Positions 1 through 64,000 of a DNA stretch of 64,000 nt are shown here, in pieces. The stretch comes from a plasmid, in sequence record NZ_CP110904.1; one strand, written 5' to 3'. Made by a program: the position numbers and the translations under genes. The notes below the pieces were generated by a model that was not told where the DNA came from, did not search any database, and saw nothing but the letters and a program-made list of their open reading frames with translations. Each line of letters starts with the position of its first letter. Positions within the stretch are counted from its first letter, which is position 1.

Positions 1-65
1 ACCTGTCTTCCCTGGCATTAAAACCCGGGCAGATACCGACAGGCCAGCAGCGGGCCGGATTAGAT

Positions 66-1247
66 GTGCCACCTGCCGCTCCCCCGGGAGCTAAAATAAC
101 TATACCCAACGCCCGCGCAGGCGAACGTTTCTCTTCGCCGGTTGCTATCGTACTGGATGAGGGCCAGCAGGCTACTGTCAGGGACGTTGTCTTTCCCCGG
201 AACATTGGCCTGTCCTTTGACAAAGAACTGGAGTTGCTGACAGGTACACCCACCGAAAGCGGCGATATAGAGCTTTCAGTAATCTGGTCATGCGCGTCGC
301 ACGACGAATGTGAAACAAAACAGCTTTTTATAGTAAATCCCGATCCGAGAAGCCTGTGGAAGGTGGTAGAGCCACCAGCAGACGCTCCCTACCCTAAGTC
401 CCATCTGGACGCTGCTGGCCTGGTCAGGGGTGACATACGTATTGCTGCCGCCAGCCGCCGGGGACGCTCTCATGAGCATGCCGGGAGCTTCAGGGATGAC
501 GACTTCTATATCAACCACTGCCAGGAAACAGGATGGTCTGTCATGCTGGTCGCAGACGGGGCCGGTAGTGCGGTAAATTCCCGGGAAGGCTCCCGGATAG
601 CAGTCAAAACGGCTGGCGATTACCTTTTCAATCAGCTCAGTGGTGTGAAAGGCGTCCATTTAAAGCAGCACATCACGGCGTGGGAAGGGAGCGATCAGCA
701 GGCAACCATAAACGCCATGCTTCATCATTTTAAACAGGCAGCTACGCTCGCGGTCAACAGTATCCAGAACGAAGCCATTTGTGCAGAACAACCTGTGAAA
801 TCCTATTCAACAACCCTACTGGCAACTGTAGCGCTACGAACTGATAATGAGCTGTTTGCGGCTGCATTCTGGCTTGGTGATGGTGCGATAGGTGCATACA
901 GCCCTTCCGGTAAAGTCAGGATACTGGGAAATCCCGATAGCGGAGAATACGCAGGACAAACCCGCTTTCTTGACCAGAGCATTATCGCAGACCCCTCGTT
1001 TAGCGGCCGCATCAGCGTGGGTAAATGGAATGATGTATCTCACTTGATCCTCATGACAGATGGCGTATCAGACCCTCTGTTTGAGACAGATAACGGGCTT
1101 CGCAGTGACGAAAAATGGACCCGTCTCCTTGATGAGCTCATCCCTGTCCTTACAGACGCCAGTATTGCGCCTGAGAGGTTAGGCGACTGGCTTAACTTTT
1201 TCTCCACAGGGAACCACGATGACCGCACTATTGCGGTGTTGTGGTAA
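66..1247 (+). CDS. PP2C-family Ser/Thr protein phosphatase. The frame is open upstream to the window edge, so the gene may be 5'-truncated by the window; the listed start is GTG at 66.
   Basis: PP2C-like motifs LVADGAGSAVNS (ADGxGG-like) and ILMTDGVSD (TDG). There is no in-frame stop between nt 3 and 66. The stop overlaps the downstream kinase gene. Confidence 0.6.
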   Translation: MPPAAPPGAKITIPNARAGERFSSPVAIVLDEGQQATVRDVVFPRNIGLSFDKELELLTGTPTESGDIELSVIWSCASHDECETKQLFIVNPDPRSLWKVVEPPADAPYPKSHLDAAGLVRGDIRIAAASRRGRSHEHAGSFRDDDFYINHCQETGWSVMLVADGAGSAVNSREGSRIAVKTAGDYLFNQLSGVKGVHLKQHITAWEGSDQQATINAMLHHFKQAATLAVNSIQNEAICAEQPVKSYSTTLLATVALRTDNELFAAAFWLGDGAIGAYSPSGKVRILGNPDSGEYAGQTRFLDQSIIADPSFSGRISVGKWNDVSHLILMTDGVSDPLFETDNGLRSDEKWTRLLDELIPVLTDASIAPERLGDWLNFFSTGNHDDRTIAVLW

Positions 1248-2772
1248 GGGATACGCTTCTTCGGTGATCAATATGGCAAATATTGTTACGTGCAAAACAA
1301 AGGACGGCGAAACAGTCCAGTATGTTGACGAGGTAATTGGTTCGGGCTCGATGAAGGATGTTTACTTCTCGCCTGATAAATCATACGTCGTCGCTTTTTA
1401 TCATAAACCGCAGAACGAGCAGGCCCGGGATCGGATTGATATGATCACCGGACGCTACAGGCAAAACATTTTTGGCCAGTCCGGAGGTGAATACTGGAAG
1501 GACCTGTTTTGCTGGCCGACCCACGTTGTTGAGCATGGGGATAAAATCGGCATCGTGGTTCCAACCTACAAAAGCTACTTTTTCTTTAAATACGGCTCTA
1601 AAAACGATGATTTTCTTGGCATAAAAGGCCGTGAAAAGGAAGGCAAATGGTTTGCCAGCGCCAGCAACCAGAATAAATTTCTCGACCCACGTGAACGAGG
1701 CAATACGCTTACCTATCTCAAGGTCTGTCTGCTGCTAACAAGAGCCGTCAGAAGGATGCATGCGGCAGGTCTCTGTCACAGCGATCTAAGCTATAAAAAC
1801 GTGCTTATCGATCCAGAAATGGGACATGCCTGCATCATTGACGTAGACGGCCTGGTTGTCCCTGGAAAGTATCCTCCCGACGTCGTGGGCACCCCGGATT
1901 TTATCGCTCCGGAAGTGGTGAAAACCAGCCATCTTTCCAAAGAGGATCCGAACCGCGTATTGCCAAGCATTTCTACTGACCGTCATGCGCTGTCGGTGCT
2001 TATCTACATGTATCTGTTCTTCCGTCATCCGCTACGTGGCGGAAAAATACATGACATGTCGGATGAAGTACGTGATGAGACCTTATCTATGGGTGAGAAG
2101 GCACTCTTCATTGAACATCCGACAGACAAAAGCAATGCAGTCAAAGTCAGTCAGCTATCCTCCTTTTCACTTCCCTGGGCTGACCCGGGTAAAATTCCTT
2201 ACACCATCATGGGTCCCTACCTGACGTCATTGTTTGATCGAGCCTTCATCGATGGCTTACATGATGCCACAAAACGCCCTACCGCCGATGAGTGGGAAAG
2301 TGCCTTGGTTAAGACCGTTGACCTGATACAGCCCTGCCAAAACACGAAATGTGAACAGAAGTGGTACGTTTTCTCGGGTAAGACAAAGCCGGTCTGTCCT
2401 TACTGCGGTACGCCGTATAAAGGTAAGTTGCCAGTGCTTAATTTTTATTCTTCTCGTAAAGAAGGCAGCTATCGTCCTGACGATCACCGGTTGATGGTCT
2501 GGAGCGGGCAGTCTATCTATGCGTGGCATGTGAATCGTCTTATCGCGCCAAATGAACGTACAACGGATGCACAAAGGAAACGGGTTGGTTATTTTGTTTA
2601 CCATAACGATCAATGGTGGTTGGTAAATGAAGGCATATCAGGACTAATGTCATTACCGGATAAGCGGCAGATTATGGTTGGGGAAAAAATAGAACTGAAG
2701 AATAACGCTCAATTTGTTTTGTCAAAAGAGGAAGGTGGCAGGCTGGTAGTCGTTCAATTAGTAGAAAACTAA
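1219..2772 (+). CDS. Hanks-type Ser/Thr protein kinase with a C-terminal Cys-rich zinc-ribbon-like segment. The true start may be the internal Met at about 1270 (MANIVTCK).
   Basis: Catalytic loop HSDLSYKNVLID, DFG-like DVDGLVVPG and APE motif TPDFIAPEV. C-terminal CxxC...CxxC (CQNTKCEQ...CPYCG). It overlaps the phosphatase gene, which indicates an operon. Confidence 0.7.
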   Translation: MTALLRCCGKGYASSVINMANIVTCKTKDGETVQYVDEVIGSGSMKDVYFSPDKSYVVAFYHKPQNEQARDRIDMITGRYRQNIFGQSGGEYWKDLFCWPTHVVEHGDKIGIVVPTYKSYFFFKYGSKNDDFLGIKGREKEGKWFASASNQNKFLDPRERGNTLTYLKVCLLLTRAVRRMHAAGLCHSDLSYKNVLIDPEMGHACIIDVDGLVVPGKYPPDVVGTPDFIAPEVVKTSHLSKEDPNRVLPSISTDRHALSVLIYMYLFFRHPLRGGKIHDMSDEVRDETLSMGEKALFIEHPTDKSNAVKVSQLSSFSLPWADPGKIPYTIMGPYLTSLFDRAFIDGLHDATKRPTADEWESALVKTVDLIQPCQNTKCEQKWYVFSGKTKPVCPYCGTPYKGKLPVLNFYSSRKEGSYRPDDHRLMVWSGQSIYAWHVNRLIAPNERTTDAQRKRVGYFVYHNDQWWLVNEGISGLMSLPDKRQIMVGEKIELKNNAQFVLSKEEGGRLVVVQLVEN

Positions 2773-3075
2773 CAAATATCTCTTACCAGATTTTAGCTGT
2801 TACGGCATTGAGCCACTCATCGCGACTAATTCGATGAGCGGCCCGCCAAACGAGGCTGTGAAGCGCTTATGAAGGCGATGGATCGGTTTAACAAAGAGCT
2901 GCGTAGCTCTCTGTTCCTGCTTGGGGAAGGGATTCAGCAGGATTTCAGGGGGTAGCAGACCATACTGTCAATGTCGCCACGGTATACCACTCGCTGGAAT
3001 GAGCTACTTGTCGTAAAAGCCTGACATCCATGCCAGTGTTACCCGGCATGGTCAGTTCTGGCATGAAAAGCTACT

Positions 3076-3906
3076 TTAACCACCACGGGCCTTCTGGATT
3101 GCGTATTTCAGGGTAGCTTCGTCGACAGCCCCCGGGATGAATGATGTCGTTGCAGCCTCAGGTTTTTGCATGTTCATAATAATGAACCCAGGTGTTCCGT
3201 TGATCCCGAGTGCTTCACCCAGCTGCATGTTTCCCGAGATGACATTCTCATACCGGTTTTTCTCCCCGTCACCAAATGAACTGTTGAACCCAGATTTATT
3301 CACCACCATGTCTAAATCCCGGATCTGAAATTCACGCTGACTTTTGAAAAACACATATGCGCTATTCATCACATTATTGTGGTACTTTCGATACGCCTCA
3401 GCCCCATATGTCTGGTAAACATGGAGACCAGTCGCAGCTCCCATCGCAGAAACTTGTTTCGAACCGGCGAAGATCGGAAATTCTTTGAAGAAGAATTTTA
3501 CATCACTGCTCTGACTCAACACTGATTCCACAACCGGAGCTACCTGCATACAGAAATGGCATTGATAGTCGAAGAATTCGATGACAGCAACGGCCGCATT
3601 ATCGGGACCAATGTTTGGTGTCTCTTTCGTCTCAAAGAGTGCCGGGGCGTAAGGAATGATACTCTCCAGGGATGCACTGGTGTTCTGATTTTCTAGCGCC
3701 TTACCAGCTTCGACCAGATAGTTGGGGTTTTTTACCAGATAATTGGCGGCTAGTTTACCAATTTCATCGCTGCTGAGAGTCTGGGGTTTAAAATAATTCG
3801 ACGTGATATACACAGAACCAACCGCCGCAATCACCGCAGAAATTAAAACAGACGCCACTGGTTTTAAATAATTTAATTTAGTCATAGCCACCTTTACGTG
3901 TATCAA
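3076..3906 (-). CDS. DsbA-family thiol:disulfide oxidoreductase with an N-terminal membrane anchor.
   Basis: Thioredoxin-fold CxxC motif FDYQCHFCMQ. N-terminal hydrophobic segment VASVLISAVIAAVGSVYI. Confidence 0.65.
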   Translation of the reverse strand: MIHVKVAMTKLNYLKPVASVLISAVIAAVGSVYITSNYFKPQTLSSDEIGKLAANYLVKNPNYLVEAGKALENQNTSASLESIIPYAPALFETKETPNIGPDNAAVAVIEFFDYQCHFCMQVAPVVESVLSQSSDVKFFFKEFPIFAGSKQVSAMGAATGLHVYQTYGAEAYRKYHNNVMNSAYVFFKSQREFQIRDLDMVVNKSGFNSSFGDGEKNRYENVISGNMQLGEALGINGTPGFIIMNMQKPEAATTSFIPGAVDEATLKYAIQKARGG

Positions 3907-3991
3907 CTTGTTAGTTATTAACCTGCGTTCGATTATACTGGCACAGCAAATAGGAATTATTCGTTAAAGGCCACTTTTTAGAGGATGTAGG

Positions 3992-4603
3992 ATGTTACGG
4001 CATATTTTCTTACTTACCGCCACAACGCTGTTATGTGGATGTGGATATCATTTCGGAAATGACGTGGATGCCTACGATTTATTGCCCCGCCCGGTAGGAG
4101 GTAAGAAATTTTTAATTGTCGCGCCGGATGACAATATTCAGTCACGGATGTTTGCAGCCCGGTTTGCGAGTGGATTAGCGGGTAAGGGTTTTAAAATTTC
4201 CAGTCATCAGCCCGACTATATCCTCAGATTCAGTTACAGCATGCCCCAGGAGAATATGCAATTCAGTGAACAGCCCGTGACAGGCATAACCGGTTATGTC
4301 GTCGAGAAGAAGACAACGAAAAAAGATAAACACGGGCAGACTCAGACGGACTATGACTATAAACCCGTCAGCGGGATCGTGGGGTCAGAGACGATATCAC
4401 AGAGGCATTTCTGGCGCCGCCTTGATGTGGAAGTCTACCCTGCGGGGAAAGGGGCACAACAGGTTCTTAAAGTCAGTATGCAGAGCAATGCGCCAATCCC
4501 ATCGGACAGCATTGCGTATTCCGCAATGATCGACGCTCTGGCCGGGAAACTGGATGCCCCGCTACGCTCCGGAAACTATGTCGCATCGGTTCCCTGGAAC
4601 TAA
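3992..4603 (+). CDS. Putative lipoprotein.
   Basis: Signal peptide plus lipobox LLCGCG at the N-terminus. No recognisable catalytic motif. Confidence 0.45.
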   Translation: MLRHIFLLTATTLLCGCGYHFGNDVDAYDLLPRPVGGKKFLIVAPDDNIQSRMFAARFASGLAGKGFKISSHQPDYILRFSYSMPQENMQFSEQPVTGITGYVVEKKTTKKDKHGQTQTDYDYKPVSGIVGSETISQRHFWRRLDVEVYPAGKGAQQVLKVSMQSNAPIPSDSIAYSAMIDALAGKLDAPLRSGNYVASVPWN

Positions 4604-4661
4604 TGACCAGCACCGCAACGCCCAACCGCAAAGTGACTTTTCTCACCTGCATGCCACACCT

Positions 4662-5084
4662 TTACCGGCCTCCTCTGTTGAAATCATAGAGCCGGTAAAG
4701 ATCACCGATCGTCATTGCATCCACTTTGGACACGAACAAATACTCAAACTGCGCTTTCTGAATATCTGACACTGACGCATCGTCCAGCACCTCCTGGTAA
4801 AATCGAGCACTGATGCATCTCTCCGGATGCATGAACTGGTACCGACTCTGGAGAACCACCATTAGTAAAAACAGAATCAGCAGAACGAGAAGTAATATTT
4901 GGTTGGAGAGCTCCAGTCCCAGCAACACACCGATGGTTGCCAGGAAACAGAGAGTCCATCCGACCAGGGCAAAAGGAGCCTTTTGGATCTTTTGTTGGTA
5001 ATAACGGAAGATCACCGGATCATTTAAATACCGCTTATCCGGTAATCCCGTTGCCCGGGTGACAATGCTGAGCCAGAGCGACAT
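4662..5084 (-). CDS. Hypothetical inner-membrane protein.
   Basis: Two long hydrophobic segments (LCFLATIGVLLGLEL..LLLVLLILFLLMVVL). Confidence 0.35.
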   Translation of the reverse strand: MSLWLSIVTRATGLPDKRYLNDPVIFRYYQQKIQKAPFALVGWTLCFLATIGVLLGLELSNQILLLVLLILFLLMVVLQSRYQFMHPERCISARFYQEVLDDASVSDIQKAQFEYLFVSKVDAMTIGDLYRLYDFNRGGR

Positions 5085-5118
5085 TTTCTAACCCCCAAAT
5101 CGCGGATATACGGCGCTC

Positions 5119-5517
5119 TCAGGCCATACGTTCATAAAAGGCAACCAATGGCTGGGTGATGGGGTTTTGTACAAGCTCGGGGCGAATGGCTTTCAGCTGC
5201 CTTACCGGCGCTAGCTCATCCGTCGGCTTCACGATTCCATTGCCCGGACCTTTCCGGGTGCTGTCGGTGTTCACCTTTAGCCTGTCATTATTCAGATACG
5301 ATTCAACCCGCTTAGACATGGCGTCGCTGGGGGATGATGCGTCATTGAGTTTTTTTAAAACCGCGTCTTTATCCGTCTGAGCCGCAGAGACCAGCAGTTC
5401 ACTGCTGGCCTCAATGTCTGCGTTGCAGGACCCGAACTGGCATTGGGCCGCAAAGACGGGTTGAGTGCCAACCGCCACGAGCATTAACGTTGTCAGTATT
5501 GCAGATTTCATAATCAC
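5119..5517 (-). CDS. Hypothetical secreted or periplasmic protein.
   Basis: N-terminal signal peptide MIMKSAILTTLMLVAVGTQPVFA. The palindromic operator motif lies immediately upstream of its RBS. Confidence 0.4.
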   Translation of the reverse strand: MIMKSAILTTLMLVAVGTQPVFAAQCQFGSCNADIEASSELLVSAAQTDKDAVLKKLNDASSPSDAMSKRVESYLNNDRLKVNTDSTRKGPGNGIVKPTDELAPVRQLKAIRPELVQNPITQPLVAFYERMA

Positions 5518-5530
5518 CTCTTGCAGTCGT

Positions 5531-5545
5531 GAAAAGTCACTTTTG
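5531..5545. promoter_or_regulatory. Variant of the dispersed palindrome (GAAAAGT-C-ACTTTTG), immediately upstream of the RBS of the 5119..5517 gene.
   Basis: Perfect 6-bp arms AAAAGT/ACTTTT with a centre C. Confidence 0.5.
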
Positions 5546-6286
5546 TGCGGTGCCCATGCGGGTCACCAGATTTTCCGGGCTCAACCAGCCGGTGAACAAC
5601 TGAGGTTTACCCGACAGCGTTACCATGGTTGGCGTACCCTGAAGCGGAATAGTTGAAGCAACCTGGAAATGCGATTTGATAATATCGAGGCAGGCCGCGT
5701 CAGGCCGTCCTTCCGGAATGATTGATATCGAGCTCATTGCGGCATCCAGCGCATCATTAGGTTTGGCCGCACACCAGATTTTTGCCATATTCCCCGCGAC
5801 CACGGAGTTCAGGCCTGCACGCGGAAAAGCGAGGAATTTTATTGAGATCCCGGCATCGAGATAGGATTGAAGATCATGATGTAGTTTCTGGCAATACCCG
5901 CAGGTTATATCAGTAAACACCGCCAGGCGATATTTTTCATTCGCCGACTTATATTCTATGGATTTTGTTTTAGCAGCAAACTCCCTGACGCCTTTCAGTA
6001 TCGCCTGCTCCGTTGTATTCTCCACATCTTTGCCGTTAACATGAAACAAGCTCCCGGTAAAAATGTAATCACCATCTTTGCTGACGTAACTCACGCCTTC
6101 TCTTGAAATCACGGTATAAATATCTTTTACTGGGGATGGTTCAATATGCTCGATGGACAGCCCAACTTCTTTTAATTTCTTCAGTGCTGCATCAGGAAGC
6201 ACGTCAGTTTTCACTGTCTGGGCATTCATGCTAAAGGCCGTACAAGATGCCAGTAATAAGAATGATGCCTTGATAGTCTTATTCAT
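5537..6286 (-). CDS. DsbC/TrbB-like periplasmic thiol:disulfide isomerase.
   Basis: Signal peptide and a CxxC motif in DITCGYCQKLH. Size and layout match DsbC-fold conjugation proteins such as F TrbB. Confidence 0.6.
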   Translation of the reverse strand: MNKTIKASFLLLASCTAFSMNAQTVKTDVLPDAALKKLKEVGLSIEHIEPSPVKDIYTVISREGVSYVSKDGDYIFTGSLFHVNGKDVENTTEQAILKGVREFAAKTKSIEYKSANEKYRLAVFTDITCGYCQKLHHDLQSYLDAGISIKFLAFPRAGLNSVVAGNMAKIWCAAKPNDALDAAMSSISIIPEGRPDAACLDIIKSHFQVASTIPLQGTPTMVTLSGKPQLFTGWLSPENLVTRMGTAQK

Positions 6287-6391
6287 TTCAGCTCCTTTAA
6301 TGGAGCATTAATACTATCATGCGAAAAAATCCTCCAAATTCGCTTAAGGGACAAAATTCCCTCCCTATAGTAAAAATTTTTAGCCCGCGAT

Positions 6392-6949
6392 GTGGGAGAA
6401 TATCCAGTATGTAATTCCAGTGGAGATTATCTCGTGTTTATACCACCAGCAGATGATGTGAAACCTATTCCCGTTCCTGTTGAAGTCTACACACAGTGCA
6501 TTACCGATGCCTCCCGCTTTTTCGGGATTGATGCAGAATTGGTCTTTACGCTTTTTGATAATGAAGGCGGAAAAGTGGGAACGTTCAGCCGGAATAAAAA
6601 TGGCACTTATGATATTGGACCTATGCAGATCAATTCGTCCAATCTGCCGGAAATACGTGGCCACTTTCCGTCTGTTACCTGGCGGGTATTGGCCTATGAC
6701 GCCTGTGCCAGTTTCTGGGTAGGTACCTGGTGGCTTTACCGGAAAATTGTAGACCGAAATGGTAATGTATTTGAAGGGATTGCCGATTACAACAGCAAAA
6801 CCCCTAAGGTCCGGGCGAGGTATATCTTTAACTTCATGGTCAAATACAATCGCCGGATTCAGGGCCGGAATGGCATGGACGAGTTATATCAATGGACGCA
6901 ACCAAAGACCCAGTACAACGGACATATTGTAAAAAATGTTCCGGAGTAA
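6392..6949 (+). CDS. Lytic transglycosylase (Slt domain; conjugative TrbN/orf169-like). The true start may be the internal GTG near 6433.
   Basis: Slt-family motifs in AELVFTLFDNEGG and YDIGPMQINS. Confidence 0.6.
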   Translation: MGEYPVCNSSGDYLVFIPPADDVKPIPVPVEVYTQCITDASRFFGIDAELVFTLFDNEGGKVGTFSRNKNGTYDIGPMQINSSNLPEIRGHFPSVTWRVLAYDACASFWVGTWWLYRKIVDRNGNVFEGIADYNSKTPKVRARYIFNFMVKYNRRIQGRNGMDELYQWTQPKTQYNGHIVKNVPE

Positions 6950-7048
6950 ATTACCCCCCTACTCTCCAATTTATTGTTTAGTTGTTTTACGTGGCTGTGA
7001 ACAATTCATCACTGAGCGAGTGAAACTGTCCCGTGAAAGAGGTTAGGT

Positions 7049-7615
7049 ATGCTCCAATCAATATACGAATTCCTGTGCAAGATACGCTGTTCTCCACAGA
7101 AGCTTAGAAATAAAGACTTGGACGGGATCTTGCCTCAGGATGAATCAACAGCTGGCTTATGGGGACCTCTGCCATTAATCCATATTGTTCTTTTCCTGGA
7201 TTTTGATGGTGTAATCCACAAATGTCAGAATGAATCTTTCGAACGGATGTATTTGATTGAGAAGTTACTTGATGCAAGTCCTTCAATGTTCATCGTTATA
7301 TCAAGCTCATGGAGAGAATGCGGGAGTATTACCTACCTAAAGTCACTTTTCCGCTCGCCGTACAGAGACCGGGTAATTGGCGCAACCCCATCCCTGTGTC
7401 TACCCTCGGGGGGAATAGGGGTACGTGCAGCTGAATGTGAAGAATTCGTGGCCAGGCACCAGGTAAAAGCCTTTATCTGCCTTGATGACGATACGACCCT
7501 GTTTCCGCCAGAATATCCGCACCTGATCCGTACGGATTATTACACGGGGGTTAAAGAAAAGGACATAACGGATCTGATAGCCAGATATAACCTACTGATG
7601 GCCCGTTTTTATTAA
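7049..7615 (+). CDS. HAD-superfamily-like hydrolase, hypothetical.
   Basis: HAD motif I-like LFLDFDGVIH and an acidic FICLDDD near the C-terminus. Confidence 0.3.
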   Translation: MLQSIYEFLCKIRCSPQKLRNKDLDGILPQDESTAGLWGPLPLIHIVLFLDFDGVIHKCQNESFERMYLIEKLLDASPSMFIVISSSWRECGSITYLKSLFRSPYRDRVIGATPSLCLPSGGIGVRAAECEEFVARHQVKAFICLDDDTTLFPPEYPHLIRTDYYTGVKEKDITDLIARYNLLMARFY

Positions 7616-7630
7616 AAAAGTAACTTTTCC
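7615..7630. promoter_or_regulatory. Dispersed palindrome copy AAAAAGTAACTTTTCC.
   Basis: Exact core AAAGTAACTTT. Intergenic. Confidence 0.6.
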
Positions 7631-7692
7631 ACACACTCCGTCAAAAAAAACCATGATTCGCCATCTACCAAAAACACTGCATCAGTCGATCA

Positions 7693-7709
7693 GAAAAGTA
7701 ACTTTTTCC
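7693..7709. promoter_or_regulatory. Dispersed palindrome copy GAAAAGTAACTTTTTCC.
   Basis: Exact core. 80 bp from the previous copy. Confidence 0.6.
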
Positions 7710-7935
7710 TCAACTTTAATTTAGGCCAGTAAGCATTCACGTTTCTTAGGGTGGCGAGTGAACTGGATTTGGAAAGAGAATTTGAATCGTGATTAAGATA
7801 GTATCCTGTTTGACCATTGTTTTAAAACTGAACAAACCTTATCCAATGCTCAGTTAGCCGGTGTACTTTTCTCAGATTCGTGGTTTACCTTGAATAGCAC
7901 TGCCGTGAATAGTTATTTTCCCCGGATGCAGGCAT

Positions 7936-7974
7936 AAAAAAGCCGTGCCCAAAAAGAGCACGGCTTTTATCAGT
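7936..7974. terminator. Bidirectional rho-independent terminator downstream of the trhG-like gene.
   Basis: GC-rich hairpin gccgtgc-ccaaaaaga-gcacggc flanked by A and T runs (aaaaaagccgtgcccaaaaagagcacggcttttat). Confidence 0.5.
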
Positions 7975-7986
7975 CAGTATTCACTC

Positions 7987-10900
7987 CTACTTCTTATTAT
8001 CATTCAGCCAGTTTTCAGCTCTCTCTATTCTCGACTGATACGGTTCGTTTGTATTGTTAAGGTCTGACTTCATAAAGTTAACGAACGCATCTGCTTTATC
8101 CGACCCGAAGCGTGGATCATCGGTCAGTTGCTGACGAATCGCACGCTCTGAGTTTTGTGATGCACTCTCATACGTCTTGATCCCATCACTTCCCATATCC
8201 TTATAACGGCTGGTCACCGCGCTCAGACCATCTGACATTTGCAGGTGGTTGCCAACCTTGCCCAATAACGAACTCGGCATATTTACCGGATTCGTTGCAT
8301 CGTTTGCCAAAGATGCGGGCGTAGTCAGGACCCCAATACCTGAGAGCATGTCGTTTACGGGTTTTGCTCCGATAACGTCAAGCCCTCTGGCAACACTCTC
8401 CTGGCCAGATAAAAGCGTACTGCCAATCACACTACGTTCTGTATTGGACTCAATTTTATTACCAGCAAGGGTATCAATCGTGGTTTGGGTTCGTTGGCCA
8501 ACGATCCCGCCGCCAGAGCCGCCTTCACCAAGATTCGCCCTTATTGCTGAATCAAGAGAGCCTGAAGCCTTGTTGTGCATGTTGAAACCTTCATGGATAC
8601 TCTGGAGATCATTCATCCCCCAGCTAACGTTGTAGTGACCCAGCTCGGTGAGGAGGCTTTGAGTATCCGCTTTCAGTTGTTCTTTCTCAGCGCCGGTTGC
8701 CATTGTACTGGCCCCATAGGTAAACACGGCTTGTGCGGCCAGCTCCGCCCGTTTGTCATCCGGCTTTTTGGTTGGGTCATTTGCAACCCTGTCAAAATAA
8801 TTCGGGAGGTTGTTTGATATCCCGCGTATCTGGCTATCTCCGTACATAGAATTCAGTTTTTCGCTGGTATTACCCATGCCTGAAGTAGCATGCTTGCCGC
8901 CGATACCAGTTTGAAGCTGGTCGAAAGTTTGGTTGGCGTTCTTAACGTCCTGCCCAGCCCCCTGAATCCTTCCCACGGTCTCATTAGTCACTACAGGGGT
9001 ATTCTTATCCAACGACGAGAGAACACTTTGGTTTTCTTCGCTATAGGAGTTAGCTACATTACCTTTATGAATGCCCTGAATATCTTCTTTACTGACCGAG
9101 CCCACATTGTACGGCGTAACACCTGATTCGGTTTGTCCGCCAATATGTTGATTAGCATTCTGCTGGTTCTGTGCCAATCCAGCTTTCGCCTGAGCATCCA
9201 GACCTTGCCCTACGTCAGCAACACGATCGGCACTCATTACGCCGGAGGTATCTACATGGTCTGGTGTGCGCTCCTGCGCCTGTGCAATGGTATTAATACC
9301 CGATGCATCACCAGTGATTCGGTCAAGTTGATTGGTAATTGGCAGCATCTGTTGAGCGTTACCGCCGAAGTCAGCAACCAGCCCTTTAAGCAGGCTGGAG
9401 GTCTCACGCAGATCCTGCTTATTGCTCTCAGCCGTTTCACCCCTGGCAGTATCAATCGCAATTTTTTGCTCACTAAAGTCGCGTGTCGTTGCCACCAGCG
9501 CATCAGTTCGCTGGAGTTGTGATCCCAACTGAGTGCTGGCCTTAAATGTGTCATTGTAAGAATTGAATTTATCCATAAACGCATTCTCATCAAGACCATT
9601 TTTCCGTGCAAAATTACGCACATCATCATCGCTGAAGTTTTTATTACGAATAGAATCGGAGAATCTGTCCAGGTTGACAGACTGTCTTGAGTCGAGTGTC
9701 ATGCCGGTATTAGCGCTGGCGTTCGTTGAAAGTGACGTCGACAGATTTTCGGCCATTGTCTGTGTTGCTTGGTTCATTTTTGATGCAGCTTCTTTGAATG
9801 CATTGGTCTGTGCAAACTGATCACTGTTTACCTGAGAAGCCGCTTTACTCATTTGTTCAGAAAGCCCTGAGTTTTCTGACAATTGAGTCGTAATAGCTTT
9901 ATTCAAATCAGTTAAGAGGCTATCACTGCCTGAATTCGATTTTGAGATCCCTGAACCAACGGTACCCGATGCTTTCAGACCTAGTGAATCCATCACTTTC
10001 TGACCTATACCCCCAGCCCCCCCTTTTCCAAGTTTTTCCTCGCCACCAAGTCCCAAACTTCCATTGAGGAGAAGGTTTGACACCACACCAGCTAATTGCT
10101 GCGAATTAATTTGGTGCTTCGCCCCTACGCTATTAGCGATGTTTGCACCGGCCTGGTCTGTATATGATTTCAAGTTTTGCAGATTCGAGGAAAATTGCTG
10201 GCCCGATTGCCCCGAACGACCAACTTCACTCATCTGATTGTAGGCCTGCTGGAATGAATTACTTGCTGCACTCATGACTGATGAGGTCATTGCCGCCCCT
10301 TGTCCCTGGCTTGACGCGATACTTGAACCTGCATTCCACGTACCGAGTCGGAAGTTACTGGAGTCCATGGCCCCGCCACCGCTGAACCCCTGCCCGGTGC
10401 TTGTCAGTGCTGTACGATTAACATCCCCAAATGATGATTTTCCGCTATTTGGCGCATCCCACACTTTCGGCGTGAGGTGGCTGGAGTCCACAGGTGCGGG
10501 TGGCGTAACTCCTTTCATCGCATTCATCATTGGATGAATGGATTGCGTCATCAGGAACAGCGTCAGGACTGGGATAAGAGCATAGAGCGCTGATGCAACT
10601 GATAAGTAAGAACTATATGTTTCGGCAAGCCCTGGTAAGCCCATCCAAGTCACCGCGTTACTCTGACTATTCAGTGTGCTCCATGTATCAAGATCCGCTG
10701 TTGCCACCTTCTTCACGTAGGCATTGACCATCACCGCAGTAATCGGCCACATATTAACGAAGAGAATCAACTGAAGATATTTTGCCGCTGCGGCAACACC
10801 GTTTCCGCCGAGTGCAAGCAGCATGAGCAATGCAAACGGAGCAACCATGTACGCAAACATTTCAAGAAACGCAATTGCCGCACCAGATAATTGCAGCCAG

Positions 10901-11976
10901 AGCTGCCCCTGAGATGCCATGGTATTCGTACGTTTTAATGATGCCTCAAACAGTTGCATATCCGAGGCCAGACCAAGTGGGGTTTTGTATTTACTGGCAC
11001 CATTACGGAGCTCATTCATGATGAACAAAGAAAGCGTCGCGTCATAAGCGCCAATCGCCTTGCCATACATGCCGTTCGCCGACGCCATTACATCCGTGAA
11101 GCTCGATCCGGATGCGGCACCGCCCGCCTCTTCTGGGGTAAGAATACCGTTTGTTTGCCCAATCAAAGCAATCGTCTGTCTAGCCTCCGGGGTGCTCGTT
11201 ACCTGTTTAACGGTCGACCAGACCTCTTCACAAGTCGCTGACTTTGAACTATTCACACCCACGATGTTAGCAGATGCGTTCTTCAGCGAACCTTTCATCG
11301 CCTGATTAATGCGTTCCATGCTTTCCGCGACATTTGAAGAGAAAATATCGTTAAAAATGGTTTCTTTCCCAGCGATTTTCGCGCTTGAGTTTTGTGTTCC
11401 CTTGAGGCAGTTATAGGCCAGTGATTGCACTGTCGCACACACGTTCATTGCACCTAATCCGCTAACTGGTTCGGGGAACGCTGAACAATACCCCTGGCTG
11501 TCCCCGCCCCATTGTAAGAATTTAACGAAGCGAATCATCGGGCCAAGAGTAATGTCATCATCAAGCGTGGTTGCGGCAAAGTCGATCGGCGCCAGCGGAT
11601 CAAACGCCGTTTTATAGTCTTTGAGTAGGCCCTGGCTAAGGTTAGTGGTTACAGTTCCCATCGCCGCGATAAAAACAGGAATACCATCGACATTTCTCAC
11701 TTCACCAGACTTAACCGATTCAATAGTCACATCCACGCGTACTATTGCCATCGAAAAAAGAATCAGCCCAAGAATCCATGAAAATATCGGCACCTCTGCT
11801 TTTGTCGGGTTCAACAGCCAAAGCCATGTTTTATAAAACAGGCTGGCTCCAGCCAGCACCGCTGCCGTGGTGAGAAATGCTTTTACACCGGTATATTGTG
11901 AGAAAATCAGGGCAATCCCGTTAAGGGCGGACCACACGAACTCGATATCACCTACTGTATAGATGTTGTAATCCAT
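7987..11976 (-). CDS. traG: F-type mating-pair-formation protein TraG/TrhG-like. It has an N-terminal polytopic membrane domain and a long low-complexity periplasmic region.
   Basis: 1329 aa with several N-terminal TM segments. It sits directly downstream of the TraH-like gene (F-like order traF-traH-traG). The central region is Gly/Ser/Gln/Asn-rich. Confidence 0.6.
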   Translation of the reverse strand: MDYNIYTVGDIEFVWSALNGIALIFSQYTGVKAFLTTAAVLAGASLFYKTWLWLLNPTKAEVPIFSWILGLILFSMAIVRVDVTIESVKSGEVRNVDGIPVFIAAMGTVTTNLSQGLLKDYKTAFDPLAPIDFAATTLDDDITLGPMIRFVKFLQWGGDSQGYCSAFPEPVSGLGAMNVCATVQSLAYNCLKGTQNSSAKIAGKETIFNDIFSSNVAESMERINQAMKGSLKNASANIVGVNSSKSATCEEVWSTVKQVTSTPEARQTIALIGQTNGILTPEEAGGAASGSSFTDVMASANGMYGKAIGAYDATLSLFIMNELRNGASKYKTPLGLASDMQLFEASLKRTNTMASQGQLWLQLSGAAIAFLEMFAYMVAPFALLMLLALGGNGVAAAAKYLQLILFVNMWPITAVMVNAYVKKVATADLDTWSTLNSQSNAVTWMGLPGLAETYSSYLSVASALYALIPVLTLFLMTQSIHPMMNAMKGVTPPAPVDSSHLTPKVWDAPNSGKSSFGDVNRTALTSTGQGFSGGGAMDSSNFRLGTWNAGSSIASSQGQGAAMTSSVMSAASNSFQQAYNQMSEVGRSGQSGQQFSSNLQNLKSYTDQAGANIANSVGAKHQINSQQLAGVVSNLLLNGSLGLGGEEKLGKGGAGGIGQKVMDSLGLKASGTVGSGISKSNSGSDSLLTDLNKAITTQLSENSGLSEQMSKAASQVNSDQFAQTNAFKEAASKMNQATQTMAENLSTSLSTNASANTGMTLDSRQSVNLDRFSDSIRNKNFSDDDVRNFARKNGLDENAFMDKFNSYNDTFKASTQLGSQLQRTDALVATTRDFSEQKIAIDTARGETAESNKQDLRETSSLLKGLVADFGGNAQQMLPITNQLDRITGDASGINTIAQAQERTPDHVDTSGVMSADRVADVGQGLDAQAKAGLAQNQQNANQHIGGQTESGVTPYNVGSVSKEDIQGIHKGNVANSYSEENQSVLSSLDKNTPVVTNETVGRIQGAGQDVKNANQTFDQLQTGIGGKHATSGMGNTSEKLNSMYGDSQIRGISNNLPNYFDRVANDPTKKPDDKRAELAAQAVFTYGASTMATGAEKEQLKADTQSLLTELGHYNVSWGMNDLQSIHEGFNMHNKASGSLDSAIRANLGEGGSGGGIVGQRTQTTIDTLAGNKIESNTERSVIGSTLLSGQESVARGLDVIGAKPVNDMLSGIGVLTTPASLANDATNPVNMPSSLLGKVGNHLQMSDGLSAVTSRYKDMGSDGIKTYESASQNSERAIRQQLTDDPRFGSDKADAFVNFMKSDLNNTNEPYQSRIERAENWLNDNKK

Positions 11977-11984
11977 ATCAGACC

Positions 11985-13400
11985 TCAGTTACCTGTGCCA
12001 CGAAGACTTTCCATGAACGCCTTCCTCTTTAATCGGCGATCATCCCATGCTGAAATGACATCAGAGCTGTTACCTACCTGGCTACGGGTGAGCTCGTAAG
12101 CTGCTTTTACCTGATTGCTAAGGTTTTCAGATAACCGAGTCAGGTCCTGCCGCCGTCCGGAAAGTGATTCACTGGGGATATTCATAGCGCTGATCTTTGC
12201 TTCAACTTGCCGAAGCATGTTAATGACAAGGCTGGTGGCCGCTATTGCACTGATATCCTGGATATAGGCATAGCCTTCAGGGACATCAAAAGTCTGAAGA
12301 GAATCAAGAATTGTTGGGATGCCGATATAAGAAATAATGCGTAATTCATCATCAGAGATCCTGACATCGCTGATTGCCTTTGTTTGAACCTGAATTAGGA
12401 GGTCTGAAATCGTATCCTTCAGTCCTTTGAAACCACCATCCATCACTTCAGACATAACCAGGCATTGCGACTTTCTCGCTGAAGCAGGATCGGGTACAGG
12501 CGAACATTTGAGCATTTTTATGGAGCCACCAGCCGGAGGACCCATGATGAAATCCGATACCGTCATCGTCGATGGACGAACTTCCATCCCCGCTTTTTCA
12601 CCTTTAGCATCCCAGTTGATAATCACAGTGCCGACAAGCGACATCAACTGCTCTGCGAGTTTGTAGCCAGATAATTCAGTAACGCCACCGATATTCATAG
12701 AACCTTTATCGATGTCCATAAATGACATATAGAAAAGGTTTCCACTGAATTTTTCAGCAAACTCTTCAGGGTCTTTTGCTTTTACCTGGGAGGTCACAGT
12801 TTCTGGCGACTTGGTCATTGATGAACCGAAATCAGACAACAATCCATTAAGAGTACCAAGCATTGAAGCTGGGCCGGAACTGACCGCATTCGCATACTGG
12901 CTGGGTGGTCCAACATTTTCAGAAAGAAACGAGTAAGTAGCGTTGCAGGAATCTTTGGCAAATTTGTTCAACGCCTGCAATTTGTTCTGGATATCATTAA
13001 TAGTCGCAGCACAGTCAGCACAGATTGCCGATACCGCGACATTAAATGCATAAATCGCGGCCCCCTGCGCGATACCGCGAGCAACCTGCACCAACTGATC
13101 TCCGTTAATCATACTGAATGAACCGAGGAAAACATCGATGCCGTTACAGCCGACGGAAGCTTTGGGGAAAGACATTGAAACTAAATTGGTATTCACGTTT
13201 GTTGTGCGGTAGGAAAAAGAGCCGCCAACCACACCGGTACGGGTGGCCGTTTCAAAACTGGCCGGGCTGGTTGTCGTCATCATTCCATTAAAAATATTAC
13301 GCATGGCGTTATCGGCACCGGCATTTGGTGCAATCATCGCCGTGCAAACGGCTAACGACAAAAGTAACTTTTTTGCACAAACATGGAGGTTAGCGCGCAT
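11985..13400 (-). CDS. traH: F-type pilus assembly protein TraH/TrhH-like.
   Basis: Signal peptide MRANLHVCAKKLLLSLAVCTAMIAPNAGA. The size is about 470 aa. It lies between a TraF-like and a TraG-like gene. Confidence 0.55.
   Translation of the reverse strand: MRANLHVCAKKLLLSLAVCTAMIAPNAGADNAMRNIFNGMMTTTSPASFETATRTGVVGGSFSYRTTNVNTNLVSMSFPKASVGCNGIDVFLGSFSMINGDQLVQVARGIAQGAAIYAFNVAVSAICADCAATINDIQNKLQALNKFAKDSCNATYSFLSENVGPPSQYANAVSSGPASMLGTLNGLLSDFGSSMTKSPETVTSQVKAKDPEEFAEKFSGNLFYMSFMDIDKGSMNIGGVTELSGYKLAEQLMSLVGTVIINWDAKGEKAGMEVRPSTMTVSDFIMGPPAGGSIKMLKCSPVPDPASARKSQCLVMSEVMDGGFKGLKDTISDLLIQVQTKAISDVRISDDELRIISYIGIPTILDSLQTFDVPEGYAYIQDISAIAATSLVINMLRQVEAKISAMNIPSESLSGRRQDLTRLSENLSNQVKAAYELTRSQVGNSSDVISAWDDRRLKRKAFMESLRGTGN
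13359..13375. promoter_or_regulatory. Dispersed palindrome copy, inside the 5' end of the TraH-like gene.
   Basis: CAAAAGTAACTTTTTTG. Confidence 0.5.
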
Positions 13401-14436
13401 ATGGGCCTCCTAAACTGCCACCAACATTCAAGTAGTTCACAGGGTCCGCTGTAGGCATATCGTACCCTTCCAACTTCTGGTCCATTATTCGTTGCAATAA
13501 GAACGGGTCAGATTCCATTTCTGATTTATTCACTGTAATTACGCCATCCTCACCAATGGTATATTGGCGCTTAATATCTAACGTGGATTGGAATGAGGCA
13601 TCATCAATCAGGTTCATGCCCTTTGCAGCCAGAATAATAGTATTCTTGAGCTCCTCAGCAGTGATCATACCTTCGCTAATTCGTTGCGCTGATGACCCGT
13701 CTTTCGACACAAGGAAAATAGTTGGCACTTCGCGGATTTTGAATTGATCAATAATCTGCGCATTAGGGACAGAGAAATCCTGGAACAACCCATTTTGTAA
13801 TGGTCTGCCATCCATGCTGACAGGGAGAATGTCGACCGAATAGTAATTCTGCATAAACTGGAGGATTTGACTTTCTTCGTGGCAGAACTCACAGGTACTC
13901 TGGAAAAAGAAAAAGAGCCCGGATCTTGTGAAAATATCTTTCATTACCGTCTGCTGGTTTTTTTCCACAACCGTACGATGTGCATCCAAGGCAACCTTCT
14001 CAACCGGCTGTCTTCGTTTTTCAGACATCATTGGATTTTTAAGAAAATAATCTTTCGACTTATCCGAAAATCGCGTACCGATATCCAACATTAAACGTTG
14101 CGCTGTATAAAACCTCGATAAGTTTTCAGGGGTCGGATTATCCATTGCCTGAGTCAAAAGCCGGGGCATATTGTCCTTTAGCCACTTTGAATTAAGATCA
14201 ATCTTTTCTTCTTGTACTGGCTGGGACGAAGATGCAACAGGAGGCGTAGTCTCATTAATTTCTTCCTCAGTTTTCCGGGCTGGGTCGTCATACCAGAAAA
14301 AACCTTTCTTAAAGGCTTGTCCTGACACAAATGGGGTGTCTTTGATAAGGGTCTGGTCTTCATTTGCATGGACGCCAGTTATAAACAAAGACATCAGCAC
14401 TAACATCTTTGAAGGCAGTAACGTTAATCGAGTCAT
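13390..14436 (-). CDS. traF: Thioredoxin-fold conjugal pilus assembly protein TraF/TrhF-like.
   Basis: Signal peptide. A C-terminal thioredoxin-like region carries CEFCHEE (CxxC). It overlaps the start of the TraH-like gene. Confidence 0.5.
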   Translation of the reverse strand: MTRLTLLPSKMLVLMSLFITGVHANEDQTLIKDTPFVSGQAFKKGFFWYDDPARKTEEEINETTPPVASSSQPVQEEKIDLNSKWLKDNMPRLLTQAMDNPTPENLSRFYTAQRLMLDIGTRFSDKSKDYFLKNPMMSEKRRQPVEKVALDAHRTVVEKNQQTVMKDIFTRSGLFFFFQSTCEFCHEESQILQFMQNYYSVDILPVSMDGRPLQNGLFQDFSVPNAQIIDQFKIREVPTIFLVSKDGSSAQRISEGMITAEELKNTIILAAKGMNLIDDASFQSTLDIKRQYTIGEDGVITVNKSEMESDPFLLQRIMDQKLEGYDMPTADPVNYLNVGGSLGGPYAR

Positions 14437-15051
14437 TCACCGATCTCCTCATGGAATAGAGGTATGATGGCATAAAAAAAATCACCGGGAGTTCGATAAC
14501 GGAGTAGATTTCATGCGTTAAAAAACCAGAAATGTGACGCCGACAAAGCCCCAAAAACGACAGTTCAACACAGTGTCCCGGTAAAGACATGGTCTGTAAG
14601 AGAGAAATGGATTAATTATATGACGGTACAGTAATGCAAATTCGCGTTGTCATTCAGACAACACTATCCAGATTATGAACGATCCCCGTACTTTGCTGGT
14701 TAACGAATAAGGGAATTTATACTTAATTGAATACCTATAAGAAACGAAATTGGCAGGCGCATCATAAAATCTGGACTTTTCAAAGACCGTAATGAATCAA
14801 AGAATGGCAATTCATGTTAGTTATACTTACAGAAAATGAACGTTGGAAGGATAGAGCAGACAAAAAAATACGGATGGTAGTAATATTTAACACAGTATGT
14901 TTTAGATACGTCAGAACGGAAGCCGTCTGAAAATAAACAGCAACATGAGGAACCATGTGTAACGGTATGCAAGCCAAAGATTTAATAGATAAAGACGACG
15001 CAGTCTTTAGATTTTTGGTCTAAGCTTAAAACCACTCACATAAAGTAATAG

Positions 15052-15564
15052 CTAATCTAACTCCTCCTGAGAATATCTCGCTATTGCAGACACCGTTGAC
15101 GACAATCTGCACCGAGGGCAATGAGTATCATTGGTATACGGGACAATGTAAGGCCGCTTGCATTTCGCACAAGTTTCGAGTTCCTCTATTTCTTTCATTG
15201 ACGTGAGGATCTCAATGATTTTATTGACCTCAGGGGCGCAGACGAAATACCCAAGGTTATGCAGCACGCTCATGATTCGGTTGAAGTCAATATTGCGGAA
15301 GCTGGATTCCGGATGAATAGGATCAAAACCGAAGTAATTTACCGCGACATCAATAACCGCAGAAAATGCTCTGCGGTTATCCGAACGACGACTCCACCCT
15401 CGAATACCTTTTTTAACGTTTTGTTGAGGTTCCGATCTGAAATCAATATTTTCTGCAACATGGCTTCCATAAAGAATTCTTATTGAGTTTTTATTCGCAC
15501 CAAGTGACATCGTTTTTGTAGCGCTCAACAACATGTTAGCTTTAGTTTGATCGACTTTAGCCAT
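15052..15564 (-). CDS. Hypothetical protein with a C-terminal C4 zinc ribbon. It may be a transfer regulator.
   Basis: CAKCKRP...CPRC motif. It is the first gene of a divergent unit next to the putative oriT region. Confidence 0.3.
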   Translation of the reverse strand: MAKVDQTKANMLLSATKTMSLGANKNSIRILYGSHVAENIDFRSEPQQNVKKGIRGWSRRSDNRRAFSAVIDVAVNYFGFDPIHPESSFRNIDFNRIMSVLHNLGYFVCAPEVNKIIEILTSMKEIEELETCAKCKRPYIVPYTNDTHCPRCRLSSTVSAIARYSQEELD

Positions 15565-15569
15565 TTTTA

Positions 15570-16367
15570 TTAATCCTTCAAGAGCACTTTATTTGCCAAA
15601 GAGTTGAACACATCCTGACGGTGGCATGTAAACATAGTGTCGTAACGCAATAGTTCCATTAAGTCGTCACTAACTTTACCCAAACGAATGTCGGCAGATA
15701 ATTCGTATGCCCAGGCAAACACCTTAGATTTTAATGTTGCACTATCATCCCCCAACCCCGGTGTAAAGGCAATTATTCGTGGGAATAGAACGACATCGTT
15801 AATTGCTTTGAGTGATGACACACCAACATCTTTTATTGCATCTACGGTAGCAGGCTTTAATCCAAAAAATATACTGACAAACTCAGGTGCAAGCATTGAC
15901 ATAAAGAAGATCTGCATAAAATAATCATTTTGTATGTCTACACACTTGGAGCGTAACTGCTGAATTTTGCTCGGATTATAACAATCTTCCTGCCCATTCA
16001 ACAAAGTAACTTTTTCCCCTGCATTGTAAATGCCGAAGTCAGTATCGTCACTGTCATATTCACGGATAACGTTAGTGTCACCATCAACAACGGCCATAAA
16101 AAATTTATCCCACGAGATCTCTTTACCTAAAGAACGTGGAACGAGGAAACTTCCGGGACGTGTTTCAACTTCGAATGCATTATCAGCCATTGCCCCAAAC
16201 CCGGTTCCAAATAGACGGCGTTGCAGGAGTGGAGACCCTGTTTGATACATAGAAGATCCGTGAATAGGCAATAACATTAGGAATGCACGGTAACTACGAA
16301 TAATCGAAATCTCGGTACGTAATAGTTTACCGAGTAGGTTACGCGTTATGTTATCTGATTCTGACAT
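15570..16367 (-). CDS. Hypothetical protein. It may be a transfer regulator.
   Basis: 265-aa ORF with codon structure. An operator motif lies about 75 bp upstream and another is internal. Confidence 0.3.
   Translation of the reverse strand: MSESDNITRNLLGKLLRTEISIIRSYRAFLMLLPIHGSSMYQTGSPLLQRRLFGTGFGAMADNAFEVETRPGSFLVPRSLGKEISWDKFFMAVVDGDTNVIREYDSDDTDFGIYNAGEKVTLLNGQEDCYNPSKIQQLRSKCVDIQNDYFMQIFFMSMLAPEFVSIFFGLKPATVDAIKDVGVSSLKAINDVVLFPRIIAFTPGLGDDSATLKSKVFAWAYELSADIRLGKVSDDLMELLRYDTMFTCHRQDVFNSLANKVLLKD
16001..16018. promoter_or_regulatory. Dispersed palindrome copy, intragenic.
   Basis: ACAAAGTAACTTTTTCCC. Confidence 0.5.
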
Positions 16368-16440
16368 GTGCGGATTGTCCTTGCGTCAATACAATTGTAC
16401 TAATCTTCTACATGAAATTAAAGTTTGGTTTTTGAATGAT

Positions 16441-16456
16441 GAAAAGTAACTTTTGG
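16441..16456. promoter_or_regulatory. Dispersed palindrome copy about 75 bp upstream of the 15570..16367 gene.
   Basis: GAAAAGTAACTTTTGG. Confidence 0.6.
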
Positions 16457-16694
16457 AATTTTAATACTGCCTATTTGAGTCTTAAAACTAACCATTCATC
16501 CATTGGCCTTACTTGTAACACTTTTTAACCAAACTAACCAGGATTTTATCAAAAAACCCTGCGCTTGCTAACGAAATTTTAATCGCTTAAAAAAATAGCA
16601 AAGCCCGAATCGTTATCGGCATTAAGCGGCAATAACATTAGCGAAAAAAGCGATTCAGGATGAATATTTTTCCGATTGATTAACATGACTACTA

Positions 16695-16858
16695 CATAGG
16701 GTCACTTCTTGCCGAAAAGTGGTCCTATGAAGCCTCGACATAGGGTCACTTCTTTGTGAAAAGTGACCCTATGTAGCCAAGACATAGGGTCACTTTTTTT
16801 AAAAGTGGCACTATGCGCAAAAAACATAGGGTCACTTTTGTTTAAAAAGTGGCACTAG
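16695..16858. repeat. Four tandem imperfect 33–35-bp palindromes, CATAGGGTCACTT-N7-9-AAGTG(A/G)CCCTATG, spaced 44/44/42 bp apart. Probably oriT or relaxosome-accessory binding sites, or iterons.
   Basis: Units start at 16695, 16739, 16783 and 16825. They lie between divergent transfer operons in an AT-rich region. Confidence 0.8.
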
Positions 16859-16920
16859 ATATATGTATAACTTAGTAAGTAAAACAGCACTTTTCAGATC
16901 ACGGTCTCAAAATACCCATG

Positions 16921-16942
16921 GCAGAAAAAGTTACTTTTCTGC
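16921..16942. promoter_or_regulatory. Extended palindrome GCAGAAAAAGTTACTTTTCTGC about 190 bp upstream of the transfer operon.
   Basis: 10-bp arms. Sits between the four tandem palindromes and the first gene of the operon. Confidence 0.65.
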
Positions 16943-17123
16943 CGCGCTTAAATGCGCCCATCTCAGCCGTTCCCGTGTTCATCTGGAGCTGCGCACTATC
17001 TGTATTCCTCACGCCTCCGAAGCCCCACCTCAAAATTCTCGATAAAAATCACGGAAAAAAGTCCTGTTTGTGAAAAAAAAATAAAAACCACTTCGGTATA
17101 GTGATTTCACATCAGGAGGTCAC

Positions 17124-17609
17124 ATGTCTAATTCGAAACTAATAAAGTCACTAGAATTATCACGCAGTTTGATGCGTTCACAAATCGAGGTTCTGCGGGA
17201 GGCAGCTGAAGACCTTTGCACAAATTACTGGATCGAGTGGAAAGAACGGAATCATCTGGAGATTAATTTACCCCGGCCTAACAATACGCTAAAGCGTGAG
17301 TATCTGGGTTCGTATGCGCCGAAAATTGAATTAATCGGTAATGCCAAAAAAGTTACAATCACCTGGCATAAGTTCAGCCCGTTTAAAACCAGGTCTCCCA
17401 GTCATATGTCGAAACGGATTTCTGCGATGAAAAGCGGAAAATATTCGAAAAGCTGCTTTGTTAAGCATGCCTTCTGGGAATATGAAATGATCGAAAAAAC
17501 GGAGGGAGTACTAGAACCCTACAGAGAATTACTTGAGTTCTATCATACTGCGTATATCGAACTGGGACGCAAAATCCGTAAATACTCAAAATCAGAGGTG
17601 GCACAATGA
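17124..17609 (+). CDS. Small protein heading the transfer operon, possibly a relaxosome accessory protein.
   Basis: Strong RBS aggaggtcacATG. The stop overlaps the start of the next gene (ATGA). It sits upstream of the relaxase. Confidence 0.35.
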   Translation: MSNSKLIKSLELSRSLMRSQIEVLREAAEDLCTNYWIEWKERNHLEINLPRPNNTLKREYLGSYAPKIELIGNAKKVTITWHKFSPFKTRSPSHMSKRISAMKSGKYSKSCFVKHAFWEYEMIEKTEGVLEPYRELLEFYHTAYIELGRKIRKYSKSEVAQ

Positions 17610-18328
17610 CCGACGTAACAATTAATGAAAGCAAGCAGAAGACACCTGATGTAAATGCCCGCTCCTCTCAGACTCCTGAAGATAGCCGAAGAGCCACGCA
17701 AAGTAAAAATGAACATTACGGCATGGCAACAGTAACTATTACTCCAGGCACGCCAGACTTTAACCGATTTCTTACGGCACGGAATCGTTCCGTAATAAGA
17801 GGCTTTAATGATGTTAGCATTGCTATTTCATCATTATTCAGGACGGTTAATGCGGTAAAACACCCTGAATTGGTGCAGGCAATTCAGGACTGGTTTAATG
17901 AATTGCACGACGAAAACAATTTGATGAAGCAGAATCTGGAGGCCCACATCGCCACTATTAAGGTTGATGAAAGTGATCCATTCTTCTCATCAACTGAGTT
18001 TTCTCCGTTCAGATTTGAATCTGTCCAGTTAAACTTCAACAACCAGAACACGATGCGATTTTATAAGCACATCTTTGAAATGAACAACCTTCTGACCCAG
18101 ATGTATAAATTCAACTCTCTGGGTCAGCTGCCGGTTAGCGATTACAACGTAATGGCGCACAATATTATCCGAAGTCTCAACATGTATATCGAACGGGTCA
18201 AAAAAACACTTAACGTGTCGCGCCGTGTAAAAGGTTCTTACAGTCCTGATGAGTTTATCGAAAAGGTAAAACAGTACAAAAGCGTGCAGGCATATATTGC
18301 TGCGGAACTATCTGGTAAACGCCAATAA
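17606..18328 (+). CDS. Hypothetical protein in the transfer operon.
   Basis: 240-aa ORF translationally coupled to its neighbours on both sides. Confidence 0.35.
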   Translation: MTDVTINESKQKTPDVNARSSQTPEDSRRATQSKNEHYGMATVTITPGTPDFNRFLTARNRSVIRGFNDVSIAISSLFRTVNAVKHPELVQAIQDWFNELHDENNLMKQNLEAHIATIKVDESDPFFSSTEFSPFRFESVQLNFNNQNTMRFYKHIFEMNNLLTQMYKFNSLGQLPVSDYNVMAHNIIRSLNMYIERVKKTLNVSRRVKGSYSPDEFIEKVKQYKSVQAYIAAELSGKRQ

Positions 18329-21300
18329 GGATTATTTGATGAATTTCAGGGCGCTATTCCTAAGTATACAAAGAGTTTTAGGCATCTTCTCCAGTAGGGA
18401 GAATGATGTGGCTGAGTTAATAATGAAGGATGTTTCGAGTCTTTCACCATTTGCTCAGATTATAGGGGATCAGAAATACACTGTACCGGATCACCCGAAT
18501 CTTGAAGTCCTGAAATTCATTGAGTACCCAACTCGGCCAGCTGGGATACAAACGTTTAATGAGCAGTCTATTCTTTCTCTTTACAGAGATAAACTGCACT
18601 CAATCTCTATGATGCTGGCAATAAGTGATGGAGACATCCGTGAGGATGCCTTTACCTTCACCAATCTGGTTTTAAAACCATTGATTGAATACATCCGTTG
18701 GATTCATTTACTTCCTGCTTCAGAAAACCACCACCATAATGGTATTGGCGGATTGTTGTCACATAGCCTGGAAGTTGCAATGATTTCTTTAAAAAATGCC
18801 AATCATTCTGAATTGCGCCCAATTGGGTATCAGGATGAAGAAGTCATTCGCCGAAAAGTATATCTCTATGCCGCTTTTATCTGTGGCCTTGTGCATGATG
18901 CCGGAAAGGTATATGACCTCGATATAGTAAGTCTGAATCTGAATGAAACTTTAACATGGGCGCCAAGCTCGCAAAGCCTGCTTGACTGGGCACGTGAAAA
19001 CAATGTTGTCGAATATGAAATACATTGGCGAAAACGCATTCATAACCAACATAATATATGGTCAAGCGTTTTCCTTGAGAGAATATTAGATCCGGTCTGT
19101 ATGTCATTCCTCGACCGTGTCAAAAAGGAGCGCGTCTATGCAAAAATGGTTACGGCACTGAATGTCTATAACGATGGCAATGACTTTCTGTCCAAATGTG
19201 TAAGAACCTCAGATTATTATTCAACGGGAACTGACCTTAATGTATTGAGGGACCCGATAATGGGTCTGCGGTCGAATGATGCTGCGGCAAGAGCAATAGG
19301 TACCATTAAGCATAACTTCACCAGTATTAATATTAATAACTATAAATCCAAACCCATGCACATCATTATTGTAAACGGTGAAGTTTACCTCAATGAAAAC
19401 GCCTTCCTCGACTTTGTACTTAGTGATTTTGCGGCCCACAAGTTCAACTTCCCACAGGGGGATGCAGGTAAAACTGTACTAGTAGAGTCGCTGGTTCAAC
19501 GGGGTTATGTTGAGCCTTACGATGATGAGCGTGTGGTTCATTATTTTATTCCCGGGACATACTCGGAAAATGAAATAGCCAGCATCTTCCGAAACGGTAT
19601 CGGTAAGCTGGAATTTTATAATCTCCTGAAACTTCGCTGGATCGGGTTAATTTTTGACTCATATAAAATCCCGGATTCTGTTCCGGGCCTCTTCAGCGTT
19701 AATGCAAATAAAGATTTCATCTATATTGATGAACAGAAAACTGTAACAGAATACAGAAGGCCGGTCCCGGGTCGTGAGTCTGTTACCAGAGTAACGGACA
19801 CCGTAAGCGACGCCATTGAAGATACTCCACAATACGGACTCAAACTCGTGAACGGCCCTGATGCCGACAGTGTCAACGGTAAAAGCAGTGAAAATACTGA
19901 AGCCATCACAGAAAGTGTGGAGGCGGCTGGCACGGATAAAGCAACCGATATTATTGATCCGCAGGTTACTACGCCAACAGATACAGCCGGAACAGGCGGC
20001 TTGGATGAAAAGGAACGGGTAGAGGAACATGAAGAGCAGAGTCAGATGCGTCTGGTCGAGCAGCTGCATGAAATGCTTCTGAGCGCCCCACTGCCCCACA
20101 ACGCAGTCATTAATATTGATTCCGTACCTTACCTTAATCTCGATGCTGCTATTGCGTTAATCCCTGGTATTGATGAGGCGGCATTTTGTGATGGGCCCTT
20201 TTTCCAGCTGACGTACCGTGATGGATCACTGGATGGTATGTGGATAGTCCGTGACGTAAACAATCTACGCCTGATACAACTGGGGGATAACTGTGCTGGT
20301 ATTCAGGTGAGCACCTCGGAACCCCGAACCACTTCTACGCTGAAGTCGCTTTTTGATACGTCAATGTACCAGCCGTTGGATATCCCTGAAAGTCCATCAT
20401 TAAACGAAGCGGTTTCGCCCCCACAAACACCGCTTGATCTCCCTCCGGCGCGACTGAATACCCCCCAGGCTGTAGAGGCCAATTCGGTAGCTGAACAGAT
20501 TAACGCCCACTCCGAACCGGAGACCGTCACTGCTTCTGAGTATGAGCAATATGGCCACCTGCTGGAAGAAACCCTAGATAGCGATAGTGAGGCATATTCT
20601 GACTTTATAGTCGCCGACAACTCTGTGGTTGAACCCCCCCAGCCTGAGGCGAAAAATAGCGATGTCGCCGAATTCCATGATGAAACAGACCAGGTCGTTG
20701 CGCCCGGTAAATTGAATGATCCTGAGGATACCAGAGAGCCACCAGCTCCCAATACAACCGGGAAAGAAGTAATTTTAACAAGTCCTGTGTCATCACAGGA
20801 CCCTATAAAATCGGAACCCGCCGGGGAGAAAGCGAACCATCTATCTCCGGCCCTGGCTCGTCTGTTTGCGGTAAACACTCAAGCAGAGAAGAAGCATGAA
20901 AATCCGCCGGTCACGACTCCAGTGAAAGAAGCCTTTAATCGATCCAACTCTGCCACAGTTCAGGCTCCTATTGCCGTTGACCAACCTGGTGCAGAAGAAA
21001 AGGAGACACTGGAAGATTTTACCCTGCTAAGTGGCGGTGAAGTTACAGAACTTGAATACGTCGAAATTGCCACAATGCTTCACCACATTCTGACTAAGTT
21101 ATCTGGGTCGTTTAAAAGAAAGCGGAAAAACCGATTCATGGTTTTGACCCAGAACACCTTTTTTCTGACCCAGTCATGTGTTGAAAAATACGGGACGCAG
21201 TTAAATGCGCCTGAGCTTTTTAACCAGCTTCCTCAATACCAGGTCACCTCCGGCGCCATAGTCAATACAAAATGTTTCGCATTCAACATGCCAACTCTGG

Positions 21301-21374
21301 TAGCCGCATCCGACCGGGCAAAGGGAGATATTGAGTTAATCATTAACACACTTAAAGATGTAGGGAATCTATAA
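18297..21374 (+). CDS. traI: MOBH-family conjugative relaxase (HD-domain TraI-like) with an acidic low-complexity C-terminal half. The true start may be a downstream Met.
   Basis: HD-domain signature HHHNGIGGLLSHSLEVA ... GLVHDAGKV. It sits immediately upstream of the coupling-protein gene. The C-terminal region is Pro/Glu/Asp/Thr-rich. Confidence 0.55.
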   Translation: MLRNYLVNANKDYLMNFRALFLSIQRVLGIFSSRENDVAELIMKDVSSLSPFAQIIGDQKYTVPDHPNLEVLKFIEYPTRPAGIQTFNEQSILSLYRDKLHSISMMLAISDGDIREDAFTFTNLVLKPLIEYIRWIHLLPASENHHHNGIGGLLSHSLEVAMISLKNANHSELRPIGYQDEEVIRRKVYLYAAFICGLVHDAGKVYDLDIVSLNLNETLTWAPSSQSLLDWARENNVVEYEIHWRKRIHNQHNIWSSVFLERILDPVCMSFLDRVKKERVYAKMVTALNVYNDGNDFLSKCVRTSDYYSTGTDLNVLRDPIMGLRSNDAAARAIGTIKHNFTSININNYKSKPMHIIIVNGEVYLNENAFLDFVLSDFAAHKFNFPQGDAGKTVLVESLVQRGYVEPYDDERVVHYFIPGTYSENEIASIFRNGIGKLEFYNLLKLRWIGLIFDSYKIPDSVPGLFSVNANKDFIYIDEQKTVTEYRRPVPGRESVTRVTDTVSDAIEDTPQYGLKLVNGPDADSVNGKSSENTEAITESVEAAGTDKATDIIDPQVTTPTDTAGTGGLDEKERVEEHEEQSQMRLVEQLHEMLLSAPLPHNAVINIDSVPYLNLDAAIALIPGIDEAAFCDGPFFQLTYRDGSLDGMWIVRDVNNLRLIQLGDNCAGIQVSTSEPRTTSTLKSLFDTSMYQPLDIPESPSLNEAVSPPQTPLDLPPARLNTPQAVEANSVAEQINAHSEPETVTASEYEQYGHLLEETLDSDSEAYSDFIVADNSVVEPPQPEAKNSDVAEFHDETDQVVAPGKLNDPEDTREPPAPNTTGKEVILTSPVSSQDPIKSEPAGEKANHLSPALARLFAVNTQAEKKHENPPVTTPVKEAFNRSNSATVQAPIAVDQPGAEEKETLEDFTLLSGGEVTELEYVEIATMLHHILTKLSGSFKRKRKNRFMVLTQNTFFLTQSCVEKYGTQLNAPELFNQLPQYQVTSGAIVNTKCFAFNMPTLVAASDRAKGDIELIINTLKDVGNL

Positions 21375-23458
21375 TGGCAAAATCAAAAAGGACCAACCTG
21401 CACGCCCAGGAAAACTTTTACAGGCCGATATTGGAGTACAGAAGTGCCTCAGTACTTTTAATTTGCGCCATAATAATGCTGTTTATGGGGTTTCGATCAG
21501 ATGGGTTGAATATTGCCCCCATCATTTTGTATACCGCTGCCTTCATGCTTTTGGTTTGTTTGTACCGCTGTAAAACGGCATACCCTTATTTGATGGCGCA
21601 CTGGCGCGTGTTTCAGCGCCAGATTATGTTTATTAGCCTTAAATCGCTCAGGTCGATCAACAAAAGTAACTTTTTCTCTAACGAGCGAAAGTACCGCCAG
21701 CTGGTACAAGAGTATAAAAAATCCAACCGTCAGGTACCGGACAGAAAAACCTACTTCTGTAACGGCTTTGAATGGGGTCCCGAGCATGCAGATCGCGCGT
21801 ATCAAATTGCCAATCTCTCAAGCGATAAAAGAGAGATAGCCCTGCCATTTGCCCTAAACCCCATAGCGCGGCATTTTGAGGCGATGGCCAGATCCATGGG
21901 TGGCAGTAACGCCATTTTTGCTGTTGATAAACGGGCGCCAATTTTTGTTACCGAAGATAACTGGTTCGGCCATACCCTCATTACCGGAAACGTCGGTACC
22001 GGTAAAACAGTCCTTCAGCGGTTATTGAGCATCAGTATGCTGCATTTAGGCCACGTCATTGTGGTTATTGATCCAAAGAACGACGCAGATTGGCGGCAGT
22101 CACTTATGGATGAAGCGGCGGAACTTGGGTTGCCATTTTATAAGTTTCACCCTGCCCAGCCTTCTTCTTCAGTGTGTATTGATGTCTGCAACGCTTATAC
22201 CAATGTTTCGGACCTCACCTCACGCCTTCTTAGTCTGGTTTCGGTTCCCGGGGAAGTTAACCCATTCGTACAATATGCCGAGGCTCTCGTTTCAACTGTG
22301 ATCACCGGTCTGTCTTACACGGATAAAAAACCGTCGATATATCTCATTCATAAAAACATGAAAAGCCACATGGCAATCCTGAACCTCACCGTAAAAGTTC
22401 TGGAATGCTGTTATGCACGGCACTACGGGCCCGATGTATGGATGGAAAAGGTGAAATATTCTTCGAATGATACTCTACAAGTCCGCTTTAAGCGCCTTGT
22501 TGAATGGTTTTCTGCCCACTTCTTGAATTATGAAGGTGCCGAGCCCATTGATTGGATTGATACCGTCGGCCGGTTAGTAGATTATTCTTTGTCTGATCCT
22601 GAGCACATGTCAAAAATGACAGCGGGTATTATGCCGCTGTTCAGTCGTCTGACCGAACAACCACTGAATGAATTGCTTTCGCCGTCACCTAATTCACTCA
22701 CTTCGCGTGAAATAGTCACTTCAGATGGAATATTCAGTACCGGAGGTGTTCTCTATATCTCGCTCGATGGTCTTTCCAACCCGGAATCCGCCCGGGCTAT
22801 TTCGCAGTTGATAATGTCAGACCTGACGTCCTGCGCGGGTAGTCGCTATAACTCTGATGATGGTGATATGTCCTCACATTCAAGGATCAGTATTTTCGTC
22901 GACGAAGCACACTCCGCAATCAACAATTCAATGATAAACTTACTCGCTCAGGGTCGTGCCGCACAAATTGCATTGTTTATTTGCACGCAAACCATTTCCG
23001 ATTTTATTGCAGCAGCAAACGTTGAGACTGCAAATCGTATTACGGGTCTGTGTAACAATTACATTAGCCTGCGGGTAAACGACACCCCAACGCAAACGCT
23101 GGTTGTAGAAAACTTTGGTAAAAGTCCAATTAGTACAAATATGGTCACGTATACGACAGGATCAGAAACCACTTTGCCGCATAATAACTTCTCTGGTTCG
23201 ATATCAGAAAGAAAGCAAACAACGCTGGAAGAAAGTATTCCGAAAGAGCTTTTAGGCCAGGTTCCAAAATTTCATATTGTGGCCAGACTTCAGGATGGTC
23301 GTAAAGTCGTCGGGCAGATCCCGATTGCCGTAAGTGAAAACTCGATGAGACCCAATACAACATTATTGGAGATGTTCCTGAAACCAGCCGGAAAAGTAAC
23401 TTTGCGTCAGAATGTGGGTTTAGACTATTTAAATAAACATCTAAGGAAATTGCATTGA
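21374..23458 (+). CDS. traD: Type IV coupling protein (TraD/TraG-like ATPase).
   Basis: N-terminal TM segments, Walker A GNVGTGKTV and Walker B IFVDEAHS. It follows the relaxase gene. Confidence 0.7.
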   Translation: MAKSKRTNLHAQENFYRPILEYRSASVLLICAIIMLFMGFRSDGLNIAPIILYTAAFMLLVCLYRCKTAYPYLMAHWRVFQRQIMFISLKSLRSINKSNFFSNERKYRQLVQEYKKSNRQVPDRKTYFCNGFEWGPEHADRAYQIANLSSDKREIALPFALNPIARHFEAMARSMGGSNAIFAVDKRAPIFVTEDNWFGHTLITGNVGTGKTVLQRLLSISMLHLGHVIVVIDPKNDADWRQSLMDEAAELGLPFYKFHPAQPSSSVCIDVCNAYTNVSDLTSRLLSLVSVPGEVNPFVQYAEALVSTVITGLSYTDKKPSIYLIHKNMKSHMAILNLTVKVLECCYARHYGPDVWMEKVKYSSNDTLQVRFKRLVEWFSAHFLNYEGAEPIDWIDTVGRLVDYSLSDPEHMSKMTAGIMPLFSRLTEQPLNELLSPSPNSLTSREIVTSDGIFSTGGVLYISLDGLSNPESARAISQLIMSDLTSCAGSRYNSDDGDMSSHSRISIFVDEAHSAINNSMINLLAQGRAAQIALFICTQTISDFIAAANVETANRITGLCNNYISLRVNDTPTQTLVVENFGKSPISTNMVTYTTGSETTLPHNNFSGSISERKQTTLEESIPKELLGQVPKFHIVARLQDGRKVVGQIPIAVSENSMRPNTTLLEMFLKPAGKVTLRQNVGLDYLNKHLRKLH
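21661..21678. promoter_or_regulatory. Dispersed palindrome copy, intragenic in the coupling-protein gene.
   Basis: CAAAAGTAACTTTTTCTC. Confidence 0.5.
23389..23407. promoter_or_regulatory. Dispersed palindrome copy about 50 bp upstream of the 23455 gene.
   Basis: CCGGAAAAGTAACTTTGCG. Confidence 0.55.
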
Positions 23459-24561
23459 TGGACGAGCAAATTACTCTGACACAAAATCAAATTTTCAGTT
23501 CATCTCTGAAAGTCAGTAAAAGCCGTTCGCTTGTTAAACGGCGTATGCAGTCATTAGGCCTGAAGTTTGCCGATTCGCAGGATGTTCGTGACCGTCTGGC
23601 AGGGATTGAAAAAGGTGCTTTGAAATCTGTGGGGCAATTTTGCCATGACAACGATGCTGAGTCTTTATCAGCGCTGGCTATTATCCTTTCCGAGCTTTTT
23701 CTGCTCCAAGGGGAACTGTCCACCAGCAATGAATACGGTGACCATGAAACAAGTTACTGGTCCGTAGCTCAGGGACCTTGTGATGAATGGGTTCAGTCTC
23801 TTCTTACGAGCGAAGACGGACAGCGAAAATTTATTGGTTTTCGCATTACATTCGACAATTCTGAAGAGCGCCGCCGCCTTGTTGATAAAAATTCAAAAAT
23901 GCTGGGGAGTTATTTACTTCCCTATTTTGTCAATTTTACGAGTGCTGCATCGGCGTTTATTACGCTGCCTGACAGCGTCACGTTTAAACAAGTACAACGC
24001 AATAAGCCACTCATTCACCCTGAAACCACATTAAGTCACATTCTTACCATAGAAGACTCGGCGTTTCTCTCTCGTATCAAATTTAAACTAATCTCGGCGA
24101 TTGACCGCCTGCCCGACCCGACCGGGCTGTATGCCAATATGTTCAACCACATTATGGACCGGGCACTATTAACACACCTCGACCGGGAGCAAATTGATAG
24201 CCCTTGTGTGTGCAAAAAGGTCATCTCAACCTACGCAGACACCATGCTAACGCTCCCGGTATTTAATACAGGGATCACCGGGAGATACCGACACTGGACG
24301 CCCTGGGGGATTAATTTTGTTGAGTTTAGCCGTCAGGCTGCAAAGGAAAAAGCCTGTGTCTATGTTCCTGAACCCGGTCAAATTCATTGGAAAAGTCCGG
24401 AGCATAAGGAACTGGCTGAGTTCAGCCTGATCAACCACATAATCCCGCAGCAATACCACTGGTTGCTGGGTGTGCCAACAATCTGGCGAAGCCACTACCG
24501 TGACCATGGCGACCGATTAGACTTATTCAGGGAGTGGAGGGACGCAAATGGCTGCGGATAA
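23455..24561 (+). CDS. Hypothetical transfer-operon protein (TraJ-like by position).
   Basis: Coupled to the coupling-protein gene by an overlapping stop/start. Confidence 0.3.
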   Translation: MMDEQITLTQNQIFSSSLKVSKSRSLVKRRMQSLGLKFADSQDVRDRLAGIEKGALKSVGQFCHDNDAESLSALAIILSELFLLQGELSTSNEYGDHETSYWSVAQGPCDEWVQSLLTSEDGQRKFIGFRITFDNSEERRRLVDKNSKMLGSYLLPYFVNFTSAASAFITLPDSVTFKQVQRNKPLIHPETTLSHILTIEDSAFLSRIKFKLISAIDRLPDPTGLYANMFNHIMDRALLTHLDREQIDSPCVCKKVISTYADTMLTLPVFNTGITGRYRHWTPWGINFVEFSRQAAKEKACVYVPEPGQIHWKSPEHKELAEFSLINHIIPQQYHWLLGVPTIWRSHYRDHGDRLDLFREWRDANGCG

Positions 24562-25210
24562 TTCTGCACGGGCAGTATTCATCAGAGGACTGCTTTTTTT
24601 AGGGATGATGCTTTATCTTATTTATAGTCTGGGCTTCCAGAATACTGACGATCTAAAGCAACAAATCACTCAGGAGGTGAACGCCAGTCGTAGCCTCATT
24701 TCTAATGACCGGTGGTTGTCGGTTATTGCAAATAGTGAAGCTACTTTGTCGACTCTGATTAATGACTATAAGCTGATCGAATATCTGAATACGATACTGA
24801 TCCCGGAAACGACGAAACCTGCGCGTGGGCTGAATTACGTTGCAGAGAAGATGTCATCGGTAAACTACACTGTGGCAAAGAATCTCCCCTTGCTCATTTA
24901 TCAGTCCATTTTCCGCTGGAATCTGATACTCGGCTGGCTGATTGTGTTTTCACCTTACTTAATTGCTATGCTCGCTGACGGCATGTATCAATGGAAATTA
25001 AAACGTTACGTTTTCGGTAATGTAACCGTTCAGTTTTACAGGATCTGGTTCAGAGCCTTCTGGATAATTGGTGCATTAACCTTTGTTTACCTCTCAATGC
25101 CTAATATGTCTCTTTTTAACAATATCGCTCAACTGTTCCCCCCTGTCGCATTGCTGATATTGGGAATTGCACTCAACCGCTTGTGGTCTAACTTTCAAAA
25201 ACTTATGTAA
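24548..25210 (+). CDS. Polytopic inner-membrane protein.
   Basis: Several hydrophobic helices. It overlaps the upstream gene. Confidence 0.4.
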   Translation: MAADNSARAVFIRGLLFLGMMLYLIYSLGFQNTDDLKQQITQEVNASRSLISNDRWLSVIANSEATLSTLINDYKLIEYLNTILIPETTKPARGLNYVAEKMSSVNYTVAKNLPLLIYQSIFRWNLILGWLIVFSPYLIAMLADGMYQWKLKRYVFGNVTVQFYRIWFRAFWIIGALTFVYLSMPNMSLFNNIAQLFPPVALLILGIALNRLWSNFQKLM

Positions 25211-25222
25211 TAAGGTGGTCAG

Positions 25223-26404
25223 ATGTTTAACCGTAAAAATAAGAAGTCACCTGCCAATATCAAAGAATCGCTTGATGAGAACGCTGACCGTTTTTATAAG
25301 ATGTTCCGAATCCATACCACCTCAAAAGTGGTTATTTCCCTTCTGGCATTAGCAGCAGCAGGGGTTTCGGCCTTTAATATTTACGATAAGTATCAGGAAT
25401 CAGAAGGACGAATGGATCATATTGCCGTCGTGCGCATATCGGGAGAAATGGGCACCGGGTCAGAGGCCGGTGACGGTTCTGTGATAGCCGCAGCACTGGC
25501 AAAAGCGTACAACAACCCGCATGCCAAAGCTGTCATTATCGAGGCGGAGTCAGGTGGTGGCGGACCTTCAGACGCGATTATTATTTATCGCCAGATTAAT
25601 GCACTTCGAAGCCACCAGCAGAAGATTGAACGTATTTCACATGCGGAATCCGCAAGCAAGACCCGTAATACGGGTGATACCAGTGCTTCACGCTCGCAGG
25701 ACGATATCAATGCCGAACAATCGAAACGCAATACCCTGGAGGTCCTCTCCGCCGGGAGTGGCCGTTTCATTGCCGATATGGAAACCAGCTATAAGCCTAT
25801 TATCGTTAGCGTCAAAGGCATTTGTGCTTCAGCGTGCTACTACGCCGTGTCCCCTGCTGACGCCATTTATGCAGATAGCAGCGCTCTGACCGGCTCGATC
25901 GGCATACGAATGGATCACTGGAACCTGTCCCGCGTCATGGATACGGTCGGTGTTAAAAATGAGCCGCTCACAGCAGGGGAATTTAAAGCTGCACTCGACC
26001 CTTATCATCCGCTTTCCGAGGCCACCCGGGATTTTATGCAGAAGCAAATCCTGGATTCCATGCATGAAAAATTTATTTCGGACGTTGAGCAAGGCCGGGG
26101 TAACAAACTAATTAGCCGCCCGGAGGCAAATGCTGTCGCTCTGTATTCCGGCCGGGTATGGACAACGCAGCAAGCAATCCAGTACGGTCTCATCGACGGT
26201 GACCTGACACCAGTCGAGGTCCGTTCGCGTCTGTCTCAAATGTATTCGACCACTACATTCAAAACGTACAACGAGCCGCAACGATCGCTTCGCTCCGCGC
26301 TCGGTATGTTAATGAGCCTGTCAACCAACATCGAAACGCTGGCGGGCACAACCTCCCGGTTACTTGATTCTGTTCAGGCCACCAGCTATCCGACGGTGAA
26401 ATAA
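25223..26404 (+). CDS. S49-family (SppA/ClpP-fold) serine peptidase-like protein.
   Basis: N-terminal TM anchor. ClpP/SppA-like region VVRISGEMGTGSEAGDGSVIAAALAKAYNNPHAKAVIIEAESGGG with a candidate catalytic Ser in the SVKGICASACYY region. Confidence 0.5.
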   Translation: MFNRKNKKSPANIKESLDENADRFYKMFRIHTTSKVVISLLALAAAGVSAFNIYDKYQESEGRMDHIAVVRISGEMGTGSEAGDGSVIAAALAKAYNNPHAKAVIIEAESGGGGPSDAIIIYRQINALRSHQQKIERISHAESASKTRNTGDTSASRSQDDINAEQSKRNTLEVLSAGSGRFIADMETSYKPIIVSVKGICASACYYAVSPADAIYADSSALTGSIGIRMDHWNLSRVMDTVGVKNEPLTAGEFKAALDPYHPLSEATRDFMQKQILDSMHEKFISDVEQGRGNKLISRPEANAVALYSGRVWTTQQAIQYGLIDGDLTPVEVRSRLSQMYSTTTFKTYNEPQRSLRSALGMLMSLSTNIETLAGTTSRLLDSVQATSYPTVK

Positions 26405-26405
26405 G

Positions 26406-27134
26406 ATGGACGTGATCCTGATGGCGTGGCGGGTGATAGCAATAAGTATTATTGCCCTGGTACTCATTGTGCTTTATTGCTTGATGGGATTCGTATCGTC
26501 AGCCATTGCTGAACGCAGGACGGCCAAGCAAATTGAAGCGTACCTTCCTGATGATGCAGAAGGCCTTCTGAGCGATTTAACTCTGCCGGTTAGTGCCACT
26601 GGCACCACGCAGATTGATCACGTCCTTATCGCCTCTCATGGGCTCTACGTCATCGAGCAGAAGAACTATGCTGGAAAGCTCTATGGGAAGCTGGATGAAA
26701 GCCACTGGCGAAAATGGAAATCGTCAGGGACACTAAAGTTACAAAACCCGTTCAGGCAAAACTACGGTCACATCAAGGCCATTCAGTCTACATTACGCGC
26801 CAGCGAACTGGAGTGTATCAATGTTGTCATCATTAACGGGCCCTGCAAGTTTGAAGGTGAGAAGCCAGACTGGCTTTGCATGGGTATGGGTGATTTTGTT
26901 CGGAAAGTCACTGAGCGGCGCCAGTTAACTGTATTCAAGCCTGAGGCAGTAAGTTATATCCGTGGGGAGCTGAAGTTAAAGAGAAAGCCTCCTGGCCTTT
27001 ATACTGATCTGGACCATATCCACAACGTTACCACCAGATACAAAACAACTATGCGATTGGAGCAGCGTATTACCTATAACCTTTTGCGCTTTCTTCGGAA
27101 TCTACCGGGTAAAATATTCGGTTCGACAAAGTAA
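26406..27134 (+). CDS. NERD (nuclease-related domain) protein with an N-terminal membrane anchor.
   Basis: NERD signature IDHVLIASHGLYVIEQKNYAGKLYG. Confidence 0.5.
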   Translation: MDVILMAWRVIAISIIALVLIVLYCLMGFVSSAIAERRTAKQIEAYLPDDAEGLLSDLTLPVSATGTTQIDHVLIASHGLYVIEQKNYAGKLYGKLDESHWRKWKSSGTLKLQNPFRQNYGHIKAIQSTLRASELECINVVIINGPCKFEGEKPDWLCMGMGDFVRKVTERRQLTVFKPEAVSYIRGELKLKRKPPGLYTDLDHIHNVTTRYKTTMRLEQRITYNLLRFLRNLPGKIFGSTK

Positions 27135-27172
27135 AAAAAAGCCCTGCTAATTTATGCGGGGCTTTTTTATGG
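27135..27172. terminator. Bidirectional terminator between convergent genes.
   Basis: aaaaaaaagccctgctaatttatgcggggctttttt: a GC stem flanked by A and T runs. Confidence 0.55.
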
Positions 27173-27577
27173 ATTCAACACCGGAATATTTTGCCATGCT
27201 TCCTGCATAATTTGCATGACCTCCCCAATGGGTAGCGACGGCCATAAGACTGTGTCAGTCATGATTACGCCAACCGGCTCACATTCAATGGGAACCAGAA
27301 TTAAAATCACACGAGTCCCTTTAACCTGATACGCAAGATTAACTACCGCCTGTCTGTAGGTTGCCAGAACACCAGAACCGTACTCCGCTGGTTTGCTGGC
27401 CCAGTTCCGTACCAGAGCATAAGCCTGCGGCATATAACGATTATCCAGAACGCCCTGTGGCCGACGAAAAGGCACAATATCATCGGAGCGGTAGATAGTA
27501 GTGGTGGTTACGTTGGCCGTTGTCATTATTAAACTCCTCCCGTCCAACCCTATTAAATCTGAATGAATAGGGTTCAA
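27167..27577 (-). CDS. Hypothetical protein.
   Basis: 136-aa ORF convergent with the NERD gene. Confidence 0.3.
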   Translation of the reverse strand: MNPIHSDLIGLDGRSLIMTTANVTTTTIYRSDDIVPFRRPQGVLDNRYMPQAYALVRNWASKPAEYGSGVLATYRQAVVNLAYQVKGTRVILILVPIECEPVGVIMTDTVLWPSLPIGEVMQIMQEAWQNIPVLNP

Positions 27578-27613
27578 CTAACAGTTCCTAGTCGTGAAAA
27601 CTGGCTAGTGTAG

Positions 27614-27928
27614 CTAGAGTTTTTGTTCCATTTGTTGAGCTTCAAAATCTCTCGTTGCCTTCAATAATGAAGCGCCACTGTAGTACTCCGGTTCAGTAAT
27701 ATCATCCTCTTTATTCAACCATTGCGAGGCTGATTCATTGCCTGTCTTAACTGTACTCACATCGCTGCCTTGGTATTTGGGCAACATTACGGCATCCACT
27801 TCTTGATAAACGCCATTGCGTTTCACCAGGATTTTAACCGCTTTCGCTTTGCTGCGTTTTTCGCGCACTTTATTAACCAGATACAGCACGACAATCCAGC
27901 CTACCAGTACGTAAAGAAAAGTATTCAT
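27614..27928 (-). CDS. Small membrane-anchored hypothetical protein.
   Basis: N-terminal TM segment FLYVLVGWIVVLYLV followed by a charged tail. Confidence 0.3.
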   Translation of the reverse strand: MNTFLYVLVGWIVVLYLVNKVREKRSKAKAVKILVKRNGVYQEVDAVMLPKYQGSDVSTVKTGNESASQWLNKEDDITEPEYYSGASLLKATRDFEAQQMEQKL

Positions 27929-28088
27929 AATGCCCTCCTTTGTATGTGTCCATTATACCAGGTTCCGTCCCAGCCCAAATAGGTTCGGTGCATGAAAAAT
28001 AGACTTTCCCGCTTGAATCTGCAAATCACCTCCGGCGTGCCTTTGCTGCCCCGAGAGATATTTTCTTTCCGGATGCGTCTGACAGATT

Positions 28089-28107
28089 CAGAAAAGGTAC
28101 TTTTCTG
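28089..28107. promoter_or_regulatory. Variant palindrome CAGAAAAG-GTA-CTTTTCTG in an intergenic region.
   Basis: Perfect 8-bp arms. The flanks match the copy at 16921. Confidence 0.5.
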
Positions 28108-28240
28108 CACGACGGATTTAATTTAGATTCTCTGACTTCACGCCCCACCAGCCAGAGCCCACGGCCGCAACCTTTACGAAAAAAACCGTCAAAATTACCA
28201 ATGTCGATAGCTCCCCACCAGCGGACGCCTGCGAACAGCA

Positions 28241-28516
28241 TCAATCACCACCACCCCCACATCCGCCACCAGCGTCACCACCACCCCCACATCCACCATC
28301 ACCGCCTGAGGTATCGGGGGTAAAGAAGGAACCATTTCCGTCGGCAATCCCCCCTCTCTTACTATCCTGCGTATACCGACGCCCTTCGGTCTGGGAATGG
28401 CAAAGTGCCTTTTTATTACGGGCTCTCAAAAATAGACAGCAGAAAAGACATACAACCACATAGAGGGTTAAAACAATATGGAGAATCATAAGCACCAGTG
28501 AAATCCTGTGAGTCAT
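28241..28516 (-). CDS. Small membrane peptide with a Gly/Asp/Cys-rich repetitive C-terminus.
   Basis: TM segment LVLMILHIVLTLYVVVCLFCCLF then SGGDGGCGGGGDAGGGCGGGGD, encoded by a 27-bp tandem duplication (ccaccacccccacatcc...). It could be a non-coding repeat. Confidence 0.25.
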   Translation of the reverse strand: MTHRISLVLMILHIVLTLYVVVCLFCCLFLRARNKKALCHSQTEGRRYTQDSKRGGIADGNGSFFTPDTSGGDGGCGGGGDAGGGCGGGGD

Positions 28517-28872
28517 CGTTAATTGTCTGAGTATTTATATCAAAGTCCCTCGCGCTTAATTTTTGCTAGCACGTCCCTTTTCTCTCGATCGCGAATTAAG
28601 ATGGCTCAGTTCAGTTACAGACGACACACCGCAGGCATCCGCCAGGCATATCTACACGCAGGTCGGGAGGTCACGACGATTTCTTTCCGGATGCAAGATA
28701 CCTTTTCAGTTCCCCGGCGCCATCTCGGCACCGGGCGAAACCATCTGCATGCGGGTCAGACTTATACCACCAGCTGTGGGCCCCGGGCAGACCCAGACTC
28801 CCTTCCCCGTTTGCCAGCACTGACAGCTGAGTCCATAAAAAGAAACCCGGAGTTACCGGGTTCTTGTGCTGA

Positions 28873-29700
28873 TCAGCTGGCCTTCAGTCCGTGGCTTTGC
28901 AGGTGGCTATTGAGCGCATCATAGGCATCGGGTTCATAATTCCAGTTACGCCAGATCAGCTGGCGATCGTGGTCGCGATGATTACGGATGGCAATCTGGA
29001 AATGGCCTGCTGGCTGGAGGTTTTCGATAAAGACGTTCTGGTAACCGGCGGCAACGGCGCGGGCTTGAGCCAGTGATAACGGTGATTCGTTGCTGAAAAA
29101 TCCGCTCATGGGCATTTCCTTCATAATGGCCAGGCCTGAGCCTGGCACTGGGTGTCAGGCCACAAGGCGTTTCGCGAGTTTAACGAAGTGATCTTGGTTG
29201 TTGTAGAGCGGCATCTGATAGGCCCGGTCTGAAATAAACATCCGGATCTGGTCAAATGTCATGCCGCAGTTAAAGCCGGTTTCGCTGACATTAGCCCGGG
29301 GAAAATCGGCGCAAAATTCGTTTAACACCTTCTCATGGACAATGCCGATATTAAGGAGTCCGGCAGGTCCGTTATCACGGAAAGACACCACCCGGAATGC
29401 ACCGTACCAGCCCGACTGGCAGAAGAAGGTAAACGCCTAGTTCGCAAGTCCGTTAAACAGCTCGTAACGCAGGCTGGCACTTAGCGATTGACTGTCCAAG
29501 CAGTACACACGGTTGATGAAGACGCCTGGGTCGATATTTGCAGGGGTCTGCCCGTAAGCAATACACGGCATAGGCATTTCCGCAGTGTCTTTGTTATCAC
29601 CAATTACTTTATATTGGGTGGCGATGATATCCGCCAGCATTGATCCACCAAGTGTGTTAATTGCTGCGATGTCGTTAATCTGAATATTAAGATTTTTCAT
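28873..29700 (-). pseudogene. One reading frame split into three ORFs (87, 78 and 91 aa) by in-frame TAG and TGA codons. A disrupted gene of unknown function.
   Basis: ORFs 29437..29700, 29155..29391 and 28873..29148 share the same frame (all end coordinates are 0 mod 3). Only one TAG and one TGA interrupt them. Confidence 0.4.
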
Positions 29701-29781
29701 ATTTCACCTCGTCGTTTTTTATTATTATTCCACAACCGGTTTCGTGGCTAATAACCTGAAGTGAAATATTTAATAAATAAT

Positions 29782-30219
29782 TCAGTACGACAGACACAAG
29801 CCGGTTGACCGTTCAAAAATGTCCTGTAAATGAATACCACAGACATCCAGATTAAAGCGGACAAGCTCTGCTTCATTATTTGAAGTAGAAAATAAATAAA
29901 AATCAAATCCACCTGTATTATCATCTTTGAAAATTCTGAAGGAATTATTATCAACAGCGTCGGCCAGTTCAACGTGAACGCCATAGCGCACTTCACCGTC
30001 GTCAAACTGTGCAATTCGGCGCACAGATTTAAGACGGACAAATTTCGCCAGCTCCAGTTCGGGCGCCTGGGAAAACGTCAGTGCCTCGAAGATGAGATCA
30101 GCCGTTTCATGTTGCTTCCTGCGGTCGAACTCAAACAAACCGCCACCGTTGTTGCGATAGACCGGCTGAAGCGCATTGACCAGGTTGAACGACTGCCGGT
30201 TCCTGTCATATCTGTACAT
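29782..30219 (-). CDS. Hypothetical protein.
   Basis: 145-aa ORF. No recognised motif. Confidence 0.25.
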   Translation of the reverse strand: MYRYDRNRQSFNLVNALQPVYRNNGGGLFEFDRRKQHETADLIFEALTFSQAPELELAKFVRLKSVRRIAQFDDGEVRYGVHVELADAVDNNSFRIFKDDNTGGFDFYLFSTSNNEAELVRFNLDVCGIHLQDIFERSTGLCLSY

Positions 30220-30268
30220 TTAAAGGTACTCCAGACCTGCCAGCATCCACCAGCAGGACATAATGTGA

Positions 30269-30565
30269 TTAGTGCCAGTCGGCGATCAGTTCTTCGCACT
30301 GCAAAAAGGATAAGCACTGCTGTGCCAACACGGGCAGTACGGCAATGTTGGGTAGGCGGTTGTAACACCAGGCGTTAAACAGCATCTGCCACGGACCGGC
30401 GTAGTAACCGGCCATTTTCTTTTTTTGCTTCGGAGTACGGCACGCTGAAATAGCCTGCTGATAGAGACTTTCATTTTCGGCACCTGAGCGTTGTTGCAGT
30501 GCCTTGTAAATAAAGGAATAGAGAGCGTCGGAACAATTAGATGCGTAAGCCAGACTGATTTTCAT
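30269..30565 (-). CDS. Hypothetical protein.
   Basis: 98-aa ORF. No recognised motif. Confidence 0.25.
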   Translation of the reverse strand: MKISLAYASNCSDALYSFIYKALQQRSGAENESLYQQAISACRTPKQKKKMAGYYAGPWQMLFNAWCYNRLPNIAVLPVLAQQCLSFLQCEELIADWH

Positions 30566-30776
30566 AATACCTCCTGTTTTTTGGTATTATATAAAATTCG
30601 ACCTGCTAGCTAATAACCTACACTGAATATATTTTTAAATTCCCATAAATATTAAATATGGACGAATGTGGATTTAAGCGTTGTAAATTATTAAAACCAT
30701 ATCTTATTCTACCATTATGTATTCCCTACAATACGCTTGCTAATTCGTAATTTTGCAGTTATTTGAATATCACCAT

Positions 30777-31833
30777 GGCTTTGTTGAATAAATCGAACTT
30801 TTGCTGAGTTGAAGGATCAGATCACGTATCTTCCCGACAACGCAGACCGTTCCGTGGCAAAGCAAAAGTTCAAAATCACCAACTGGCCCACCTACAATAA
30901 AGCCCTCATCAACCGTGGCTCCATAACTTTCTGGCTGGATGATGAAGCTATTCAGGCCTGGTATGAGTCAGCAACACCTTCTTCACGAGGCAGACCTCAG
31001 CGCTATTCTGACCTTGCCATCACGACTGTGCTGGTCATTAAACGCGTATTCAGGCTGACCCTGCGGGCTGCGCAGGGCTTTATTGATTCCATTTTTTCTC
31101 TGATGAACGTTCCGCTACGCTGCCCGGATTACAGCTGTGTCAGCAGGCGGGCAAAGTCGGTTAATGTCAGTTTCAAAACGCCCACCCGGGGTGAAATCGC
31201 ACACCTGGTAATTGATTCCACCGGGCTGAAGGTCTTCGGTGAAGGCGAGTGGAAAGTCAAAAAGCATGGCCAGGAACGCCGCCGTATCTGGCGTAAGCTG
31301 CATCTCGCCGTTGACAGTAAAACACATGAAATCATCTGCGCTGACCTGTCGCTGAACAACGTTACGGACTCAGAGGCCTTCCCCGGGTTAATCCGGCAAA
31401 CCCACCGGAAAATCAGGTCAGCCGCCGCCGATGGCGCTTACGATACCCGGCTATGTCACGATGAACTGCGGCGTAAGAAAATCAGCGCGCTTATCCCTCC
31501 CCGAAAAGGTGCGGGTTACTGGCCCGGTGAATATGCAGACCGTAACCGTGCAGTGGCTAATCAGCGAATGACCGGGAGTAATGCGCGGTGGAAATGGACA
31601 ACAGATTACAATCGTCGCTCGATAGCGGAAACGGCGATGTACCGGGTAAAACAGCTGTTCGGGGGTTCACTGACGCTGCGTGACTACGATGGTCAGGTTG
31701 CGGAGGCTATGGCCCTGGTACGAGCGCTGAACAAAATGACGAAAGCAGGTATGCCTGAAAGCGTGCGTATTGCCTGAAAACACAACCCGCTACGGGGGAG
31801 ACTTACCCGAAATCTGATTTATTCAACAAAGCC
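30777..31833 (+). mobile_element. IS903-group (IS5 family) insertion sequence, copy 1, flanked by the 9-bp target duplication TATCACCAT.
   Basis: Terminal inverted repeats GGCTTTGTTGAATAAATCG at 30777 and its reverse complement ending at 31833. The element is 1057 bp. Identical 9-mers lie at 30768–30776 and 31834–31842. Confidence 0.85.
30854..31777 (+). CDS. tnpA: IS903-group DDE transposase (GTG start; the ORF track begins at an upstream TTG).
   Basis: N-terminus (M)AKQKFKITNWPTYNKALINRGSITFWLDD is characteristic of IS903/IS102 transposases. It is 99% identical to the copy at 48507–49430. Confidence 0.8.
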   Translation: MAKQKFKITNWPTYNKALINRGSITFWLDDEAIQAWYESATPSSRGRPQRYSDLAITTVLVIKRVFRLTLRAAQGFIDSIFSLMNVPLRCPDYSCVSRRAKSVNVSFKTPTRGEIAHLVIDSTGLKVFGEGEWKVKKHGQERRRIWRKLHLAVDSKTHEIICADLSLNNVTDSEAFPGLIRQTHRKIRSAAADGAYDTRLCHDELRRKKISALIPPRKGAGYWPGEYADRNRAVANQRMTGSNARWKWTTDYNRRSIAETAMYRVKQLFGGSLTLRDYDGQVAEAMALVRALNKMTKAGMPESVRIA

Positions 31834-32009
31834 TATCACCATCCTAAAAGCTGGTAGCCACCTATTTTCCCTCGGATGTAAGTTCACAATAACTCTGTTT
31901 ATTGCCTGTTCAGTGGCGGTTAAGATTTATAAATGGGTGTGCCATTCGTCAAATCGGTATCCATGGGGTTTGCAGGTACTTATTAAAACGGATCATTCAC
32001 CTTTTACGT

Positions 32010-32291
32010 TTACTGCAAACGAGCGTAAGAATTCAGTTGCAGCTCTGCGTCCGCCTGCTGTTGCAGCACGTCCATCACCCGGCTGAGCATGGTCAGCGCC
32101 TGGGAGGGGGAGCCGCCAAAAGTCACTTTAATTTCGTTGGTGGTGTGGTGCTGCTCCAGATCGAGAATATTCACTTCCACGTCTTCGCCCTTCTCATCCT
32201 TCGCCGTACACTGAATGCTGACCCGGGTCACAGGGTCCTTAACTGTCTGCAATGGTGCCTTCGTGCTGACGTTGATCGCGATATTCTTCAT
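32010..32291 (-). CDS. Small hypothetical protein (probable start at MKNIAINV).
   Basis: ORF downstream of the parB-like gene on the same strand. Confidence 0.3.
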   Translation of the reverse strand: MKNIAINVSTKAPLQTVKDPVTRVSIQCTAKDEKGEDVEVNILDLEQHHTTNEIKVTFGGSPSQALTMLSRVMDVLQQQADAELQLNSYARLQ

Positions 32292-32355
32292 TACCCTGTT
32301 TCTCCTTGACCTGTGGTGGTAACCGACCCTACCGGGTGGAGGGTCGGTCAGAAAA

Positions 32356-33563
32356 TCATGCCTGGCCCTGTTGCTGCTTTTCGGCATGCTTACGCAGGTA
32401 CTGCGTGAGATTGCCGTGGGCTTCACAGATGGCATTCATCTCATCATTGGTCAGCACTAAGGTGTACGTATCGTCGCTGAGGTTCTTAGCGGCACGTTGT
32501 TCTGCTTCTTCCGCAATACGCGAAAAAAGCGGGATTGCCGTGTCCGCAATCGTCGTCACGGTCTTTTTGTTGAGTACGCTGGAGACCGATACAGTTTTAG
32601 GCTCTGGCGTTTTGATCGGATCTTTCGCCTTCGGCTCCGGGGTGTTTTCCGGAGTTGGCTCCGGGTTGGTCCCAACATTCCCGTCCACCAGCTGCGGCGG
32701 GGTGGTCTCATCCGTAGTACCTTCGACGGATGTTTGTTCCGTCACGGTGGTTTCAGGGGTGTTTGCGTTCGTTTCCTGCACGACCGGCGCTTTCGGCTGC
32801 ATGGCTGCATCAATTTTGCCAGCTTTGACGAATTTAAGGGTTTTGGCCGTCGCCTTGCCATAGACGTCGATGGCTTTGGTGATATTATTCACGGCCTTAT
32901 CGCCGCTGTAGAGATATTCATCCAGCGCGACATACATGCTCACTTCCCCTGTCACCAGCATAACCTGGAGGGCTTCAGGCAGGTCCAGGACGCGAACCAT
33001 CTGACGCAGGTGCTGTTCTGTTTTACCGCGACGCTTGGCCAGTTCTGCGAACGTTTTAGGTTCTTCAGCATCTTCGACCATCCGTTTGATGGAGAGCGCC
33101 TCAGCCACGACAGACAGAGCCAGATTAGAGTTACCGTCCAGCGTAAACTGTTCGGCACTGGCGCGGCTACCGCGAAACTCCTCGCAGCGAATTAACGAAA
33201 TCAGTTCACGCCCTTCCTCTGCCAGCTCGATGTTTGCCATAGCGGCGGCGCGGATACGACATGCCCCCTGACGCAGAACAGGACGACCATTCAGAACCTG
33301 CACGACGATAGCTGGTACGCTTAAAGGCTCAGACTTATAGGACTCTTTAAGACTGTTCAGGTGGGCTACCACGTGGGGTAAGGAGTAGTAGCTTTCTCCC
33401 ATGCCAGCGGTACGGGTGTTAAAACCTTCTTCCTCTTCGACCACTGCCGGGTTGATGACCAGACCATTGCTTTTGCGTGCGCCGTTACCGGAACGCTCCA
33501 GGTAAGTGCGCAGGCTGATATCGTTGTTAGCGGTTTTTACATCATTTTCGATAGTGGACATTG
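32356..33563 (-). CDS. parB: ParB/KorB-like partition or regulatory protein (start placed at MSTIEND after the RBS aaggaagg).
   Basis: ParB-box-like LRQGACRIRAAAMA (GxRRxRA-type). A central HTH-like region. The C-terminus is Pro/Thr/Glu-rich. Three palindromic operator copies cluster within 350 bp upstream. Confidence 0.45.
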
Positions 33564-33650
33564 TGGCCTTCCTTTTAATTTTTCGTTTAGGGTGGTTGTT
33601 CGCTACAACACAACAATACCAGGTTCGATTCATTTCCTAATAACCTGAGG

Positions 33651-33677
33651 CGAAAAAAAAAGTAACTTTTTTTCCCG
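33651..33677. promoter_or_regulatory. Dispersed palindrome copy (site 1 of 3 upstream of parB-like).
   Basis: CGAAAAAAAAAGTAACTTTTTTTCCCG. Confidence 0.6.
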
Positions 33678-33772
33678 GGGTAATAGTACGTGATCCGTCC
33701 GTTTTAATTTTTCGCTAAGGAGGCCAAATTTAACTTTAGTGTGAAATCGGGTACCAAAAAGCCGGAATTTAT

Positions 33773-33790
33773 CGAAAAGTTACTTTTCCG
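33773..33790. promoter_or_regulatory. Dispersed palindrome copy (site 2 of 3).
   Basis: CGAAAAGTTACTTTTCCG, a near-perfect 18-bp palindrome. Confidence 0.65.
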
Positions 33791-33890
33791 TCTGCAAGAA
33801 CCCACAATAATGCAGATCCGTCAGCATGAAAGGTGTGACATGCGCTGAAGGGAAGATGAGTAAGAGGGGAACTGCGGCGTCACACGGCAT

Positions 33891-33906
33891 CTAAAGTTAC
33901 TTTTCC
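33891..33906. promoter_or_regulatory. Dispersed palindrome copy (site 3 of 3).
   Basis: CTAAAGTTACTTTTCC. Confidence 0.6.
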
Positions 33907-34467
33907 AAAATATGGAATGGCAATCTATCTATCGCTATAAAGGAATAACCGGGATCACTGTCGAACATCTCAACGCGGGGCAGGTAGAATGAGGGAATTA
34001 AAATCGGGCCAGGCTAAATCTGCCCGACCATCGGGAAAGGATACGGCGGCATGGGTCTTACACGAGATAATGCGAATGTATGGTCTTTTCCGGTTGCGAC
34101 TGTTGGGTTTCTTTCTCACCTGTGGCTAACCGTCGGTATTCGGCGTCACAAAACATCCGTAAGTTGGTAAAGACTTTCTCCATAAACTCAGCGTGAGCAA
34201 ACGACTCACCCGGGGATTGTGTACGTTCTTTCATACATTCCTTTTTAATCATGTCGACACCTTCGGCACAGGTTGCAGCGGGTACGTCAGCGGGTCACCA
34301 GCTGGCGCTGATAATTCGTGAATCCGGAATAGTATTCTACCCTGTTCGCATGCCACATCTGGTCGATAAGCGGGGAATTTCAATCCTATATTGAACCCAG
34401 CGACCACCGCAGGGAGAAGGGGCACATGACTTGTTTGTCCGTCCGGTCTCGGCATAAGGAGCGAGCC

Positions 34468-34722
34468 ATGAGCAAAGAGACTCTGTCACTGGCAACCCGT
34501 TACGCGGGCAACTCCTCTGTGATTTCGGAAATGCAGACAGCGCTGGACGTAATGCCGCTGGTGACGGAAGCCGTTCAGAGCGTGTGCGAACGGGTTGAAT
34601 GTGAGCCCACTGAATTTCTGGACGCGATGGCGCTTGTAAAACGTTTCCTGCTGGCAAAACAAGATGAACTCCGTGCGGAAAGCGTTTCAATCCGCAAGCA
34701 GCTGGGTGAGATGGGGGAATAA
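34468..34722 (+). CDS. Small hypothetical protein (start at MSKETLS).
   Basis: RBS-like ggagcgagccATG. First gene of a plus-strand cluster of small genes. Confidence 0.3.
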   Translation: MSKETLSLATRYAGNSSVISEMQTALDVMPLVTEAVQSVCERVECEPTEFLDAMALVKRFLLAKQDELRAESVSIRKQLGEMGE

Positions 34723-35132
34723 TGATGATTAAGTCTACTATCAGCAACGATGCGCTTCGCACCCGTATTCAGGCGCTGCGTAAAACCAGTGCAAACACCC
34801 TTGTCAGCACGGCGAAATTCGACGCTGATGCGCTGGAGGACCTCCTGCGCCTGCGTACCGCAGTGAAGCTGAGACGAGTACACGTGGTCCAGAGTGGCAC
34901 CTGCGACTGCGAGGAGCCCTGTGAATGCATGCCCGGGCTGTATGTAACCGTCGACTCCGGCGTGGGTCACGGCCAGGCGGTCTGGACTTACCGGGACGAC
35001 GGAAAATCCGGTCTGGCGTACTGGTGCGAATTTATGGGACTCGCTCCATTCTGGGCCGAAGACCAGATGCATGCCGCCGAACTGCTTCGCGAGAAACTGG
35101 CCCCTGACCCGACGGTTTCAACAGCGACATGA
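34722..35132 (+). CDS. Hypothetical Cys-rich protein.
   Basis: SGTCDCEEPCECMPG motif. Its start overlaps the upstream stop. Confidence 0.3.
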   Translation: MMIKSTISNDALRTRIQALRKTSANTLVSTAKFDADALEDLLRLRTAVKLRRVHVVQSGTCDCEEPCECMPGLYVTVDSGVGHGQAVWTYRDDGKSGLAYWCEFMGLAPFWAEDQMHAAELLREKLAPDPTVSTAT

Positions 35133-35440
35133 CACGGCTGCACTCTCCCCCTGGGAGCCGCACTACGCGGCTCTGTTTGACCGAGAACACTATGACCGAT
35201 AACAATGAAAAGCACGTTAACGCGATCCATATGAAGGGCAACGATAACGCGAAAAAAGATGAGGCCGACAAAGCAACGGCACTGGTCCAGATGCGTATGA
35301 CCCCGGAGAAAAAATCACGCTATGTCCGTGAGGCGAAGCGTAATGGCCTGACTATCTCGGCATGGATTCAGCGTCATATGGATCAGGTATGTGATGAGTC
35401 AGACGTAAACTATCTAAAGAAAAAGGCTGGCGAGCAATAG
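35129..35440 (+). CDS. Small RHH-like putative DNA-binding protein (paralog A).
   Basis: Shares QMRMTPEKKSRY..A..NGL(T)IS.WI..HMD.VCD with 36511..36885. Confidence 0.35.
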   Translation: MTRLHSPPGSRTTRLCLTENTMTDNNEKHVNAIHMKGNDNAKKDEADKATALVQMRMTPEKKSRYVREAKRNGLTISAWIQRHMDQVCDESDVNYLKKKAGEQ

Positions 35441-35460
35441 GCGACAGTCCACCAGCAGCA

Positions 35461-35480
35461 GCGAAAAGTTACTTTCCCGG
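35461..35480. promoter_or_regulatory. Dispersed palindrome copy between small regulator-like genes.
   Basis: GCGAAAAGTTACTTTCCCGG. Confidence 0.6.
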
Positions 35481-35564
35481 TTGCCTGAAAAGGACCGCAT
35501 ACTGCAAACACAAGGTGTGAACATCACACCCCCGCCCCGGCGGCTCCGGGCAAAGGAGTATCCA

Positions 35565-35897
35565 ATGAAACTTTCCCGCCAGACCACGAACGACACTGCT
35601 GTAATCGAAGGTACCCGCAGCCACTTCTGGGGTCGCTCGCTCTACTTCATCATTGAGAATGCGCCCAGGGCACACCTCGTCGCTATTGATGAATTGCTGG
35701 ATGCAGCGGGTTGGGAAAGCGATCACTGTCCAAACTACGAAGATGACGATGCGTTTGGGCATGCCGGTTACAGCTGCGGGTACATGATTGAGATAGATGA
35801 CGTGGCACGCTTCAGGGCTGACTATAAGCGCCTCAAAAAGCAGATTGCCGCCCATATCGCCGCCCAGCGTAAAGCCGCAGCCAAACAGACGGCATGA
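35565..35897 (+). CDS. Hypothetical protein (start at MKLSRQ after aaaggag).
   Basis: ORF with a good RBS. Internal start of track ORF 35481..35897. Confidence 0.3.
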   Translation: MKLSRQTTNDTAVIEGTRSHFWGRSLYFIIENAPRAHLVAIDELLDAAGWESDHCPNYEDDDAFGHAGYSCGYMIEIDDVARFRADYKRLKKQIAAHIAAQRKAAAKQTA

Positions 35898-35941
35898 ATT
35901 TTAATGCAAGCGTTGAGCCTGCATCTAAAAGGAACTGTGCA

Positions 35942-36511
35942 ATGACCGAACAACTATCGGATGAAAAACTGCACCAGCTGGAAGGTGCTGCCGCAAATTA
36001 CCGTACGACATACCAGGCGCACCTCGCTAATCCACTGGATGGCTCCGCAGTACAGGACTGGGATGAAGCGACCCGTCAACTAATGGCGGTCATCAATTAC
36101 GATGAAGCCAATATTATCGCGCACCTACTGGCTCGCCGGGATGCAGATCTTGCCAGGCATGAAAGCGACATGACCCGGGCTATCGCAGCTTGGCAGACGG
36201 CATCCGTGAAGCTGTCCGAGCAGGCCAGCCAGCAACCAGAATTCCACCTCCGCCGTGTTGGTGGGGACGAGGAGCTCTATGCCCCTTGTGGAAAAGATTA
36301 TCCACGGGGAAGAGCGTACTACGTTAAGCCGGTAGTGAGCCTGGTTACCGTAAATTGTCCGCCCTGCGACCAATGCTTTGATTCTGCCGACGCCGCAACG
36401 GCCTACCGGGATGAGCAGTGGAGACATGTGCTGAGTGAAGCTGGTGTGCTGGTTACGCCGGGGGAGACAGCCCCGGTTCAGCCCACTGAAGACAAGCCGC
36501 TTTCCAAATAG
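35942..36511 (+). CDS. Hypothetical protein (start at MTEQLS).
   Basis: RBS aaaaggaactgtgcaATG. Cys pairs CPPCDQC. Confidence 0.3.
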   Translation: MTEQLSDEKLHQLEGAAANYRTTYQAHLANPLDGSAVQDWDEATRQLMAVINYDEANIIAHLLARRDADLARHESDMTRAIAAWQTASVKLSEQASQQPEFHLRRVGGDEELYAPCGKDYPRGRAYYVKPVVSLVTVNCPPCDQCFDSADAATAYRDEQWRHVLSEAGVLVTPGETAPVQPTEDKPLSK

Positions 36512-36885
36512 TGCGATTGAAAATGAAAACGAAGATGAAACAGCCCAAATCTGCACTTCAGAATGCGATGAAGGGCGAAGAGCCTGCGAGCGTACAAATT
36601 CAGATGCGTGCCACTGTAACAAGAAAAGAACGCTATAAGGCGCAGGCAATTCAGGAGGATCTGAATTTAACCGAATGGATGGCGAATCATCTGGACGCCG
36701 TCTGTGACGCCGCCGAAGGAAAGGCATCCGTCAGCATCTTTTCCCCGGTTGTACCGGAGAAGATCCCAGACAGCGTCTACCAGGTCATCTATCAGGAATG
36801 CGGCGGGTTCGTGGACTGCGATGCGAATGCCCAGACGATCTGGAATGCCTGCCGCCAGGCCATTCTGAAAAACGTGAAAGACTGA
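36511..36885 (+). CDS. Small RHH-like putative DNA-binding protein (paralog B).
   Basis: Motif QIQMRATVTRKERYKAQAIQEDLNLTEWMANHLDAVCD, paralogous to 35129..35440. Confidence 0.35.
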   Translation: MRLKMKTKMKQPKSALQNAMKGEEPASVQIQMRATVTRKERYKAQAIQEDLNLTEWMANHLDAVCDAAEGKASVSIFSPVVPEKIPDSVYQVIYQECGGFVDCDANAQTIWNACRQAILKNVKD

Positions 36886-37267
36886 ATACCCGGCGTCATT
36901 TTACCGGATGCAGCAAGGACAAACATGACCATAATTGAACGCCGTGCAGAGATGCGCCAGACGGCCATTAAAGCTCTGCTGGATGCTGAAGAAGCACTGA
37001 CCGCACTGGCTATGTCCTATGAGCTACAGCCCAATGAGAAGACCAGTGCATGTCATCCACAAACCAGTACTCTCTCCACGACCAGCCAGGTTCGGAAATT
37101 GCGGCGGGTCCTCGAAAAATTGAGGCGTTGAGAATTAAACAGGACGCAGGAGGAGGTACCCAGTGCGAGCCGCAGCCGTTCTGGGGAGAATTTTAATCCG
37201 ACGGTATTCCACTGAGACTGTTGAATGCCTTGGGTAATTGAGTGGCGGTCTGCCACCGAACGGAAGG

Positions 37268-37302
37268 AAAAAAGGGTTTCCCCGACCGGAGAAACCCTTT
37301 TC
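37268..37302. terminator. Bidirectional terminator hairpin.
   Basis: aaaagggtttc-N10-gaaaccctttt: 10-bp arms flanked by A and T runs. Confidence 0.5.
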
Positions 37303-37365
37303 TAAAGGTGCTATTGGCTTGCTGGCCACATCTGAATCGAGGGGGGTTCCCCCCCCCTCTTTCAG

Positions 37366-37524
37366 CTACTTACCGGATTCGTAGTCCATCACAGCCGACA
37401 CTTCCCGCGTACCGTCTTTCAGCCGCAGTTCGCAGAGCGAATTGCGCGTAAGCCAGGTGAATATCAACAGCGTAAGACATACTATCAATACGCACAAAAC
37501 AACGGGTTGGTTCGGCAGTTTCAT
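37366..37524 (-). CDS. hok: Hok/Gef-family membrane toxin (51 aa). Not in the ORF track because it is under 60 aa.
   Basis: Manual translation gives [52 protein letters not shown], which closely matches the Hok/HokD consensus. It sits directly downstream of relE, as in the E. coli relBE-hokD locus. Confidence 0.7.
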
Positions 37525-37594
37525 GGCTTCTTCTCCTGTCAACGCAAAGCAGAAGTGTCACCATCGGTGCGAAACAGAGATGTCATGCTTTGGT

Positions 37595-37882
37595 TCAGAG
37601 AATGCGTTTGACCGCCTCGCTATATACTTCCGAGCGTTCTCTTTTCCCAACAGAAATCACGAAAACGACAACTTTCTCGTCTATAACCTGGTATACAAGG
37701 CGATAGCCTGAAGACCGGAGCTTAATCTTGTAACAATCAGGCATACCACGGAGCTTGTTTGCTTCAATCCGGGGTGACTCAAGTACTTCAACCAGCTTCT
37801 TTTTCAACTGTTCACGTACCGTCGAGCCCAGCTTTCGCCATTCCTTTAGTGCCCGCTCGTCAAAATCCAGAAAATACGCCAT
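37595..37882 (-). CDS. relE: RelE mRNA-interferase toxin.
   Basis: MAYFLDFDERALKEWRKLGSTVREQLKKKLVEVLESPRIEANKLRGMPDCYKIKLRSSGYRLVYQVIDEKVVVFVISVGKRERSEVY. Essentially the E. coli RelE sequence. Confidence 0.8.
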   Translation of the reverse strand: MAYFLDFDERALKEWRKLGSTVREQLKKKLVEVLESPRIEANKLRGMPDCYKIKLRSSGYRLVYQVIDEKVVVFVISVGKRERSEVYSEAVKRIL

Positions 37883-38121
37883 CAGAGTTCATCCAGCGTC
37901 ACACGTACTGGCTTAGGATTACGAAGTCGTTCTTTCACTATCTCCACAAGTTCAGCATCTTCATCACTCAGGAGTGTCTGTTTGAACGGCAAGCGTTCAT
38001 TGTCAGCGATATACTCGAGCATGAGACGAAGCGCTTCAGAAGGAGTTACGCCCATTTTTTCAAGCGCGGCGTAAGAACGCGCTTTAAGTTCATCGTCAAT
38101 ACGTAGGTTAATGCTACCCAT
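37882..38121 (-). CDS. relB: RelB antitoxin.
   Basis: MGSINLRIDDELKARSYAALEKMGVTPSEALRLMLEYIADNERLPFKQ... matches E. coli RelB. Its stop overlaps the relE start. Confidence 0.8.
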   Translation of the reverse strand: MGSINLRIDDELKARSYAALEKMGVTPSEALRLMLEYIADNERLPFKQTLLSDEDAELVEIVKERLRNPKPVRVTLDEL

Positions 38122-38383
38122 GTCTTACACCCCTTGTAATTACAAATGTCATTACAAGTATCGCACTACAACATGCTTAGGGCAAGTCACGAAGTAAGTC
38201 AGAAAGTAGTCGTAAGAACGGTGATCACTGTCCGCTTTGTGCCAGAAGCGGACTTTTTAAAAATATTGCGTGCCCAACAATTGGGCGCAGGTCACATCAA
38301 GTACCCTCAGAATTATAGAGAATACCTGAAATTTTTGTAGAGCGAGGTTTGTTACCCTGCCCGACCAGCGACATGTGGTTAGT

Positions 38384-39307
38384 TTAGTGATCAGAAATGT
38401 CGAGCGTTTGGTCGTTCATTGACGCGGGATCTTCCAACGGTTCCACATGAGTGGTGATATGGATAAAAGGCAGTGCGGTGCGGATATCATTCTCTATACG
38501 CTCGGCCCAGTCGTGCCCATATTGAACAGTCCATCGCCCAGGAACTAGGATGTGCATTGTCATAAACGCCCGCCCGCCAGCCTGGCGTGTACGTAGTGCA
38601 TGGAAATCAAGCCCCTGTTCACGATATCCTGCCAGCAGTGACTCGATTTTTTTGAGTTCTTCCGTGGGTAGCGATACGTCCATCAGACCTGCAGCTGAAC
38701 GACTCATAAGCTGATAACCAGTCCAAACGATGTTGGCTGCGACCAGCAATGCAACGATCGGATCGACCCAAAACCAGCCGGTCAGATAAACCAGTCCGAC
38801 ACCAAAAATGACACCGACCGACGTCCAGACATCGGTCAGCAGGTGATGAGCATCTGCCTCAAGAGTGATAGAGTTGTGCTGCCTGCCAGCCCTTAACAAA
38901 ATGCGAGCCGTCACAAAATTAAGGATTGATGCGACTGTTGAAACCAGTAATCCGAGACCAATCTCCTCAAGCGGCTGTGGAGTTAACATCCGCTCAACTG
39001 CGGTATAGGCGATACTGGCTGCCGCCAATAGGATCAGAAATCCTTCGAAAGCACTCGAGAAATATTCGGCTTTGCCGTGCCCATATGCATGGTTCTCATC
39101 GGCCGGAAGCGCAGCCAAGGTCAGCATCCAGAGCGCCATTAGGGCTCCTGCGAGGTTAACTACGGATTCGATGGCATCAGATAGCAGACCGACCGAACCG
39201 GTCATTTTCCACGCCACACCTTTGAGTCCGATAGTGGCAATAGCCGTGGCAATGGAAAGCCAAGCGTAGTGCGTCAGCGGACGAGGTAACCCTTTTGTTT
39301 TAGTCAT
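38384..39307 (-). CDS. Cation diffusion facilitator (CDF) family metal efflux transporter.
   Basis: Six TM helices. CDF signature region [18 protein letters not shown] with a [10 protein letters not shown] motif, and a C-terminal cytoplasmic domain. Confidence 0.7.
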
Positions 39308-39506
39308 TATTAACTTCCTAAAATAGGACGACTAACTCACATTTCTATCCATGATAGATAATTAAACAATCATTTCGCCATGAATATTTTTTCGTTTTTA
39401 TTAAATTTAATTAAAAAGTCTCTGCAAGTGCTGTTTCATCTTCTAGTAAACTAAATTTTATTTTTAGGGTTTTCTTCAACTTGAAGTAATATTATCTCAC
39501 AACAGA

Positions 39507-40079
39507 TTAGTCACTTAGGTTAACTGAGCGGCTTTTATATTTTTCAATTAAAATATGCAAAACTCCCATTGCACCATGTGCATAAAAATAGACCTCAATG
39601 AAAGTAGTAAAGAACTTATGCCAGTGGATTACTGTTTCAGCCAGATTTGACTGCATGGTATTCAACAAGAACCATAGGCCACCTGAAAGTGCTACAATTA
39701 GCAATGCTAGAACTCCAAATCCTTGGATTGTACTGGCAATACCTCCCGAATGTGCATCGGGCAGTCGGAAACTAGTCAACGTTTTTATATCTTGCTTAAT
39801 ACCACTAAAGTCAAGCCCTACCCATGAAAAATAATAAGTAAAACCTCTTTGAGTAAGCATCCAACTTAACATAATAAAACCACAAATAATCAGTCCTAAC
39901 CCTGAAATAATGTGCATCCAGGTTATAACTCCTTCAAGACTATGTTCACCAATTGCTTCGGTCTCTGTCAGATTAGAGTTAATAATTTGTGATAATATTA
40001 GAAATGCCACAATGATGTGAAGAATACGAAAAAAAGGAGCGTAATCATGGGGTAATAGATTCCAGAGTCGCAATTTCAT
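39507..40079 (-). CDS. Cytochrome b561-like four-helix membrane protein (start at MKLRLW).
   Basis: Four TM segments with conserved His residues (HIIVAF, HIISGL, HWHKFF, HGAMGVLH). The region is AT-rich. Confidence 0.4.
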   Translation of the reverse strand: MKLRLWNLLPHDYAPFFRILHIIVAFLILSQIINSNLTETEAIGEHSLEGVITWMHIISGLGLIICGFIMLSWMLTQRGFTYYFSWVGLDFSGIKQDIKTLTSFRLPDAHSGGIASTIQGFGVLALLIVALSGGLWFLLNTMQSNLAETVIHWHKFFTTFIEVYFYAHGAMGVLHILIEKYKSRSVNLSD

Positions 40080-40513
40080 TAATGAGTCCTTAGTAAATTT
40101 ATCGATGATCTTAATCATACAAAAGAATTATTAGGATAACCTTAATTCTTAAAATTGCAGCAGGCATTAGTTCACCTCTGATATGGCCACTTGCGAAATG
40201 GGAATGGTAACTGTTATTACTATGTGTTTACTTGCTGTTCTTGTTACGCAGCCCCTTAAACACATTACTTTCAAATATGATTTCCTGCTGGGTTTAAATA
40301 TGTGTCTTTCTATAGTGCGGCAACCTATTTTTACACCAACTCATGAATTAAATAAGAATCATAAATTAAATGAGAGGTTTAATTCTCTTGCTTAACACGA
40401 TGATATTAAATGGAAATTTTAATTTTTGTAATTTATTAAACAGTTAGAATGAGACATGGTAAATACGATCTTCCTTTAGATAATTCTGATAGCACTTTTT
40501 CTACTGGGCAGTC

Positions 40514-41784
40514 TGCAATGTCCGCTTCTCGCTGTGAGTTCAATGGGTCGATGCAACGCTATCCTTAATCAAGGGGGACGTTGTCATGAAACGAAGAACT
40601 CGGATTAACTACACGCCAGAGCAGAAGGCAATTATCTGGGACAGATATAAGCAAGGTGATTCTCTACATGATATCGCCAGAATGTTCGACAGATATCATT
40701 CTTCCATTATGCCCACTATCCACCAGACAGGCGGCTACCGTCCTCCCGTGCGAAAACGGCACCGATTAGCGCTTTCGCTTGATGAAAGAGAGGAGATATC
40801 CAGAGGGCTGGTAGCAAAACTCAGCATCAGGGACATCGCCGCCAAATTATCAAGAGCGCCCTCAACGATTAGCCGCGAGGTCAGGAGGCACAGTGGTGCA
40901 AAACAATACCGAGCAGCAAAAGCCGATGCTACTGCGTGGGAAAATGCGCTGAGACCAAAACCGTGCAAGCTAATTGAAAGCCCCGCATTGTGTAAAATCA
41001 TTGCAGAGAAGATGCATCAGGACTGGTCGCCGGAACAGATCGCCGGTTGGCTGAAACGTTGTTATCCGGATAATCAGGAAATGCATGTGTCACACGAAAC
41101 GATTTATAAAACGCTTTTTATACAAACCCGGGGAGCATTAAAAAAAGAGCTGCAGCAATGCCTCAGAAGCGGAAGAGCAGTGCGTAGATCCAGAACGTCA
41201 TCGCTTAAAGGGAAAGGATTAGGGTCAATCCCGAACACGATACCTATCAGCGAAAGGCCACCAGAGGCGGCTGACAGAGCCATTCCAGGTCACTGGGAAG
41301 GTGACTTGATTCAGGGCTCGAAAAACTCCTATATAATCACCCTCGTAGAACGTCATTCCCGTTTTGTTATGCTGGCGAAGATCAGAGACAACAAGACCAT
41401 AACGGTTATATCTGCACTCATCAGACAAGCCCGGGAATTACCTGCTGAACTTTATAAAACATTAACCTGGGACCGGGGCGCTGAAATGACCAGCCACACC
41501 CGGTTTACTGTAGCCACAGATATTCAGGTTTACTTCTGCGATCCTCAATCCCCCTGGCAACGTGGCTCAAATGAAAATACGAACAGATTGCTCAGACAAT
41601 ATTTTCCAAAAGGAACTGACTTATCGGTTCACAGCCAGCAAAGACTTAACAGTGTTGCCAGACAGCTCAACGAAAGGCCGAGAAAAACGCTAGACTATGA
41701 ATCACCCGCAGAACGGTTCAATAAGTGTGTTGCGTCCATCAGTTGAACTCACAGCTCTTAGCGGACATTAGCATAGGCTATTTA
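40514..41784 (+). mobile_element. IS30-family insertion sequence.
   Basis: Imperfect terminal inverted repeats TGCAATGTCCGCTTCTCGCTGTGAGTTCAA at the left end and TTGAACTCACAGCTCTTAGCGGACATTAGCA at the right end, enclosing one transposase gene. Confidence 0.65.
40586..41746 (+). CDS. IS30-family DDE transposase.
   Basis: N-terminal HTH. HWEGDLI (first catalytic D region) and a WDRGAEM region, typical of IS30 transposases. Confidence 0.8.
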   Translation: MKRRTRINYTPEQKAIIWDRYKQGDSLHDIARMFDRYHSSIMPTIHQTGGYRPPVRKRHRLALSLDEREEISRGLVAKLSIRDIAAKLSRAPSTISREVRRHSGAKQYRAAKADATAWENALRPKPCKLIESPALCKIIAEKMHQDWSPEQIAGWLKRCYPDNQEMHVSHETIYKTLFIQTRGALKKELQQCLRSGRAVRRSRTSSLKGKGLGSIPNTIPISERPPEAADRAIPGHWEGDLIQGSKNSYIITLVERHSRFVMLAKIRDNKTITVISALIRQARELPAELYKTLTWDRGAEMTSHTRFTVATDIQVYFCDPQSPWQRGSNENTNRLLRQYFPKGTDLSVHSQQRLNSVARQLNERPRKTLDYESPAERFNKCVASIS

Positions 41785-41944
41785 CCATAACGCCGCATTA
41801 CGCGTACCGCTCAGACGGCCTGAGCGCGTTTCTGACGTGTCCCCGTTAAAAACAGTAACAAACCACCCGAAAATGCACGCCAGAAACGCTACGTAAGAAT
41901 CTATCCTATGACTGGATATGCACTCAACTGAATAACGCCTGGTT

Positions 41945-43285
41945 TCAGTCCATTTTATCGGGATCAGCCTTCTTTCTGGGTAATTTAGGGGGCTTCACTT
42001 GCTGATTACTTTGCGTGCGGCGCGTGAGCCAAGGATGGTCAGCTTTAGGTTTTACGTAGAATTTTGAGCGTAAATCAAAACGGGCATTATCCACACGTTC
42101 ATGGACACTTTTTTCATCATCCAGTGGTATAGGCTCCGGGCCATCAACATATTTTTCCCATCCCAACGCTTTCCCATCATACAGAACCTTAATTTCACCG
42201 TTAAAGCTTTCGCATACCGTGACAACCGAATGCCGAAGTCGATATCCCCGGCCTTCACTGCGAATCTGAAACGCACTGCTTTTGTACTGGAAAGTGAGAT
42301 TTTTGGAGAGAACGCGCTTCGCCTGGAGGCTGAAGATATAACCCAGTTCCTCTTCAGAATGGTGTACATCAAGATGGGCGTTATCAGCAATACGAGGCGG
42401 CGTAGCAAACCGGTTGTTATAGGCTTCAATAAAGGTCGGCAACCATGCGTTTGCTGTTTCAATATCACTGATACCCTGAAGCCGCATTTCTTTGACCAGC
42501 CTGTCCTGCAGTGTCTGATTGGCACGCTCTACCCGCCCTTTTGCCTGCGGGCTGTTGGCATGGATTGGCTCGATGCCCAGTGTCTTTATCGCACGTGTGA
42601 ACTGAGTCAACTCTCCTTCCCGCTCCGGGTTATTTACTCTGAATATACTGTGTCTGTCAGAATAGAGAGCCAGTGGTACGCCATGATCATTAAGGTAACC
42701 CCGGAGGGTTTCCATGTAAGCCCGGGTTGTTTCTGCAGGAGCGAATCGTAGCGCCATCAGAGCGCTGGTAGCATCATCGATAAAGACTATCAGTGTGCAT
42801 TTGGGGCCCCGACCTTCAAACCAGTCATGAGGCGAGCCATCAATCTGGATGAGTTCACCGTAGGATGGGCGCCGCATCCGGCGCTGATAAATTCGGGCAA
42901 ACTTACGACGACGTTCGCGCCATATGCCCTCCTCTACCATCCACTTCCTGAGAGTTTCAATGGATAAACACAAGCCGTGTATCTCGCGCAATTTTTCGCA
43001 CGCAAGCGTAGGTCCAAAATCAGCGTAGCGGCCTTTGAGGAGTGAAATTACTGTTGCTCTGAATTCGGTAGAAAAGGAATTATTGGGACGCTTTCCACGT
43101 CGGCGGGAAACTAGACCAGAAGGCCCTTCATTTCTATACCGTTGCACCAGACGTTTAACCTGCCGAATAGAAATGCCAATGCGTGCCGCAGCTTGTTCCT
43201 GAGTAATATGGCGATTAAGTGACTCCTGAATAATGTGAAGTCGGTCGAGTTCCTTATGACTCATCGTAACAGTCTCTTTGATCAT
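41945..43285 (-). CDS. IS481/ISNCY-type DDE transposase (integrase catalytic core).
   Basis: N-terminal HTH. DDE triad regions LIQIDGSPHDWF, LYSDRHSIF and KGRVERANQTLQDRL. Confidence 0.65.
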   Translation of the reverse strand: MIKETVTMSHKELDRLHIIQESLNRHITQEQAAARIGISIRQVKRLVQRYRNEGPSGLVSRRRGKRPNNSFSTEFRATVISLLKGRYADFGPTLACEKLREIHGLCLSIETLRKWMVEEGIWRERRRKFARIYQRRMRRPSYGELIQIDGSPHDWFEGRGPKCTLIVFIDDATSALMALRFAPAETTRAYMETLRGYLNDHGVPLALYSDRHSIFRVNNPEREGELTQFTRAIKTLGIEPIHANSPQAKGRVERANQTLQDRLVKEMRLQGISDIETANAWLPTFIEAYNNRFATPPRIADNAHLDVHHSEEELGYIFSLQAKRVLSKNLTFQYKSSAFQIRSEGRGYRLRHSVVTVCESFNGEIKVLYDGKALGWEKYVDGPEPIPLDDEKSVHERVDNARFDLRSKFYVKPKADHPWLTRRTQSNQQVKPPKLPRKKADPDKMD

Positions 43286-43718
43286 GAAAAATCCCCCAGA
43301 GAATTGTCTGGGGACATTTTAGAATGGTTCAAAGGGGACATTACAGCTTGGTGTTAACACATGGCTTCTTCTCCTTGCATTTTTGCAGGTAAGAGGCTAA
43401 CCTTTAATGTGACTAGCATCAGGGGCCTCGGGTTAATTTGAAAAAATTACTCGGGGCTTTCTGCTTTTTACCACAGTCAAACAGTGATTCTGCTGGCTGG
43501 GGCAAAAGCCTCCAGCACCGAAGCCATTATACCACCCAGCCCCCTTCAAACGAACAGGTCGACCGCCTAAATATTTAATAAGTAAGTATTTCAGGTTTTG
43601 CTGCCTCGCAGGCCGTAACAGCGGACGGCTGACGTAATCGCTGACGAAACAGACGGATGCAAATCTCTACACTCAACGCCGCCAGCCCGTCCGGTCCCCC
43701 GCTTCTTTCCGGCTGTAA

Positions 43719-44339
43719 TCAGTCAGTCTTCGAACCCGCGATCAGTGACAAACGGTGAGCACGAACACAACTGTGCATTAGGCTATCCGGGTAATGGGCG
43801 ATTTTCTCCAGTTTCTCATCGAGGCGGGTATACGTCAGTCGCCTGATTTTCGTTAGTTCCTCGTGAAGCCAGCGTTTGATAAAGGGATTGCTGGAAAGCA
43901 GCACCAAATCGGAGTCCTCCACTTCATCAAAAAGCCAGACGGGTTTTGCCGGAGTAAGACGATAGAGCCAGGGACGCGAATAGTCCCCCGTCGCAATCAG
44001 GAACCAGACAACAATGCCAAGTGCGAGCTCCATGACCAGCATCAGGGTAAACTGAATATCCCGGACGTCAGGCTCTCCGGTAAAGCTCATCAGTCGGTCG
44101 CCAGTTGCCACACGCTGGATAATACATACCAGCATCAGCAGAGCAAGCAAAAGCCCCATGAGCAGCCCGCCATTCACCTCAAAAGTAGCTTTCTGGACGC
44201 GATCAGGCGGTACCTGTCTACGGTAGCGGCCGACCACTTCGCCGATCAGTTCCCTGATGGCCATGCGTTCTTCATCGACCGTTGTTGCGGTATATCCGGA
44301 CGGGTCCGATTCAGTTTGGTTCATGTACCCTCTCCTCAC
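43719..44339 (-). CDS. Hypothetical membrane protein.
   Basis: Two or three TM segments (LLMGLLLALLMLVCII; LALGIVVWFLIA). Confidence 0.3.
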   Translation of the reverse strand: MRRGYMNQTESDPSGYTATTVDEERMAIRELIGEVVGRYRRQVPPDRVQKATFEVNGGLLMGLLLALLMLVCIIQRVATGDRLMSFTGEPDVRDIQFTLMLVMELALGIVVWFLIATGDYSRPWLYRLTPAKPVWLFDEVEDSDLVLLSSNPFIKRWLHEELTKIRRLTYTRLDEKLEKIAHYPDSLMHSCVRAHRLSLIAGSKTD

Positions 44340-44560
44340 TCTGAAAATTAATGGTCACAGACACGCTGATCATACCCGGTGAACGGGAGCTAGTTTGCGG
44401 GTTAAGGGCTCGAAAAAAACGGGATTAAAGAGGGAAATGACAGCAGGAAGGTGGGATGCAATGAGCTGTTTTGTTTCCCTACAGTTAAGTGGGGGGGGAA
44501 ACTGCCATCACCGGAATACGCTGAGAACGGAACGGGCCAAACCGATAAGATGGACGGGCG

Positions 44561-44842
44561 CTATTTTGATTCCAATATTCGGGATTTTTCTTCCCGCGTC
44601 GCCAAACGGGCACTTCCGGAACGGTCGCGGATGAGTAGCGGCTTATCTTTTTTCCAGCTACTTATCGCCGTTTCCCCGAACCGACGCGGCGCATTGCGGT
44701 TCCAGCTGGCGATAACGTGGTTATCGTAAACCTCCTGAATAACGACAGAATGAAGAGTTACTGTCTTAATGGTGGTATTGCCCATTTTGGTTCGGAAGAG
44801 TGACCAAACGGTCATCCCCGCCTCCAACTGACTGAGTTTCAT
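44561..44842 (-). CDS. Hypothetical protein.
   Basis: 93-aa ORF. Confidence 0.2.
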   Translation of the reverse strand: MKLSQLEAGMTVWSLFRTKMGNTTIKTVTLHSVVIQEVYDNHVIASWNRNAPRRFGETAISSWKKDKPLLIRDRSGSARLATREEKSRILESK

Positions 44843-45149
44843 CTTTGCTCCGGTGATATCGGGGAAGTCGACGTGGTGACGTATTTAATCATAATCACTC
44901 ACAGCGGATAATGCCGCCAGGTAACAGGGTACTGTCAGCCCAGGCATGAGCAGTCCTTACGGCTATCGTGATTCGGCCAGTGTGCGGGTAATAGTCGCAC
45001 GCTGACGCTGACGCTCAGCCTTACGCTGGCTGCGGCGGTAAAGCGGTTTCGCAGCAGCATAACGGCAATCCTCCGGGTAGTACCAGCAGCAGCCACAGGG
45101 CTCAGGCTGCGGTTTTCCGGCAAGTCCAAATGGTTTCATAATGTCACCT

Positions 45150-45503
45150 TTAAATGGAAATATTGTTCAGTTCCCGGCCTTCAGACACGGGTTCATTAAT
45201 GAAGCGGCGTTGCATAAACAGGTACAGATAACCCTCTGTCGAGAACATACAAAGATTCTCAGTAATACAGGCATCGAGATATTCTGTGTCGCTCTGGAGT
45301 CGTTTAATGACGCTCATCTGGTTAGCCGCCGACTGAATCAGCGGATAGCCATTAACAGCACGATGAATACCTGAGCGGAATAACGAACGAGCCTTTCCAA
45401 TCTTTTCCCGAGCAGCGGTCATTTCCATCTCGATAACCGACTGTCGCGCAAGATTAATAGCATCGCCGGATAATTCCGCAAAGCTGACCAGAGACTTATT
45501 CAT
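45150..45503 (-). CDS. Hypothetical protein.
   Basis: 117-aa ORF followed by a stem-loop at about 45700–45728. Confidence 0.3.
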   Translation of the reverse strand: MNKSLVSFAELSGDAINLARQSVIEMEMTAAREKIGKARSLFRSGIHRAVNGYPLIQSAANQMSVIKRLQSDTEYLDACITENLCMFSTEGYLYLFMQRRFINEPVSEGRELNNISI

Positions 45504-45732
45504 CTAAAACTCCTTTCAGAAATGTGAGCTCATTATATCAATACGGCCTCTGGCCCAAATAACCCGTGGTGAAATATTTTGACGAATATCTGAAAAGTGA
45601 AAATGGCAACCGGGAAAAGGACGGGTTTTATTTTAAGTGTGCCGATGACGTCTGACAGGGGAATTAAATTTGACGGTCTTTGATTTAAAAAAAGGTAGAA
45701 GGAGGTCACCTGGACACCTCCTTCTCCGGCGC

Positions 45733-46011
45733 TCAGTTTGAGAATACGTTAACGCTGTAGCGTCTACCGAGCACCTCGGCAGTGGTATCCACAATTTTCT
45801 GAATATCATCGGTAATCGCGGGTTTACTGAATGCGACAGTATGCAGTTCGCCAGCTTGTTCCGCCGTCGCGCCATCATGAAAGCGGCTGGCATCGTACAG
45901 CTGGACCCGGAGCGTCCGGGTGTGATCAACATGGGGCAATGTTCTTCTCCTGTTCAGCCAGTCGCCATAAGCGTTAATAATCACTTTCTTCCGGTTGCGG
46001 CTGAGTGACAA
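45733..46011 (-). CDS. Hypothetical protein.
   Basis: 92-aa ORF whose start overlaps the upstream 74-aa gene. Confidence 0.25.
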   Translation of the reverse strand: MSLSRNRKKVIINAYGDWLNRRRTLPHVDHTRTLRVQLYDASRFHDGATAEQAGELHTVAFSKPAITDDIQKIVDTTAEVLGRRYSVNVFSN

Positions 46012-46198
46012 ACTGGTACTTTACTCCATTAGGGACACCAACGGCTTTTGCTACGGATTCACACAGCAGCGACAGGTCATTCAGCGTCATCGGATATTCG
46101 ATGTCGACTGAATATAGGGCCCCGGCATTCTCGGCGTCTTCGATGTTTTTAAACTGGGCGCTGAAAATGGCGACGGTAGAAATTTCAATGTTGTGCAT
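45974..46198 (-). CDS. Conserved 74-aa hypothetical protein (paralog of 52571..52795).
   Basis: Shares ALYSV(D/E)(I/V)EYPMTLNDLSLLCESVAKA with the second copy. A terminator hairpin sits just upstream. Confidence 0.45.
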   Translation of the reverse strand: MHNIEISTVAIFSAQFKNIEDAENAGALYSVDIEYPMTLNDLSLLCESVAKAVGVPNGVKYQFVTQPQPEESDY

Positions 46199-46247
46199 GA
46201 GTCAGTCCTTATGAAAAAAAAGCCACCGAAAGGTGGCTGAGTAAAAG

Positions 46248-46451
46248 TTACTGCGCCTGGCTGGCCTTGTCCGCATTTTTGGTGTAACCAACTCGGGCAA
46301 TGACGACGGCAATTGCAAGGAGAGCAGCGAGACCGCCGTAGAATACAGATCGGGAAACATCGGCGAACATATCGCTCAAGTTATCAACGCCGAGGAGAAA
46401 TACACAGATAATGACGATAAAGCGAACTGGTTTGCTATAAAACAATTTCAT
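46248..46451 (-). CDS. Small membrane protein.
   Basis: Two hydrophobic segments. Followed by the hairpin gccaccgaaaggtggc plus a T-run. Confidence 0.35.
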   Translation of the reverse strand: MKLFYSKPVRFIVIICVFLLGVDNLSDMFADVSRSVFYGGLAALLAIAVVIARVGYTKNADKASQAQ

Positions 46452-46643
46452 CAGTAGCTATCCTTCTGGGGTGAAATGACAACAGCATTACACCACATCA
46501 GATACCGTTTTTTTTTCGCTAACGGGCCTATTTTGACCAGAAAAAAATAGCGCCTCAGGGTTGGCAATGGCGAGGTTCTTTTCGAGGTACCTGTGGTCAT
46601 CCCGTCCTGATATCAGAGAGAAAAACGGTTCCAATTGAAAAAT

Positions 46644-46937
46644 TTAGTCGCGTTCGATGGACCTCAGGAGATCACTCCCAGTGGCGCTCAGCTTGACCTG
46701 ATAATAACTTCCCGGTAAAGGCCGCTGGGACGGATTAACCAGCTCAACCAACCCAAGCCGAAAGAGGACCGGGGTGCTACGGCATCGCACATCATCCGAT
46801 GCCCCCCTATACATCCGGCATTCCCGGGCCCGACGAAATTCACCGCAGATCTCATACTTCGTTCCGCTTGCCAGACGATGCAACACATAGATTTGGGCCT
46901 GTGTAAGCGGGGAAATAGGTCGCTTTGTGTCAGCCAT
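46644..46937 (-). CDS. Hypothetical protein.
   Basis: 97-aa ORF. Confidence 0.25.
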   Translation of the reverse strand: MADTKRPISPLTQAQIYVLHRLASGTKYEICGEFRRARECRMYRGASDDVRCRSTPVLFRLGLVELVNPSQRPLPGSYYQVKLSATGSDLLRSIERD

Positions 46938-47020
46938 AATACTCCTTTTAAGGTGGGTCTGTTCGGCTGGCTGAAAGATCAGGGACAGACCATGTTAGAC
47001 CGATACAGCCTGTGACTCGT

Positions 47021-47512
47021 TTATCCATTCACCAGCGTTATTTTTGTAGGGGATACTTTGAGACTAAAAGCCTTAAGTTTCTTTTCGATTGCGAGTTCAA
47101 ACCACTCAAGCGGTACAGTAACTGTACTATCATCTCCTCCCATAATCTGATCAGACTCATAATTCCAATCTTCATCAAGCGACGGATTCATTCCACGGGC
47201 ATAGATAGCTGTATCTCGGGAGACAGGACTTCCATCCAGAGAAGCATTGGTAATCAGACAGACGCCATGACCTTTTACCAGAGTAATCTGAGGGGTCAGA
47301 CGGGTCTGAACCATATGCTTTGGCGATGGCCAGAAAACTTCCCCTGCCAGGCAAGCTTCTTTTTCCGTCTTACCAGCTTCGTTAAGAGGCACCCCCCCCG
47401 GATAATTTGTTGGCTCAAAAAGCTGATCAACGGTTGCAAGGAATTGCTCCGCTGACTGGATTTCTTTAAGCAGTTTTTTTACCCCTGAAATCTCGAATGT
47501 TAATCTGCTCAT
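47021..47512 (-). CDS. Hypothetical protein.
   Basis: 163-aa ORF. Confidence 0.3.
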   Translation of the reverse strand: MSRLTFEISGVKKLLKEIQSAEQFLATVDQLFEPTNYPGGVPLNEAGKTEKEACLAGEVFWPSPKHMVQTRLTPQITLVKGHGVCLITNASLDGSPVSRDTAIYARGMNPSLDEDWNYESDQIMGGDDSTVTVPLEWFELAIEKKLKAFSLKVSPTKITLVNG

Positions 47513-47516
47513 CTGA

Positions 47517-47975
47517 TTATTCTCCGCAATCCGGCGCTAGCATCAAATGCTTGGTTGCCAAGAGCAGCTCTTTGACGTCAGCAGGAGAAACCTCCCCATT
47601 GCCTTCGACAGCGTCCTGTAAACGCTGACGCGTCGCCTGAATCGTATCAGACGACAGAGATGCAAGTTTGCTCAATACCGCGTTAGCTTTTTCCACTGCG
47701 GGATACAGGGCTTCTGAGGTGGTATTGTCTACATCATTATCGAAGACCAGCTCAGACTCCATATTAATATTGTCTTCAAGCCAGCTAGAAAGAATATCAA
47801 GAAAAGACATGACTTTATTAATCTGCATTTTTTGCCCTCGGTTGGTGTAAACCCAATATAACAAACCGACTCTCCCGGCTAATAACCCAAAGAGCAAAAA
47901 AATAGATAAATTAGATAGGACAGAATTTAGTTTAAAAAGGTGTAAAGACAGACCCGCTATAAATAAACTCAGCAC
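47517..47975 (-). CDS. Hypothetical protein with an N-terminal membrane segment.
   Basis: 152-aa ORF. Operon with 47021..47512. Confidence 0.3.
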   Translation of the reverse strand: MLSLFIAGLSLHLFKLNSVLSNLSIFLLFGLLAGRVGLLYWVYTNRGQKMQINKVMSFLDILSSWLEDNINMESELVFDNDVDNTTSEALYPAVEKANAVLSKLASLSSDTIQATRQRLQDAVEGNGEVSPADVKELLLATKHLMLAPDCGE

Positions 47976-48026
47976 TGAAGGAAAAAACCTTCCATATCGG
48001 AAGGCTTATGGTGCATCAGGTAAAAA

Positions 48027-48407
48027 CTACTGCTGCTTCTGGAACGCGACGAACGTCGCGAAAACAGCTATCAACACTGCCATGAAGTAAACCAGGTATG
48101 AGCCGGATTGCCAGATATTTACGCCGAAAAAAGAAAGTAACTTTCCGTCCGGGATAATAGAAAAAGCCAGGTTCCATAATCCGGTCAGTACAACCTGAGC
48201 GATAATCATTTTTCCCAGCGCACCCAGTTCCTGAGTTGCATACATTGCAGCCATTACAAATGTCAGAACTACCACAAGGAGAGCAGACAAAGCCACAACC
48301 GAAATGCTCAGTCCGACGGACGTAAATATAATGGCTTCTTTAAAAGCCAGACCTGTAAACCCCCAGATCAGAATGACTAAAATGAAAAACAACAGGATAA
48401 ATTTCAT
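48027..48407 (-). CDS. Polytopic small membrane protein.
   Basis: Four hydrophobic helices in 126 aa. Confidence 0.4.
   Translation of the reverse strand: MKFILLFFILVILIWGFTGLAFKEAIIFTSVGLSISVVALSALLVVVLTFVMAAMYATQELGALGKMIIAQVVLTGLWNLAFSIIPDGKLLSFFGVNIWQSGSYLVYFMAVLIAVFATFVAFQKQQ
48131..48147. promoter_or_regulatory. Dispersed palindrome copy, intragenic.
   Basis: AGAAAGTAACTTTCCG. Confidence 0.45.
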
Positions 48408-48450
48408 TAAAATTGCGTCCCTCTTTCAGTGGTAGAATCTGGCTACGATG

Positions 48451-49507
48451 GGCTTTGTTGAATAAATCAGATTTCGGGTAAGTCTCCCCCGTAGCGGGTT
48501 GTGTTTTCAGGCAATACGCACGCTTTCAGGCATACCTGCTTTCGTCATTTTGTTCAGCGCTCGTACCAGGGCCATAGCCTCCGCAACCTGACCATCGTAG
48601 TCACGCAGCGTCAGTGAACCCCCGAACAGCTGTTTTACCCGGTACATCGCCGTTTCCGCTATCGAGCGACGATTGTAATCTGTTGTCCATTTCCACCGCG
48701 CATTACTCCCGGTCATTCGCTGATTAGCCACTGCACGGTTACGGTCTGCATATTCACCGGGCCAGTAACCCGCACCTTTTCGGGGAGGGATAAGCGCGCT
48801 GATTTTCTTACGCCGCAGTTCATCGTGACATAGCCGGGTATCGTAAGCGCCATCGGCGGCGGCTGACCTGATTTTCCGGTGGGTTTGCCGGATTAACCCG
48901 GGGAAGGCCTCTGAGTCCGTAACGTTGTTCAGCGACAGGTCAGCGCAGATGATTTCATGTGTTTTACTGTCAACGGCGAGATGCAGCTTACGCCAGATAC
49001 GGCGGCGTTCCTGGCCATGCTTTTTGACTTTCCACTCGCCTTCACCGAAGACCTTCAGCCCGGTGGAATCAATTACCAGGTGTGCGATTTCACCCCGGGT
49101 GGGCGTTTTGAAACTGACATTAACCGACTTTGCCCGCCTGCTGACACAGCTGTAATCCGGGCAGCGTAGCGGAACGTTCATCAGAGAAAAAATGGAATCA
49201 ATAAAGCCCTGCGCAGCCCGCAGGGTCAGCCTGAATACGCGTTTAATGACCAGCACAGTCGTGATGGCAAGGTCAGAATAGCGCTGAGGTCTGCCTCGTG
49301 AAGAAGGTGTTGCTGACTCATACCAGGCCTGAATAGCTTCATCATCCAGCCAGAAAGTTATGGAGCCACGGTTGATGAGGGCTTTATTGTAGGTGGGCCA
49401 GTTGGTGATTTTGAACTTTTGCTTTGCCACGGAACGGTCTGCGTTGTCGGGAAGATGCGTGATCTGATCCTTCAACTCAGCAAAAGTTCGATTTATTCAA
49501 CAAAGCC
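48451..49507 (-). mobile_element. IS903-group (IS5 family) insertion sequence, copy 2, flanked by the 9-bp target duplication GCTACGATG. It is inverted relative to copy 1.
   Basis: Inverted repeats GGCTTTGTTGAATAAATC at both ends. The element is 1057 bp. Identical 9-mers lie at 48442–48450 and 49508–49516. Confidence 0.85.
48507..49430 (-). CDS. tnpA: IS903-group DDE transposase (copy 2).
   Basis: Identical to copy 1 except for one residue in the track ORF extension, which lies upstream of the GTG start used here. Confidence 0.8.
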   Translation of the reverse strand: MAKQKFKITNWPTYNKALINRGSITFWLDDEAIQAWYESATPSSRGRPQRYSDLAITTVLVIKRVFRLTLRAAQGFIDSIFSLMNVPLRCPDYSCVSRRAKSVNVSFKTPTRGEIAHLVIDSTGLKVFGEGEWKVKKHGQERRRIWRKLHLAVDSKTHEIICADLSLNNVTDSEAFPGLIRQTHRKIRSAAADGAYDTRLCHDELRRKKISALIPPRKGAGYWPGEYADRNRAVANQRMTGSNARWKWTTDYNRRSIAETAMYRVKQLFGGSLTLRDYDGQVAEAMALVRALNKMTKAGMPESVRIA

Positions 49508-49557
49508 GCTACGATGTCAAAGGCCAGCCTACCACTCGCAGAATGTATAACATGAGG

Positions 49558-49806
49558 TTAAATACAAATCCGTTCACAGGCCCGTTTCAGTGTTTCTTTG
49601 GTATGACATTGTGTGGCCTGATTTAACTGTGTCCGGATATGCTGCTCATCATGGCCGTCAGCAACAAAGAGTTTGATTTTACTTTCAAGACGGCTCATTG
49701 CTTCGTACAATTTCGCTTCTTTATTGTTCTTCATGAAGCGAAGAACGTAATCCGCAATAATATGCACAGGCGGTGTTTTGATTTCACGGGAGCGATTGCT
49801 GGTCAT
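49558..49806 (-). CDS. Hypothetical protein.
   Basis: 82-aa ORF. Confidence 0.25.
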   Translation of the reverse strand: MTSNRSREIKTPPVHIIADYVLRFMKNNKEAKLYEAMSRLESKIKLFVADGHDEQHIRTQLNQATQCHTKETLKRACERICI

Positions 49807-49839
49807 GATTCTTTCTAATTTTTTGTATTGAAAATACCG

Positions 49840-50094
49840 TTATACGGTGCCACCACATTTAAGCCAACCTTTTCCGGTTGTATAAGAAATGCGACCGTCC
49901 TTAATTAGCGATTGCAAACGGCGGTCAAGAATCCGCAATGGTTGCGGATTGCTTTCCCTAGCGGCAATCCTGTGACACTCTGCTTTGATTTCTCCGGCAA
50001 ATAATGTCGCGAACGGCTTAGGAACCGGGGTTAGAACTTCGATGAGTGCCTTGTCCAGCGCCAGATATTCATCCATGTTTATGTCCTTACACAT
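49840..50094 (-). CDS. Hypothetical protein.
   Basis: 84-aa ORF. Confidence 0.25.
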   Translation of the reverse strand: MCKDINMDEYLALDKALIEVLTPVPKPFATLFAGEIKAECHRIAARESNPQPLRILDRRLQSLIKDGRISYTTGKGWLKCGGTV

Positions 50095-50231
50095 AATAAA
50101 CTAACTATGATTTAACTAATTATACCGAATCGGGGTACGAACCGAATAACCTACAGGTTGGAAAATCAACTTCCCCGGTATATCCATTGAGAGTCTGTCA
50201 GCCTGTGCAACGACATCAGGCTGATCGCCAC

Positions 50232-50846
50232 TCACCCGCTAATAACAATGGCCTGCTCCGGTTGTGGCTGGCGATCCCCCCGCAGTGCCTCAGACTCTCT
50301 GAGACGGGCTGATGGCATCGTCATTGCCTTAAACCCCTCTTCCCGCGTACGCACCAGCATCCCCCACGAATAGGTTTCACAGACATCGTTCTCTAAATTG
50401 GGTTCGGTCGACAGCAGGGACTCCATCTTCGGTTCGATGTGTACCGGCGCAATGTTTTTATAGACAGGGTGAACACGATACTCTTCAGACGCCTGTGCCC
50501 GGTAGCTCCCTTGCGCCAGCAGCACGTCATGGGAAACCAGGTCATATTCCGTATCTTCGACAAAGGTCTTCAGGGTGTGCGTTATTTTGCCGTATCCTTC
50601 AATATTCCAGACGGAGACCATCGTAAACTCTTCTAACGCTCGGGGAATTTTGACCAGAAATCCATTCAATGCCTTGCGACCCTTCAGCATACCCACCAGG
50701 TATTGCTTGTTCGGATAAGGGCGCATCGCAACCAGGTCATTTCCTGTCAGGTGAAGCGACAGTTCCGTGACGCTCACGGAATCCAGCGTGCAGAGATTTC
50801 CCATCGGATGCAGGATTTTAGGTACCAGGTGTAAAAACATCGTCAT
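50232..50846 (-). CDS. Hypothetical protein.
   Basis: 204-aa ORF downstream of the HNH gene. Confidence 0.3.
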   Translation of the reverse strand: MTMFLHLVPKILHPMGNLCTLDSVSVTELSLHLTGNDLVAMRPYPNKQYLVGMLKGRKALNGFLVKIPRALEEFTMVSVWNIEGYGKITHTLKTFVEDTEYDLVSHDVLLAQGSYRAQASEEYRVHPVYKNIAPVHIEPKMESLLSTEPNLENDVCETYSWGMLVRTREEGFKAMTMPSARLRESEALRGDRQPQPEQAIVISG

Positions 50847-50870
50847 TATCCTCGTTTATTATGGTTTCAA

Positions 50871-51407
50871 TTATTTCGGTGTCGCTTGATACATTTCGAA
50901 CCAGAAGACAATCGGCTTCTCCGTGACTTCAATTAATCCAAATCGCTCTGCGGTCCTGAAGTTGACGCTGTATGCCCTGGCGCGTTCTACCTGGCGGCTT
51001 ATTTCTTTCCGCATTCCTTCAACACTCAATGCACCTTTAAAGAGATTGCAGGGGGCGCAAGCCGGAAAAAGATTTTCGATTGCATGCAGTTCAGGATGCA
51101 TGACCTTACCGGTACTTCGAGCCTGGTGTGTCACTCGACTTCCAGCGGGGGCTCTGACCATTTCAAAATCCCGCCTCACCGGTTCAACATGATCGGCATG
51201 CCAGCCTTTTTCCGGCAGAGTACAGCCGCAATAGGCACACCGACCACCAAATTTCAAACGCAGTTCGGCTCGTTGCTCTTTGGATATTTTATTTTTGGGC
51301 TTTGAAAATCGCCCATCATCAGATTTAACCTTCGGGAGGAGTTCTGAAAAATTGGGTAATTCGATTACTGAGCCTTTGTTATTTAGAACTTTCACCGGAC
51401 CTCCCAA
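50871..51407 (-). CDS. HNH endonuclease.
   Basis: CAYCGC...HADHVEP...NLFPACAPCNLFKG (CxxC-HxDH-N-CxxC). Confidence 0.65.
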   Translation of the reverse strand: MGGPVKVLNNKGSVIELPNFSELLPKVKSDDGRFSKPKNKISKEQRAELRLKFGGRCAYCGCTLPEKGWHADHVEPVRRDFEMVRAPAGSRVTHQARSTGKVMHPELHAIENLFPACAPCNLFKGALSVEGMRKEISRQVERARAYSVNFRTAERFGLIEVTEKPIVFWFEMYQATPK

Positions 51408-51428
51408 CCATATTAAGACGGTTTTTTA

Positions 51429-51737
51429 TTAAATTTCCTGAATTAGTTTTCGGATTTTAATCAGGTGTGGTCGGCTTAATTTACATAGCTGTTCGGTCGC
51501 GGCATCCAGAGTGGGGAATACATGGGCCTCATTAATATCCACTGTCCAGTATTTCGCCTTCCCTTCCCCCAGATCAGATTCAAAATAATTTCGCTTTACT
51601 CCGACCTGCTTTGGTCTTCCATTTATCCTGATAATCTCGTGCCGCTCATCGAAGATAAAACCATCACCGACTAACGTCAGAAGAACAAAAGGACCTTCGG
51701 GTTTTTCCGTACCCAGCGAACTCACCTCATTATTCAT
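51429..51737 (-). CDS. Hypothetical protein.
   Basis: 102-aa ORF. Its start overlaps the upstream stop (ATGA). Confidence 0.3.
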   Translation of the reverse strand: MNNEVSSLGTEKPEGPFVLLTLVGDGFIFDERHEIIRINGRPKQVGVKRNYFESDLGEGKAKYWTVDINEAHVFPTLDAATEQLCKLSRPHLIKIRKLIQEI

Positions 51738-52465
51738 GCGACTTCCCCAGCAATGCGCTCAAAATTGATGACCCACACCCACGGGTTGGCCTGCCAACTG
51801 TCTTCTCCATAGGTGTCTTTCCAAAGGCTGCGGAAGCCAAGAAAATGCTTATCGCCAATAACACAACATTCGGTTGGGGCTCCTTCAGCTTTCGCATCCT
51901 CTTCGCTGATGCTGTTTAACCGCTCTACTCGCAAATCGGTGATTTCCAGTACTATACGGCTGGCCCAGCGAGGCATATGGATAGAAGGTGTCCACGCACC
52001 TTCGAACTTCATATTTTCTGTACGGGGCTTCCAGTCGGCCTCATCAGGGATCGACCACAGCCCATAATCCCCCGAACGCTGTTCACAGCTCGCACGGTAA
52101 ATGCGGGCTGCTTCAGATCTGTCCATCACAATGTTGTCATTCCAGTCCACCGCGCACGCATCTTCATTCCCGAGCAAGGAAAACGCTTCACGTACAGTAA
52201 TACGGTCGCCAACTACACCGTACGGACAGGCGCGAAGCGCCGAATTTGGCTGAGTTCCTGTTGGAAGCCACCAGTCATGCGTATGCCCACGATGTCGCGG
52301 TGTTTGCGCAGGCCTTGCCGACCATTCAGGTGAACTGTACTGAGGCTCTATAATCCGCCGCGTCTGTGTTTTCTGGTTTGCCAGAATTGCCCTGACCATT
52401 TCATCTTTAAAAAGCATTCCACGTGTCTTCACTGTGGTTTCTCCTTTCACACATGGTTCACACAT
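51734..52465 (-). CDS. Hypothetical protein, possibly ASCH-domain-like.
   Basis: The N-terminal MLFKDEMVRAILANQKTQTRR resembles the ASCH GxKTxExR motif. Weak. Confidence 0.3.
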   Translation of the reverse strand: MCEPCVKGETTVKTRGMLFKDEMVRAILANQKTQTRRIIEPQYSSPEWSARPAQTPRHRGHTHDWWLPTGTQPNSALRACPYGVVGDRITVREAFSLLGNEDACAVDWNDNIVMDRSEAARIYRASCEQRSGDYGLWSIPDEADWKPRTENMKFEGAWTPSIHMPRWASRIVLEITDLRVERLNSISEEDAKAEGAPTECCVIGDKHFLGFRSLWKDTYGEDSWQANPWVWVINFERIAGEVA

Positions 52466-52570
52466 TGAGAAGCCTATCCATCTTTATTCGCCCATCCCTG
52501 GAAACGACAGTCGTTACACGGTCGCGGGACTCTACATCCCTTCCTGAAAACGTGGTGTACACACCCCGAA

Positions 52571-52795
52571 TTAATCTTCATCCGCTTCCACTACCGGCTC
52601 GGTCGTAATTTCATATTTCACGCAACCAGGTGCATCCAACGCTTTCGCGACAGACTCACACAGCAATGACAAATCATTCAGGGTCATCGGATATTCAACT
52701 TCCAGGCTGTAAAGTGCATTGGCGCTGGAGGCAGTGGCCTTGTCAGCGTGGCAGGCATTAAAAATGAAAACGGTATTTTTTTCTTGAATAGTCAT
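52571..52795 (-). CDS. Conserved 74-aa hypothetical protein (paralog of 45974..46198).
   Basis: ALYSLEVEYPMTLNDLSLLCESVAKA shared block. Confidence 0.45.
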   Translation of the reverse strand: MTIQEKNTVFIFNACHADKATASSANALYSLEVEYPMTLNDLSLLCESVAKALDAPGCVKYEITTEPVVEADED

Positions 52796-52852
52796 AGTGC
52801 AATCCTCTGGATAATTAGCCCTGTTTTCAGGACGGTTTTCGATTAAAATTAT

Positions 52853-53347
52853 CTATTCTTTTTTATTACTTACTGAAATCTGTTGAACAGGTTCTGACTG
52901 ATCATTTTCTCCGACCGGTGTTTTGTCGACAAATGACCATTCTTGTTTGGGTTCTTTATATAAAGCACTAGCCTCAGTATTCATCCATGATTCAAAAGCA
53001 ACATAAGTCATGCCTTCCTCACTAACGCGGGCCTTAAAAACCTCCCAAGCTTGCAGATCAAGCGGCTGGTACTCTTTCAGCGACTGGTCAAGCCATCCCT
53101 TCCAGATTTCCTTACGATGTTTAAAATGAGGTATAGCCAGGTATGCATAACTACCCGCAACACAAATTAAATACAGGAAGCCGCTCCATAGAGAGGAATT
53201 GAAAAAAATCTGACTAGGGAAAATACATGCCACTATGGCAATAATTAATAGCAGGTGTTCCTTACCAGTGGGCTTATTAAATTCCCAGTTGATTGAAATG
53301 CCCCTTATCTTCCTTAAGTTCCTTTTTTTATCCTCTTTATCGGTCAT
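52853..53347 (-). CDS. Membrane protein.
   Basis: Two TM helices. An operator palindrome lies 50 bp upstream. Confidence 0.35.
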   Translation of the reverse strand: MTDKEDKKRNLRKIRGISINWEFNKPTGKEHLLLIIAIVACIFPSQIFFNSSLWSGFLYLICVAGSYAYLAIPHFKHRKEIWKGWLDQSLKEYQPLDLQAWEVFKARVSEEGMTYVAFESWMNTEASALYKEPKQEWSFVDKTPVGENDQSEPVQQISVSNKKE

Positions 53348-53392
53348 ATATCAGTCCCTAATAGTTTTAAAATGGATGTTGTTAGTCTGATG

Positions 53393-53409
53393 AAAAAAGT
53401 TACTTTTCA
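53393..53409. promoter_or_regulatory. Dispersed palindrome copy about 50 bp upstream of the 52853..53347 gene.
   Basis: GAAAAAAGTTACTTTTC. Confidence 0.6.
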
Positions 53410-53528
53410 AACCCGCACCGTAACGGACTTCACCCCTGCGAGCATTACACCACACACATTTCATCTATTTTTCCGTTAACGGGGCTATTTTCACGCTTTT
53501 TTAGGTCTGTCTGATTGTGCTAATTGCC

Positions 53529-55910
53529 TCACGCCAGCAGGCGGACCAGACGATTCAGCAGAGGCCTTAACAGTGCCGCAGTACTCTCCCGGCAATCATC
53601 CACATGCCGGAATCCCGTCTTTTTCGAAGACTGGGGACCGGACAGCATCCTCAGCGCCCAAATAACCTCCCGTAAGGTTTCGTCGTACTCCTGGGAAATA
53701 CACCTGGCTAACGTCGTCAGAAAGCGTTTTCTGACAGCCCGGTAATACAACCGTTCCTCCGGTTGCATTGATTGAGGCTTAATCCGCAGGTTACAGAGAG
53801 TCAGTACAGCGTCGAGCAGACCGGCTTTCAGTTCGTCACCCGTCCGGGCCAGATGTTGCTGGCGTTCGTTCTCCAGTTGCGTCGTGATCCATGCCCCAAG
53901 AGGCGTTCGGTTGTGGGTGTGCAGCGCCACACAGGCCGCAACACAGCACCAGAAGCGCAGTTTCTGCCGCTGCCCCCGCAGTTTACGGGCAACGAGCAGG
54001 CGGTAATCGCAGTCGGTCAGGATCTTGAAACGGTGGCTGACGAGCAGGGACGGCAGCGGCGTCTGGTCGTTAATGCCAAGACGTGAAAAGGCCTGCCCGC
54101 GTTGAGCGAGGCGGTGGTACACCGCACCTTTCCCCCGGGAAATTCGGACGGCGCCGTATCTAAGCAGGTACTGTGCCGCCGCCACGGGGGTAAACTCACC
54201 GTCAGACACACGCTGGCGTAATCCGTCATATTCATGCCAGATAATCCAGGACGCAGTGTCTTCATCGACCGTCAGCTCATCCTCTTCTTCGAATGCAACG
54301 ATGTTCAGGCTTTCCCCGCTGCTCAGCAGGCTGCGGGAAGCACGGTCATCCTCCCGACCGTCAAAATAGGCCATTTCGGCAGACGGATCAGACAGCCCGT
54401 CAAATGACGTCCCGATACGGCCTTCCGGCAACTTCATCCAGCGTGGTGCTGGCATCGGCGTGCGGGGTACGGGTTGCATAGCTGGCTCATCGTCGAGCAG
54501 ATCCAGTGCCCCCCCTTCCCACACCTGGCGGTAAAGTTCGATGGCGCGAAATGGTCGCGGGTTAAAGCAATGCAGTGACCAGAGAAAGTCGATATGCAGC
54601 ACGTTGGCTTCCTGCACCAGTCGAAACTGCGGCTCCGCCATGCGGCGGTTATGCGCCGTATCTTCGACCTCGCCAGAAAGTAACTTTTCCCGCACCGCTG
54701 CGGCCCGCTGGGCCTCCACGTAATCGAGGCTGCAACAGATATGGAACAGTCGTTCGGTCAGGGACGACGAGAAAACATTGGGCTGAAGACGCACATACCC
54801 GCCCTCAAACACTTTGCGGCCGATATAATCCCGAAGGCTCCAGTCGTACTGGATTTTGGTCAGGAAACGCTGAAGGCGGTTTAGACCAGCCTGGTAGCCG
54901 TACTTCTCAGGATCAGTGCGGAGTAAGGTTTCCATCGAGTGGTCAATGCCGACGGCGCAGCATAGCGAGCATCCATAGCGAGCGCCGCAGGCAGAAGACC
55001 GGGCCGTGTATTTCTCCGGCGTCCAGATACATTCCCCGGTCGCGTCTTTGTAAAGCGTGGCGAGGCTGAAGTTGTCCGGCAAAAAGCTTGGCAGCGGAAA
55101 TCGCGCCAGCGAACCACAGGCCATCAGAAATGACCAGATATCCTGTGTCCGCCACTCTTTCACCGGGTACAGTTCGCCGCCGAGCTCCGTGAGCGAGACG
55201 CTGTCCGACTGCCCGCCCATTCTGAGGATGTTGCCTGCCCGACGGGCGCTCTCATCATCGCGGGAACCCAGCATCAGGCACACTTTGTTGCGGACGGAAG
55301 CTGGTGCATTTTTTAAATAACGGGCTTTGGCCTGGCGCAGTGGAGAGCGTTTGAGATCTGTAGAGCATTGACGCGTATTGGAATTTGTCCAGGTCGGAAG
55401 TCCGCGTCCGGTCAGAATGCGTCCGACCCAGCTCTGGGTCATGGACGGGTGGGCCACCAGGACGGTCACGGGCAGTTGCTGTTCGGCAATAAAGGCTCGG
55501 AGCTGGCTGAGAACCTGCGTGGACTGATGATGCATCTCAGGGTTTTCAATCTGGGTGTTGGAGATCTGAATGAAGTGGTGCTGGCTGACGTTCGACCCGT
55601 TCCGTACGGCACGGATCAGGGCCATGAGGAACAGGTGCAGTAGCGAGTGGGAGTCTTTCCCGCCGCTGTAGCCGACGCACATGGTCCAGCCTTCGGTAAT
55701 CGCATGATAAATGGCACTGGTTGCCGTCGTCACGCGCGATGCGAGACTGACCGGCTCACCGGCATCGGTATAATTCAGATCCGCATCGGTCTTCAGTGTT
55801 TGCCAGACATCGCCCCATTTATCCTGCGTCAGAATGGCAGCGTTAGCCGCCTCAGAAAATTGAATTTCTGAGGGTAATTCAAGGAATGTTTCTTTTATTT
55901 CGATATACAT
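53529..55910 (-). CDS. PP-loop ATP pyrophosphatase-fold protein (PAPS-reductase/DndC/IbrA-like N-terminal domain) with a long C-terminal extension.
   Basis: PP-loop CVGYSGGKDSHSLLHL (SGGKDS). A downstream Cys cluster SSACGARYGCSLCCAVG. 793 aa. Confidence 0.5.
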   Translation of the reverse strand: MYIEIKETFLELPSEIQFSEAANAAILTQDKWGDVWQTLKTDADLNYTDAGEPVSLASRVTTATSAIYHAITEGWTMCVGYSGGKDSHSLLHLFLMALIRAVRNGSNVSQHHFIQISNTQIENPEMHHQSTQVLSQLRAFIAEQQLPVTVLVAHPSMTQSWVGRILTGRGLPTWTNSNTRQCSTDLKRSPLRQAKARYLKNAPASVRNKVCLMLGSRDDESARRAGNILRMGGQSDSVSLTELGGELYPVKEWRTQDIWSFLMACGSLARFPLPSFLPDNFSLATLYKDATGECIWTPEKYTARSSACGARYGCSLCCAVGIDHSMETLLRTDPEKYGYQAGLNRLQRFLTKIQYDWSLRDYIGRKVFEGGYVRLQPNVFSSSLTERLFHICCSLDYVEAQRAAAVREKLLSGEVEDTAHNRRMAEPQFRLVQEANVLHIDFLWSLHCFNPRPFRAIELYRQVWEGGALDLLDDEPAMQPVPRTPMPAPRWMKLPEGRIGTSFDGLSDPSAEMAYFDGREDDRASRSLLSSGESLNIVAFEEEDELTVDEDTASWIIWHEYDGLRQRVSDGEFTPVAAAQYLLRYGAVRISRGKGAVYHRLAQRGQAFSRLGINDQTPLPSLLVSHRFKILTDCDYRLLVARKLRGQRQKLRFWCCVAACVALHTHNRTPLGAWITTQLENERQQHLARTGDELKAGLLDAVLTLCNLRIKPQSMQPEERLYYRAVRKRFLTTLARCISQEYDETLREVIWALRMLSGPQSSKKTGFRHVDDCRESTAALLRPLLNRLVRLLA
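54673..54691. promoter_or_regulatory. Dispersed palindrome copy, intragenic in the PP-loop gene.
   Basis: CCAGAAAGTAACTTTTCCC. Confidence 0.5.
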
Positions 55911-56087
55911 ATTATTTCCTGAATTTTGGCTTTCGCTGCATTATCGCGTTATTTATTAAACCCATCTAATATCTTCAGTGCAATATGTGAAGATAAAATT
56001 AGTTAAATTGGAATTATGCCAATTTAACTAAATAGCACTGAACAAATAGAATTACGCGGCAATAAATATATTATCTTTACCACGCTC

Positions 56088-56570
56088 TCACGAATACTGC
56101 TGGGTAATTAAAACCGTCGTATTTGATTCCAGCTCTGCCAACGGAATTCTGGGGGTATTGAGCATCATGTCATCACCGCAATGGCGGGGTACAGCCGTCA
56201 GTTGAAATGATTCTTTCATGACCCGGATGGAAGTTGTTTCCGTGCGAGAGGACGGCATGACGTCCCGGAGCATGGTTTCCTGCCCGTTACTGTCACTTTC
56301 AATAAATGCAGCCTTCGCCATGAGTTCCTCAATGTCCTCTTCCGATGTTTCGGACCAGAGGCAGTCATAGAAGAAAAACTCTGCAACGTACAAATCATTC
56401 TCTTTCACGTATGCCGCCAGTTCACGGATACGCTGAGCCAGCGATGTATCAATGGAAAAGAAGACGCTTTGCGGGACTTCACTCGCAAATTCATTGATGC
56501 AGCTAGCGGACGCAATCAAAAGTTTATTGAACATTTCAGCTCTCCATGCCACCGGCTGTCCCGGTGGCAA
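56088..56570 (-). CDS. Hypothetical acidic protein.
   Basis: 160-aa ORF adjacent to the next acidic protein. Confidence 0.3.
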   Translation of the reverse strand: MPPGQPVAWRAEMFNKLLIASASCINEFASEVPQSVFFSIDTSLAQRIRELAAYVKENDLYVAEFFFYDCLWSETSEEDIEELMAKAAFIESDSNGQETMLRDVMPSSRTETTSIRVMKESFQLTAVPRHCGDDMMLNTPRIPLAELESNTTVLITQQYS

Positions 56571-56580
56571 TCTAGGGTTA

Positions 56581-57387
56581 TCAGGCAGTCACGGGGCACA
56601 ATACGTCCAGCGAAGGCAGCAATTTGCTCAGGCTGTCGTACACGACGGGCGTCAGTTCGGTGACGCTGTGAAGCGCCATGCTGGTGTTGTCTTCTTCGCT
56701 GAGAATGATGACTCCATCCTCATCAGGATCGTCAGAAGTACTCTCGTCCGAGGCCAGGCGGTGGCGTGCAACGTCATAAGGCGATTCAGACGCTTTGCAG
56801 CTCATCAGATAGCATTCTGTGTATGTGTTTTCGTGGTTATACTGGTTCACTTTCACCAACGCATACTGAACACCGGCATCATGGGCTTCGTTCATCAGGC
56901 GGGAAAAATTAAAGCCTTCCTCATAGTGGTGTGTATCTTTAGTCACCACGATTGTCGCACCGCCGAACTCGTTTTCGCGTGGTCGGTCGCAGACGAAAGC
57001 GGCATTGATTGTGACCATTTCAGGCAGGTTAAACACCGACAACACGGCAGTTGTTACCGCGATTGCGTGGTCGAGGTTAATGCTTTCATCATGGCTGATT
57101 GCCAGACCGCTACCGGTGATTTCCGCTTTGAGTTCCAGCTCGTAATTGTCTTCTGGTGACTCCGGCTGACCAAAAGTCGGCTCAAACGGATCGCACTCCG
57201 GGTGGTTCTGAATAATACCCAGGACCAGCAGTTCAGTGAGGGAACACTCTGAAGCAGGTTTAGACAGCAGGTGATCACCTTCCGACACATCCGTGTCCGT
57301 AACATACGCAATCGCGTCCAGAGCCATCTGAGCCTGTTCCTGTGAACAGAGAATTGTGAAGGATGCCTGAGTGTAATTATTTGCCAT
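56581..57387 (-). CDS. Highly acidic hypothetical protein.
   Basis: 268 aa with a strong Asp/Glu excess (DESTSDDPDEDGVIILSEEDN). Confidence 0.3.
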   Translation of the reverse strand: MANNYTQASFTILCSQEQAQMALDAIAYVTDTDVSEGDHLLSKPASECSLTELLVLGIIQNHPECDPFEPTFGQPESPEDNYELELKAEITGSGLAISHDESINLDHAIAVTTAVLSVFNLPEMVTINAAFVCDRPRENEFGGATIVVTKDTHHYEEGFNFSRLMNEAHDAGVQYALVKVNQYNHENTYTECYLMSCKASESPYDVARHRLASDESTSDDPDEDGVIILSEEDNTSMALHSVTELTPVVYDSLSKLLPSLDVLCPVTA

Positions 57388-57616
57388 TGCATAACTCCTT
57401 ATTTAATTAAGTGTGATTGCTGTCTGTGAATAGATAATATCAAAACAGATACCCGCACCTAATAACCCGAAATGAAATATTTTCGAAGTTTTTATAGAGA
57501 AGACAGGCGCCATATTTATTAATCCAGCCATTATTTAGAGGGCGGCATTAAGTAATTATGCGGAAAAAATAAAAAACCGCCACAAGGGCGGCATTTATTA
57601 AATGGGAAAGATTCAG

Positions 57617-57937
57617 TTATAAGGTATGTGTCAGGGCGGAAACAATGATCCGGTCTGGTAACAGTGATTGAAGGGACGCCGACGAAATGACAAGTGCCTT
57701 TTCAATGTGTGCCTCTCCGTCGGCGATATGTCGCCGGAATGCCGCTTCTGCTTCACCGGAGGAGTCGGCTTCAACCAGCATCACTTCTTCCTCATCATCA
57801 AACATCATGCGGCCTGAGATAATATACAGTCGGCTTAAGTCCGGGAGATTTACAGCGTTGCCCTGTTTGTTAATCATCATTTTTCTCCGTCTGCAATTTT
57901 TAAATTTGTCAGTTCTGCTACGGGTAAAATACACCAT
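57617..57937 (-). CDS. Hypothetical protein.
   Basis: 106-aa ORF overlapping the upstream gene at 57937. Confidence 0.3.
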   Translation of the reverse strand: MVYFTRSRTDKFKNCRRRKMMINKQGNAVNLPDLSRLYIISGRMMFDDEEEVMLVEADSSGEAEAAFRRHIADGEAHIEKALVISSASLQSLLPDRIIVSALTHTL

Positions 57938-58269
57938 CAGCCCTGTAAACCCGGACAGGTATCAACGTAGCTCATCGGTTTGCCAATCGCGGCGCTTAGG
58001 CGAAGGATTTCGCCGATGGAGACGTACCGCAGCATTTCAGAACGCCCGTGTTTCTGGTATTCATCCACCGACATGGTGCGCCAGTCCTTGTGCGGTGTGT
58101 TTTTGCACAACTGCCAGTTGTCGACAGTGGTCGGGCGACGCAGGACATACACACCCAGCGAAGGCGTGAGGCCTAAGCCAAATGACTGCTGCACCACAAT
58201 ACGCACTTCAGAGCCGTCGGGGCGTTTCAGTGTCTGAGTAATTTTAGTGATGAGCTGTTCGGATTCCAT
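57937..58269 (-). CDS. Hypothetical protein.
   Basis: 110-aa ORF. First gene of a two-gene operon. Confidence 0.3.
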   Translation of the reverse strand: MESEQLITKITQTLKRPDGSEVRIVVQQSFGLGLTPSLGVYVLRRPTTVDNWQLCKNTPHKDWRTMSVDEYQKHGRSEMLRYVSIGEILRLSAAIGKPMSYVDTCPGLQG

Positions 58270-58603
58270 ACTATTAACCTCGACCGTCAGTTGGGTTGCT
58301 GTAGGGATATTTTAGCAAAGTCGGTTCACTGGCTAATAAGTACAAAGCGAAATTTTTAAAAATAGAGGAATAAAACAGGAAGAGAACAAATCTGGAAACA
58401 GCAAAATCACATTATCCGATTGCAATTCATTTCACATTTGACATATTCGGAATTAAGTACGCAACGAACCTGCATCGTCTGGTATAAAAGTATATTTCAA
58501 ATATTCAGGTTATTATCTGAAGTAAAATACTCTCTGCCCCGGTTGCAATACCAGACGGAACACAAGACGTTATGAAGAGCCTGTCCCGGTTCAAAAGCTG
58601 CGG

Positions 58604-58834
58604 CTAATTTTTTCTGACCCACTTAACGAGAATGCCAGCCAGAGTCACAGTCAGCATCAATGCCCATACTGAAGAAATAAAGTTAAGCAATGGAATACGC
58701 TCAGAATAATCACAGGTACTGGATGGGTCACTGGCAAATTTACAGATAAATTCGGGATCAAGCCCCCAGTAAACGAAAGAAAATAACACAACGAGCGATA
58801 CACTGATTTTAAAGATTTTTTCGCTTGTCATCAT
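58604..58834 (-). CDS. Small membrane protein.
   Basis: Two TM segments in 76 aa. Confidence 0.3.
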   Translation of the reverse strand: MMTSEKIFKISVSLVVLFSFVYWGLDPEFICKFASDPSSTCDYSERIPLLNFISSVWALMLTVTLAGILVKWVRKN

Positions 58835-58871
58835 TTATCATCTCAATCCAGGAGGTTATATAAACCTGAAA

Positions 58872-59330
58872 CTATTTCAGCCGTGTTTCGAACTGGTAAG
58901 GAATTTTCTGGACGGTTTTCATCAGATCAAAAATCGCCGGATGAGCCGGATTTAAAAGGTAGTTAAACTCCACCGGAGATAATGCACTGGGAATACGCAG
59001 GGCAACAGAAGAGCCACTTTCAGCCCAGTTATCGCCATACAGGGCAAGTTCTGCGGGCGCATCTTCACTTGCCCAGCCCGGCGGCAGCAGGTTCAAGTCA
59101 AAGGCCTGGATCTGGTCATCCGGGACATCAATGCTCAGCAGCGTGTAAGCGTCCAGAAGCTGCGGGGCATTGATATGCACCAGCGTCTCCAGCATGGTCA
59201 GAGAGGCCGTCTCGGACAGATAGACAAGTGCTGTGCCGACACTGTTCCAGCGGCCTCCCGCTTCTTTCGCACCTAATCCCGACCATGCAGTCGTAATATA
59301 GCGGGTCTTGGTCATCCGATACAGGATCAC
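58872..59330 (-). CDS. RES-domain toxin (RES-Xre type II toxin-antitoxin system).
   Basis: The GGRWNSVGTALVYLSETASL region matches the conserved RES core (R...Y-L-S-E). It overlaps the upstream antitoxin gene. Confidence 0.6.
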   Translation of the reverse strand: MILYRMTKTRYITTAWSGLGAKEAGGRWNSVGTALVYLSETASLTMLETLVHINAPQLLDAYTLLSIDVPDDQIQAFDLNLLPPGWASEDAPAELALYGDNWAESGSSVALRIPSALSPVEFNYLLNPAHPAIFDLMKTVQKIPYQFETRLK

Positions 59331-59800
59331 GAATAGACTCCGTGTTCAATACGGGTGATCAGGCGCATCACTTCGAGTGCGCCGGTTTCCGAAGAGACAA
59401 CATCTGCCGGAGTCTTCCAGCTCAAGCCACGGTTTGGCTCGTTCATCCATTTCTGTGCTGCCTCTTTGTCGCCTTCGAACAGCTCTACAGCCCGTTCAAT
59501 GACGCGAATAATACGCACCAGACGTTCGCTCTGATCCGCAGTGAAACGGGCTTTTACGCTGCGATTGAAGGTGGTGTTCGGAATGCCGGACATTTTGCGC
59601 AGTTCCGACGGCGTGATGTTCGCCCATTCAGAAATGGAATGAGCGACTTTACCTTCCAGTCCGTGGCTAATTTTGTCCATCAGCGCAATGCCGTCATTAT
59701 CCAGACCCACCACCTGCCATAAGCCGTGCGGGTTCATTTTGGATAAATCTGGAGAAAAAACTTTCATAGTCATAACCGACCCTCCCATTTGGGATGTCAA
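59327..59800 (-). CDS. Xre/MbcA/ParS-like antitoxin (DUF2384 type) paired with the RES toxin.
   Basis: The C-terminal WMNEPNRGLSWKTPADVVSSETGALEVMRLITRIEHGVYS is typical of antitoxins partnered with RES toxins. Confidence 0.55.
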   Translation of the reverse strand: MTSQMGGSVMTMKVFSPDLSKMNPHGLWQVVGLDNDGIALMDKISHGLEGKVAHSISEWANITPSELRKMSGIPNTTFNRSVKARFTADQSERLVRIIRVIERAVELFEGDKEAAQKWMNEPNRGLSWKTPADVVSSETGALEVMRLITRIEHGVYS

Positions 59801-59849
59801 TTATACCATATGGGTGACTACTGGCAATATTTTCACCTTTCTCATAACG

Positions 59850-60257
59850 TCAGTTCGTCACCCGGCTGACTCTGGCATGGGCATTGCCCTGAATGTTCCA
59901 GTACAGCCCAGCCGGAAGCTCTGCGGCCCAGGTTGCCCCCCGTTCCGACATTTGTTCGGGCGTTTCCAGCCATCCACGCGGAATAGTACCGGTGGTGTCA
60001 CCGATAACCCGCGAGACGCAGGCGGCAACGCGGACGCCGCCGGGGACATCACAGCCGGATTCAACGATGTGCATCACTTCCATTAATGCGCCGTACGCTT
60101 CAACACGGTCGCCCTTTTGCAGTTCAATGGGGGAAACCTGTTCAGTCAAATTCTTCATGCTCACACTCCCTTCAGTGATTAAAATTGTCGCCGTCGTTTT
60201 TAAGGCATCCGGGAGAAGAATCCTGGTGGCCATTACGCCGGTATGTTGCTGAATCAT
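59850..60257 (-). CDS. Hypothetical protein.
   Basis: 135-aa ORF. Confidence 0.3.
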   Translation of the reverse strand: MIQQHTGVMATRILLPDALKTTATILITEGSVSMKNLTEQVSPIELQKGDRVEAYGALMEVMHIVESGCDVPGGVRVAACVSRVIGDTTGTIPRGWLETPEQMSERGATWAAELPAGLYWNIQGNAHARVSRVTN

Positions 60258-60333
60258 TTTCTGTCAGCGCCGTCGCCGCAGGACATCCCCGCTGGCGTCA
60301 CTTCCGGCTGCTGGCCAGGCTAAACCGCCCAGC

Positions 60334-61603
60334 TCATCCCCCTTCCCGCAGTTCATCACGGTAAAGGGCAACCAGGTCATCGAGTATCGGGCTGCTCTGG
60401 TATCCCGGCATTTCTGTAAACAGGCTGCGCGAGATCCCGAGCCATTCCATTATTTTGTCCGTTGCATACCAACGTCTGCCGAGCCGCTCAGCGGCAACCG
60501 GTACTTTGTGCAGACCGGCAAATGGCTCAACTACCAGATCACCAGGCCTGGTGAGGAACTCGATCAGGAATGCGGCGAGTCGAGTGGGTGACGTTGCACC
60601 GTGCAGCGGAAACCCCAGTTCGCGGGCGATGCGATGGCAGAGCCGCGTATCCGGGCAGGCATTGCCAAACATAAGCGTATTTTTGGGGATAGTCCCTTCT
60701 GTCTTATTGCCGAAGGCGCCATTTTTAAGCTGGTAAGCGCCATCCCCGTAAAATGTAGTGCGGTTTTCGCCGCCGGACGCCTGCAATTTCTGATGCTGCT
60801 CTGAATGAGGCTGGAGAACGCGCATGTTGTTCGAACGAACCTTTTGCGCGTCATTAGTAAACCACAGCACCGGCTCGTAAGACGAACAGAGCTGAACACG
60901 CTGTTTACACGCCCAGTGAGTCGGCGACGGGGGTTTCGCTCGGTTCACCCAGTTCAGTCTGTCCATCAGCTCAAGACCCAGCTTATCGCACAGCGCCAGT
61001 GTCAGTCTTTCCAGATACAGAGAGCGCGATGGCCTGCCTGGATTAAAGCTGTCCTGCGTCACATTGAGCGCCACGCTGCCCCCCGGCACGAGCTGCTTCA
61101 CGATAGGCTCAAGAATCCGCAGCAGCCAGTCAATATACGCCTGCTCACCGCGTCCGCCGCCGTGCCCGTAATTTCGGGCATTACGCAGCAGGAACGGGGG
61201 CGACGTAAGGCAGAGATGGATTTGCTCATTGATGTTGCTGAAGAACGCGTACGCATTCCCGAAGACCGATGCCCCGAGCGAAGTTGAGAAGCCAACGACG
61301 CACAGTTTGTCCCAGGACTCATGCAGCTTCTTGTCATTTTTGAAGGCATAGCGCCAGACGCCCCGCTTTTCCGGGACACGCTCGATCACCCCGGCCTGCC
61401 GCAGCGTCTGCTGATACCAGCGAACCTGATGCTTGACGCCGCTGGTTCGCATTTTGTCCGAGCCGAACGCCTTCATTTTCTGTAGTTCTGCATCCGACAT
61501 CCCCGTTTCGCGTTGTACCTCGCGATACAGCTCTTCGTTCGTTAACGGGGTGTCTGACGCGGCATAGATCCGCGCAATCAAATCGCTGTTAAGGTTGCTC
61601 ATC
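60334..61603 (-). CDS. DNA methyltransferase (N6-adenine or N4-cytosine, beta-class order). Start placed at MSNLNSDL.
   Basis: Catalytic motif IV LTSPPFLL precedes the SAM-binding motif I VVEPFAGLH near the C-terminus. Confidence 0.55.
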
Positions 61604-62200
61604 AGCCATCCTTGAAAAACGGACCAGGGCGGCTTCACACTGCTCTTTACCCCACGAGTCCTGCCAGTCGCACAGGTGGAGATATTTGCGTTCGAGTGCT
61701 TCCATTTCATCGAGATTTGAACTCGATAATCCCGCCCAGACGTCGTGCCAGCACACATCGTAAGTAACGCCTGCCGGTGGGCAGTATTCCAGAGCATCCG
61801 CATGGATGATTTCAACACGGGGATCGTGGGCAAAGGCCTCGGCAACCAGGTTAATCACATCCTGCGACTTCTCAATGACAGTCACGTTGTTAACTTCCGG
61901 CTTCTGAAGAATGGCGTGCAGCACCATCCCCAGCCCCAGTCCGTTGATCAGGACGTGCCCTGTCGCTCGCTTTATGAACTCCTGACAGAGTTGGATTTCG
62001 TATGGCAAATTGGTCATCACCACATTTCTGCCATTTGAAAGGCGGCGATAGTTACCGGGCTGTAAAACCGCGTCGATATCCTCCGTAGCGGCACGGAGGA
62101 AAAGGCTAACCGCCTTATCTTTGGAGATTTCGAAGCTGTCCAGTGTCCAGGCACCGGATGTTCCATCTTTAACAGGTAAATTAGAAAAGCAACTCTTCAT
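61589..62200 (-). CDS. Small Rossmann-fold SAM-methyltransferase-like protein (paralog 1).
   Basis: VLINGLGLGMVLHAILQ (GxGxG), VTVIEKSQ and IIHADALEY. The 3' end overlaps the methyltransferase start. Confidence 0.4.
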   Translation of the reverse strand: MKSCFSNLPVKDGTSGAWTLDSFEISKDKAVSLFLRAATEDIDAVLQPGNYRRLSNGRNVVMTNLPYEIQLCQEFIKRATGHVLINGLGLGMVLHAILQKPEVNNVTVIEKSQDVINLVAEAFAHDPRVEIIHADALEYCPPAGVTYDVCWHDVWAGLSSSNLDEMEALERKYLHLCDWQDSWGKEQCEAALVRFSRMADEQP

Positions 62201-62261
62201 CAGTCATCCTTAAAATGGATTCAGTTCAACGTAAGTGGGCGCAGGAAGACGGTGAAGCAGG

Positions 62262-62897
62262 TCACTTCCCTTTCTGCATCAGGGACTCCAGTGACGATTC
62301 CAGCGCCGCGAAACGAATCAGGGCAGCTTCACACTGCTCTTTACCCCACGAGTCCTGCCAGTCGCACAGGTGGAGATATTTGCGTTCGAGCGCTTCCATT
62401 TCATCAAGATTTGATCTCGAAAAATCTGGCCAGATATCATGCCAGCACACATTGAAGGTAACGCCTGCCGGTGGGCAGTATTTCAGAGCATCCGCAAGGA
62501 TAATTTCAACGCGGGGATCGTGAGCAAATGCTTTGGAAACCAGGTTCATCACATCCTGAGACTTCTCAATGACGGTCACGTGGGTCACGTCAGGCTTCTG
62601 AAGAATGGCGTGCAGCACCATTCCCAGCCCCAGTCCGTTAATCAGGATGCGTCCAGTTGCTCGCTCAATGAAAGCTTCACAGGTACGGATCTCCATCGGC
62701 GTATTGGACATCACCACTTCGTTATCACAGGACAAACGCCGGTAGACGCCTGCCGGGATATATTCATCCTGATCCTTTGTATATTCGGCGCGAAGCTTCA
62801 GGGTCTGCGCTTTTTCTGGCGTAATCACAAAGGAGTCCAGCGTCCAGTTACCGGATTTCCCGTTTTTCACCGGCAGCTCAGCAAATTTACTTTTCAT
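62262..62897 (-). CDS. Small Rossmann-fold SAM-methyltransferase-like protein (paralog 2).
   Basis: About 60% identical to 61589..62200 along its full length (ILINGLGLGMVLHAILQKPDVTHVTVIEKSQDV). Confidence 0.4.
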   Translation of the reverse strand: MKSKFAELPVKNGKSGNWTLDSFVITPEKAQTLKLRAEYTKDQDEYIPAGVYRRLSCDNEVVMSNTPMEIRTCEAFIERATGRILINGLGLGMVLHAILQKPDVTHVTVIEKSQDVMNLVSKAFAHDPRVEIILADALKYCPPAGVTFNVCWHDIWPDFSRSNLDEMEALERKYLHLCDWQDSWGKEQCEAALIRFAALESSLESLMQKGK

Positions 62898-63012
62898 ACT
62901 GATAACCTTAATTTCGAATCATTCTGTTGCCGGGAAATTACCACATAACCCTCGGGCTGGGCAGGCAAGATCGCGTTACAACGGACGGCGGCTGACGCAA
63001 CCGTCCACGGGT

Positions 63013-63333
63013 TCACAGGTAACGAAGTAGGATCTCCGCATCCTCCGGTGGCAGCTGTTGGCAGCTCTTCACTTGATAGAAGAATTCCCCGCCAAGATCA
63101 TACACTCCGCCGTCTTCAAAACTCAGTGCTTCGACCTCGTCGCGACACTCATTCAGTAATGCCGTCTGGCTGGCGTTTGCCTCAGTATCGCTGGCGACAA
63201 GCTTCACGCTGGAATGCTCATACTCGCCATTCCGGCATACAATTTTGACAATGAAGTTTTTTTCAGGCATCTGCGCCTCCCGGCTGGTTAGGGGTTTATT
63301 CAGCGTTGCCCCGGCGTCCGGGGCAAGACTCAA
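63013..63333 (-). CDS. Hypothetical protein.
   Basis: 106-aa ORF directly abutting the upstream gene. Confidence 0.3.
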   Translation of the reverse strand: MSLAPDAGATLNKPLTSREAQMPEKNFIVKIVCRNGEYEHSSVKLVASDTEANASQTALLNECRDEVEALSFEDGGVYDLGGEFFYQVKSCQQLPPEDAEILLRYL

Positions 63334-63768
63334 TCAACCCTTGATGAAACTCTGGCCGAAAGAAGGATTGGCTTTAAACTGGTGCTCCTTTATGATTTTT
63401 TTCATCATCTGAGAGCATTTCTTGATCGATTTGGTGCTGGCATCCGTGACTTCAGCCATCTTGCGGATAAAGCGATTCACCTGATACTGCGCCTCAGCAT
63501 CTTGGCTGAGGGCTTCACTGTGGATGCGGTCTTCATGCTGCGCAATCAACAGCACATAGCAGCGGAGACCTGTGGCGGTGCTCACGCGCTGGCTGATCGT
63601 GATTTCCGCCGAGCGGGTAGACTGGACGACAGAGAGAGAGACTCTCGATAATTCGCCGTCCCGGAAAATAGCCGGAGTAAGACCATTAATATCCTCGCGG
63701 GAATAATTCAGAGAGTCCAGAATGGAAAATAAATCACAGGTGGTAAAATCGAATTCCTGAATGCTCAT
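63334..63768 (-). CDS. Hypothetical protein.
   Basis: 144-aa ORF. First gene of a two-gene operon. Confidence 0.3.
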   Translation of the reverse strand: MSIQEFDFTTCDLFSILDSLNYSREDINGLTPAIFRDGELSRVSLSVVQSTRSAEITISQRVSTATGLRCYVLLIAQHEDRIHSEALSQDAEAQYQVNRFIRKMAEVTDASTKSIKKCSQMMKKIIKEHQFKANPSFGQSFIKG

Positions 63769-64000
63769 ATCGCCTCCGACGCTTCATTATTTGTTGGCAT
63801 TGCCTGTAGATATATAATACCAGGTTGGGTTCAAAACCTAATAACCCGGAAGAGAATATTTTGAAGAAAATCTCAGGCATCCATGCCGTGAATTAAGCTG
63901 GCACTATTCTGAAATAATATCACCAAGGCTGGTGGTAAATTCTCTTTTGACGGATTCAGTAAACGGCACTCGCTCAATATATTTATAATTCGTGGCATAG

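Follow-up and report, generated by a model that had tools for sequence, protein, structure and literature searches.

The window, a 64,000-nt stretch of plasmid record NZ_CP110904.1, belongs to an IncHI-family plasmid; it is ~100% identical to pP10159-4 and closely related to R27. Gene contexts were taken from the annotation of the near-identical pP10159-4 and agree with those given by a first-pass annotation, which had also reported a recurrent palindrome across the transfer, regulatory and other backbone genes listed in Table 1. The core of this palindrome, AAAGTWACTTT, has 15 exact matches in the window, against a mean of 0.02 and a maximum of 1 in 100 dinucleotide-preserving shuffles, and the form with a C/G centre, AAAGTSACTTT, has four (0.04 expected). 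Together with one copy that carries a single core mismatch, the window therefore contains at least 20 sites. The earlier minimum of 17 copies holds, including two close variants, one with centre C (5531-5545, GAAAAGTCACTTTTG) and one with a core mismatch (28091-28105, GAAAAGGTACTTTTC), but three copies with a C/G centre (4630, 7339, 32119) had been missed.

Table 1. Copies of the palindrome in the window and the gene of the candidate binder.
Feature	Position	Strand	Context
Site CAAAGTGACTTTT, centre G	4629..4641		Spacer of convergent genes 3992-4603(+) and 4662-5084(-)
Site AAAAGTCACTTTT, centre C	5532..5544		Between stop of 5537-6286(-) and start of 5119-5517(-)
Site TAAAGTCACTTTT, C/G centre	7338..7350		Within HAD-domain gene 7049-7615
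Perfect 13-mer	7616..7628		Right after HAD gene stop, convergent spacer before TraG-N (trhG) gene; conserved island versus R27
Perfect 13-mer	7694..7706		HAD/trhG convergent spacer; centre A in window, T in R27; flanks divergent
Perfect 13-mer	13360..13372		5' end of trhH, overlap with upstream thioredoxin-family gene; kept in IncHI1 and IncHI2
Site CAAAGTAACTTTT	16002..16014		Within trhR (15570-16367); IncHI2 keeps a copy with centre C
Perfect 13-mer	16442..16454		~80 bp upstream of trhR ATG
Perfect 13-mer	16926..16938		~190 bp upstream of mobI, ~70 bp from presumed oriT repeats; conserved island, A/T centre swapped in IncHI2
Perfect 13-mer	21662..21674		Within coupling-protein gene (21374-23458), codons K-S-N-F-F; synonymous positions kept in IncHI1 and IncHI2
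Site AAAAGTAACTTTG	23392..23404		3' end of coupling-protein gene, ~55 bp before next gene; conserved, GTA/GTT synonymous swap at centre
One-mismatch variant AAAAGGTACTTTT	28092..28104		Intergenic, ~165 bp upstream of 27614-27928(-); exact copy at corresponding IncHI1 place
Site AAAAGTCACTTTA, C/G centre	32118..32130		Within small gene just downstream of orphan parB-like gene
Orphan ParB-family protein, 401 aa, candidate binder	32356..33561	-	Orthologue of R27 R0104
Proximal candidate operator	33658..33670		~100 bp upstream of orphan parB-like ATG
Second candidate operator	33775..33787		117 bp from first; within the window's only perfect 15-mer
Third candidate operator	33892..33904		117 bp upstream of second
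Site AAAAGTTACTTTC	35464..35476		Between RHH-like small gene (35129-35440) and DUF5417 gene
Site GAAAGTAACTTTC	48133..48145		Within 48027-48407(-)
Perfect 13-mer	53395..53407		~50 bp upstream of 52853-53347(-), downstream of PAPS-reductase-family gene; same-place copies in IncHI1 and IncHI2
Site GAAAGTAACTTTT	54676..54688		Within PAPS-reductase-family gene; IncHI1 has a copy, IncHI2 copy decayed

The lengths first proposed, palindromes of 15-18 bp and a 19-bp consensus, are too long: the window has a single perfect 15-mer (33774-33788) and nine perfect 13-mers, and the outer positions are mostly at background. Among the 46 sites of R27, position ±6 is A/T in ~74% of half-sites and position ±7 is G/C in just ~51%. 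Beyond ±7 base composition is mostly at background level, as is complementarity at distances 8 (9/46) and 10 (4/46); at distance 9 it is slightly higher (17/46). The actual site is a-AAAGT-w-ACTTT-t, spanning 13-15 bp rather than 19. In its 13-bp form, aAAAGT(A/T)ACTTTt, it occurs ~45 times on the conserved backbone in each of the IncHI resistance plasmid lineages examined. A literature search found no published description of the motif, in line with the earlier remark that no such regulon was known.

The first-pass annotation proposed a count over the complete replicon, which found 49 copies in pP10159-4 and 46 in R27 (~0.25 expected); the plasmid excess over Markov or shuffle expectation is ~1000-fold. 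On pP10159-4 the motif is the sole over-represented palindrome, the runner-up having 5-7 copies. R27 carries 46 exact and 25 one-mismatch copies (8.9 expected), making the motif near-invariant, which is the pattern of parS or OB sites and not that of a degenerate transcription-factor regulon. No copy was found in 100 kb of the E. coli K-12 chromosome or in 28 kb of O157 flanks.

On the whole plasmids, with 46-49 copies each, every copy lies in backbone DNA, on pP10159-4 within 198.6 kb; the 30-kb resistance region has none, and resistance or transposon inserts yielded no copies. The widest site-to-site gaps in R27 match Tn10 and the tcu insert, and backbone gaps are ≤ ~7 kb except at accessory inserts and the par1-trhC segment. 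Sites are present upstream of many transfer operons but are found far outside the transfer region too, at rep, ter, Ig-like and methylase genes. In R27, 22 of the 46 sites are intergenic although non-coding DNA makes up 20% (p=3e-5); ~50% of copies are intragenic or between convergent genes. Several conserved copies lie deep inside genes or between convergent genes, which counts against an operator-circuit explanation. A further point against it is the lack of enrichment of sigma-70-like promoter matches near sites (1 vs 6.0 expected in R27, 5 vs 6.5 in pP10159-4).

Over-representation of the motif was found in IncHI1 (14 per 41 kb), in IncHI2 (12) and in an IncHI3-like plasmid (18), and at 5-7 copies per 21 kb also in three divergent contigs; many copies occupy orthologous positions across lineages, synonymous codon positions included. 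In IncHI2 alignments, identity is 95% in motif columns vs 77% in flanks (p=7e-6). Synonymous positions are preserved at both sites within the coupling-protein gene, though gene-wide third-position identity is just 42%, and intergenic sites form conserved islands with A/T centre swaps. The motif itself is invariant between lineages; its flanks are unrelated from copy to copy, and around the mobI-upstream copy the palindrome extends into the flanks, whose sequence varies with the lineage. The palindrome is, as had been claimed, a selected, reiterated and backbone-specific site, retained in each IncHI lineage tested.

In all lineages an orphan parB-like gene, which heads a leftward operon of small genes, has copies of the motif upstream: three here, two in IncHI1, two in IncHI2, six in the IncHI3-like plasmid and one or two in the divergent contigs. 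In the six lineages alignable there, ~95-105 bp separate the proximal copy from the ATG. A -10-like element found in the different lineages (TACTAT, 33688-33683) lies ~12 nt upstream of this copy, which would cover positions ~+6 to +18. The DNA between the three copies at 33658-33904 shows no repetition. Before trhR, a candidate -10 (TAAAAT, 16463-16458) lies 3 nt upstream of the site at 16442, so that the site covers the predicted transcription start.

The encoded protein comprises a ParB/Srx-like N-domain, a ParB-type helix-turn-helix (HTH), a disordered linker and a helical C-terminal domain, and matches Pfam HTH_ParB and TIGR00180. Its AF2 model (pLDDT 71.6) has RK2 KorB (8qa9, E=1.6e-7) as the top Foldseek match, with ParB and Noc next. 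In the recognition helix, H184 and R186 do not vary in relatives down to 37% identity, in keeping with the invariant motif. Box II of the N-domain reads GACR in place of GERR and Box III GN in place of EN; these departures from CTP-binding and hydrolysis motifs make a KorB-like clamp mechanism uncertain. Inspection of the sequence revealed neither a ParA partner nor a ParA-binding LG(R/K)GL motif. The protein does not belong to the KorB family, and no KorB-specific Pfam domains were detected. In R27, expression of R0104 is strong and constitutive, with microarray signals of 2196 (25 °C) and 2155 (37 °C) in the PMC7366339 supplement. ParAB and ParMR partition systems are encoded separately on the plasmid, and the canonical Par1 ParA/ParB uses a different centromere, made up of nine 54-bp repeats. 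R27 deletions Del7, which removes R0104 and its sites, and Del1, which removes both paralogues, are viable and stable in E. coli (PMC4853401). R0104 is therefore not an essential centromere protein, and the system is dispensable for maintenance under laboratory conditions.

We consider it moderately probable that the palindrome is the specific DNA site of this orphan ParB-family protein, in a circuit resembling KorB-OB and VirB-virS. The circuit is best read as a KorB/VirB-like global DNA-binding system separate from ParAB and ParMR. A dimer would read the 13-15-bp site via the HTH, and the one to six copies before its own gene, the proximal one just downstream of the -10-like element, would mediate autoregulation. 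Other copies, over or 50-300 bp upstream of transfer operons (trhR, mobI/oriT, htdT, trhF) and likewise at replication (repB) and leading-region-type operons, would let the protein coordinate backbone gene expression, by repression or by anti-silencing; it may also slide along DNA in an NTP-dependent manner. The ~50% of intragenic or convergent copies could be extra loading or anchoring sites that provide plasmid-wide coverage. The interpretation of the first-pass annotation is supported in part. Its KorB/ParB analogy is sound: the odd-centred, scattered 13-bp palindrome, the orphan parB with its upstream copies and the KorB match to the model agree with it. The protein is neither a KorB family member nor linked to ParA, and half of the sites are intragenic or between convergent genes.

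It is possible, though rather unlikely, that the palindrome is a real operator bound by another plasmid protein and that the orphan parB-like gene is merely its most heavily regulated target. Candidates are the paralogues R0042 of R27 and the 40890-41966 gene, which bring the ParB-like proteins on one plasmid to three, TrhR/TrhY, HtdA or an unrecognised small HTH/RHH protein. R0042 is the highest expressed paralogue (very high), rises further when conditions promote transfer or htdA is mutated, and has a conserved one-mismatch variant ~85-95 bp upstream in R27 and pP10159-4; the sites before many transfer operons would also fit. However, only the R0104-type gene has a cluster of perfect sites in every lineage, and the recognition helices of both paralogues, one of which weakly matches the Noc model, differ from that of R0104. 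TrhR, TrhY and HtdA have no DNA-binding domain in Pfam or NCBIfam, the earlier nomination of RHH-like proteins and TrhR/TrhY as binders found no specific support, and the spread of sites beyond transfer genes speaks against this explanation.

More doubtful is a mainly architectural role of the sites and the orphan ParB, with gene regulation secondary: an auxiliary centromere, a compaction, positioning or establishment system, or a coat that counters H-NS/Hha silencing. Fairly even backbone coverage, conservation of intragenic and convergent-spacer copies, parS-like invariance and the lack of enrichment of promoter-like matches near sites are consistent with such a role. IncHI plasmids, which are under H-NS control, carry genes for Hha and an H-NS homologue (PMC7366339), and VirB and Noc show that orphan ParBs can act in such ways (PMC10770331, PMC12704722). 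Yet R27 is not destabilised by loss of R0104 and its sites, the DNA at sites is not unusually AT-rich (GC 0.452 vs 0.456), and the protein has neither ParA partner nor LG(R/K)GL motif; a regulatory component is favoured by intergenic enrichment and by the operator-like position of sites at two promoters.

That no dedicated plasmid protein is involved, the motif being a host-factor site, a hairpin/terminator signal, a small mobile repeat or a compositional artefact, is very improbable: the 11-mer is AT-rich and turns up within unrelated repeats of other phyla as well, and the mobI-upstream flanks are palindromic, but the motif is absent from the chromosomal DNA scanned and in vast excess on the plasmid, its unrelated flanks show that it is not a mobile repeat, symmetry generally ends at ±7, a 5-6-bp A/T stem with a 1-3-nt loop forms no stable hairpin, and synonymous positions are kept.

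Among known systems, KorB/OB of IncP-1 RK2/RP4 shares a 13-bp palindrome with a single central base (OB TTTAGC-S-GCTAAA, IncHI AAAAGT-W-ACTTTT) and many near-identical backbone copies, about one per 4-5 kb, some at promoters and others distant or intragenic. KorB is also an autoregulating ParB-fold binder with an HTH and a C-terminal dimerisation domain, and the top structural match of the IncHI candidate. In contrast to the orphan IncHI protein, KorB is encoded together with KorA and the ParA protein IncC and serves as partition ParB as well; there are 12 OB sites rather than ~45, the IncHI protein lacks detected KorB-specific Pfam domains and the canonical GERR of ParB-family CTPases, and R27 tolerates loss of its gene (PMC4853401). 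The KorB-like ParB of IncC (A/C) plasmids, a related MOBH/MPF_F lineage, binds 14 scattered 22-bp parS sites, as shown by EMSA (PMC10954446). These palindromes lie over the conserved backbone, mostly intergenic, with few in ORFs and one at the protein's own promoter (PMC10954446), and an IncC ParB-like protein is the nearest non-IncHI relative of the orphan N-domain and HTH (~31% identity). The IncC site differs, however (AAAC-TTTCACATGTGAAA-GTTT; no copy of AAAGTNACTTT was found in the 5.6-kb IncC segment examined), and its binder, the ParB of the parAB-053 partition operon, is needed for stability. VirB of the Shigella virulence plasmid is likewise ParB-like and an orphan, its large enterobacterial plasmid being silenced by H-NS and equipped with separate partition systems, and it controls transcription from inverted-repeat sites (virS) that may be far from promoters; yet it is an anti-silencer with few targets and of P1-type ParB origin, whereas the ~45 IncHI sites have no AT-rich bias and VirB is not among the structural matches. 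Although Noc of Bacillus subtilis is chromosomal, with membrane-tethering and cell-division functions, and no sign of an amphipathic membrane helix or of a role of that kind was seen for the IncHI protein, Noc too is an orphan ParB paralogue with dozens of near-perfect palindromes (NBS) scattered over its replicon, and it ranks among the top structural matches of the IncHI candidate.

The window contains 15 exact copies of the 11-mer AAAGTWACTTT (W, A or T), each at the position given in the first-pass annotation; shuffled sequences have a mean of 0.02 copies and a maximum of one. Both close variants named there are present as well, and three copies with C or G at the centre had been overlooked: AAAGTSACTTT (S, C or G) matches four times against 0.04 expected. 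Together, the W-centred copies, the variants and the additional C/G-centred copies bring the window total to at least 20 sites. The longer consensus proposed initially proved too long, with nine window copies being perfect 13-mers and a single one a perfect 15-mer. Among the 46 sites of the IncHI1 plasmid R27, position ±6 is A or T in ~74% of half-sites and ±7 is G or C in ~51%; beyond ±7, symmetry and composition are approximately at background. Symmetry thus ends at ±7, which rules out an extended hairpin, and the site is written here as GAAAAGTTACTTTTC.

The window is 99.8–100% identical to large MOBH/MPF_F conjugative plasmids of Citrobacter, Klebsiella, Enterobacter and E. coli, the best match being pP10159-4 (NZ_MF072964.1, 228.7 kb), typed as IncHI1B by MOB-suite. 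Its backbone is ~90% identical to IncHI1 (R27-type) DNA, and its coupling-protein gene is ~73% identical to that of IncHI2. It covers Tra1 (trhF/H/G, trhR/trhY, presumed oriT, mobI, MobH relaxase, coupling protein) together with the last portion of the ter region; beyond these runs a long series of small genes that includes toxin-antitoxin systems, methylases and one gene of the PAPS-reductase family.

For whole-plasmid counts, pP10159-4 and R27 were pieced together from stretches of at most 50 kb. They carry 49 and 46 copies of AAAGTNACTTT (44 and 42 of them W-centred), where first-order Markov resampling predicts ~0.2–0.25 per plasmid; on pP10159-4, other palindromes of comparable form reach seven copies at most. 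Sites are located in Tra1 and Tra2, beside both RepHI replicons, and in the ter module, Ig-like protein genes and methylase genes. The 30-kb resistance region of pP10159-4 has none, and the largest inter-site gaps in R27 coincide with Tn10, the tcu insert and the par1–trhC segment. Almost half of the R27 copies (22/46) are intergenic, compared with 20% non-coding DNA (binomial p=3e-5), and intergenic copies usually lie 50–300 bp upstream of a gene start. One-mismatch copies number 25 in R27, with 8.9 expected by chance; the excess of exact over one-mismatch copies argues for a high-specificity site of the parS/OB type and not for a degenerate regulon.

We are nearly certain that the motif has been selected as a binding site for a protein. 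The 11-mer is over-represented in 41 kb each of IncHI1 (14 copies), IncHI2 (12) and an IncHI3/pNDM-MAR-like Klebsiella plasmid (18), and three divergent contigs from Yersinia, Leclercia and related hosts have 5–7 copies in each 21 kb. Many sites are orthologous among the window, IncHI1 and IncHI2, and in BLAST alignments to IncHI2 across sites the motif columns are 95% identical versus 77% for the flanks (Fisher p=7e-6). Within the coupling-protein gene, the K-S-N-F-F and G-K-V-T-L codons retain their synonymous positions against a gene-wide third-position identity of 42%; the sole change at these sites, GTA to GTT, exchanges the permitted centre base. Intergenic sites are conserved islands amid diverged sequence, again with A/T swaps at the centre. 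On the IncHI3-like plasmid many site positions differ and site density is higher, and therefore sites turn over under selection for the motif itself.

One gene is consistently associated with the site. In each lineage, one to six copies lie immediately upstream of an orphan parB-like gene, the proximal one ~95–105 bp from the ATG in the six lineages alignable in this region; in most of these six, a -10-like element (TA..AT) is found ~12 nt further upstream. The RefSeq start at 33633 (425 aa) is not conserved, and homologues as well as an RBS kept in all lineages favour the shorter product. A conserved leader precedes this start, and an IS903/IS5-type transposase insertion, absent from the otherwise identical pP10159-4, sits within the leftward operon led by the gene and could be polar on the small genes downstream. 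The protein matches Pfam HTH_ParB and scores below the curated cut-off of TIGR00180. An AlphaFold2 model built on 18 homologues (mean pLDDT 71.6; folded domains mostly 75–95) predicts a ParB/Srx-type N-domain, an HTH domain and a helical C-terminal domain, with a disordered linker at 254–328. RK2 KorB (8qa9, E=1.6e-7) heads the Foldseek matches of the model, ahead of chromosomal ParBs and Noc. Full-length homologues form a narrow family: only eight representatives among 1.84 billion reach E<=1e-30, those named are all from Enterobacterales, and the sole more distant full-length match, a phage ParB, has unrelated surroundings. Across lineages the motif stays the same even where the protein is only 37% identical; H184 and R186 of the predicted recognition helix are invariant in this IncHI3-like homologue too, in line with the unchanged motif. 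Box II, canonically GERR, is an invariant G-A-C-R, and Box III is G-N in place of EN. The G-x-C-R form of Box II is common to a wider set of ParB-like representatives (proteins P0082–P0224), most frequently as GHCR (46 of ~120 long representatives); we found no discussion of such a subfamily in the literature.

Coordinates and arrangement of the sites and associated features
Feature	Replicon	Position	Strand	Remarks
Orphan parB-like gene	window	32356-33561	minus	401 aa from conserved start
Leader of orphan gene	window	33561-33657		~95 nt
Sites upstream of orphan gene	window			3, spaced exactly 117 bp
Sites upstream of orphan gene	IncHI1			2, 118 bp apart
Sites upstream of orphan gene	IncHI2			2, 126 bp apart
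Sites upstream of orphan gene	IncHI3-like plasmid			6, within 750 bp
Orthologous sites	window, IncHI1, IncHI2			two in coupling-protein gene; upstream of trhR and mobI; 5' end of trhH; downstream of PAPS-reductase gene
Overlooked C/G-centre copies	window	4630; 7339; 32119		
Site pair between convergent genes	window	7616; 7694		
IS903/IS5-type insertion	window	30809-31777		~30.8-31.8 kb
Tandem units, presumed oriT	window	16694-16857		four units of ~43 bp, trhR-mobI interval
Paralogue genes	R27	45191-46348; 40890-41966		R0042, beside dam; second gene, beside repHI1A
Paralogue genes	pP10159-4	222718-223872; 227094-228167		
Direct repeats upstream of parA	pP10159-4	13480-13958		nine of ~54 bp
RepHI iterons	R27	38388-40482		~43 bp, both sides of repB
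RepHI iterons	pP10159-4	939-2059		~43 bp, both sides of repB
Palindromes in ter island	E. coli O157:H7 chromosome (L142)	20200; 24792		

Gene association and modelled fold point to the orphan protein as the probable binder. In R27 its orthologue R0104 is strongly expressed, with microarray signals of 2196 at 25 °C and 2155 at 37 °C and of 5624 when htdA is mutated; one of two paralogues encoded elsewhere on the plasmid, R0042, is expressed above R0104, ranks among the highest of the R27 genes, and goes up under transfer-promoting conditions (PMC7366339 and supplement). That another plasmid protein binds the palindrome is unlikely, though of the alternatives we take this one most seriously. Both paralogues share the N-domain signature and a G-(A/H)-C-R Box II, their recognition helices differ from that of the orphan protein, and a conserved one-mismatch variant of the palindrome lies ~85–95 bp upstream of R0042. 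A second scattered motif for the paralogues was not found; the recurrent word AAATGCTTT was rejected as such because it is part of the RepHI iterons. These iterons (CATTCATGCAAATGCTTTTC...AAAGGCAC) have ends (AAAGGCACTTT / AAAGTGCCTTT) that look like a one-mismatch half of the palindrome and explain some of the one-mismatch matches.

A role in partition was also considered. ParA/ParB and ParM are encoded away from the orphan gene, and the direct repeats upstream of parA (CCCCTTAATCGCCAGC...), unrelated in sequence to the palindrome, presumably serve Par1 ParA/ParB as its centromere, so that the palindrome was rejected for this function. Departing from canonical ParABS, no parA adjoins the orphan gene, the protein sequence has no LG(R/K)GL ParA-binding motif, and R27 Del7 (90,001-96,150), which removes R0104 and its upstream sites, is viable and stable in E. 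coli; the same is true of Del1 (40,355-46,955), from which both paralogues are missing (PMC4853401). These deletions show that the system is no essential centromere and that the protein can be lost without lethal effect.

At two promoters the sites look like candidates for classical repression. A candidate trhR promoter (TTAAGA-16-TAAAAT) has its last base 3 nt ahead of a palindrome, which places the predicted transcription start within the site, in a layout largely kept in IncHI1 and IncHI2; at the orphan gene itself, the proximal site is predicted at approximately +6 to +18. Promoter overlap as a general rule was rejected at the level of consensus scans: sigma-70-like matches within -80 to +40 of sites are not enriched (R27, 1 versus 6.0 expected; pP10159-4, 5 versus 6.5). 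Placement looks operator-like only at trhR and the own promoter. The likeness to KorB/ParB-type global regulation suggested in the first pass is supported by the scattered backbone operator and a ParB-fold protein with KorB as top match. The sites could instead serve mainly an architectural, establishment or anti-silencing role, which we judge slightly less likely than binding by another plasmid protein. Conserved copies also occur between convergent genes and within long genes; local GC at the sites equals the plasmid average (0.452 against 0.456), with no compositional sign of an AT-rich or H-NS bias near them. In the presumed oriT, each tandem unit is an inverted repeat ACATAGGGTCACTT-N6-8-AAAAGTGACCCTATG, conserved in IncHI1, IncHI2 and this plasmid, whose arms contain AAAAGTGAC, the left half of the C/G-centre variant, back to back.

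Recognition by a host factor, or a site with no dedicated protein, is highly improbable; two 50-kb pieces of the E. coli K-12 chromosome have no copies, in answer to the concern that the motif might be a generic chromosomal word, and there are none in the 28 kb flanking the ter island of O157:H7. Tus/Ter, a methyltransferase target and a mobile repeat were ruled out because the site is symmetric, its length exceeds that of a methyltransferase target, and its flanks are unrelated. The O157:H7 tellurite-resistance island keeps both palindromes known from the ter module on the plasmid, with A changed to T at the centre of one, consistent with an IncHI origin; being 94–98% identical to the plasmid, it is too recent to show site decay. 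A collection scan for two sites 96–126 bp apart returned mostly unrelated tandem repeats with the 11-mer, from other phyla, and IncHI2-type loci, and is uninformative on chromosomal frequency. Contigs L127, L054, L083, L122 and others in the genome_contigs scan have the 11-mer within unrelated tandem or dispersed repeats from other phyla; in L127 (59% GC) the flanks of the five copies are unrelated, and these copies might be an independent operator system.

We give somewhat better than an even chance to a model in which the orphan ParB-family protein uses the palindrome as its operator or loading site, the two forming a KorB/VirB-like global circuit on IncHI backbones. The circuit would be autoregulated and would reach transfer regulators, the oriT region, replicons and leading-region-type operons. 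A bolder version, which we consider doubtful, is a partition-independent, plasmid-wide 'coat': the orphan ParB-fold protein, from a little-studied subfamily with a G-x-C-R Box II, would load at ~45 evenly spread, near-invariant sites, and the resulting plasmid-specific chromatin would set the expression state of the whole backbone. Such chromatin might oppose or cooperate with H-NS/Hha in thermosensitive transfer, or keep the plasmid silent when it first enters a new host, with the two paralogues supplying separate additional layers.

IncHI plasmids (R27/pHCM1; R478 and mcr-1 IncHI2; pNDM-MAR types) rank among the main vehicles of multidrug resistance in Salmonella Typhi, E. coli, Klebsiella and Enterobacter. 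To our knowledge, described IncHI regulation (H-NS/Hha, HtdA, TrhR/TrhY) is limited to transfer operons. A near-invariant operator present ~45 times per IncHI backbone, including the trhR and rep regions and beside the presumed oriT, points to an undescribed global control layer, for which our analysis supplies a concrete candidate regulator–site pair. None of the papers searched has the motif string or an IncHI ParB-like regulator, although an early passing mention is possible. The palindrome also provides a sequence signature for IncHI backbone DNA and IncHI-derived islands such as the O157 ter island.

Reviews of the ParB-CTPase fold (including PMC12704722) describe KorB, VirB, Noc, BisD, PadC and HerB as repurposed members, and orphan ParBs as frequent on mobile elements and mostly uncharacterised; the IncHI protein would be a further natural case of such repurposing. 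The nearest described precedent is in the related IncC plasmids, where a KorB-like ParB binds 14 scattered 22-bp parS sites (PMC10954446). However, the IncC parS differs in sequence (TTTCACATGTGAAA with AAAC/GTTT flanks), the IncC relative of the IncHI orphan is ~31% identical to it in the N-domain and HTH only, and the IncHI palindrome was not found in the IncC segment examined. The modelled fold and the HTH_ParB match liken the orphan protein to KorB, and a 13-bp, odd-centred palindromic operator in many near-identical backbone copies is present, as for OB. A PDB profile search retrieved KorB at E=0.44 only, and the protein belongs to no KorB-specific family, HTH_ParB and sub-threshold TIGR00180 alone being found. 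KorB loads as a CTP-dependent clamp at OB and represses over long range. The GACR and GN boxes of the IncHI protein differ from GERR and EN of CTP-clamp ParBs and leave clamp behaviour hypothetical; nucleotide specificity of ParB-like proteins is not readable from sequence (PMC12704722). KorB belongs to a central control operon with ParA (IncC) and KorA and doubles as a partition ParB, whereas the IncHI gene lacks these. KorB loss is lethal, unlike loss of the IncHI protein, which is tolerated. VirB is likewise an orphan ParB-like protein on a plasmid with independent partition systems; its virS sites lie in or beside AT-rich, H-NS-silenced promoter regions, where VirB relieves silencing. The proposed system works like KorB–OB, yet outside a ParA/KorA operon context and without KorB-specific domains; like VirB the protein is an orphan, like KorB or IncC ParB it has many scattered sites, and its Box II is divergent.

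Follow-up and report, generated by a model that had tools for sequence, protein, structure and literature searches.

A palindrome array with a 44-bp period upstream of mobI as a probable protein-loading site of an IncHI-type origin of transfer

The origin of transfer (oriT) of the IncHI plasmids is located in the gap between traH and trhR, and the cloned traH-trhR intergenic region of R27 was reportedly mobilised by R27. Among the genes found on these plasmids are mcr, NDM, KPC and those for metal resistance. The R27 TraH protein is a MobI-like mobilisation factor (PMC13635750), and the mobI-like genes of R27, SXT and IncA/C adjoin oriT (PMC10838148, PMC5587640). The IncA/C oriT is an AT-rich 150-bp segment, rich in inverted and direct repeats, that is positioned immediately upstream of mobI (PMC5587640), and in the MOBH12 systems MobI has been proposed to bind oriT and to recruit TraI (PMC5587640, PMC7449626, PMC13635750). 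Moreover, the MobI of IncC forms multimers, is indispensable for recognising oriT and interacts with TraI at the C-terminal domain of the latter (PMC13635750), and binding of MobI to oriT is a model under investigation (2026 IncC study).

We report that a stretch of plasmid DNA of 64,000 nucleotides (NZ_CP110904.1; the whole stretch is referred to as the window) carries four phased palindromes between trhR and mobI, and our data suggest that these probably represent the protein-loading array of an IncHI-type (MOBH11) oriT, with dimers of MobI/TraH as the inferred binder. This is a known kind of site and the window is an additional lineage carrying an R27-type oriT: both the intergenic position and the homology to the oriT-bearing fragment of R27 are present, as is the position upstream of a MobI-family gene that characterises the MobI-dependent oriTs.

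In this region two Citrobacter freundii plasmids, pP10159-4 and pCF_324-2, match the window at 100% identity; their PLSDB typing gives an IncHI1B replicon, a MOBH relaxase and MPF_F, and the window is part of an IncHI-family plasmid with a MOBH relaxase and an F-type pilus. The array is situated in a 756-bp gap with trhR (minus strand) on one side and mobI/traH-orf2-traI and the type IV coupling protein gene (plus strand) on the other (Table 1). To the left of the gap, trhR, a trhY-like gene, a TraF/thioredoxin gene and trhH are all on the minus strand. The mobI/traH gene, which starts 265 bp from the end of the array, is proposed to be the essential relaxosome accessory gene that encodes the array binder. 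The traI reading frame is listed from a TTG codon, and the RefSeq start is ≈110 bp further in. No canonical -35 element accompanies the conserved CGGTATAGT and a sigma-70 scan returned no promoter on the plus strand; nor does the gap have a site matching the IHF consensus. The original prediction placed the array in an AT-rich gap, which is correct relative to the whole window (GC content 0.38 compared with 0.48) but only mildly so relative to the immediate flanks, and the array itself is at 0.42. In pCF_324-2 (CP078021, positions 8030-12274), where the gap is 100% identical, an ISKpn26 copy separates orf2 from traD and the annotation lists no relaxase gene at this site; the relaxase is probably disrupted.

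Table 1. Features of the trhR-mobI region in the window, and arrays upstream of mobI in more distant lineages
Feature	Position in window	Strand	Sequence or remarks
trhY-like gene, trhR partner	15052..15564	-	R27 synteny; 98% identical to R27 protein
trhR, divergent transfer activator gene	15570..16367	-	Annotation; 91% identical to R27 protein
Operator copy	16442..16454		AAAAGTAACTTTT; 76 bp upstream of trhR start
Invariant block, left	16508..16528		CTTACTTGTAACACTTTTTAA; 21 bp, invariant in six lineages; resembles a lone half-site
Palindrome unit 1	16695-16729		CATAGGGTCACTT-cttgccgaa-AAGTGGTCCTATG
Palindrome unit 2	16739-16773		CATAGGGTCACTT-ctttgtgaa-AAGTGACCCTATG; perfect 13-14-bp arms
Palindrome unit 3	16783-16815		CATAGGGTCACTTTT-ttt-AAAAGTGGCACTATG; 15-bp arms
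Palindrome unit 4	16825-16858		CATAGGGTCACTTTT-gttta-AAAAGTGGCACTAG; right arm extends into invariant block
Invariant block	16845..16873		AAAAGTGGCACTAGATA(T/G)ATGTATAACTT; most conserved in array; TA-rich tract
Operator copy	16926..16938		AAAAGTTACTTTT; 68 bp right of array, 197 bp upstream of mobI
Conserved CGGTATAGT	17094..17102	+	Probable -10 element, mobI (H) operon; from conservation
mobI/traH	17124..17609	+	Pfam MobI PF19456, E 2.7e-20; 82% identical to R27 TraH
orf2	17606..18328	+	240-aa ORF; R27 R0121 homologue
traI, MOBH relaxase	18297..21374	+	Pfam TraI_2, E 1.9e-31; NCBIfam MobH, E 1.2e-72
Type IV coupling protein (traG/traD)	21374..23458	+	Pfam TrwB_AAD_bind and TraG-D_C; annotation
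Array of L025, 4 units			Half-site CAYAGTGTAACTTTT; centre spacing 44.5/44/44.5 bp
Array of L028, 6 units			Half-site TTATGTTTAACTTTT; centre spacing 45/45/44/44/44 bp
Array of L027, 3 units			Half-site CCTTGTCGCACTTTT; centre spacing 44/44.5 bp
Array of L023 (partial), at least 2 units			Half-site CAWAGAGTCAC
Array of Klebsiella group B (L009, L010, L019), 3 units			Half-site TCATTAGTACTTTTT; centre spacing 44.5/56 bp
Array of Klebsiella group C (L008, L020), 3 units			Half-site CATTGGTGAMTTTT; centre spacing 45/56 bp

The array (16695-16858) consists of inward-facing palindromes built from the half-site CATAGGGTCACTTTT, also written CATAGGGTCACTT(TT). That there are four of them at a regular spacing, as originally predicted, was borne out: the start-to-start distances are 44/44/42 bp and the unit centres (16712, 16756, 16799 and 16841) follow each other in steps of 44/43/42 bp. 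The 13-mer half-site, allowing at most two mismatches, occurs seven times in the 64 kb, every time within the array, and the eighth copy (16845) deviates more strongly. Once three mismatches are allowed, the window as a whole has as many matches as expected by chance, and hence the signal of the array is the clustering itself. A palindrome scan (12-nt arms, at most two mismatches) gave 27 hits in the gap, where 300 shuffles averaged 0.5 and never exceeded 5, and identified the array as the sole multi-unit palindrome block in the window. Since the eight half-sites flip orientation every 20-22 bp, everted pairs are also palindromic; the inward-facing pairs are considered to be the true units because in other lineages the spacing between units varies while the loops within them do not. 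The right arm of unit 1 has two mismatches and differs among lineages, and for unit 3 the variant right arm GTGGCACTATG is conserved, with CATAGGGTCACTTTTT being invariant in six lineages. Searching the array against Rfam returned only sub-threshold hairpin artefacts (17.7-24.4 bits compared with gathering scores of 72-440). Elsewhere in the window, the isolated palindrome GTCCAACCCTATTAAATCTGAATGAATAGGGTTCAAC (27542-27578) has CCCTAT/ATAGGG in common with the array arms, which may be due to chance.

The gap is 85% identical over 752 of its 756 bp (99%) to an IncHI1 plasmid that has the same MobI as R27. R27 itself has four units at matching offsets in its traH-trhR gap together with a matching invariant block after unit 4, and the gene order is identical to that of the window, where mobI corresponds to the R27 gene named traH. 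Moreover, the gap matches 1427 PLSDB records and a MobI at least 60% identical is present in 1425 PLSDB records; the two co-occur nearly one-to-one. R27 represents a different IncHI sublineage (for MobI and TrhR identities see Table 1) and its loops, spacers and flanks have diverged from those of the window. Both the context, with trhR divergent from Pfam MobI, a MOBH relaxase and a coupling protein, and the orthology to the four-unit gap of R27 support the array as the candidate oriT or relaxosome assembly site that was originally predicted.

A close-group alignment was generated for the window lineage, p13C1065T-3, R27/IncHI1, two IncHI2 plasmids and one Photorhabdus plasmid, with MobI proteins 74-92% identical to the window MobI. 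The half-sites are nearly invariant in this group, the loops and the 9-bp spacers diverge, and the flanks (16596-16690 and 16875-17050) lack conservation, a pattern that shows strong purifying selection on the half-sites only of the array. Three islands of conservation could be discerned: the trhR promoter side (16368-16595, including the invariant CTTACTTGTAACACTTTTTAA), the array with its maximum at 16845-16873, and a mobI-proximal segment (17052-17123). In units 3 and 4 the right arms (GTGGCACTA) are asymmetric and have been preserved in that form, with no drift towards symmetry. The number of units varies: the Photorhabdus plasmid has three, unit 1 being missing, and the metagenomic contig L028 has six. 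In pHH107-3 (NZ_CP116408), a remnant typed as non-mobilizable, exactly one 44-bp unit (unit 2; window 16730-16773) has been lost, presumably through recombination between repeats.

The gap upstream of mobI was also compared in seven further lineages having MobI proteins 32-58% identical to that of the window; eight lineages were thus compared in total, with the window's group A among them. In the distant lineages the half-site sequence is replaced and the architecture is usually kept, with two to six palindromes that are mostly 44-45 bp apart (Table 1); the array of L029 is irregular. The inner ACTTTT...AAAAGT core is retained in every lineage and it is the outer 6-9 bp that differ, the Klebsiella-type half-site being TCATTAGTAC. 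At the end of the last unit, CACTAGATATAT recurs in L025 and L023. The synteny trhR followed by mobI-orf2-traI is present in all distant lineages except L023, which is a short partial contig, and L028, for which 2.9 kb of the 3.3-kb contig was found to have the array and mobI and no detectable trhR, intact orf2 or traI.

Two of the arrangements upstream of mobI deserve separate mention. The Klebsiella pneumoniae plasmid pK187_rmpA2 (L010, NZ_MK347227), which is of the rmpA2 virulence type and typed as non-mobilizable, has mobI and its own 3-4-unit array at 2548-2730, and no relaxase or pilus genes were found near these; acting in cis, the array might allow a helper plasmid to mobilise pK187_rmpA2. 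In Vibrio hepatarius (L021, 1957-2447), eight 18-nt direct repeats, AAAGTCGGCACCGAACTG, precede a mobI whose product is 32% identical, and the distance between them alternates between ≈55 and 75-88 bp, i.e., the architecture differs and the position matches. These Vibrio direct repeats and the repeats of IncC itself suggest that repeats upstream of mobI are general and that the 44-bp palindrome array is specific for MOBH11-like systems.

A second motif, the 13-bp palindrome AAAAGTWACTTTT, is dispersed throughout the window, with 47 strand matches at two or fewer mismatches compared with 2.5 expected. These correspond to approximately 25 sites that are mostly intergenic (e.g. 5532, 7616, 7694, 13360, 16442, 16926, 21662 and 53395), and the 19 exact cores are mostly 22-76 bp upstream of gene starts. 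A single intergenic region harbours three copies, at 33659, 33776 and 33893, with exactly 117 bp from one to the next. The motif looks like the operator of a backbone-wide regulator. It is conserved in all MOBH11 lineages compared, also in those with a MobI of only 32% identity; each of them has a copy after the array, and no other element of the gap is common to all eight lineages. The original prediction regarded the inner half-sites of the array as near-copies of this operator, such that the same or a related protein could link oriT to the backbone regulon. They have only the 6-bp core ACTTTT/AAAAGT in common and the geometries are head-to-head versus tail-to-tail; that one protein might form this link is a lead that the shared core neither supports nor refutes.

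A cis site that is unique, with selection confined to the half-sites, a period of ≈44 bp and a specificity that changes between lineages, would be expected to have a dimeric and cooperative binder encoded by the module itself. MobI/TraH is the best candidate because it is essential for DNA processing and not for the pilus, and because it always accompanies the array; that the IncC homologue multimerises, is needed for oriT recognition and contacts the C-terminal domain of TraI argues in the same direction. In such a mechanism, each unit would be bound by a dimer of the essential accessory protein MobI/TraH, and adjacent dimers ≈44 bp (approximately four helical turns) apart would interact such that the DNA becomes bent or wrapped. 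The complex would recruit the HD-domain relaxase TraI via the C-terminal domain of TraI, cf. the IncC MobI proposal, and help to melt the adjoining TA-rich invariant block, with one strand being nicked there or nearby. The same complex might perhaps also damp or insulate the two divergent promoters.

Some observations speak against MobI loading, or limit it. The literature searched yielded no experiment on the array as such, and the mobilisation reported for R27 pertains to its entire gap. Bound dimers were originally predicted to sit on one face of the DNA, which holds only approximately: steps of 42-45 bp correspond to 4.0-4.3 turns of B-DNA, and successive sites would share a face only roughly, an arrangement compatible with wrapping. 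This departure from whole turns and the 56-bp step of Klebsiella groups B and C count against the preferred reading. So does the end of the array 265 bp from mobI, whereas the core oriTs of IncC and MGIVchHai6 abut mobI. The AlphaFold model of MobI (pLDDT 90.9) has two long antiparallel helices with a beta-hairpin tip and is prefoldin-like; comparing this model with known structures gave only generic coiled coils and prefoldin, with no ribbon-helix-helix (RHH), helix-turn-helix (HTH) or other recognisable DNA-binding fold, which likewise counts against this reading. Moreover, TrhY, TrhR, MobI, orf2 and TraI diverge in parallel among the lineages, with the residue differences between groups B and C being scattered, and therefore covariation cannot single out MobI over TrhR, TrhY or orf2.

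An unlikely alternative is that the array mainly provides transcriptional control of the divergent trhR and mobI promoters, bound by MobI as an autoregulator or by TrhR/TrhY, and that oriT is elsewhere in the gap. The central position between two divergent operons would agree with this. Control of the operon that encodes them is common among relaxosome accessory proteins (TrwA, TraY, TraJ/TraK), which makes a dual role plausible, and transcriptional control may be an additional role of the array. Also, TrhR/TrhY activate the R27 H operon (PMC7366339). However, the array is far from the promoters that it would control: the candidate trhR promoters, each over 120 bp away, and the start of trhR are at distances of ≈125-330 bp, and the conserved mobI -10 is at ≈240 bp. 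The half-site is, furthermore, absent from the gap upstream of trhF, which by synteny should be the place of the TrhR/TrhY-activated F promoter of R27, and from the remainder of the 64 kb; its absence suggests that it is not the site of a global regulator and argues against TrhR/TrhY as the binder. The contig L028 likewise keeps the array by mobI with no trhR in the part examined.

It is quite improbable that the palindromes are instead hairpin recognition elements for the relaxase, with TraI binding the stem and cutting beside it as in MOBH2 of the gonococcal genetic island (GGI). As single-stranded DNA each unit is predicted to fold into a stable hairpin (dG -7 to -14 kcal/mol, z -3.7 to -8.5, unit 2 having the extreme values of -14 kcal/mol and -8.5), the GGI TraI depends on an inverted repeat of 32 nt on the 3' side of the nick (PMC6736028), and the invariant block is 5' of unit 4 on the minus strand, which is the GGI arrangement. 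A single cleavage site would, however, have no need of a set of four to six equivalent copies that repeat every 44 bp, and the stem mismatches in units 3 and 4 are conserved with no compensation. The outer half-sites are fully replaced between lineages although the N-terminal region of TraI is 54-65% identical compared with 38-50% for MobI, and oriT recognition by MOBH1 relaxases depends on MobI (PMC13635750). Finally, regular repeats in an AT-rich gap generally resemble replication iterons or a centromere for partition; such an identity is extremely improbable here and was rejected because the repeats are inverted rather than direct, because rep and par genes are absent within ≈5 kb on either side (with no par among the neighbours at 11985-23458), and because the array and mobI occur together across IncHI1B, IncFIA(HI1), IncHI2A, IncFIB/HI1B and IncU-like plasmids.

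The best nick or melting candidate, judging from its conservation, is the invariant block at 16845-16873: the runs 16845-16861 and 16863-16873 are invariant in the window lineage, p13C1065T-3, R27, the two IncHI2 plasmids and the Photorhabdus plasmid. A nick in its minus strand would have the inverted repeat 3' of the nick, as in MOBH2, with the relaxase operon being the last part transferred to the recipient. The sequence TATGTATAA after the last unit matches the Klebsiella lineages at p ≈0.1-0.2, which is not significant alone. None of the IncP, F, R388 and Q nick consensus sequences is present, and a search for a nick motif common to all eight gaps returned the dispersed operator as the only shared k-mer, which was rejected as a nick site on the basis of its ≈20 recurrences. 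The motif ATCCTG on the minus strand near 16656 was also discarded, lacking conservation in R27 and IncHI2. No MOBH1 nick site was found reported in the literature searched, and attempts to map the IncA/C nick failed (Hegyi 2017).

The left invariant block (16508-16528) shows 82% complementarity with the right-hand portion of unit 4, and similar blocks are found directly to the left of the first unit in L028, L009, L019 and L020. In the window lineage it is 160 bp from unit 1 with a non-conserved insert in between. On these grounds it is a candidate for either a left boundary element or a trhR promoter element.

Whether the 44-45-bp period is a general hallmark of MOBH11 oriTs is more speculative, and the full scheme is possible but on balance doubtful: a MobI polymer along the array would wrap the DNA and open the TA-rich block for the HD-domain relaxase, the outer 6-9 bp would define the specificity group, and the number of units, from two to six, would tune the transfer frequency. 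If true, cross-mobilisation would be expected among IncHI1, IncHI2 and the window lineage, and the IncHI1B/FIB lineages of Klebsiella, with the virulence plasmids among them, would be orthogonal. The IncHI relatives include Klebsiella virulence plasmids that retain mobI and an array without the pilus. We did not find the array, its 44-bp period or the MOBH11 lineage variants described in a literature search that covered reports other than the primary R27 and R478 ones; sequence-string searches of the literature found neither motif quoted in a plasmid context, and the IncHI2 papers mention oriT only in passing. The array represents a defined and evolutionarily conserved candidate MobI operator with natural variants in specificity and unit number, which makes MobI binding, oriT specificity and cross-mobilisation between IncHI subgroups directly testable.

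In the F and R388 systems, oligomeric accessory proteins bound at TraM sbmA-C, TraY sites and TrwA sbaA/B bend the DNA, aid melting and recruit the relaxase or the coupling protein. The arrays there resemble the present one in having repeated accessory-protein sites beside the nick that are often autoregulatory; however, those accessory proteins are of the RHH type and their sites are unrelated, whereas the model of the window MobI has neither an RHH nor an HTH. The GGI likewise has a MOBH-family relaxase (MOBH2 TraI) and a ≈32-nt inverted repeat that is essential next to the nick (PMC6736028). The inverted-repeat size is similar, but the window locus is not a GGI-type MOBH2 oriT: the GGI has a single inverted repeat and does not need MobI, while the window has four phased repeats and mobI. 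With respect to IncC, no similarity to its oriT was detected, the best local alignment to peH4H 1-322 being no better than that of shuffles (p ≈0.5). Specifically, IncC has 14-bp direct and short inverted repeats abutting mobI, compared with palindromes of 33-35 bp at a 44-bp period 265 bp away in the window, and its mobI is ≈50 kb from traI, whereas mobI and traI are in one operon in the window. What the window does have in common with IncA/C, SXT/R391 and MGIVchHai6 (MOBH12) is an AT-rich oriT with several repeats upstream of an essential mobI (PMC5587640, PMC7449626, PMC13635750). Taken together, the array reveals no new kind of system, and its chief value is as a substrate for tests of the recognition of oriT by MobI.

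Follow-up and report, generated by a model that had tools for sequence, protein, structure and literature searches.

KorB of the IncP-1 plasmid RK2, a replicon of about 60 kb in which it is an essential repressor of lethal genes, recognizes the operator TTTAGCSGCTAAA, a palindrome of 13 bp whose centre is odd and degenerate. This ParB-family protein (N-domain, HTH, flexible linker and C-terminal domain) is encoded and works with the ParA homologue IncC, serves partition, and is locked at promoters by KorA or TrbA. Its OB sites are dispersed, at about one per 5 kb, in promoter-adjacent, distal and intragenic or intergenic positions, and they are also found at the operon of the regulator itself. 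Noc of Bacillus subtilis, a chromosomal ParB paralogue that has no ParA, carries a membrane-targeting helix, acts in nucleoid occlusion, and has many dispersed palindromes, some of them intragenic. For RK2, 12 OB sites have been counted (Kostelidou and Thomas 2000, as cited in PMC11790492), and KorB slides on DNA as a CTP-dependent clamp, with effects at distances of up to 1.5 kb from OB (PMC11790492). VirB of Shigella, an orphan ParB-family protein of a large enterobacterial plasmid that has no ParA partner and is used in transcription control, also loads at its site virS in a CTP-dependent manner and slides (PMC10770331). In the conjugative element ICEclc, the ParB-like protein BisD has parS-like bisS sites and a nucleotide-binding pocket that depends on the GxxR motif, and it acts over long distances on transfer promoters (PMC12409273).

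The locus described here, an orphan ParB-family gene with three palindromic boxes upstream of it, lies in a 64-kb stretch of plasmid DNA (64,000 nucleotides of sequence record NZ_CP110904.1; hereafter, the window). Its product resembles KorB in family and predicted domain order, with KorB (8qa9) as the best structural match, and the box resembles the KorB operator in its 13-bp palindromic format and its odd, degenerate centre. As with OB, the boxes are dispersed over the backbone at a density of about one per 5 kb, next to promoters, at a distance from them and within or between genes, and also at the gene of the putative regulator. On the contrary, the operator letters differ (TTTAGCSGCTAAA in KorB vs AAAAGTNACTTTT in the box), the number of sites (49-89) is 4-7 times that of RK2, no conserved ParA or KorA-like partner was found in the neighbourhood (the Klebsiella plasmid lacks the RHH genes), and R27 tolerates deletion of the gene (PMC4853401). 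VirB shares the orphan state with this protein, but it has few sites, placed 5′ of specific virulence promoters, and is itself thermoregulated, whereas the boxes are many and often intragenic, and expression of the R27 orthologue R0104 is temperature-independent. Since IncHI plasmids, like pINV, are under strong H-NS control (PMC7366339), an anti-silencing role is conceivable. BisD differs in its extra activator domain, its partner BisC, its spreading over about 50 kb and its mere two bisS sites, as compared with the canonical ParB layout and about 50 sites observed here. Noc (structural match 7ol9) shares the absence of ParA and the many dispersed palindromes, although it is chromosomal and not plasmid-borne. 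With canonical ParABS systems the locus has in common the predicted fold and the palindromes beside the gene; it departs from them in lacking a ParA partner and a ParA-interaction motif, in the dispersal of its sites, in that deletion is not destabilizing, and in that the centromere-type arrays of the plasmid lie elsewhere and have a different sequence.

Resistance to multiple drugs, to colistin (mcr-9) and to carbapenems is disseminated in Salmonella, E. coli, Enterobacter and Klebsiella by megaplasmids of the IncHI1, IncHI2 and related types. The regulators known for these plasmids are TrhR, TrhY, HtdA, H-NS and Hha; our search of open-access papers and preprints found no cis-element for any of them, nor a published description of the box, of R0104, or of IncHI in combination with ParB. 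A single palindrome, invariant and repeated 49-89 times on each plasmid around a hub at an orphan ParB-family gene, provides a testable entry to the regulatory architecture of these backbones, and an R27 deletion strain without R0104 already exists. The box also offers a compact sequence signature for IncHI-type backbones.

Results

The box has the consensus RAAAAGTNACTTTTY, a palindrome of 13-15 bp. Its core AAAGTWACTTT is found in 15 exact copies in the window, vs 0.02 expected from dinucleotide shuffles, and 19 copies are obtained when the centre base is left free. The full plasmid (229 kb) contains 49 boxes vs 0.31 expected, the box being the only over-represented palindrome on it, and a distant Klebsiella relative contains 89. 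By annotation, 45 boxes divide into 21 intergenic and 24 intragenic ones, and none was found in the 30-kb resistance island (67-97 kb). The matrix derived from 45 sites describes a palindrome of 15 bp that is symmetric and allows any base at its centre. A strand asymmetry suggested by a one-sided TTCC extension in the window sites, which hinted at a single-strand or transfer-related role, was rejected because this matrix is symmetric (R at −7, Y at +7). All seven window boxes that can be aligned with IncHI2, including intragenic ones, are kept there at orthologous positions, with arms intact and a varying centre, in surrounding DNA that is 67-78% identical (about 72%); the joint chance of this is ~3e-10. 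These data show that the boxes are genuine, occur far more often than expected, belong specifically to the backbone and are maintained by purifying selection.

The cluster under study is located in the 496-bp non-coding gap between the ParB-like gene and a small ORF on the same strand (Table 1). The core reads AAAGTAACTTT at 33659-33669 and AAAGTTACTTT at 33776-33786 and 33893-33903. The initial annotation had described three palindromes close together 5′ of the ParB-like gene, with single or paired copies elsewhere in the window. Both observations stand: the starts at 33659, 33776 and 33893 give two centre-to-centre spacings of exactly 117 bp, and the paired copies are those at 7617/7695 and 16443/16927. 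In the whole plasmid this is the sole cluster of at least three boxes.

Table 1. Positions of the boxes, the ParB-like gene and neighbouring features in the window
Feature	Sequence	Coordinates	Strand	Remarks
Box pair		7617-7627 + 7695-7705		Gap between convergent gene ends
Box		13361..13371		Intragenic, first 40 nt of trhH; kept in IncHI2
Box		16003..16013		Intragenic in trhR; kept in IncHI2, centre A to C
Box		16443..16453		5′ of trhR, just 3′ of a -10-like hexamer; trhR/mobI divergent region; kept in IncHI2
Box		16927..16937		About 190 bp 5′ of mobI; IncHI2 box at the corresponding place
Box		21663..21673		Intragenic in traD; kept in IncHI2
Box		23393..23403		traD 3′ end, 65 bp before the next gene; kept in IncHI2, centre A to T
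Orphan ParB-family gene, 401 aa		32356..33561	-	Orthologue of R27 R0104
Invariant block	TCGAACCTGGTATTGTTGTGTTGTAGC (minus-strand reading)	33601..33628	-	Between box 1 and the ribosome-binding site
Box 1 (proximal)	AAAAAGTAACTTTTT	33657..33671		Centre 33664, 103 bp 5′ of the ParB-like ATG
Invariant block	GATCCGTCCGTTTTAA	33692..33707		Between boxes 1 and 2; includes GATC; invariant alignment columns 131-146
Box 2	GAAAAGTTACTTTTC	33774..33788		Centre 33781, 117 bp from box 1, 220 bp 5′ of the ATG
Box 3 (distal)	CTAAAGTTACTTTTC	33891..33905		Centre 33898, 117 bp from box 2, 337 bp 5′ of the ATG
Terminator-like hairpin		34007..34029	-	Ends the transcript of the small upstream ORF
Small ORF, 58 aa		34058..34234	-	Upstream of the cluster
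Single box		35465..35475		About 95 bp 5′ of the DUF5417 gene (35565)
Box		48134..48144		Intragenic, hypothetical gene 48027-48407
Box		53396..53406		Intergenic, about 50 bp 5′ of the minus-strand gene starting at 53347
Box		54677..54687		Intragenic, PAPS-reductase-family gene

On a single plasmid, three boxes within 240 bp are only modestly improbable (P ~0.04 for 45 sites placed uniformly, and 0.12 if non-coding DNA only is considered); the cluster is convincing because it is conserved in six diverged lineages. Orthologues of box 1 lie 96-116 bp from the ATG in the IncHI1, IncHI2, R27, Klebsiella, Yersinia-type and L018 lineages, and each of these, like the window, has at least one further box upstream. 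Box 2 is orthologous to boxes in IncHI1 (118 bp from box 1) and IncHI2 (126-127 bp); box 3 is lineage-specific, its counterpart being absent in both. The association between box and gene persists down to 36% protein identity, and Klebsiella has six boxes at this place. Both the association of the cluster with the gene and its geometry are conserved. Tandem duplication was rejected as the origin of the equal spacing: the spacers have only the boxes in common, and the DNA flanking box 3 does not duplicate the spacer between boxes 1 and 2. A helical phasing across lineages was likewise discarded, as about 8 of 12 spacings come within a quarter turn of a whole number of helical turns, which is not significant.

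When box pairs were searched for without regard to homology, eight of the ten enterobacterial matches abutted this same ParB-family gene. Arrays of the same 13-mer outside the enterobacteria (Bacteroidaceae, Brachyspira, Paenibacillus) occur in unrelated contexts with no ParB-like gene. The IncC homologue (30% identical) has no boxes in 12.5 kb, which shows that not all relatives share the box. Plasmids that carry only paralogues of it (L038, L039) are recent deletion derivatives and therefore cannot discriminate between binders. The arrangement of one cluster at the gene and scattered single copies elsewhere, which had been likened to the KorB-OB logic from the window, extends to the whole plasmid and to the whole family.

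The ParB-like gene most likely starts at the ATG at 33561, with AAGGAAGG as ribosome-binding site, rather than at 33633. Its product has an N-terminal ParB domain with the motif G99-x-x-R102 and an HTH, followed in the predicted structure by some 80 aa of disordered linker and a C-terminal domain made of helices. The HTH region (residues 149-209) matched Pfam HTH_ParB (PF17762) with 23.6 bits vs a cutoff of 22.6; the match to TIGR00180 was weak, phmmer retrieved the ParB DNA-binding domains 6s6h and 6t1f, and similarity to the KorB sequence was marginal (phmmer E 0.64). In the AF2 model, residues 15-250 have a pLDDT of about 90, residues 250-328 are disordered, and the helices at 332-399 have values of 57-75. 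Foldseek returned KorB 8qa9, ParB-CTP, Noc and Spo0J as best matches (E ~1e-8), together with complexes of KorB with its operator, Noc with NBS and ParB with parS, and the predicted N-domain fold matches the CTP-bound N-domains of ParB and KorB. On these predictions, we are confident that the protein has the ParB/KorB/Noc fold, and fold, HTH and GxxR motif together bear out the initial view of the neighbour as a genuine member of the ParB family. Two further ParB-like paralogues (2 and 3) are encoded by the same plasmid.

The arginine of GxxR is required for nucleotide binding in BisD (PMC12409273) and, as R117, in KorB (PMC11790492), and G99 and R102 are invariant across the orthologues and even the paralogues. 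In the alignment with Spo0J, G99-A-C-R102-I-R104-A faces G77-E-R-R80-F-R82-A, i.e., G-A-C-R-I-R-A in place of GERRxRA, so that two of the three arginines of the arginine patch are kept (E78 is replaced by A and R79 by C, in Spo0J numbering), and ENLQR of box III is altered to DGNSN. CTP binding is uncertain because the arginine patch is incomplete and box III is altered. In R27, R0104 is well expressed independently of temperature (signal 2196 vs 2155), and the adjoining ORFs were scored as not expressed (PMC7366339 supplement), a pattern compatible with autoregulation.

A ParB-family protein beside clustered palindromes is the classic parS arrangement, and the plasmid encodes a ParA in trans, so the cluster might be a centromere at which the ParB-like protein acts with a ParA encoded elsewhere; the initial annotation had named a centromere as one possibility and an autoregulatory site as the other. 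We consider the centromere very improbable. Neither a homologue of ParA or ParM nor a deviant Walker-A motif (KGGxGK[ST]) was found in the 64-kb window, in agreement with the earlier remark that no ParA stands beside the gene, and visual inspection of the N-terminus revealed no ParA-interaction motif of the LG(R/K)GL type. A parA gene does exist elsewhere on the replicon, about 80 kb away, but it belongs to a parAB operon of its own: complete ParA/ParB and ParM modules are located there, with no boxes in the Par1/Par2 flanks, and a tandem array (54 bp, 9.5 copies) adjoins the plasmid's parA. In the Klebsiella relative, parAB is adjoined by a 21-copy array of a different palindrome, ACAACCCCGTTGT. 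In addition, the boxes are dispersed over 49-89 sites, including intragenic ones, and are not focused at one locus.

Deletions made in R27 bear on the same question. Del7 had no significant stability defect, and only Del16 lowered stability (PMC4853401). We located the limits of Del7 (90,001-96,150) in the R27 sequence and found that it removes the R0104 orthologue (92,336-93,541) as well as both boxes (92,113 and 92,231), with stability left intact. The three-box cluster is not the centromere of the plasmid, whose partition functions lie elsewhere on it. Because the R27 deletion is viable and stable, the ParB-like protein is not an essential repressor of lethal genes either. Redundancy of Par1 and Par2 could mask a minor partition role of R0104.

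With regard to transcription, the hairpin upstream of the cluster closes the transcript of the small ORF, and the ParB-like gene therefore probably has its own promoter within the box region. The block at 33601..33628 does not vary among the window, IncHI1 and IncHI2 lineages, and within it lies an extended -10-like sequence, TGGTATTGT (33621-33613); distant lineages show a -10-like hexamer with T1, A2 and T6 at the same aligned position. The block is a candidate core promoter, which would place the centre of box 1 near −58; the other candidate placement has box 1 at about +1. The consensus promoter scan did not call this block, and consensus scans around the boxes detected no strong sigma-70 promoter overlapping any of them. 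The second block, at 33692..33707, is a candidate for an alternative promoter element or a second protein site. Searches of the non-coding gap for Rfam families and small ORFs gave no result. The small ORF itself has a 49% identical homologue in IncHI2 only, whereas the IncHI1, Klebsiella and Yersinia-type lineages have no counterpart or an unrelated one; it was rejected as a KorA-like partner since it is conserved in IncHI2 alone.

Discussion

On balance, we favour the reading that the cluster is the densest node of a set of IncHI-specific putative protein-binding sites, and that the orphan ParB-family regulator encoded beside it autoregulates and binds a network similar to that of KorB and OB. 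A dimer of this protein would bind the boxes through its ParB-type HTH. The three-box cluster would be the main nucleation point and would mediate autoregulation of the gene, presumably negative, and the ~50 other boxes, whether promoter-associated, intergenic or intragenic, would make up a network of the KorB-OB kind through which the protein acts on the backbone. The protein may be a clamp that loads at the boxes and slides, perhaps in a CTP-dependent manner. We infer the ParB-like protein to be the box binder; ParB-family members are the only proteins with a recognizable sequence-specific DNA-binding domain that are common to the two most diverged box-bearing plasmids. The two RHH proteins encoded near the cluster, at 35192-35440 and 36535-36885, were rejected as binders: the Klebsiella plasmid, with its 89 boxes, encodes no homologue of either, and the IncHI1 locus lacks both.

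In the Klebsiella orthologue, the HTH shows about 41% identity (counted manually from the alignment) vs 36-37% for the whole protein, and the box is invariant. That the HTH is no better conserved than the protein as a whole counts against the ParB-like protein as binder.

The boxes might instead be operators of another plasmid protein, the ParB-like gene being merely its most heavily controlled target, an explanation that we regard as unlikely, although it has several observations on its side. Candidates are the ParB-like paralogues 2 and 3 (R0042 and R0153 in R27) and uncharacterized backbone proteins, for example TrhR, TrhY and HtdA. The paralogues have HTH_ParB domains, R0042 and R0153 are induced in conjugation-permissive conditions (PMC7366339), and the Klebsiella orthologue of paralogue 2 has boxes 112 and 291 bp upstream, sharing the 112-bp geometry. 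On this plasmid, however, paralogue 2 has a single degenerate upstream box and paralogue 3 none, and the 89-box Klebsiella plasmid has no separate orthologue of paralogue 3. Boxes are found near the transfer genes trhR, mobI, htdT, trhF and trhU, but no box is present in the main pilus-operon promoter region (record coordinates 2128-2418), and no DNA-binding domain was found in TrhR, TrhY or HtdA. Many backbone proteins are devoid of recognizable domains, and a hidden DNA-binding protein among them is possible. Against all these candidates, the only box association that is invariant across lineages is that with the orphan ParB-family gene.

It is improbable, in our estimation, that a host factor binds the boxes or that they are DNA-level signals (bending, end points of recombination or deletion) with no dedicated plasmid protein. 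No backbone protein comes close to the box sequence in degree of conservation, and the A4/T4 arms of the box could confer intrinsic curvature. The IncHI1 lineage lacks the segment 33787-35475 of the window, and the right flank of the box at 35465..35475 corresponds to the flank of IncHI1 box 2; as this deletion junction runs from box to box, the boxes can act as short homology for deletion. Nevertheless, strict palindromic symmetry around a free centre base is characteristic of sites recognized by a dimeric, sequence-specific protein, and the distribution of the boxes is backbone-specific. The copies expected per host chromosome, as estimated from base composition, are far fewer than one, which would leave a host regulator with practically no targets on the chromosome. 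To our knowledge, the box is also unlike the consensus sequences of the enterobacterial global factors Fis, IHF, CRP and H-NS.

Returning to the ParB-family regulator, we put forward only tentatively a wider role, in which the boxes would constitute a plasmid-wide, ParA-less loading grid for a ParB-family clamp that coats or patrols a whole backbone of 200-300 kb and silences or de-silences backbone and leading-region genes. Such a grid would offer one invariant box per 2.4-5 kb, maintained even in coding sequences, its hub being the leading-region gene that encodes the regulator, and the clamp would perhaps act in interplay with H-NS and Hha. If this were true, control of a whole replicon would extend beyond the 12-site KorB system, which depends on ParA and KorA. 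If CTP-dependent clamping by the protein were confirmed, the small group of ParB-type transcription regulators (KorB, VirB and BisD) would gain an enterobacterial representative that is of clinical relevance, works without ParA and has an unusually large set of sites. As to the boxes next to transfer genes, the trhR/mobI divergent region, where one of them is located, is probably oriT.

Box cluster upstream of the ParB-like gene

The initial annotation had described three palindromes about 120 bp apart upstream of the ParB-like gene, with single or paired copies elsewhere in the window. Both observations held: the centre-to-centre distance between consecutive boxes was exactly 117 bp in both intervals, and the remaining boxes occurred as singles or in two loose pairs, the only triple being that at 33659/33776/33893. 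Fifteen exact copies of AAAGTWACTTT were present in the window (0.02 expected from dinucleotide-preserving shuffles), and four further copies carried G or C as centre base. The 496-bp gap that holds the whole cluster contained no credible ORF and no Rfam match in small-ORF and Rfam searches. In the near-identical plasmid pP10159-4 (complete, 228,709 bp, assembled from five segments for plasmid-wide counts), three boxes within 300 bp were found only at this locus. Boxes 1 and 2 are orthologous among the IncHI1, IncHI2 and window lineages; box 3 is restricted to the window lineage, and the DNA on either side of it does not duplicate the spacer between boxes 1 and 2.

Coordinates of the features described in the text
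Record	Feature	Coordinates	Strand	Remarks
Window	ParB-like gene	32356-33561	minus	likely start ATG 33561, preceded by AAGGAAGG
Window	Invariant block	33601-33628		extended -10-like TGGTATTGT on gene strand
Window	Box 1	33659-33669		AAAGTAACTTT
Window	Invariant block	33692-33707		GATCCGTCCGTTTTAA, between boxes 1 and 2
Window	Box 2	33776-33786		AAAGTTACTTT
Window	Box 3	33893-33903		AAAGTTACTTT
Window	Terminator-like hairpin	34007-34029		after small ORF
Window	Small ORF	34058-34234	minus	other border of box gap
Window	Segment lacking in IncHI1-type plasmids	33787-35475		1.7 kb
Window	RHH-like pair	35192-35440; 36535-36885	plus	operon diverging from box region
Window	Box pair	7617-7705		78 bp apart
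Window	IS903B	30777-31837		9-bp target duplication, 30768-30776 = 31834-31842
Window	IS903B, second copy	48507-49475
Window	Tandem paralogous genes	61589-62200; 62262-62897		about 200 aa
pP10159-4	54-bp x 9.5 tandem array	13473-13985		directly upstream of Par1 parA (L008)
pP10159-4	ParA/ParB operon	14,287-16,541		complete
pP10159-4	ParM module	19,789-21,526
pP10159-4	ParB-like paralogues	222718-223872; 227094-228167		HTH_ParB (L011)
CP052539.1	ACAACCCCGTTGT array	179073-181104		just upstream of parA (L044/L045)
CP052539.1	ACAACCCCGTTGT, two further copies	184462-184528		after parB
CP052539.1	CCCCCGNNNNCGGGGG array	30072-31226		61-bp period (L012/L042)

The distance from the centre of the proximal box to the ATG was 103 bp in the window, 100 bp in IncHI1-type and 96 bp in IncHI2 plasmids, 116 bp in the Klebsiella lineage, 104 bp in Yersinia-type Logan contigs and 97 bp in a further lineage (L018). 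In plasmid R27, boxes lie at 92,113 and 92,231 and the ParB-like orthologue at 92,336. Every lineage showed at least one more box 100-300 bp upstream of the proximal one, and the Klebsiella lineage has six boxes in 750 bp. In addition, a homology-blind scan for box pairs 95-125 bp apart, using one genome per species from 185,579 species, revealed 17 loci, 10 of them enterobacterial; eight of these 10 directly adjoin this ParB-like gene, and the other two are other parts of a box-rich plasmid. The association of cluster and gene is the most constant feature of the system.

Two further copies were noted. In the IncHI2 plasmid pFF2-1h-mcr-9 (L007 6260-8790), an IS66-family element inserted at or beside the proximal box parts the gene from its two upstream sites; this plasmid is otherwise intact and conjugative by MOB-suite prediction. 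The gene and box pair are also present in Enterobacter hormaechei CP169086.1 (L027), labelled as a chromosome, suggesting an IncHI2-type plasmid integrated in the chromosome.

The box network and its conservation

An unbiased search covering every 5+5 and 6+6 palindrome with a gap of 0-4 showed the box to be the sole strongly over-represented palindrome on pP10159-4. It had 45 copies as AAGTWACTT (about 2.3 expected) and 49 as AAAGTNACTTT (0.31 expected), and its 15-bp position matrix, RAAAAGTNACTTTTY, is a symmetric palindrome. Backbone density was about one box per 5 kb, and the 30-kb resistance island (67-97 kb) contained none. According to the record's annotation, 21 of the 45 boxes fall between genes, as a rule 50-200 bp ahead of a start codon, and 24 are intragenic. 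A Klebsiella pNDM-MAR-type plasmid carries 89 copies of the identical box despite only 25-65% identity of its backbone proteins to those of pP10159-4 (TraI 38%, TraG 34%, TrhR 29%), indicating that the site is far more conserved than the surrounding proteins. Chromosomal parS and ParB show the same relationship across bacteria.

Selection was assessed over about 25 kb of Tra1 aligned with an IncHI2 plasmid (67-78% DNA identity). All seven window boxes in alignable sequence, most of them intragenic (trhH, trhR, traD twice), had an orthologous IncHI2 box in which both arms were unchanged and the centre base varied (A to T, A to C, C to T). Under neutral drift, such retention would have a joint probability of about 3e-10; purifying selection acts on the boxes.

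Several other box arrangements were noted. The segment missing from IncHI1-type plasmids comprises the small ORF, three small genes and one RHH gene, and at the corresponding junction (L004 6375-6400) box 2 runs straight into the flank of the box at 35465; boxes thus appear to provide short homology for deletion or insertion. The pair at 7617-7705 occupies a 372-bp interval where two genes converge, a HAD-like gene with its end at 7615 and a TraG-N gene with its end at 7987, and no promoter or terminator is predicted in that interval; these boxes may be comparable to KorB class III operators, or may mark an unannotated small gene or RNA. The same 11-13-mer also forms local arrays in unrelated bacteria: six copies within 1 kb ahead of SusD/SusE-like genes in a Bacteroidaceae MAG (L034 578-1540), five preceding a Rep-like gene on a small Brachyspira MAG contig (L030 3110-3337), and five in a 113-bp tandem repeat that follows a glycosidase gene in Paenibacillus (L028 7288-7749), with no ParB-like gene found nearby.

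The ParB-like protein as candidate binder

The protein matched Pfam HTH_ParB just over threshold and TIGR00180 weakly, and phmmer against PDB sequences found Spo0J and ParB. In the Spo0J alignment, the ParB-like protein has GACRIRAA for GERRFRAA and DGNSN for ENLQR. The AlphaFold2 model (14 homologues) was confident for residues 15-250 (pLDDT about 90); beyond these, it predicts a disordered linker of some 80 residues and then a helical C-terminal domain. Foldseek against PDB retrieved RK2 KorB (8qa9) first, then CTP-bound ParB, Caulobacter ParB, Noc and Spo0J, all with E about 1e-8 and covering both N-domain and HTH. Residues G99 and R102 of the GxxR motif are invariant, paralogues included; the equivalent arginine is needed for nucleotide binding in BisD (R95; PMC12409273) and KorB (R117; PMC11790492). 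Sequence and predicted fold thus identify a true ParB-family member with canonical layout and a putative nucleotide site.

From its invariant adjacency and geometry to the boxes across lineages, we infer that this protein binds them. Among proteins common to the two most diverged box-bearing plasmids, only ParB-family members have a recognisable sequence-specific DNA-binding domain; neither the RHH proteins near the cluster nor the small upstream ORF is conserved across the lineages that carry boxes. The boxes are 13-bp palindromes whose odd centre is degenerate, and lie at dispersed sites, some intragenic; in both format and distribution they resemble the KorB OB network. R27 R0104, the orthologue, is well expressed independently of temperature, with adjacent ORFs scored as not expressed (PMC7366339 supplement), and this constant expression fits an autoregulated regulator. 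Against this assignment, comparison of lineages with identical boxes shows no higher conservation of the HTH than of the remainder of the protein. A ParB-like paralogue might be the binder instead: two exist on pP10159-4, near a Dam methylase gene, and the Klebsiella orthologue of paralogue 2 has boxes at the same upstream distance. However, on pP10159-4 a single degenerate box precedes paralogue 2, and none precedes paralogue 3. That plasmid showed no second over-represented palindrome. The R27 counterparts of the two paralogues (R0042 and R0153) carry a partition-protein annotation in the R27 transcriptome study and are induced under conjugation-permissive conditions (PMC7366339).

Two non-box blocks are invariant among the IncHI1, IncHI2 and window lineages (33601-33628 and 33692-33707), and more distant lineages have a T-A-N-N-N-T hexamer aligned with the -10-like element of the first. 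If that block holds the promoter, the centre of box 1 would lie near -58. A weaker candidate promoter upstream of box 1 would place this box at about +1 and box 2 about 117 bp upstream, which would imply a looping-type arrangement; a consensus scan called neither promoter. Altogether, a KorB-like orphan ParB-family regulator that would control its own gene through the boxes is the best-supported explanation, favoured modestly in its full form; that the boxes are real, selected protein-binding sites is held with much greater confidence.

The cluster is unlikely to be a centromere

The initial annotation had also proposed the cluster as a possible centromere, a reading we consider very improbable. 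As it had noted, no ParA-like Walker ATPase adjoins the gene; the 64-kb window yielded neither a ParA or ParM homologue nor a deviant Walker-A motif, and by inspection the protein's N-terminus lacks the LG(R/K)GL motif. Elsewhere on the replicon, pP10159-4 has a ParA/ParB operon with its own parA, and also a ParM module; the flanks of both contain no boxes. The arrays adjoining parA differ from the box: the 54-bp array is likely the centromere of pP10159-4, and the Klebsiella plasmid CP052539.1 has about 21 copies of ACAACCCCGTTGT, spaced about 65 or 132 bp and without occurrence on pP10159-4, presumably its parS array. Such an array beside parA is what a centromere looks like in this plasmid family. 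Furthermore, among the 5-7 kb block deletions of R27 made by Tassinari et al., Del16 (incC) alone reduced stability, and Del7 (90,001-96,150, R0099-R0110) takes in R0104, annotated as similar to Caulobacter ParB (PMC4853401). The R27 sequence was checked, and the orthologue (90.8% identical) does fall within Del7 together with its two boxes.

A further array on CP052539.1, of the GC-rich palindrome CCCCCGNNNNCGGGGG, neighbours genes annotated as Cas6/Cse3/CasE, Csf2 and a DEAD/DEAH helicase, and is a plasmid-borne CRISPR array, probably type IV.

Relation to known systems and replicon setting

The KorB OB-like pattern proposed initially, a cluster by the gene plus dispersed copies, extends to pP10159-4 and across the family. 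KorB/OB, whose 12 sites act over up to 1.5 kb (PMC11790492), is the closest functional analogue; the box system differs in operator sequence, lacks ParA (IncC) and KorA-type partners, has 4-7 times more sites and tolerates deletion. VirB/virS, BisD/bisS and Noc/NBS are ParA-less ParB-type precedents. The literature searched, which mostly excludes subscription journals, held no description of the box, of R0104 function or of an IncHI global operator. The system therefore appears to be an undescribed orphan ParB-family regulator whose palindromic sites form a dispersed network, kin to known ones, conserved across clinically important megaplasmids and directly testable.

Large conjugative plasmids from Citrobacter, Enterobacter, Klebsiella and E. 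coli match the window at 99.9-100% identity, and these plasmids (e.g. pCF_324-2, pP10159-4) were typed by MOB-suite as IncHI1B, MOBH, MPF_F. The window includes the Tra1 transfer region (trhH, trhR, mobI, MobH relaxase, traD) and, beyond it, an extended series of small genes of the sort that characterises plasmid leading or anti-defence regions (DUF905, DUF957, DUF3085, hok, relBE, orphan methyltransferases, a PAPS-reductase-like gene); the ParB-like gene lies inside this series. The IS903B insertion at 30777-31837 is absent from the otherwise identical pCF_324-2 and pP10159-4. The RHH-like small proteins are paralogous, with weak NikA, RHH_10 and MobA matches and no counterpart on the Klebsiella plasmid. 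The tandem genes, with weak SAM-methyltransferase matches, are 86% identical to each other over about 409 nt, and are unusually conserved relative to the Klebsiella plasmid (62-69% identity, against a typical 25-50% for the backbone).
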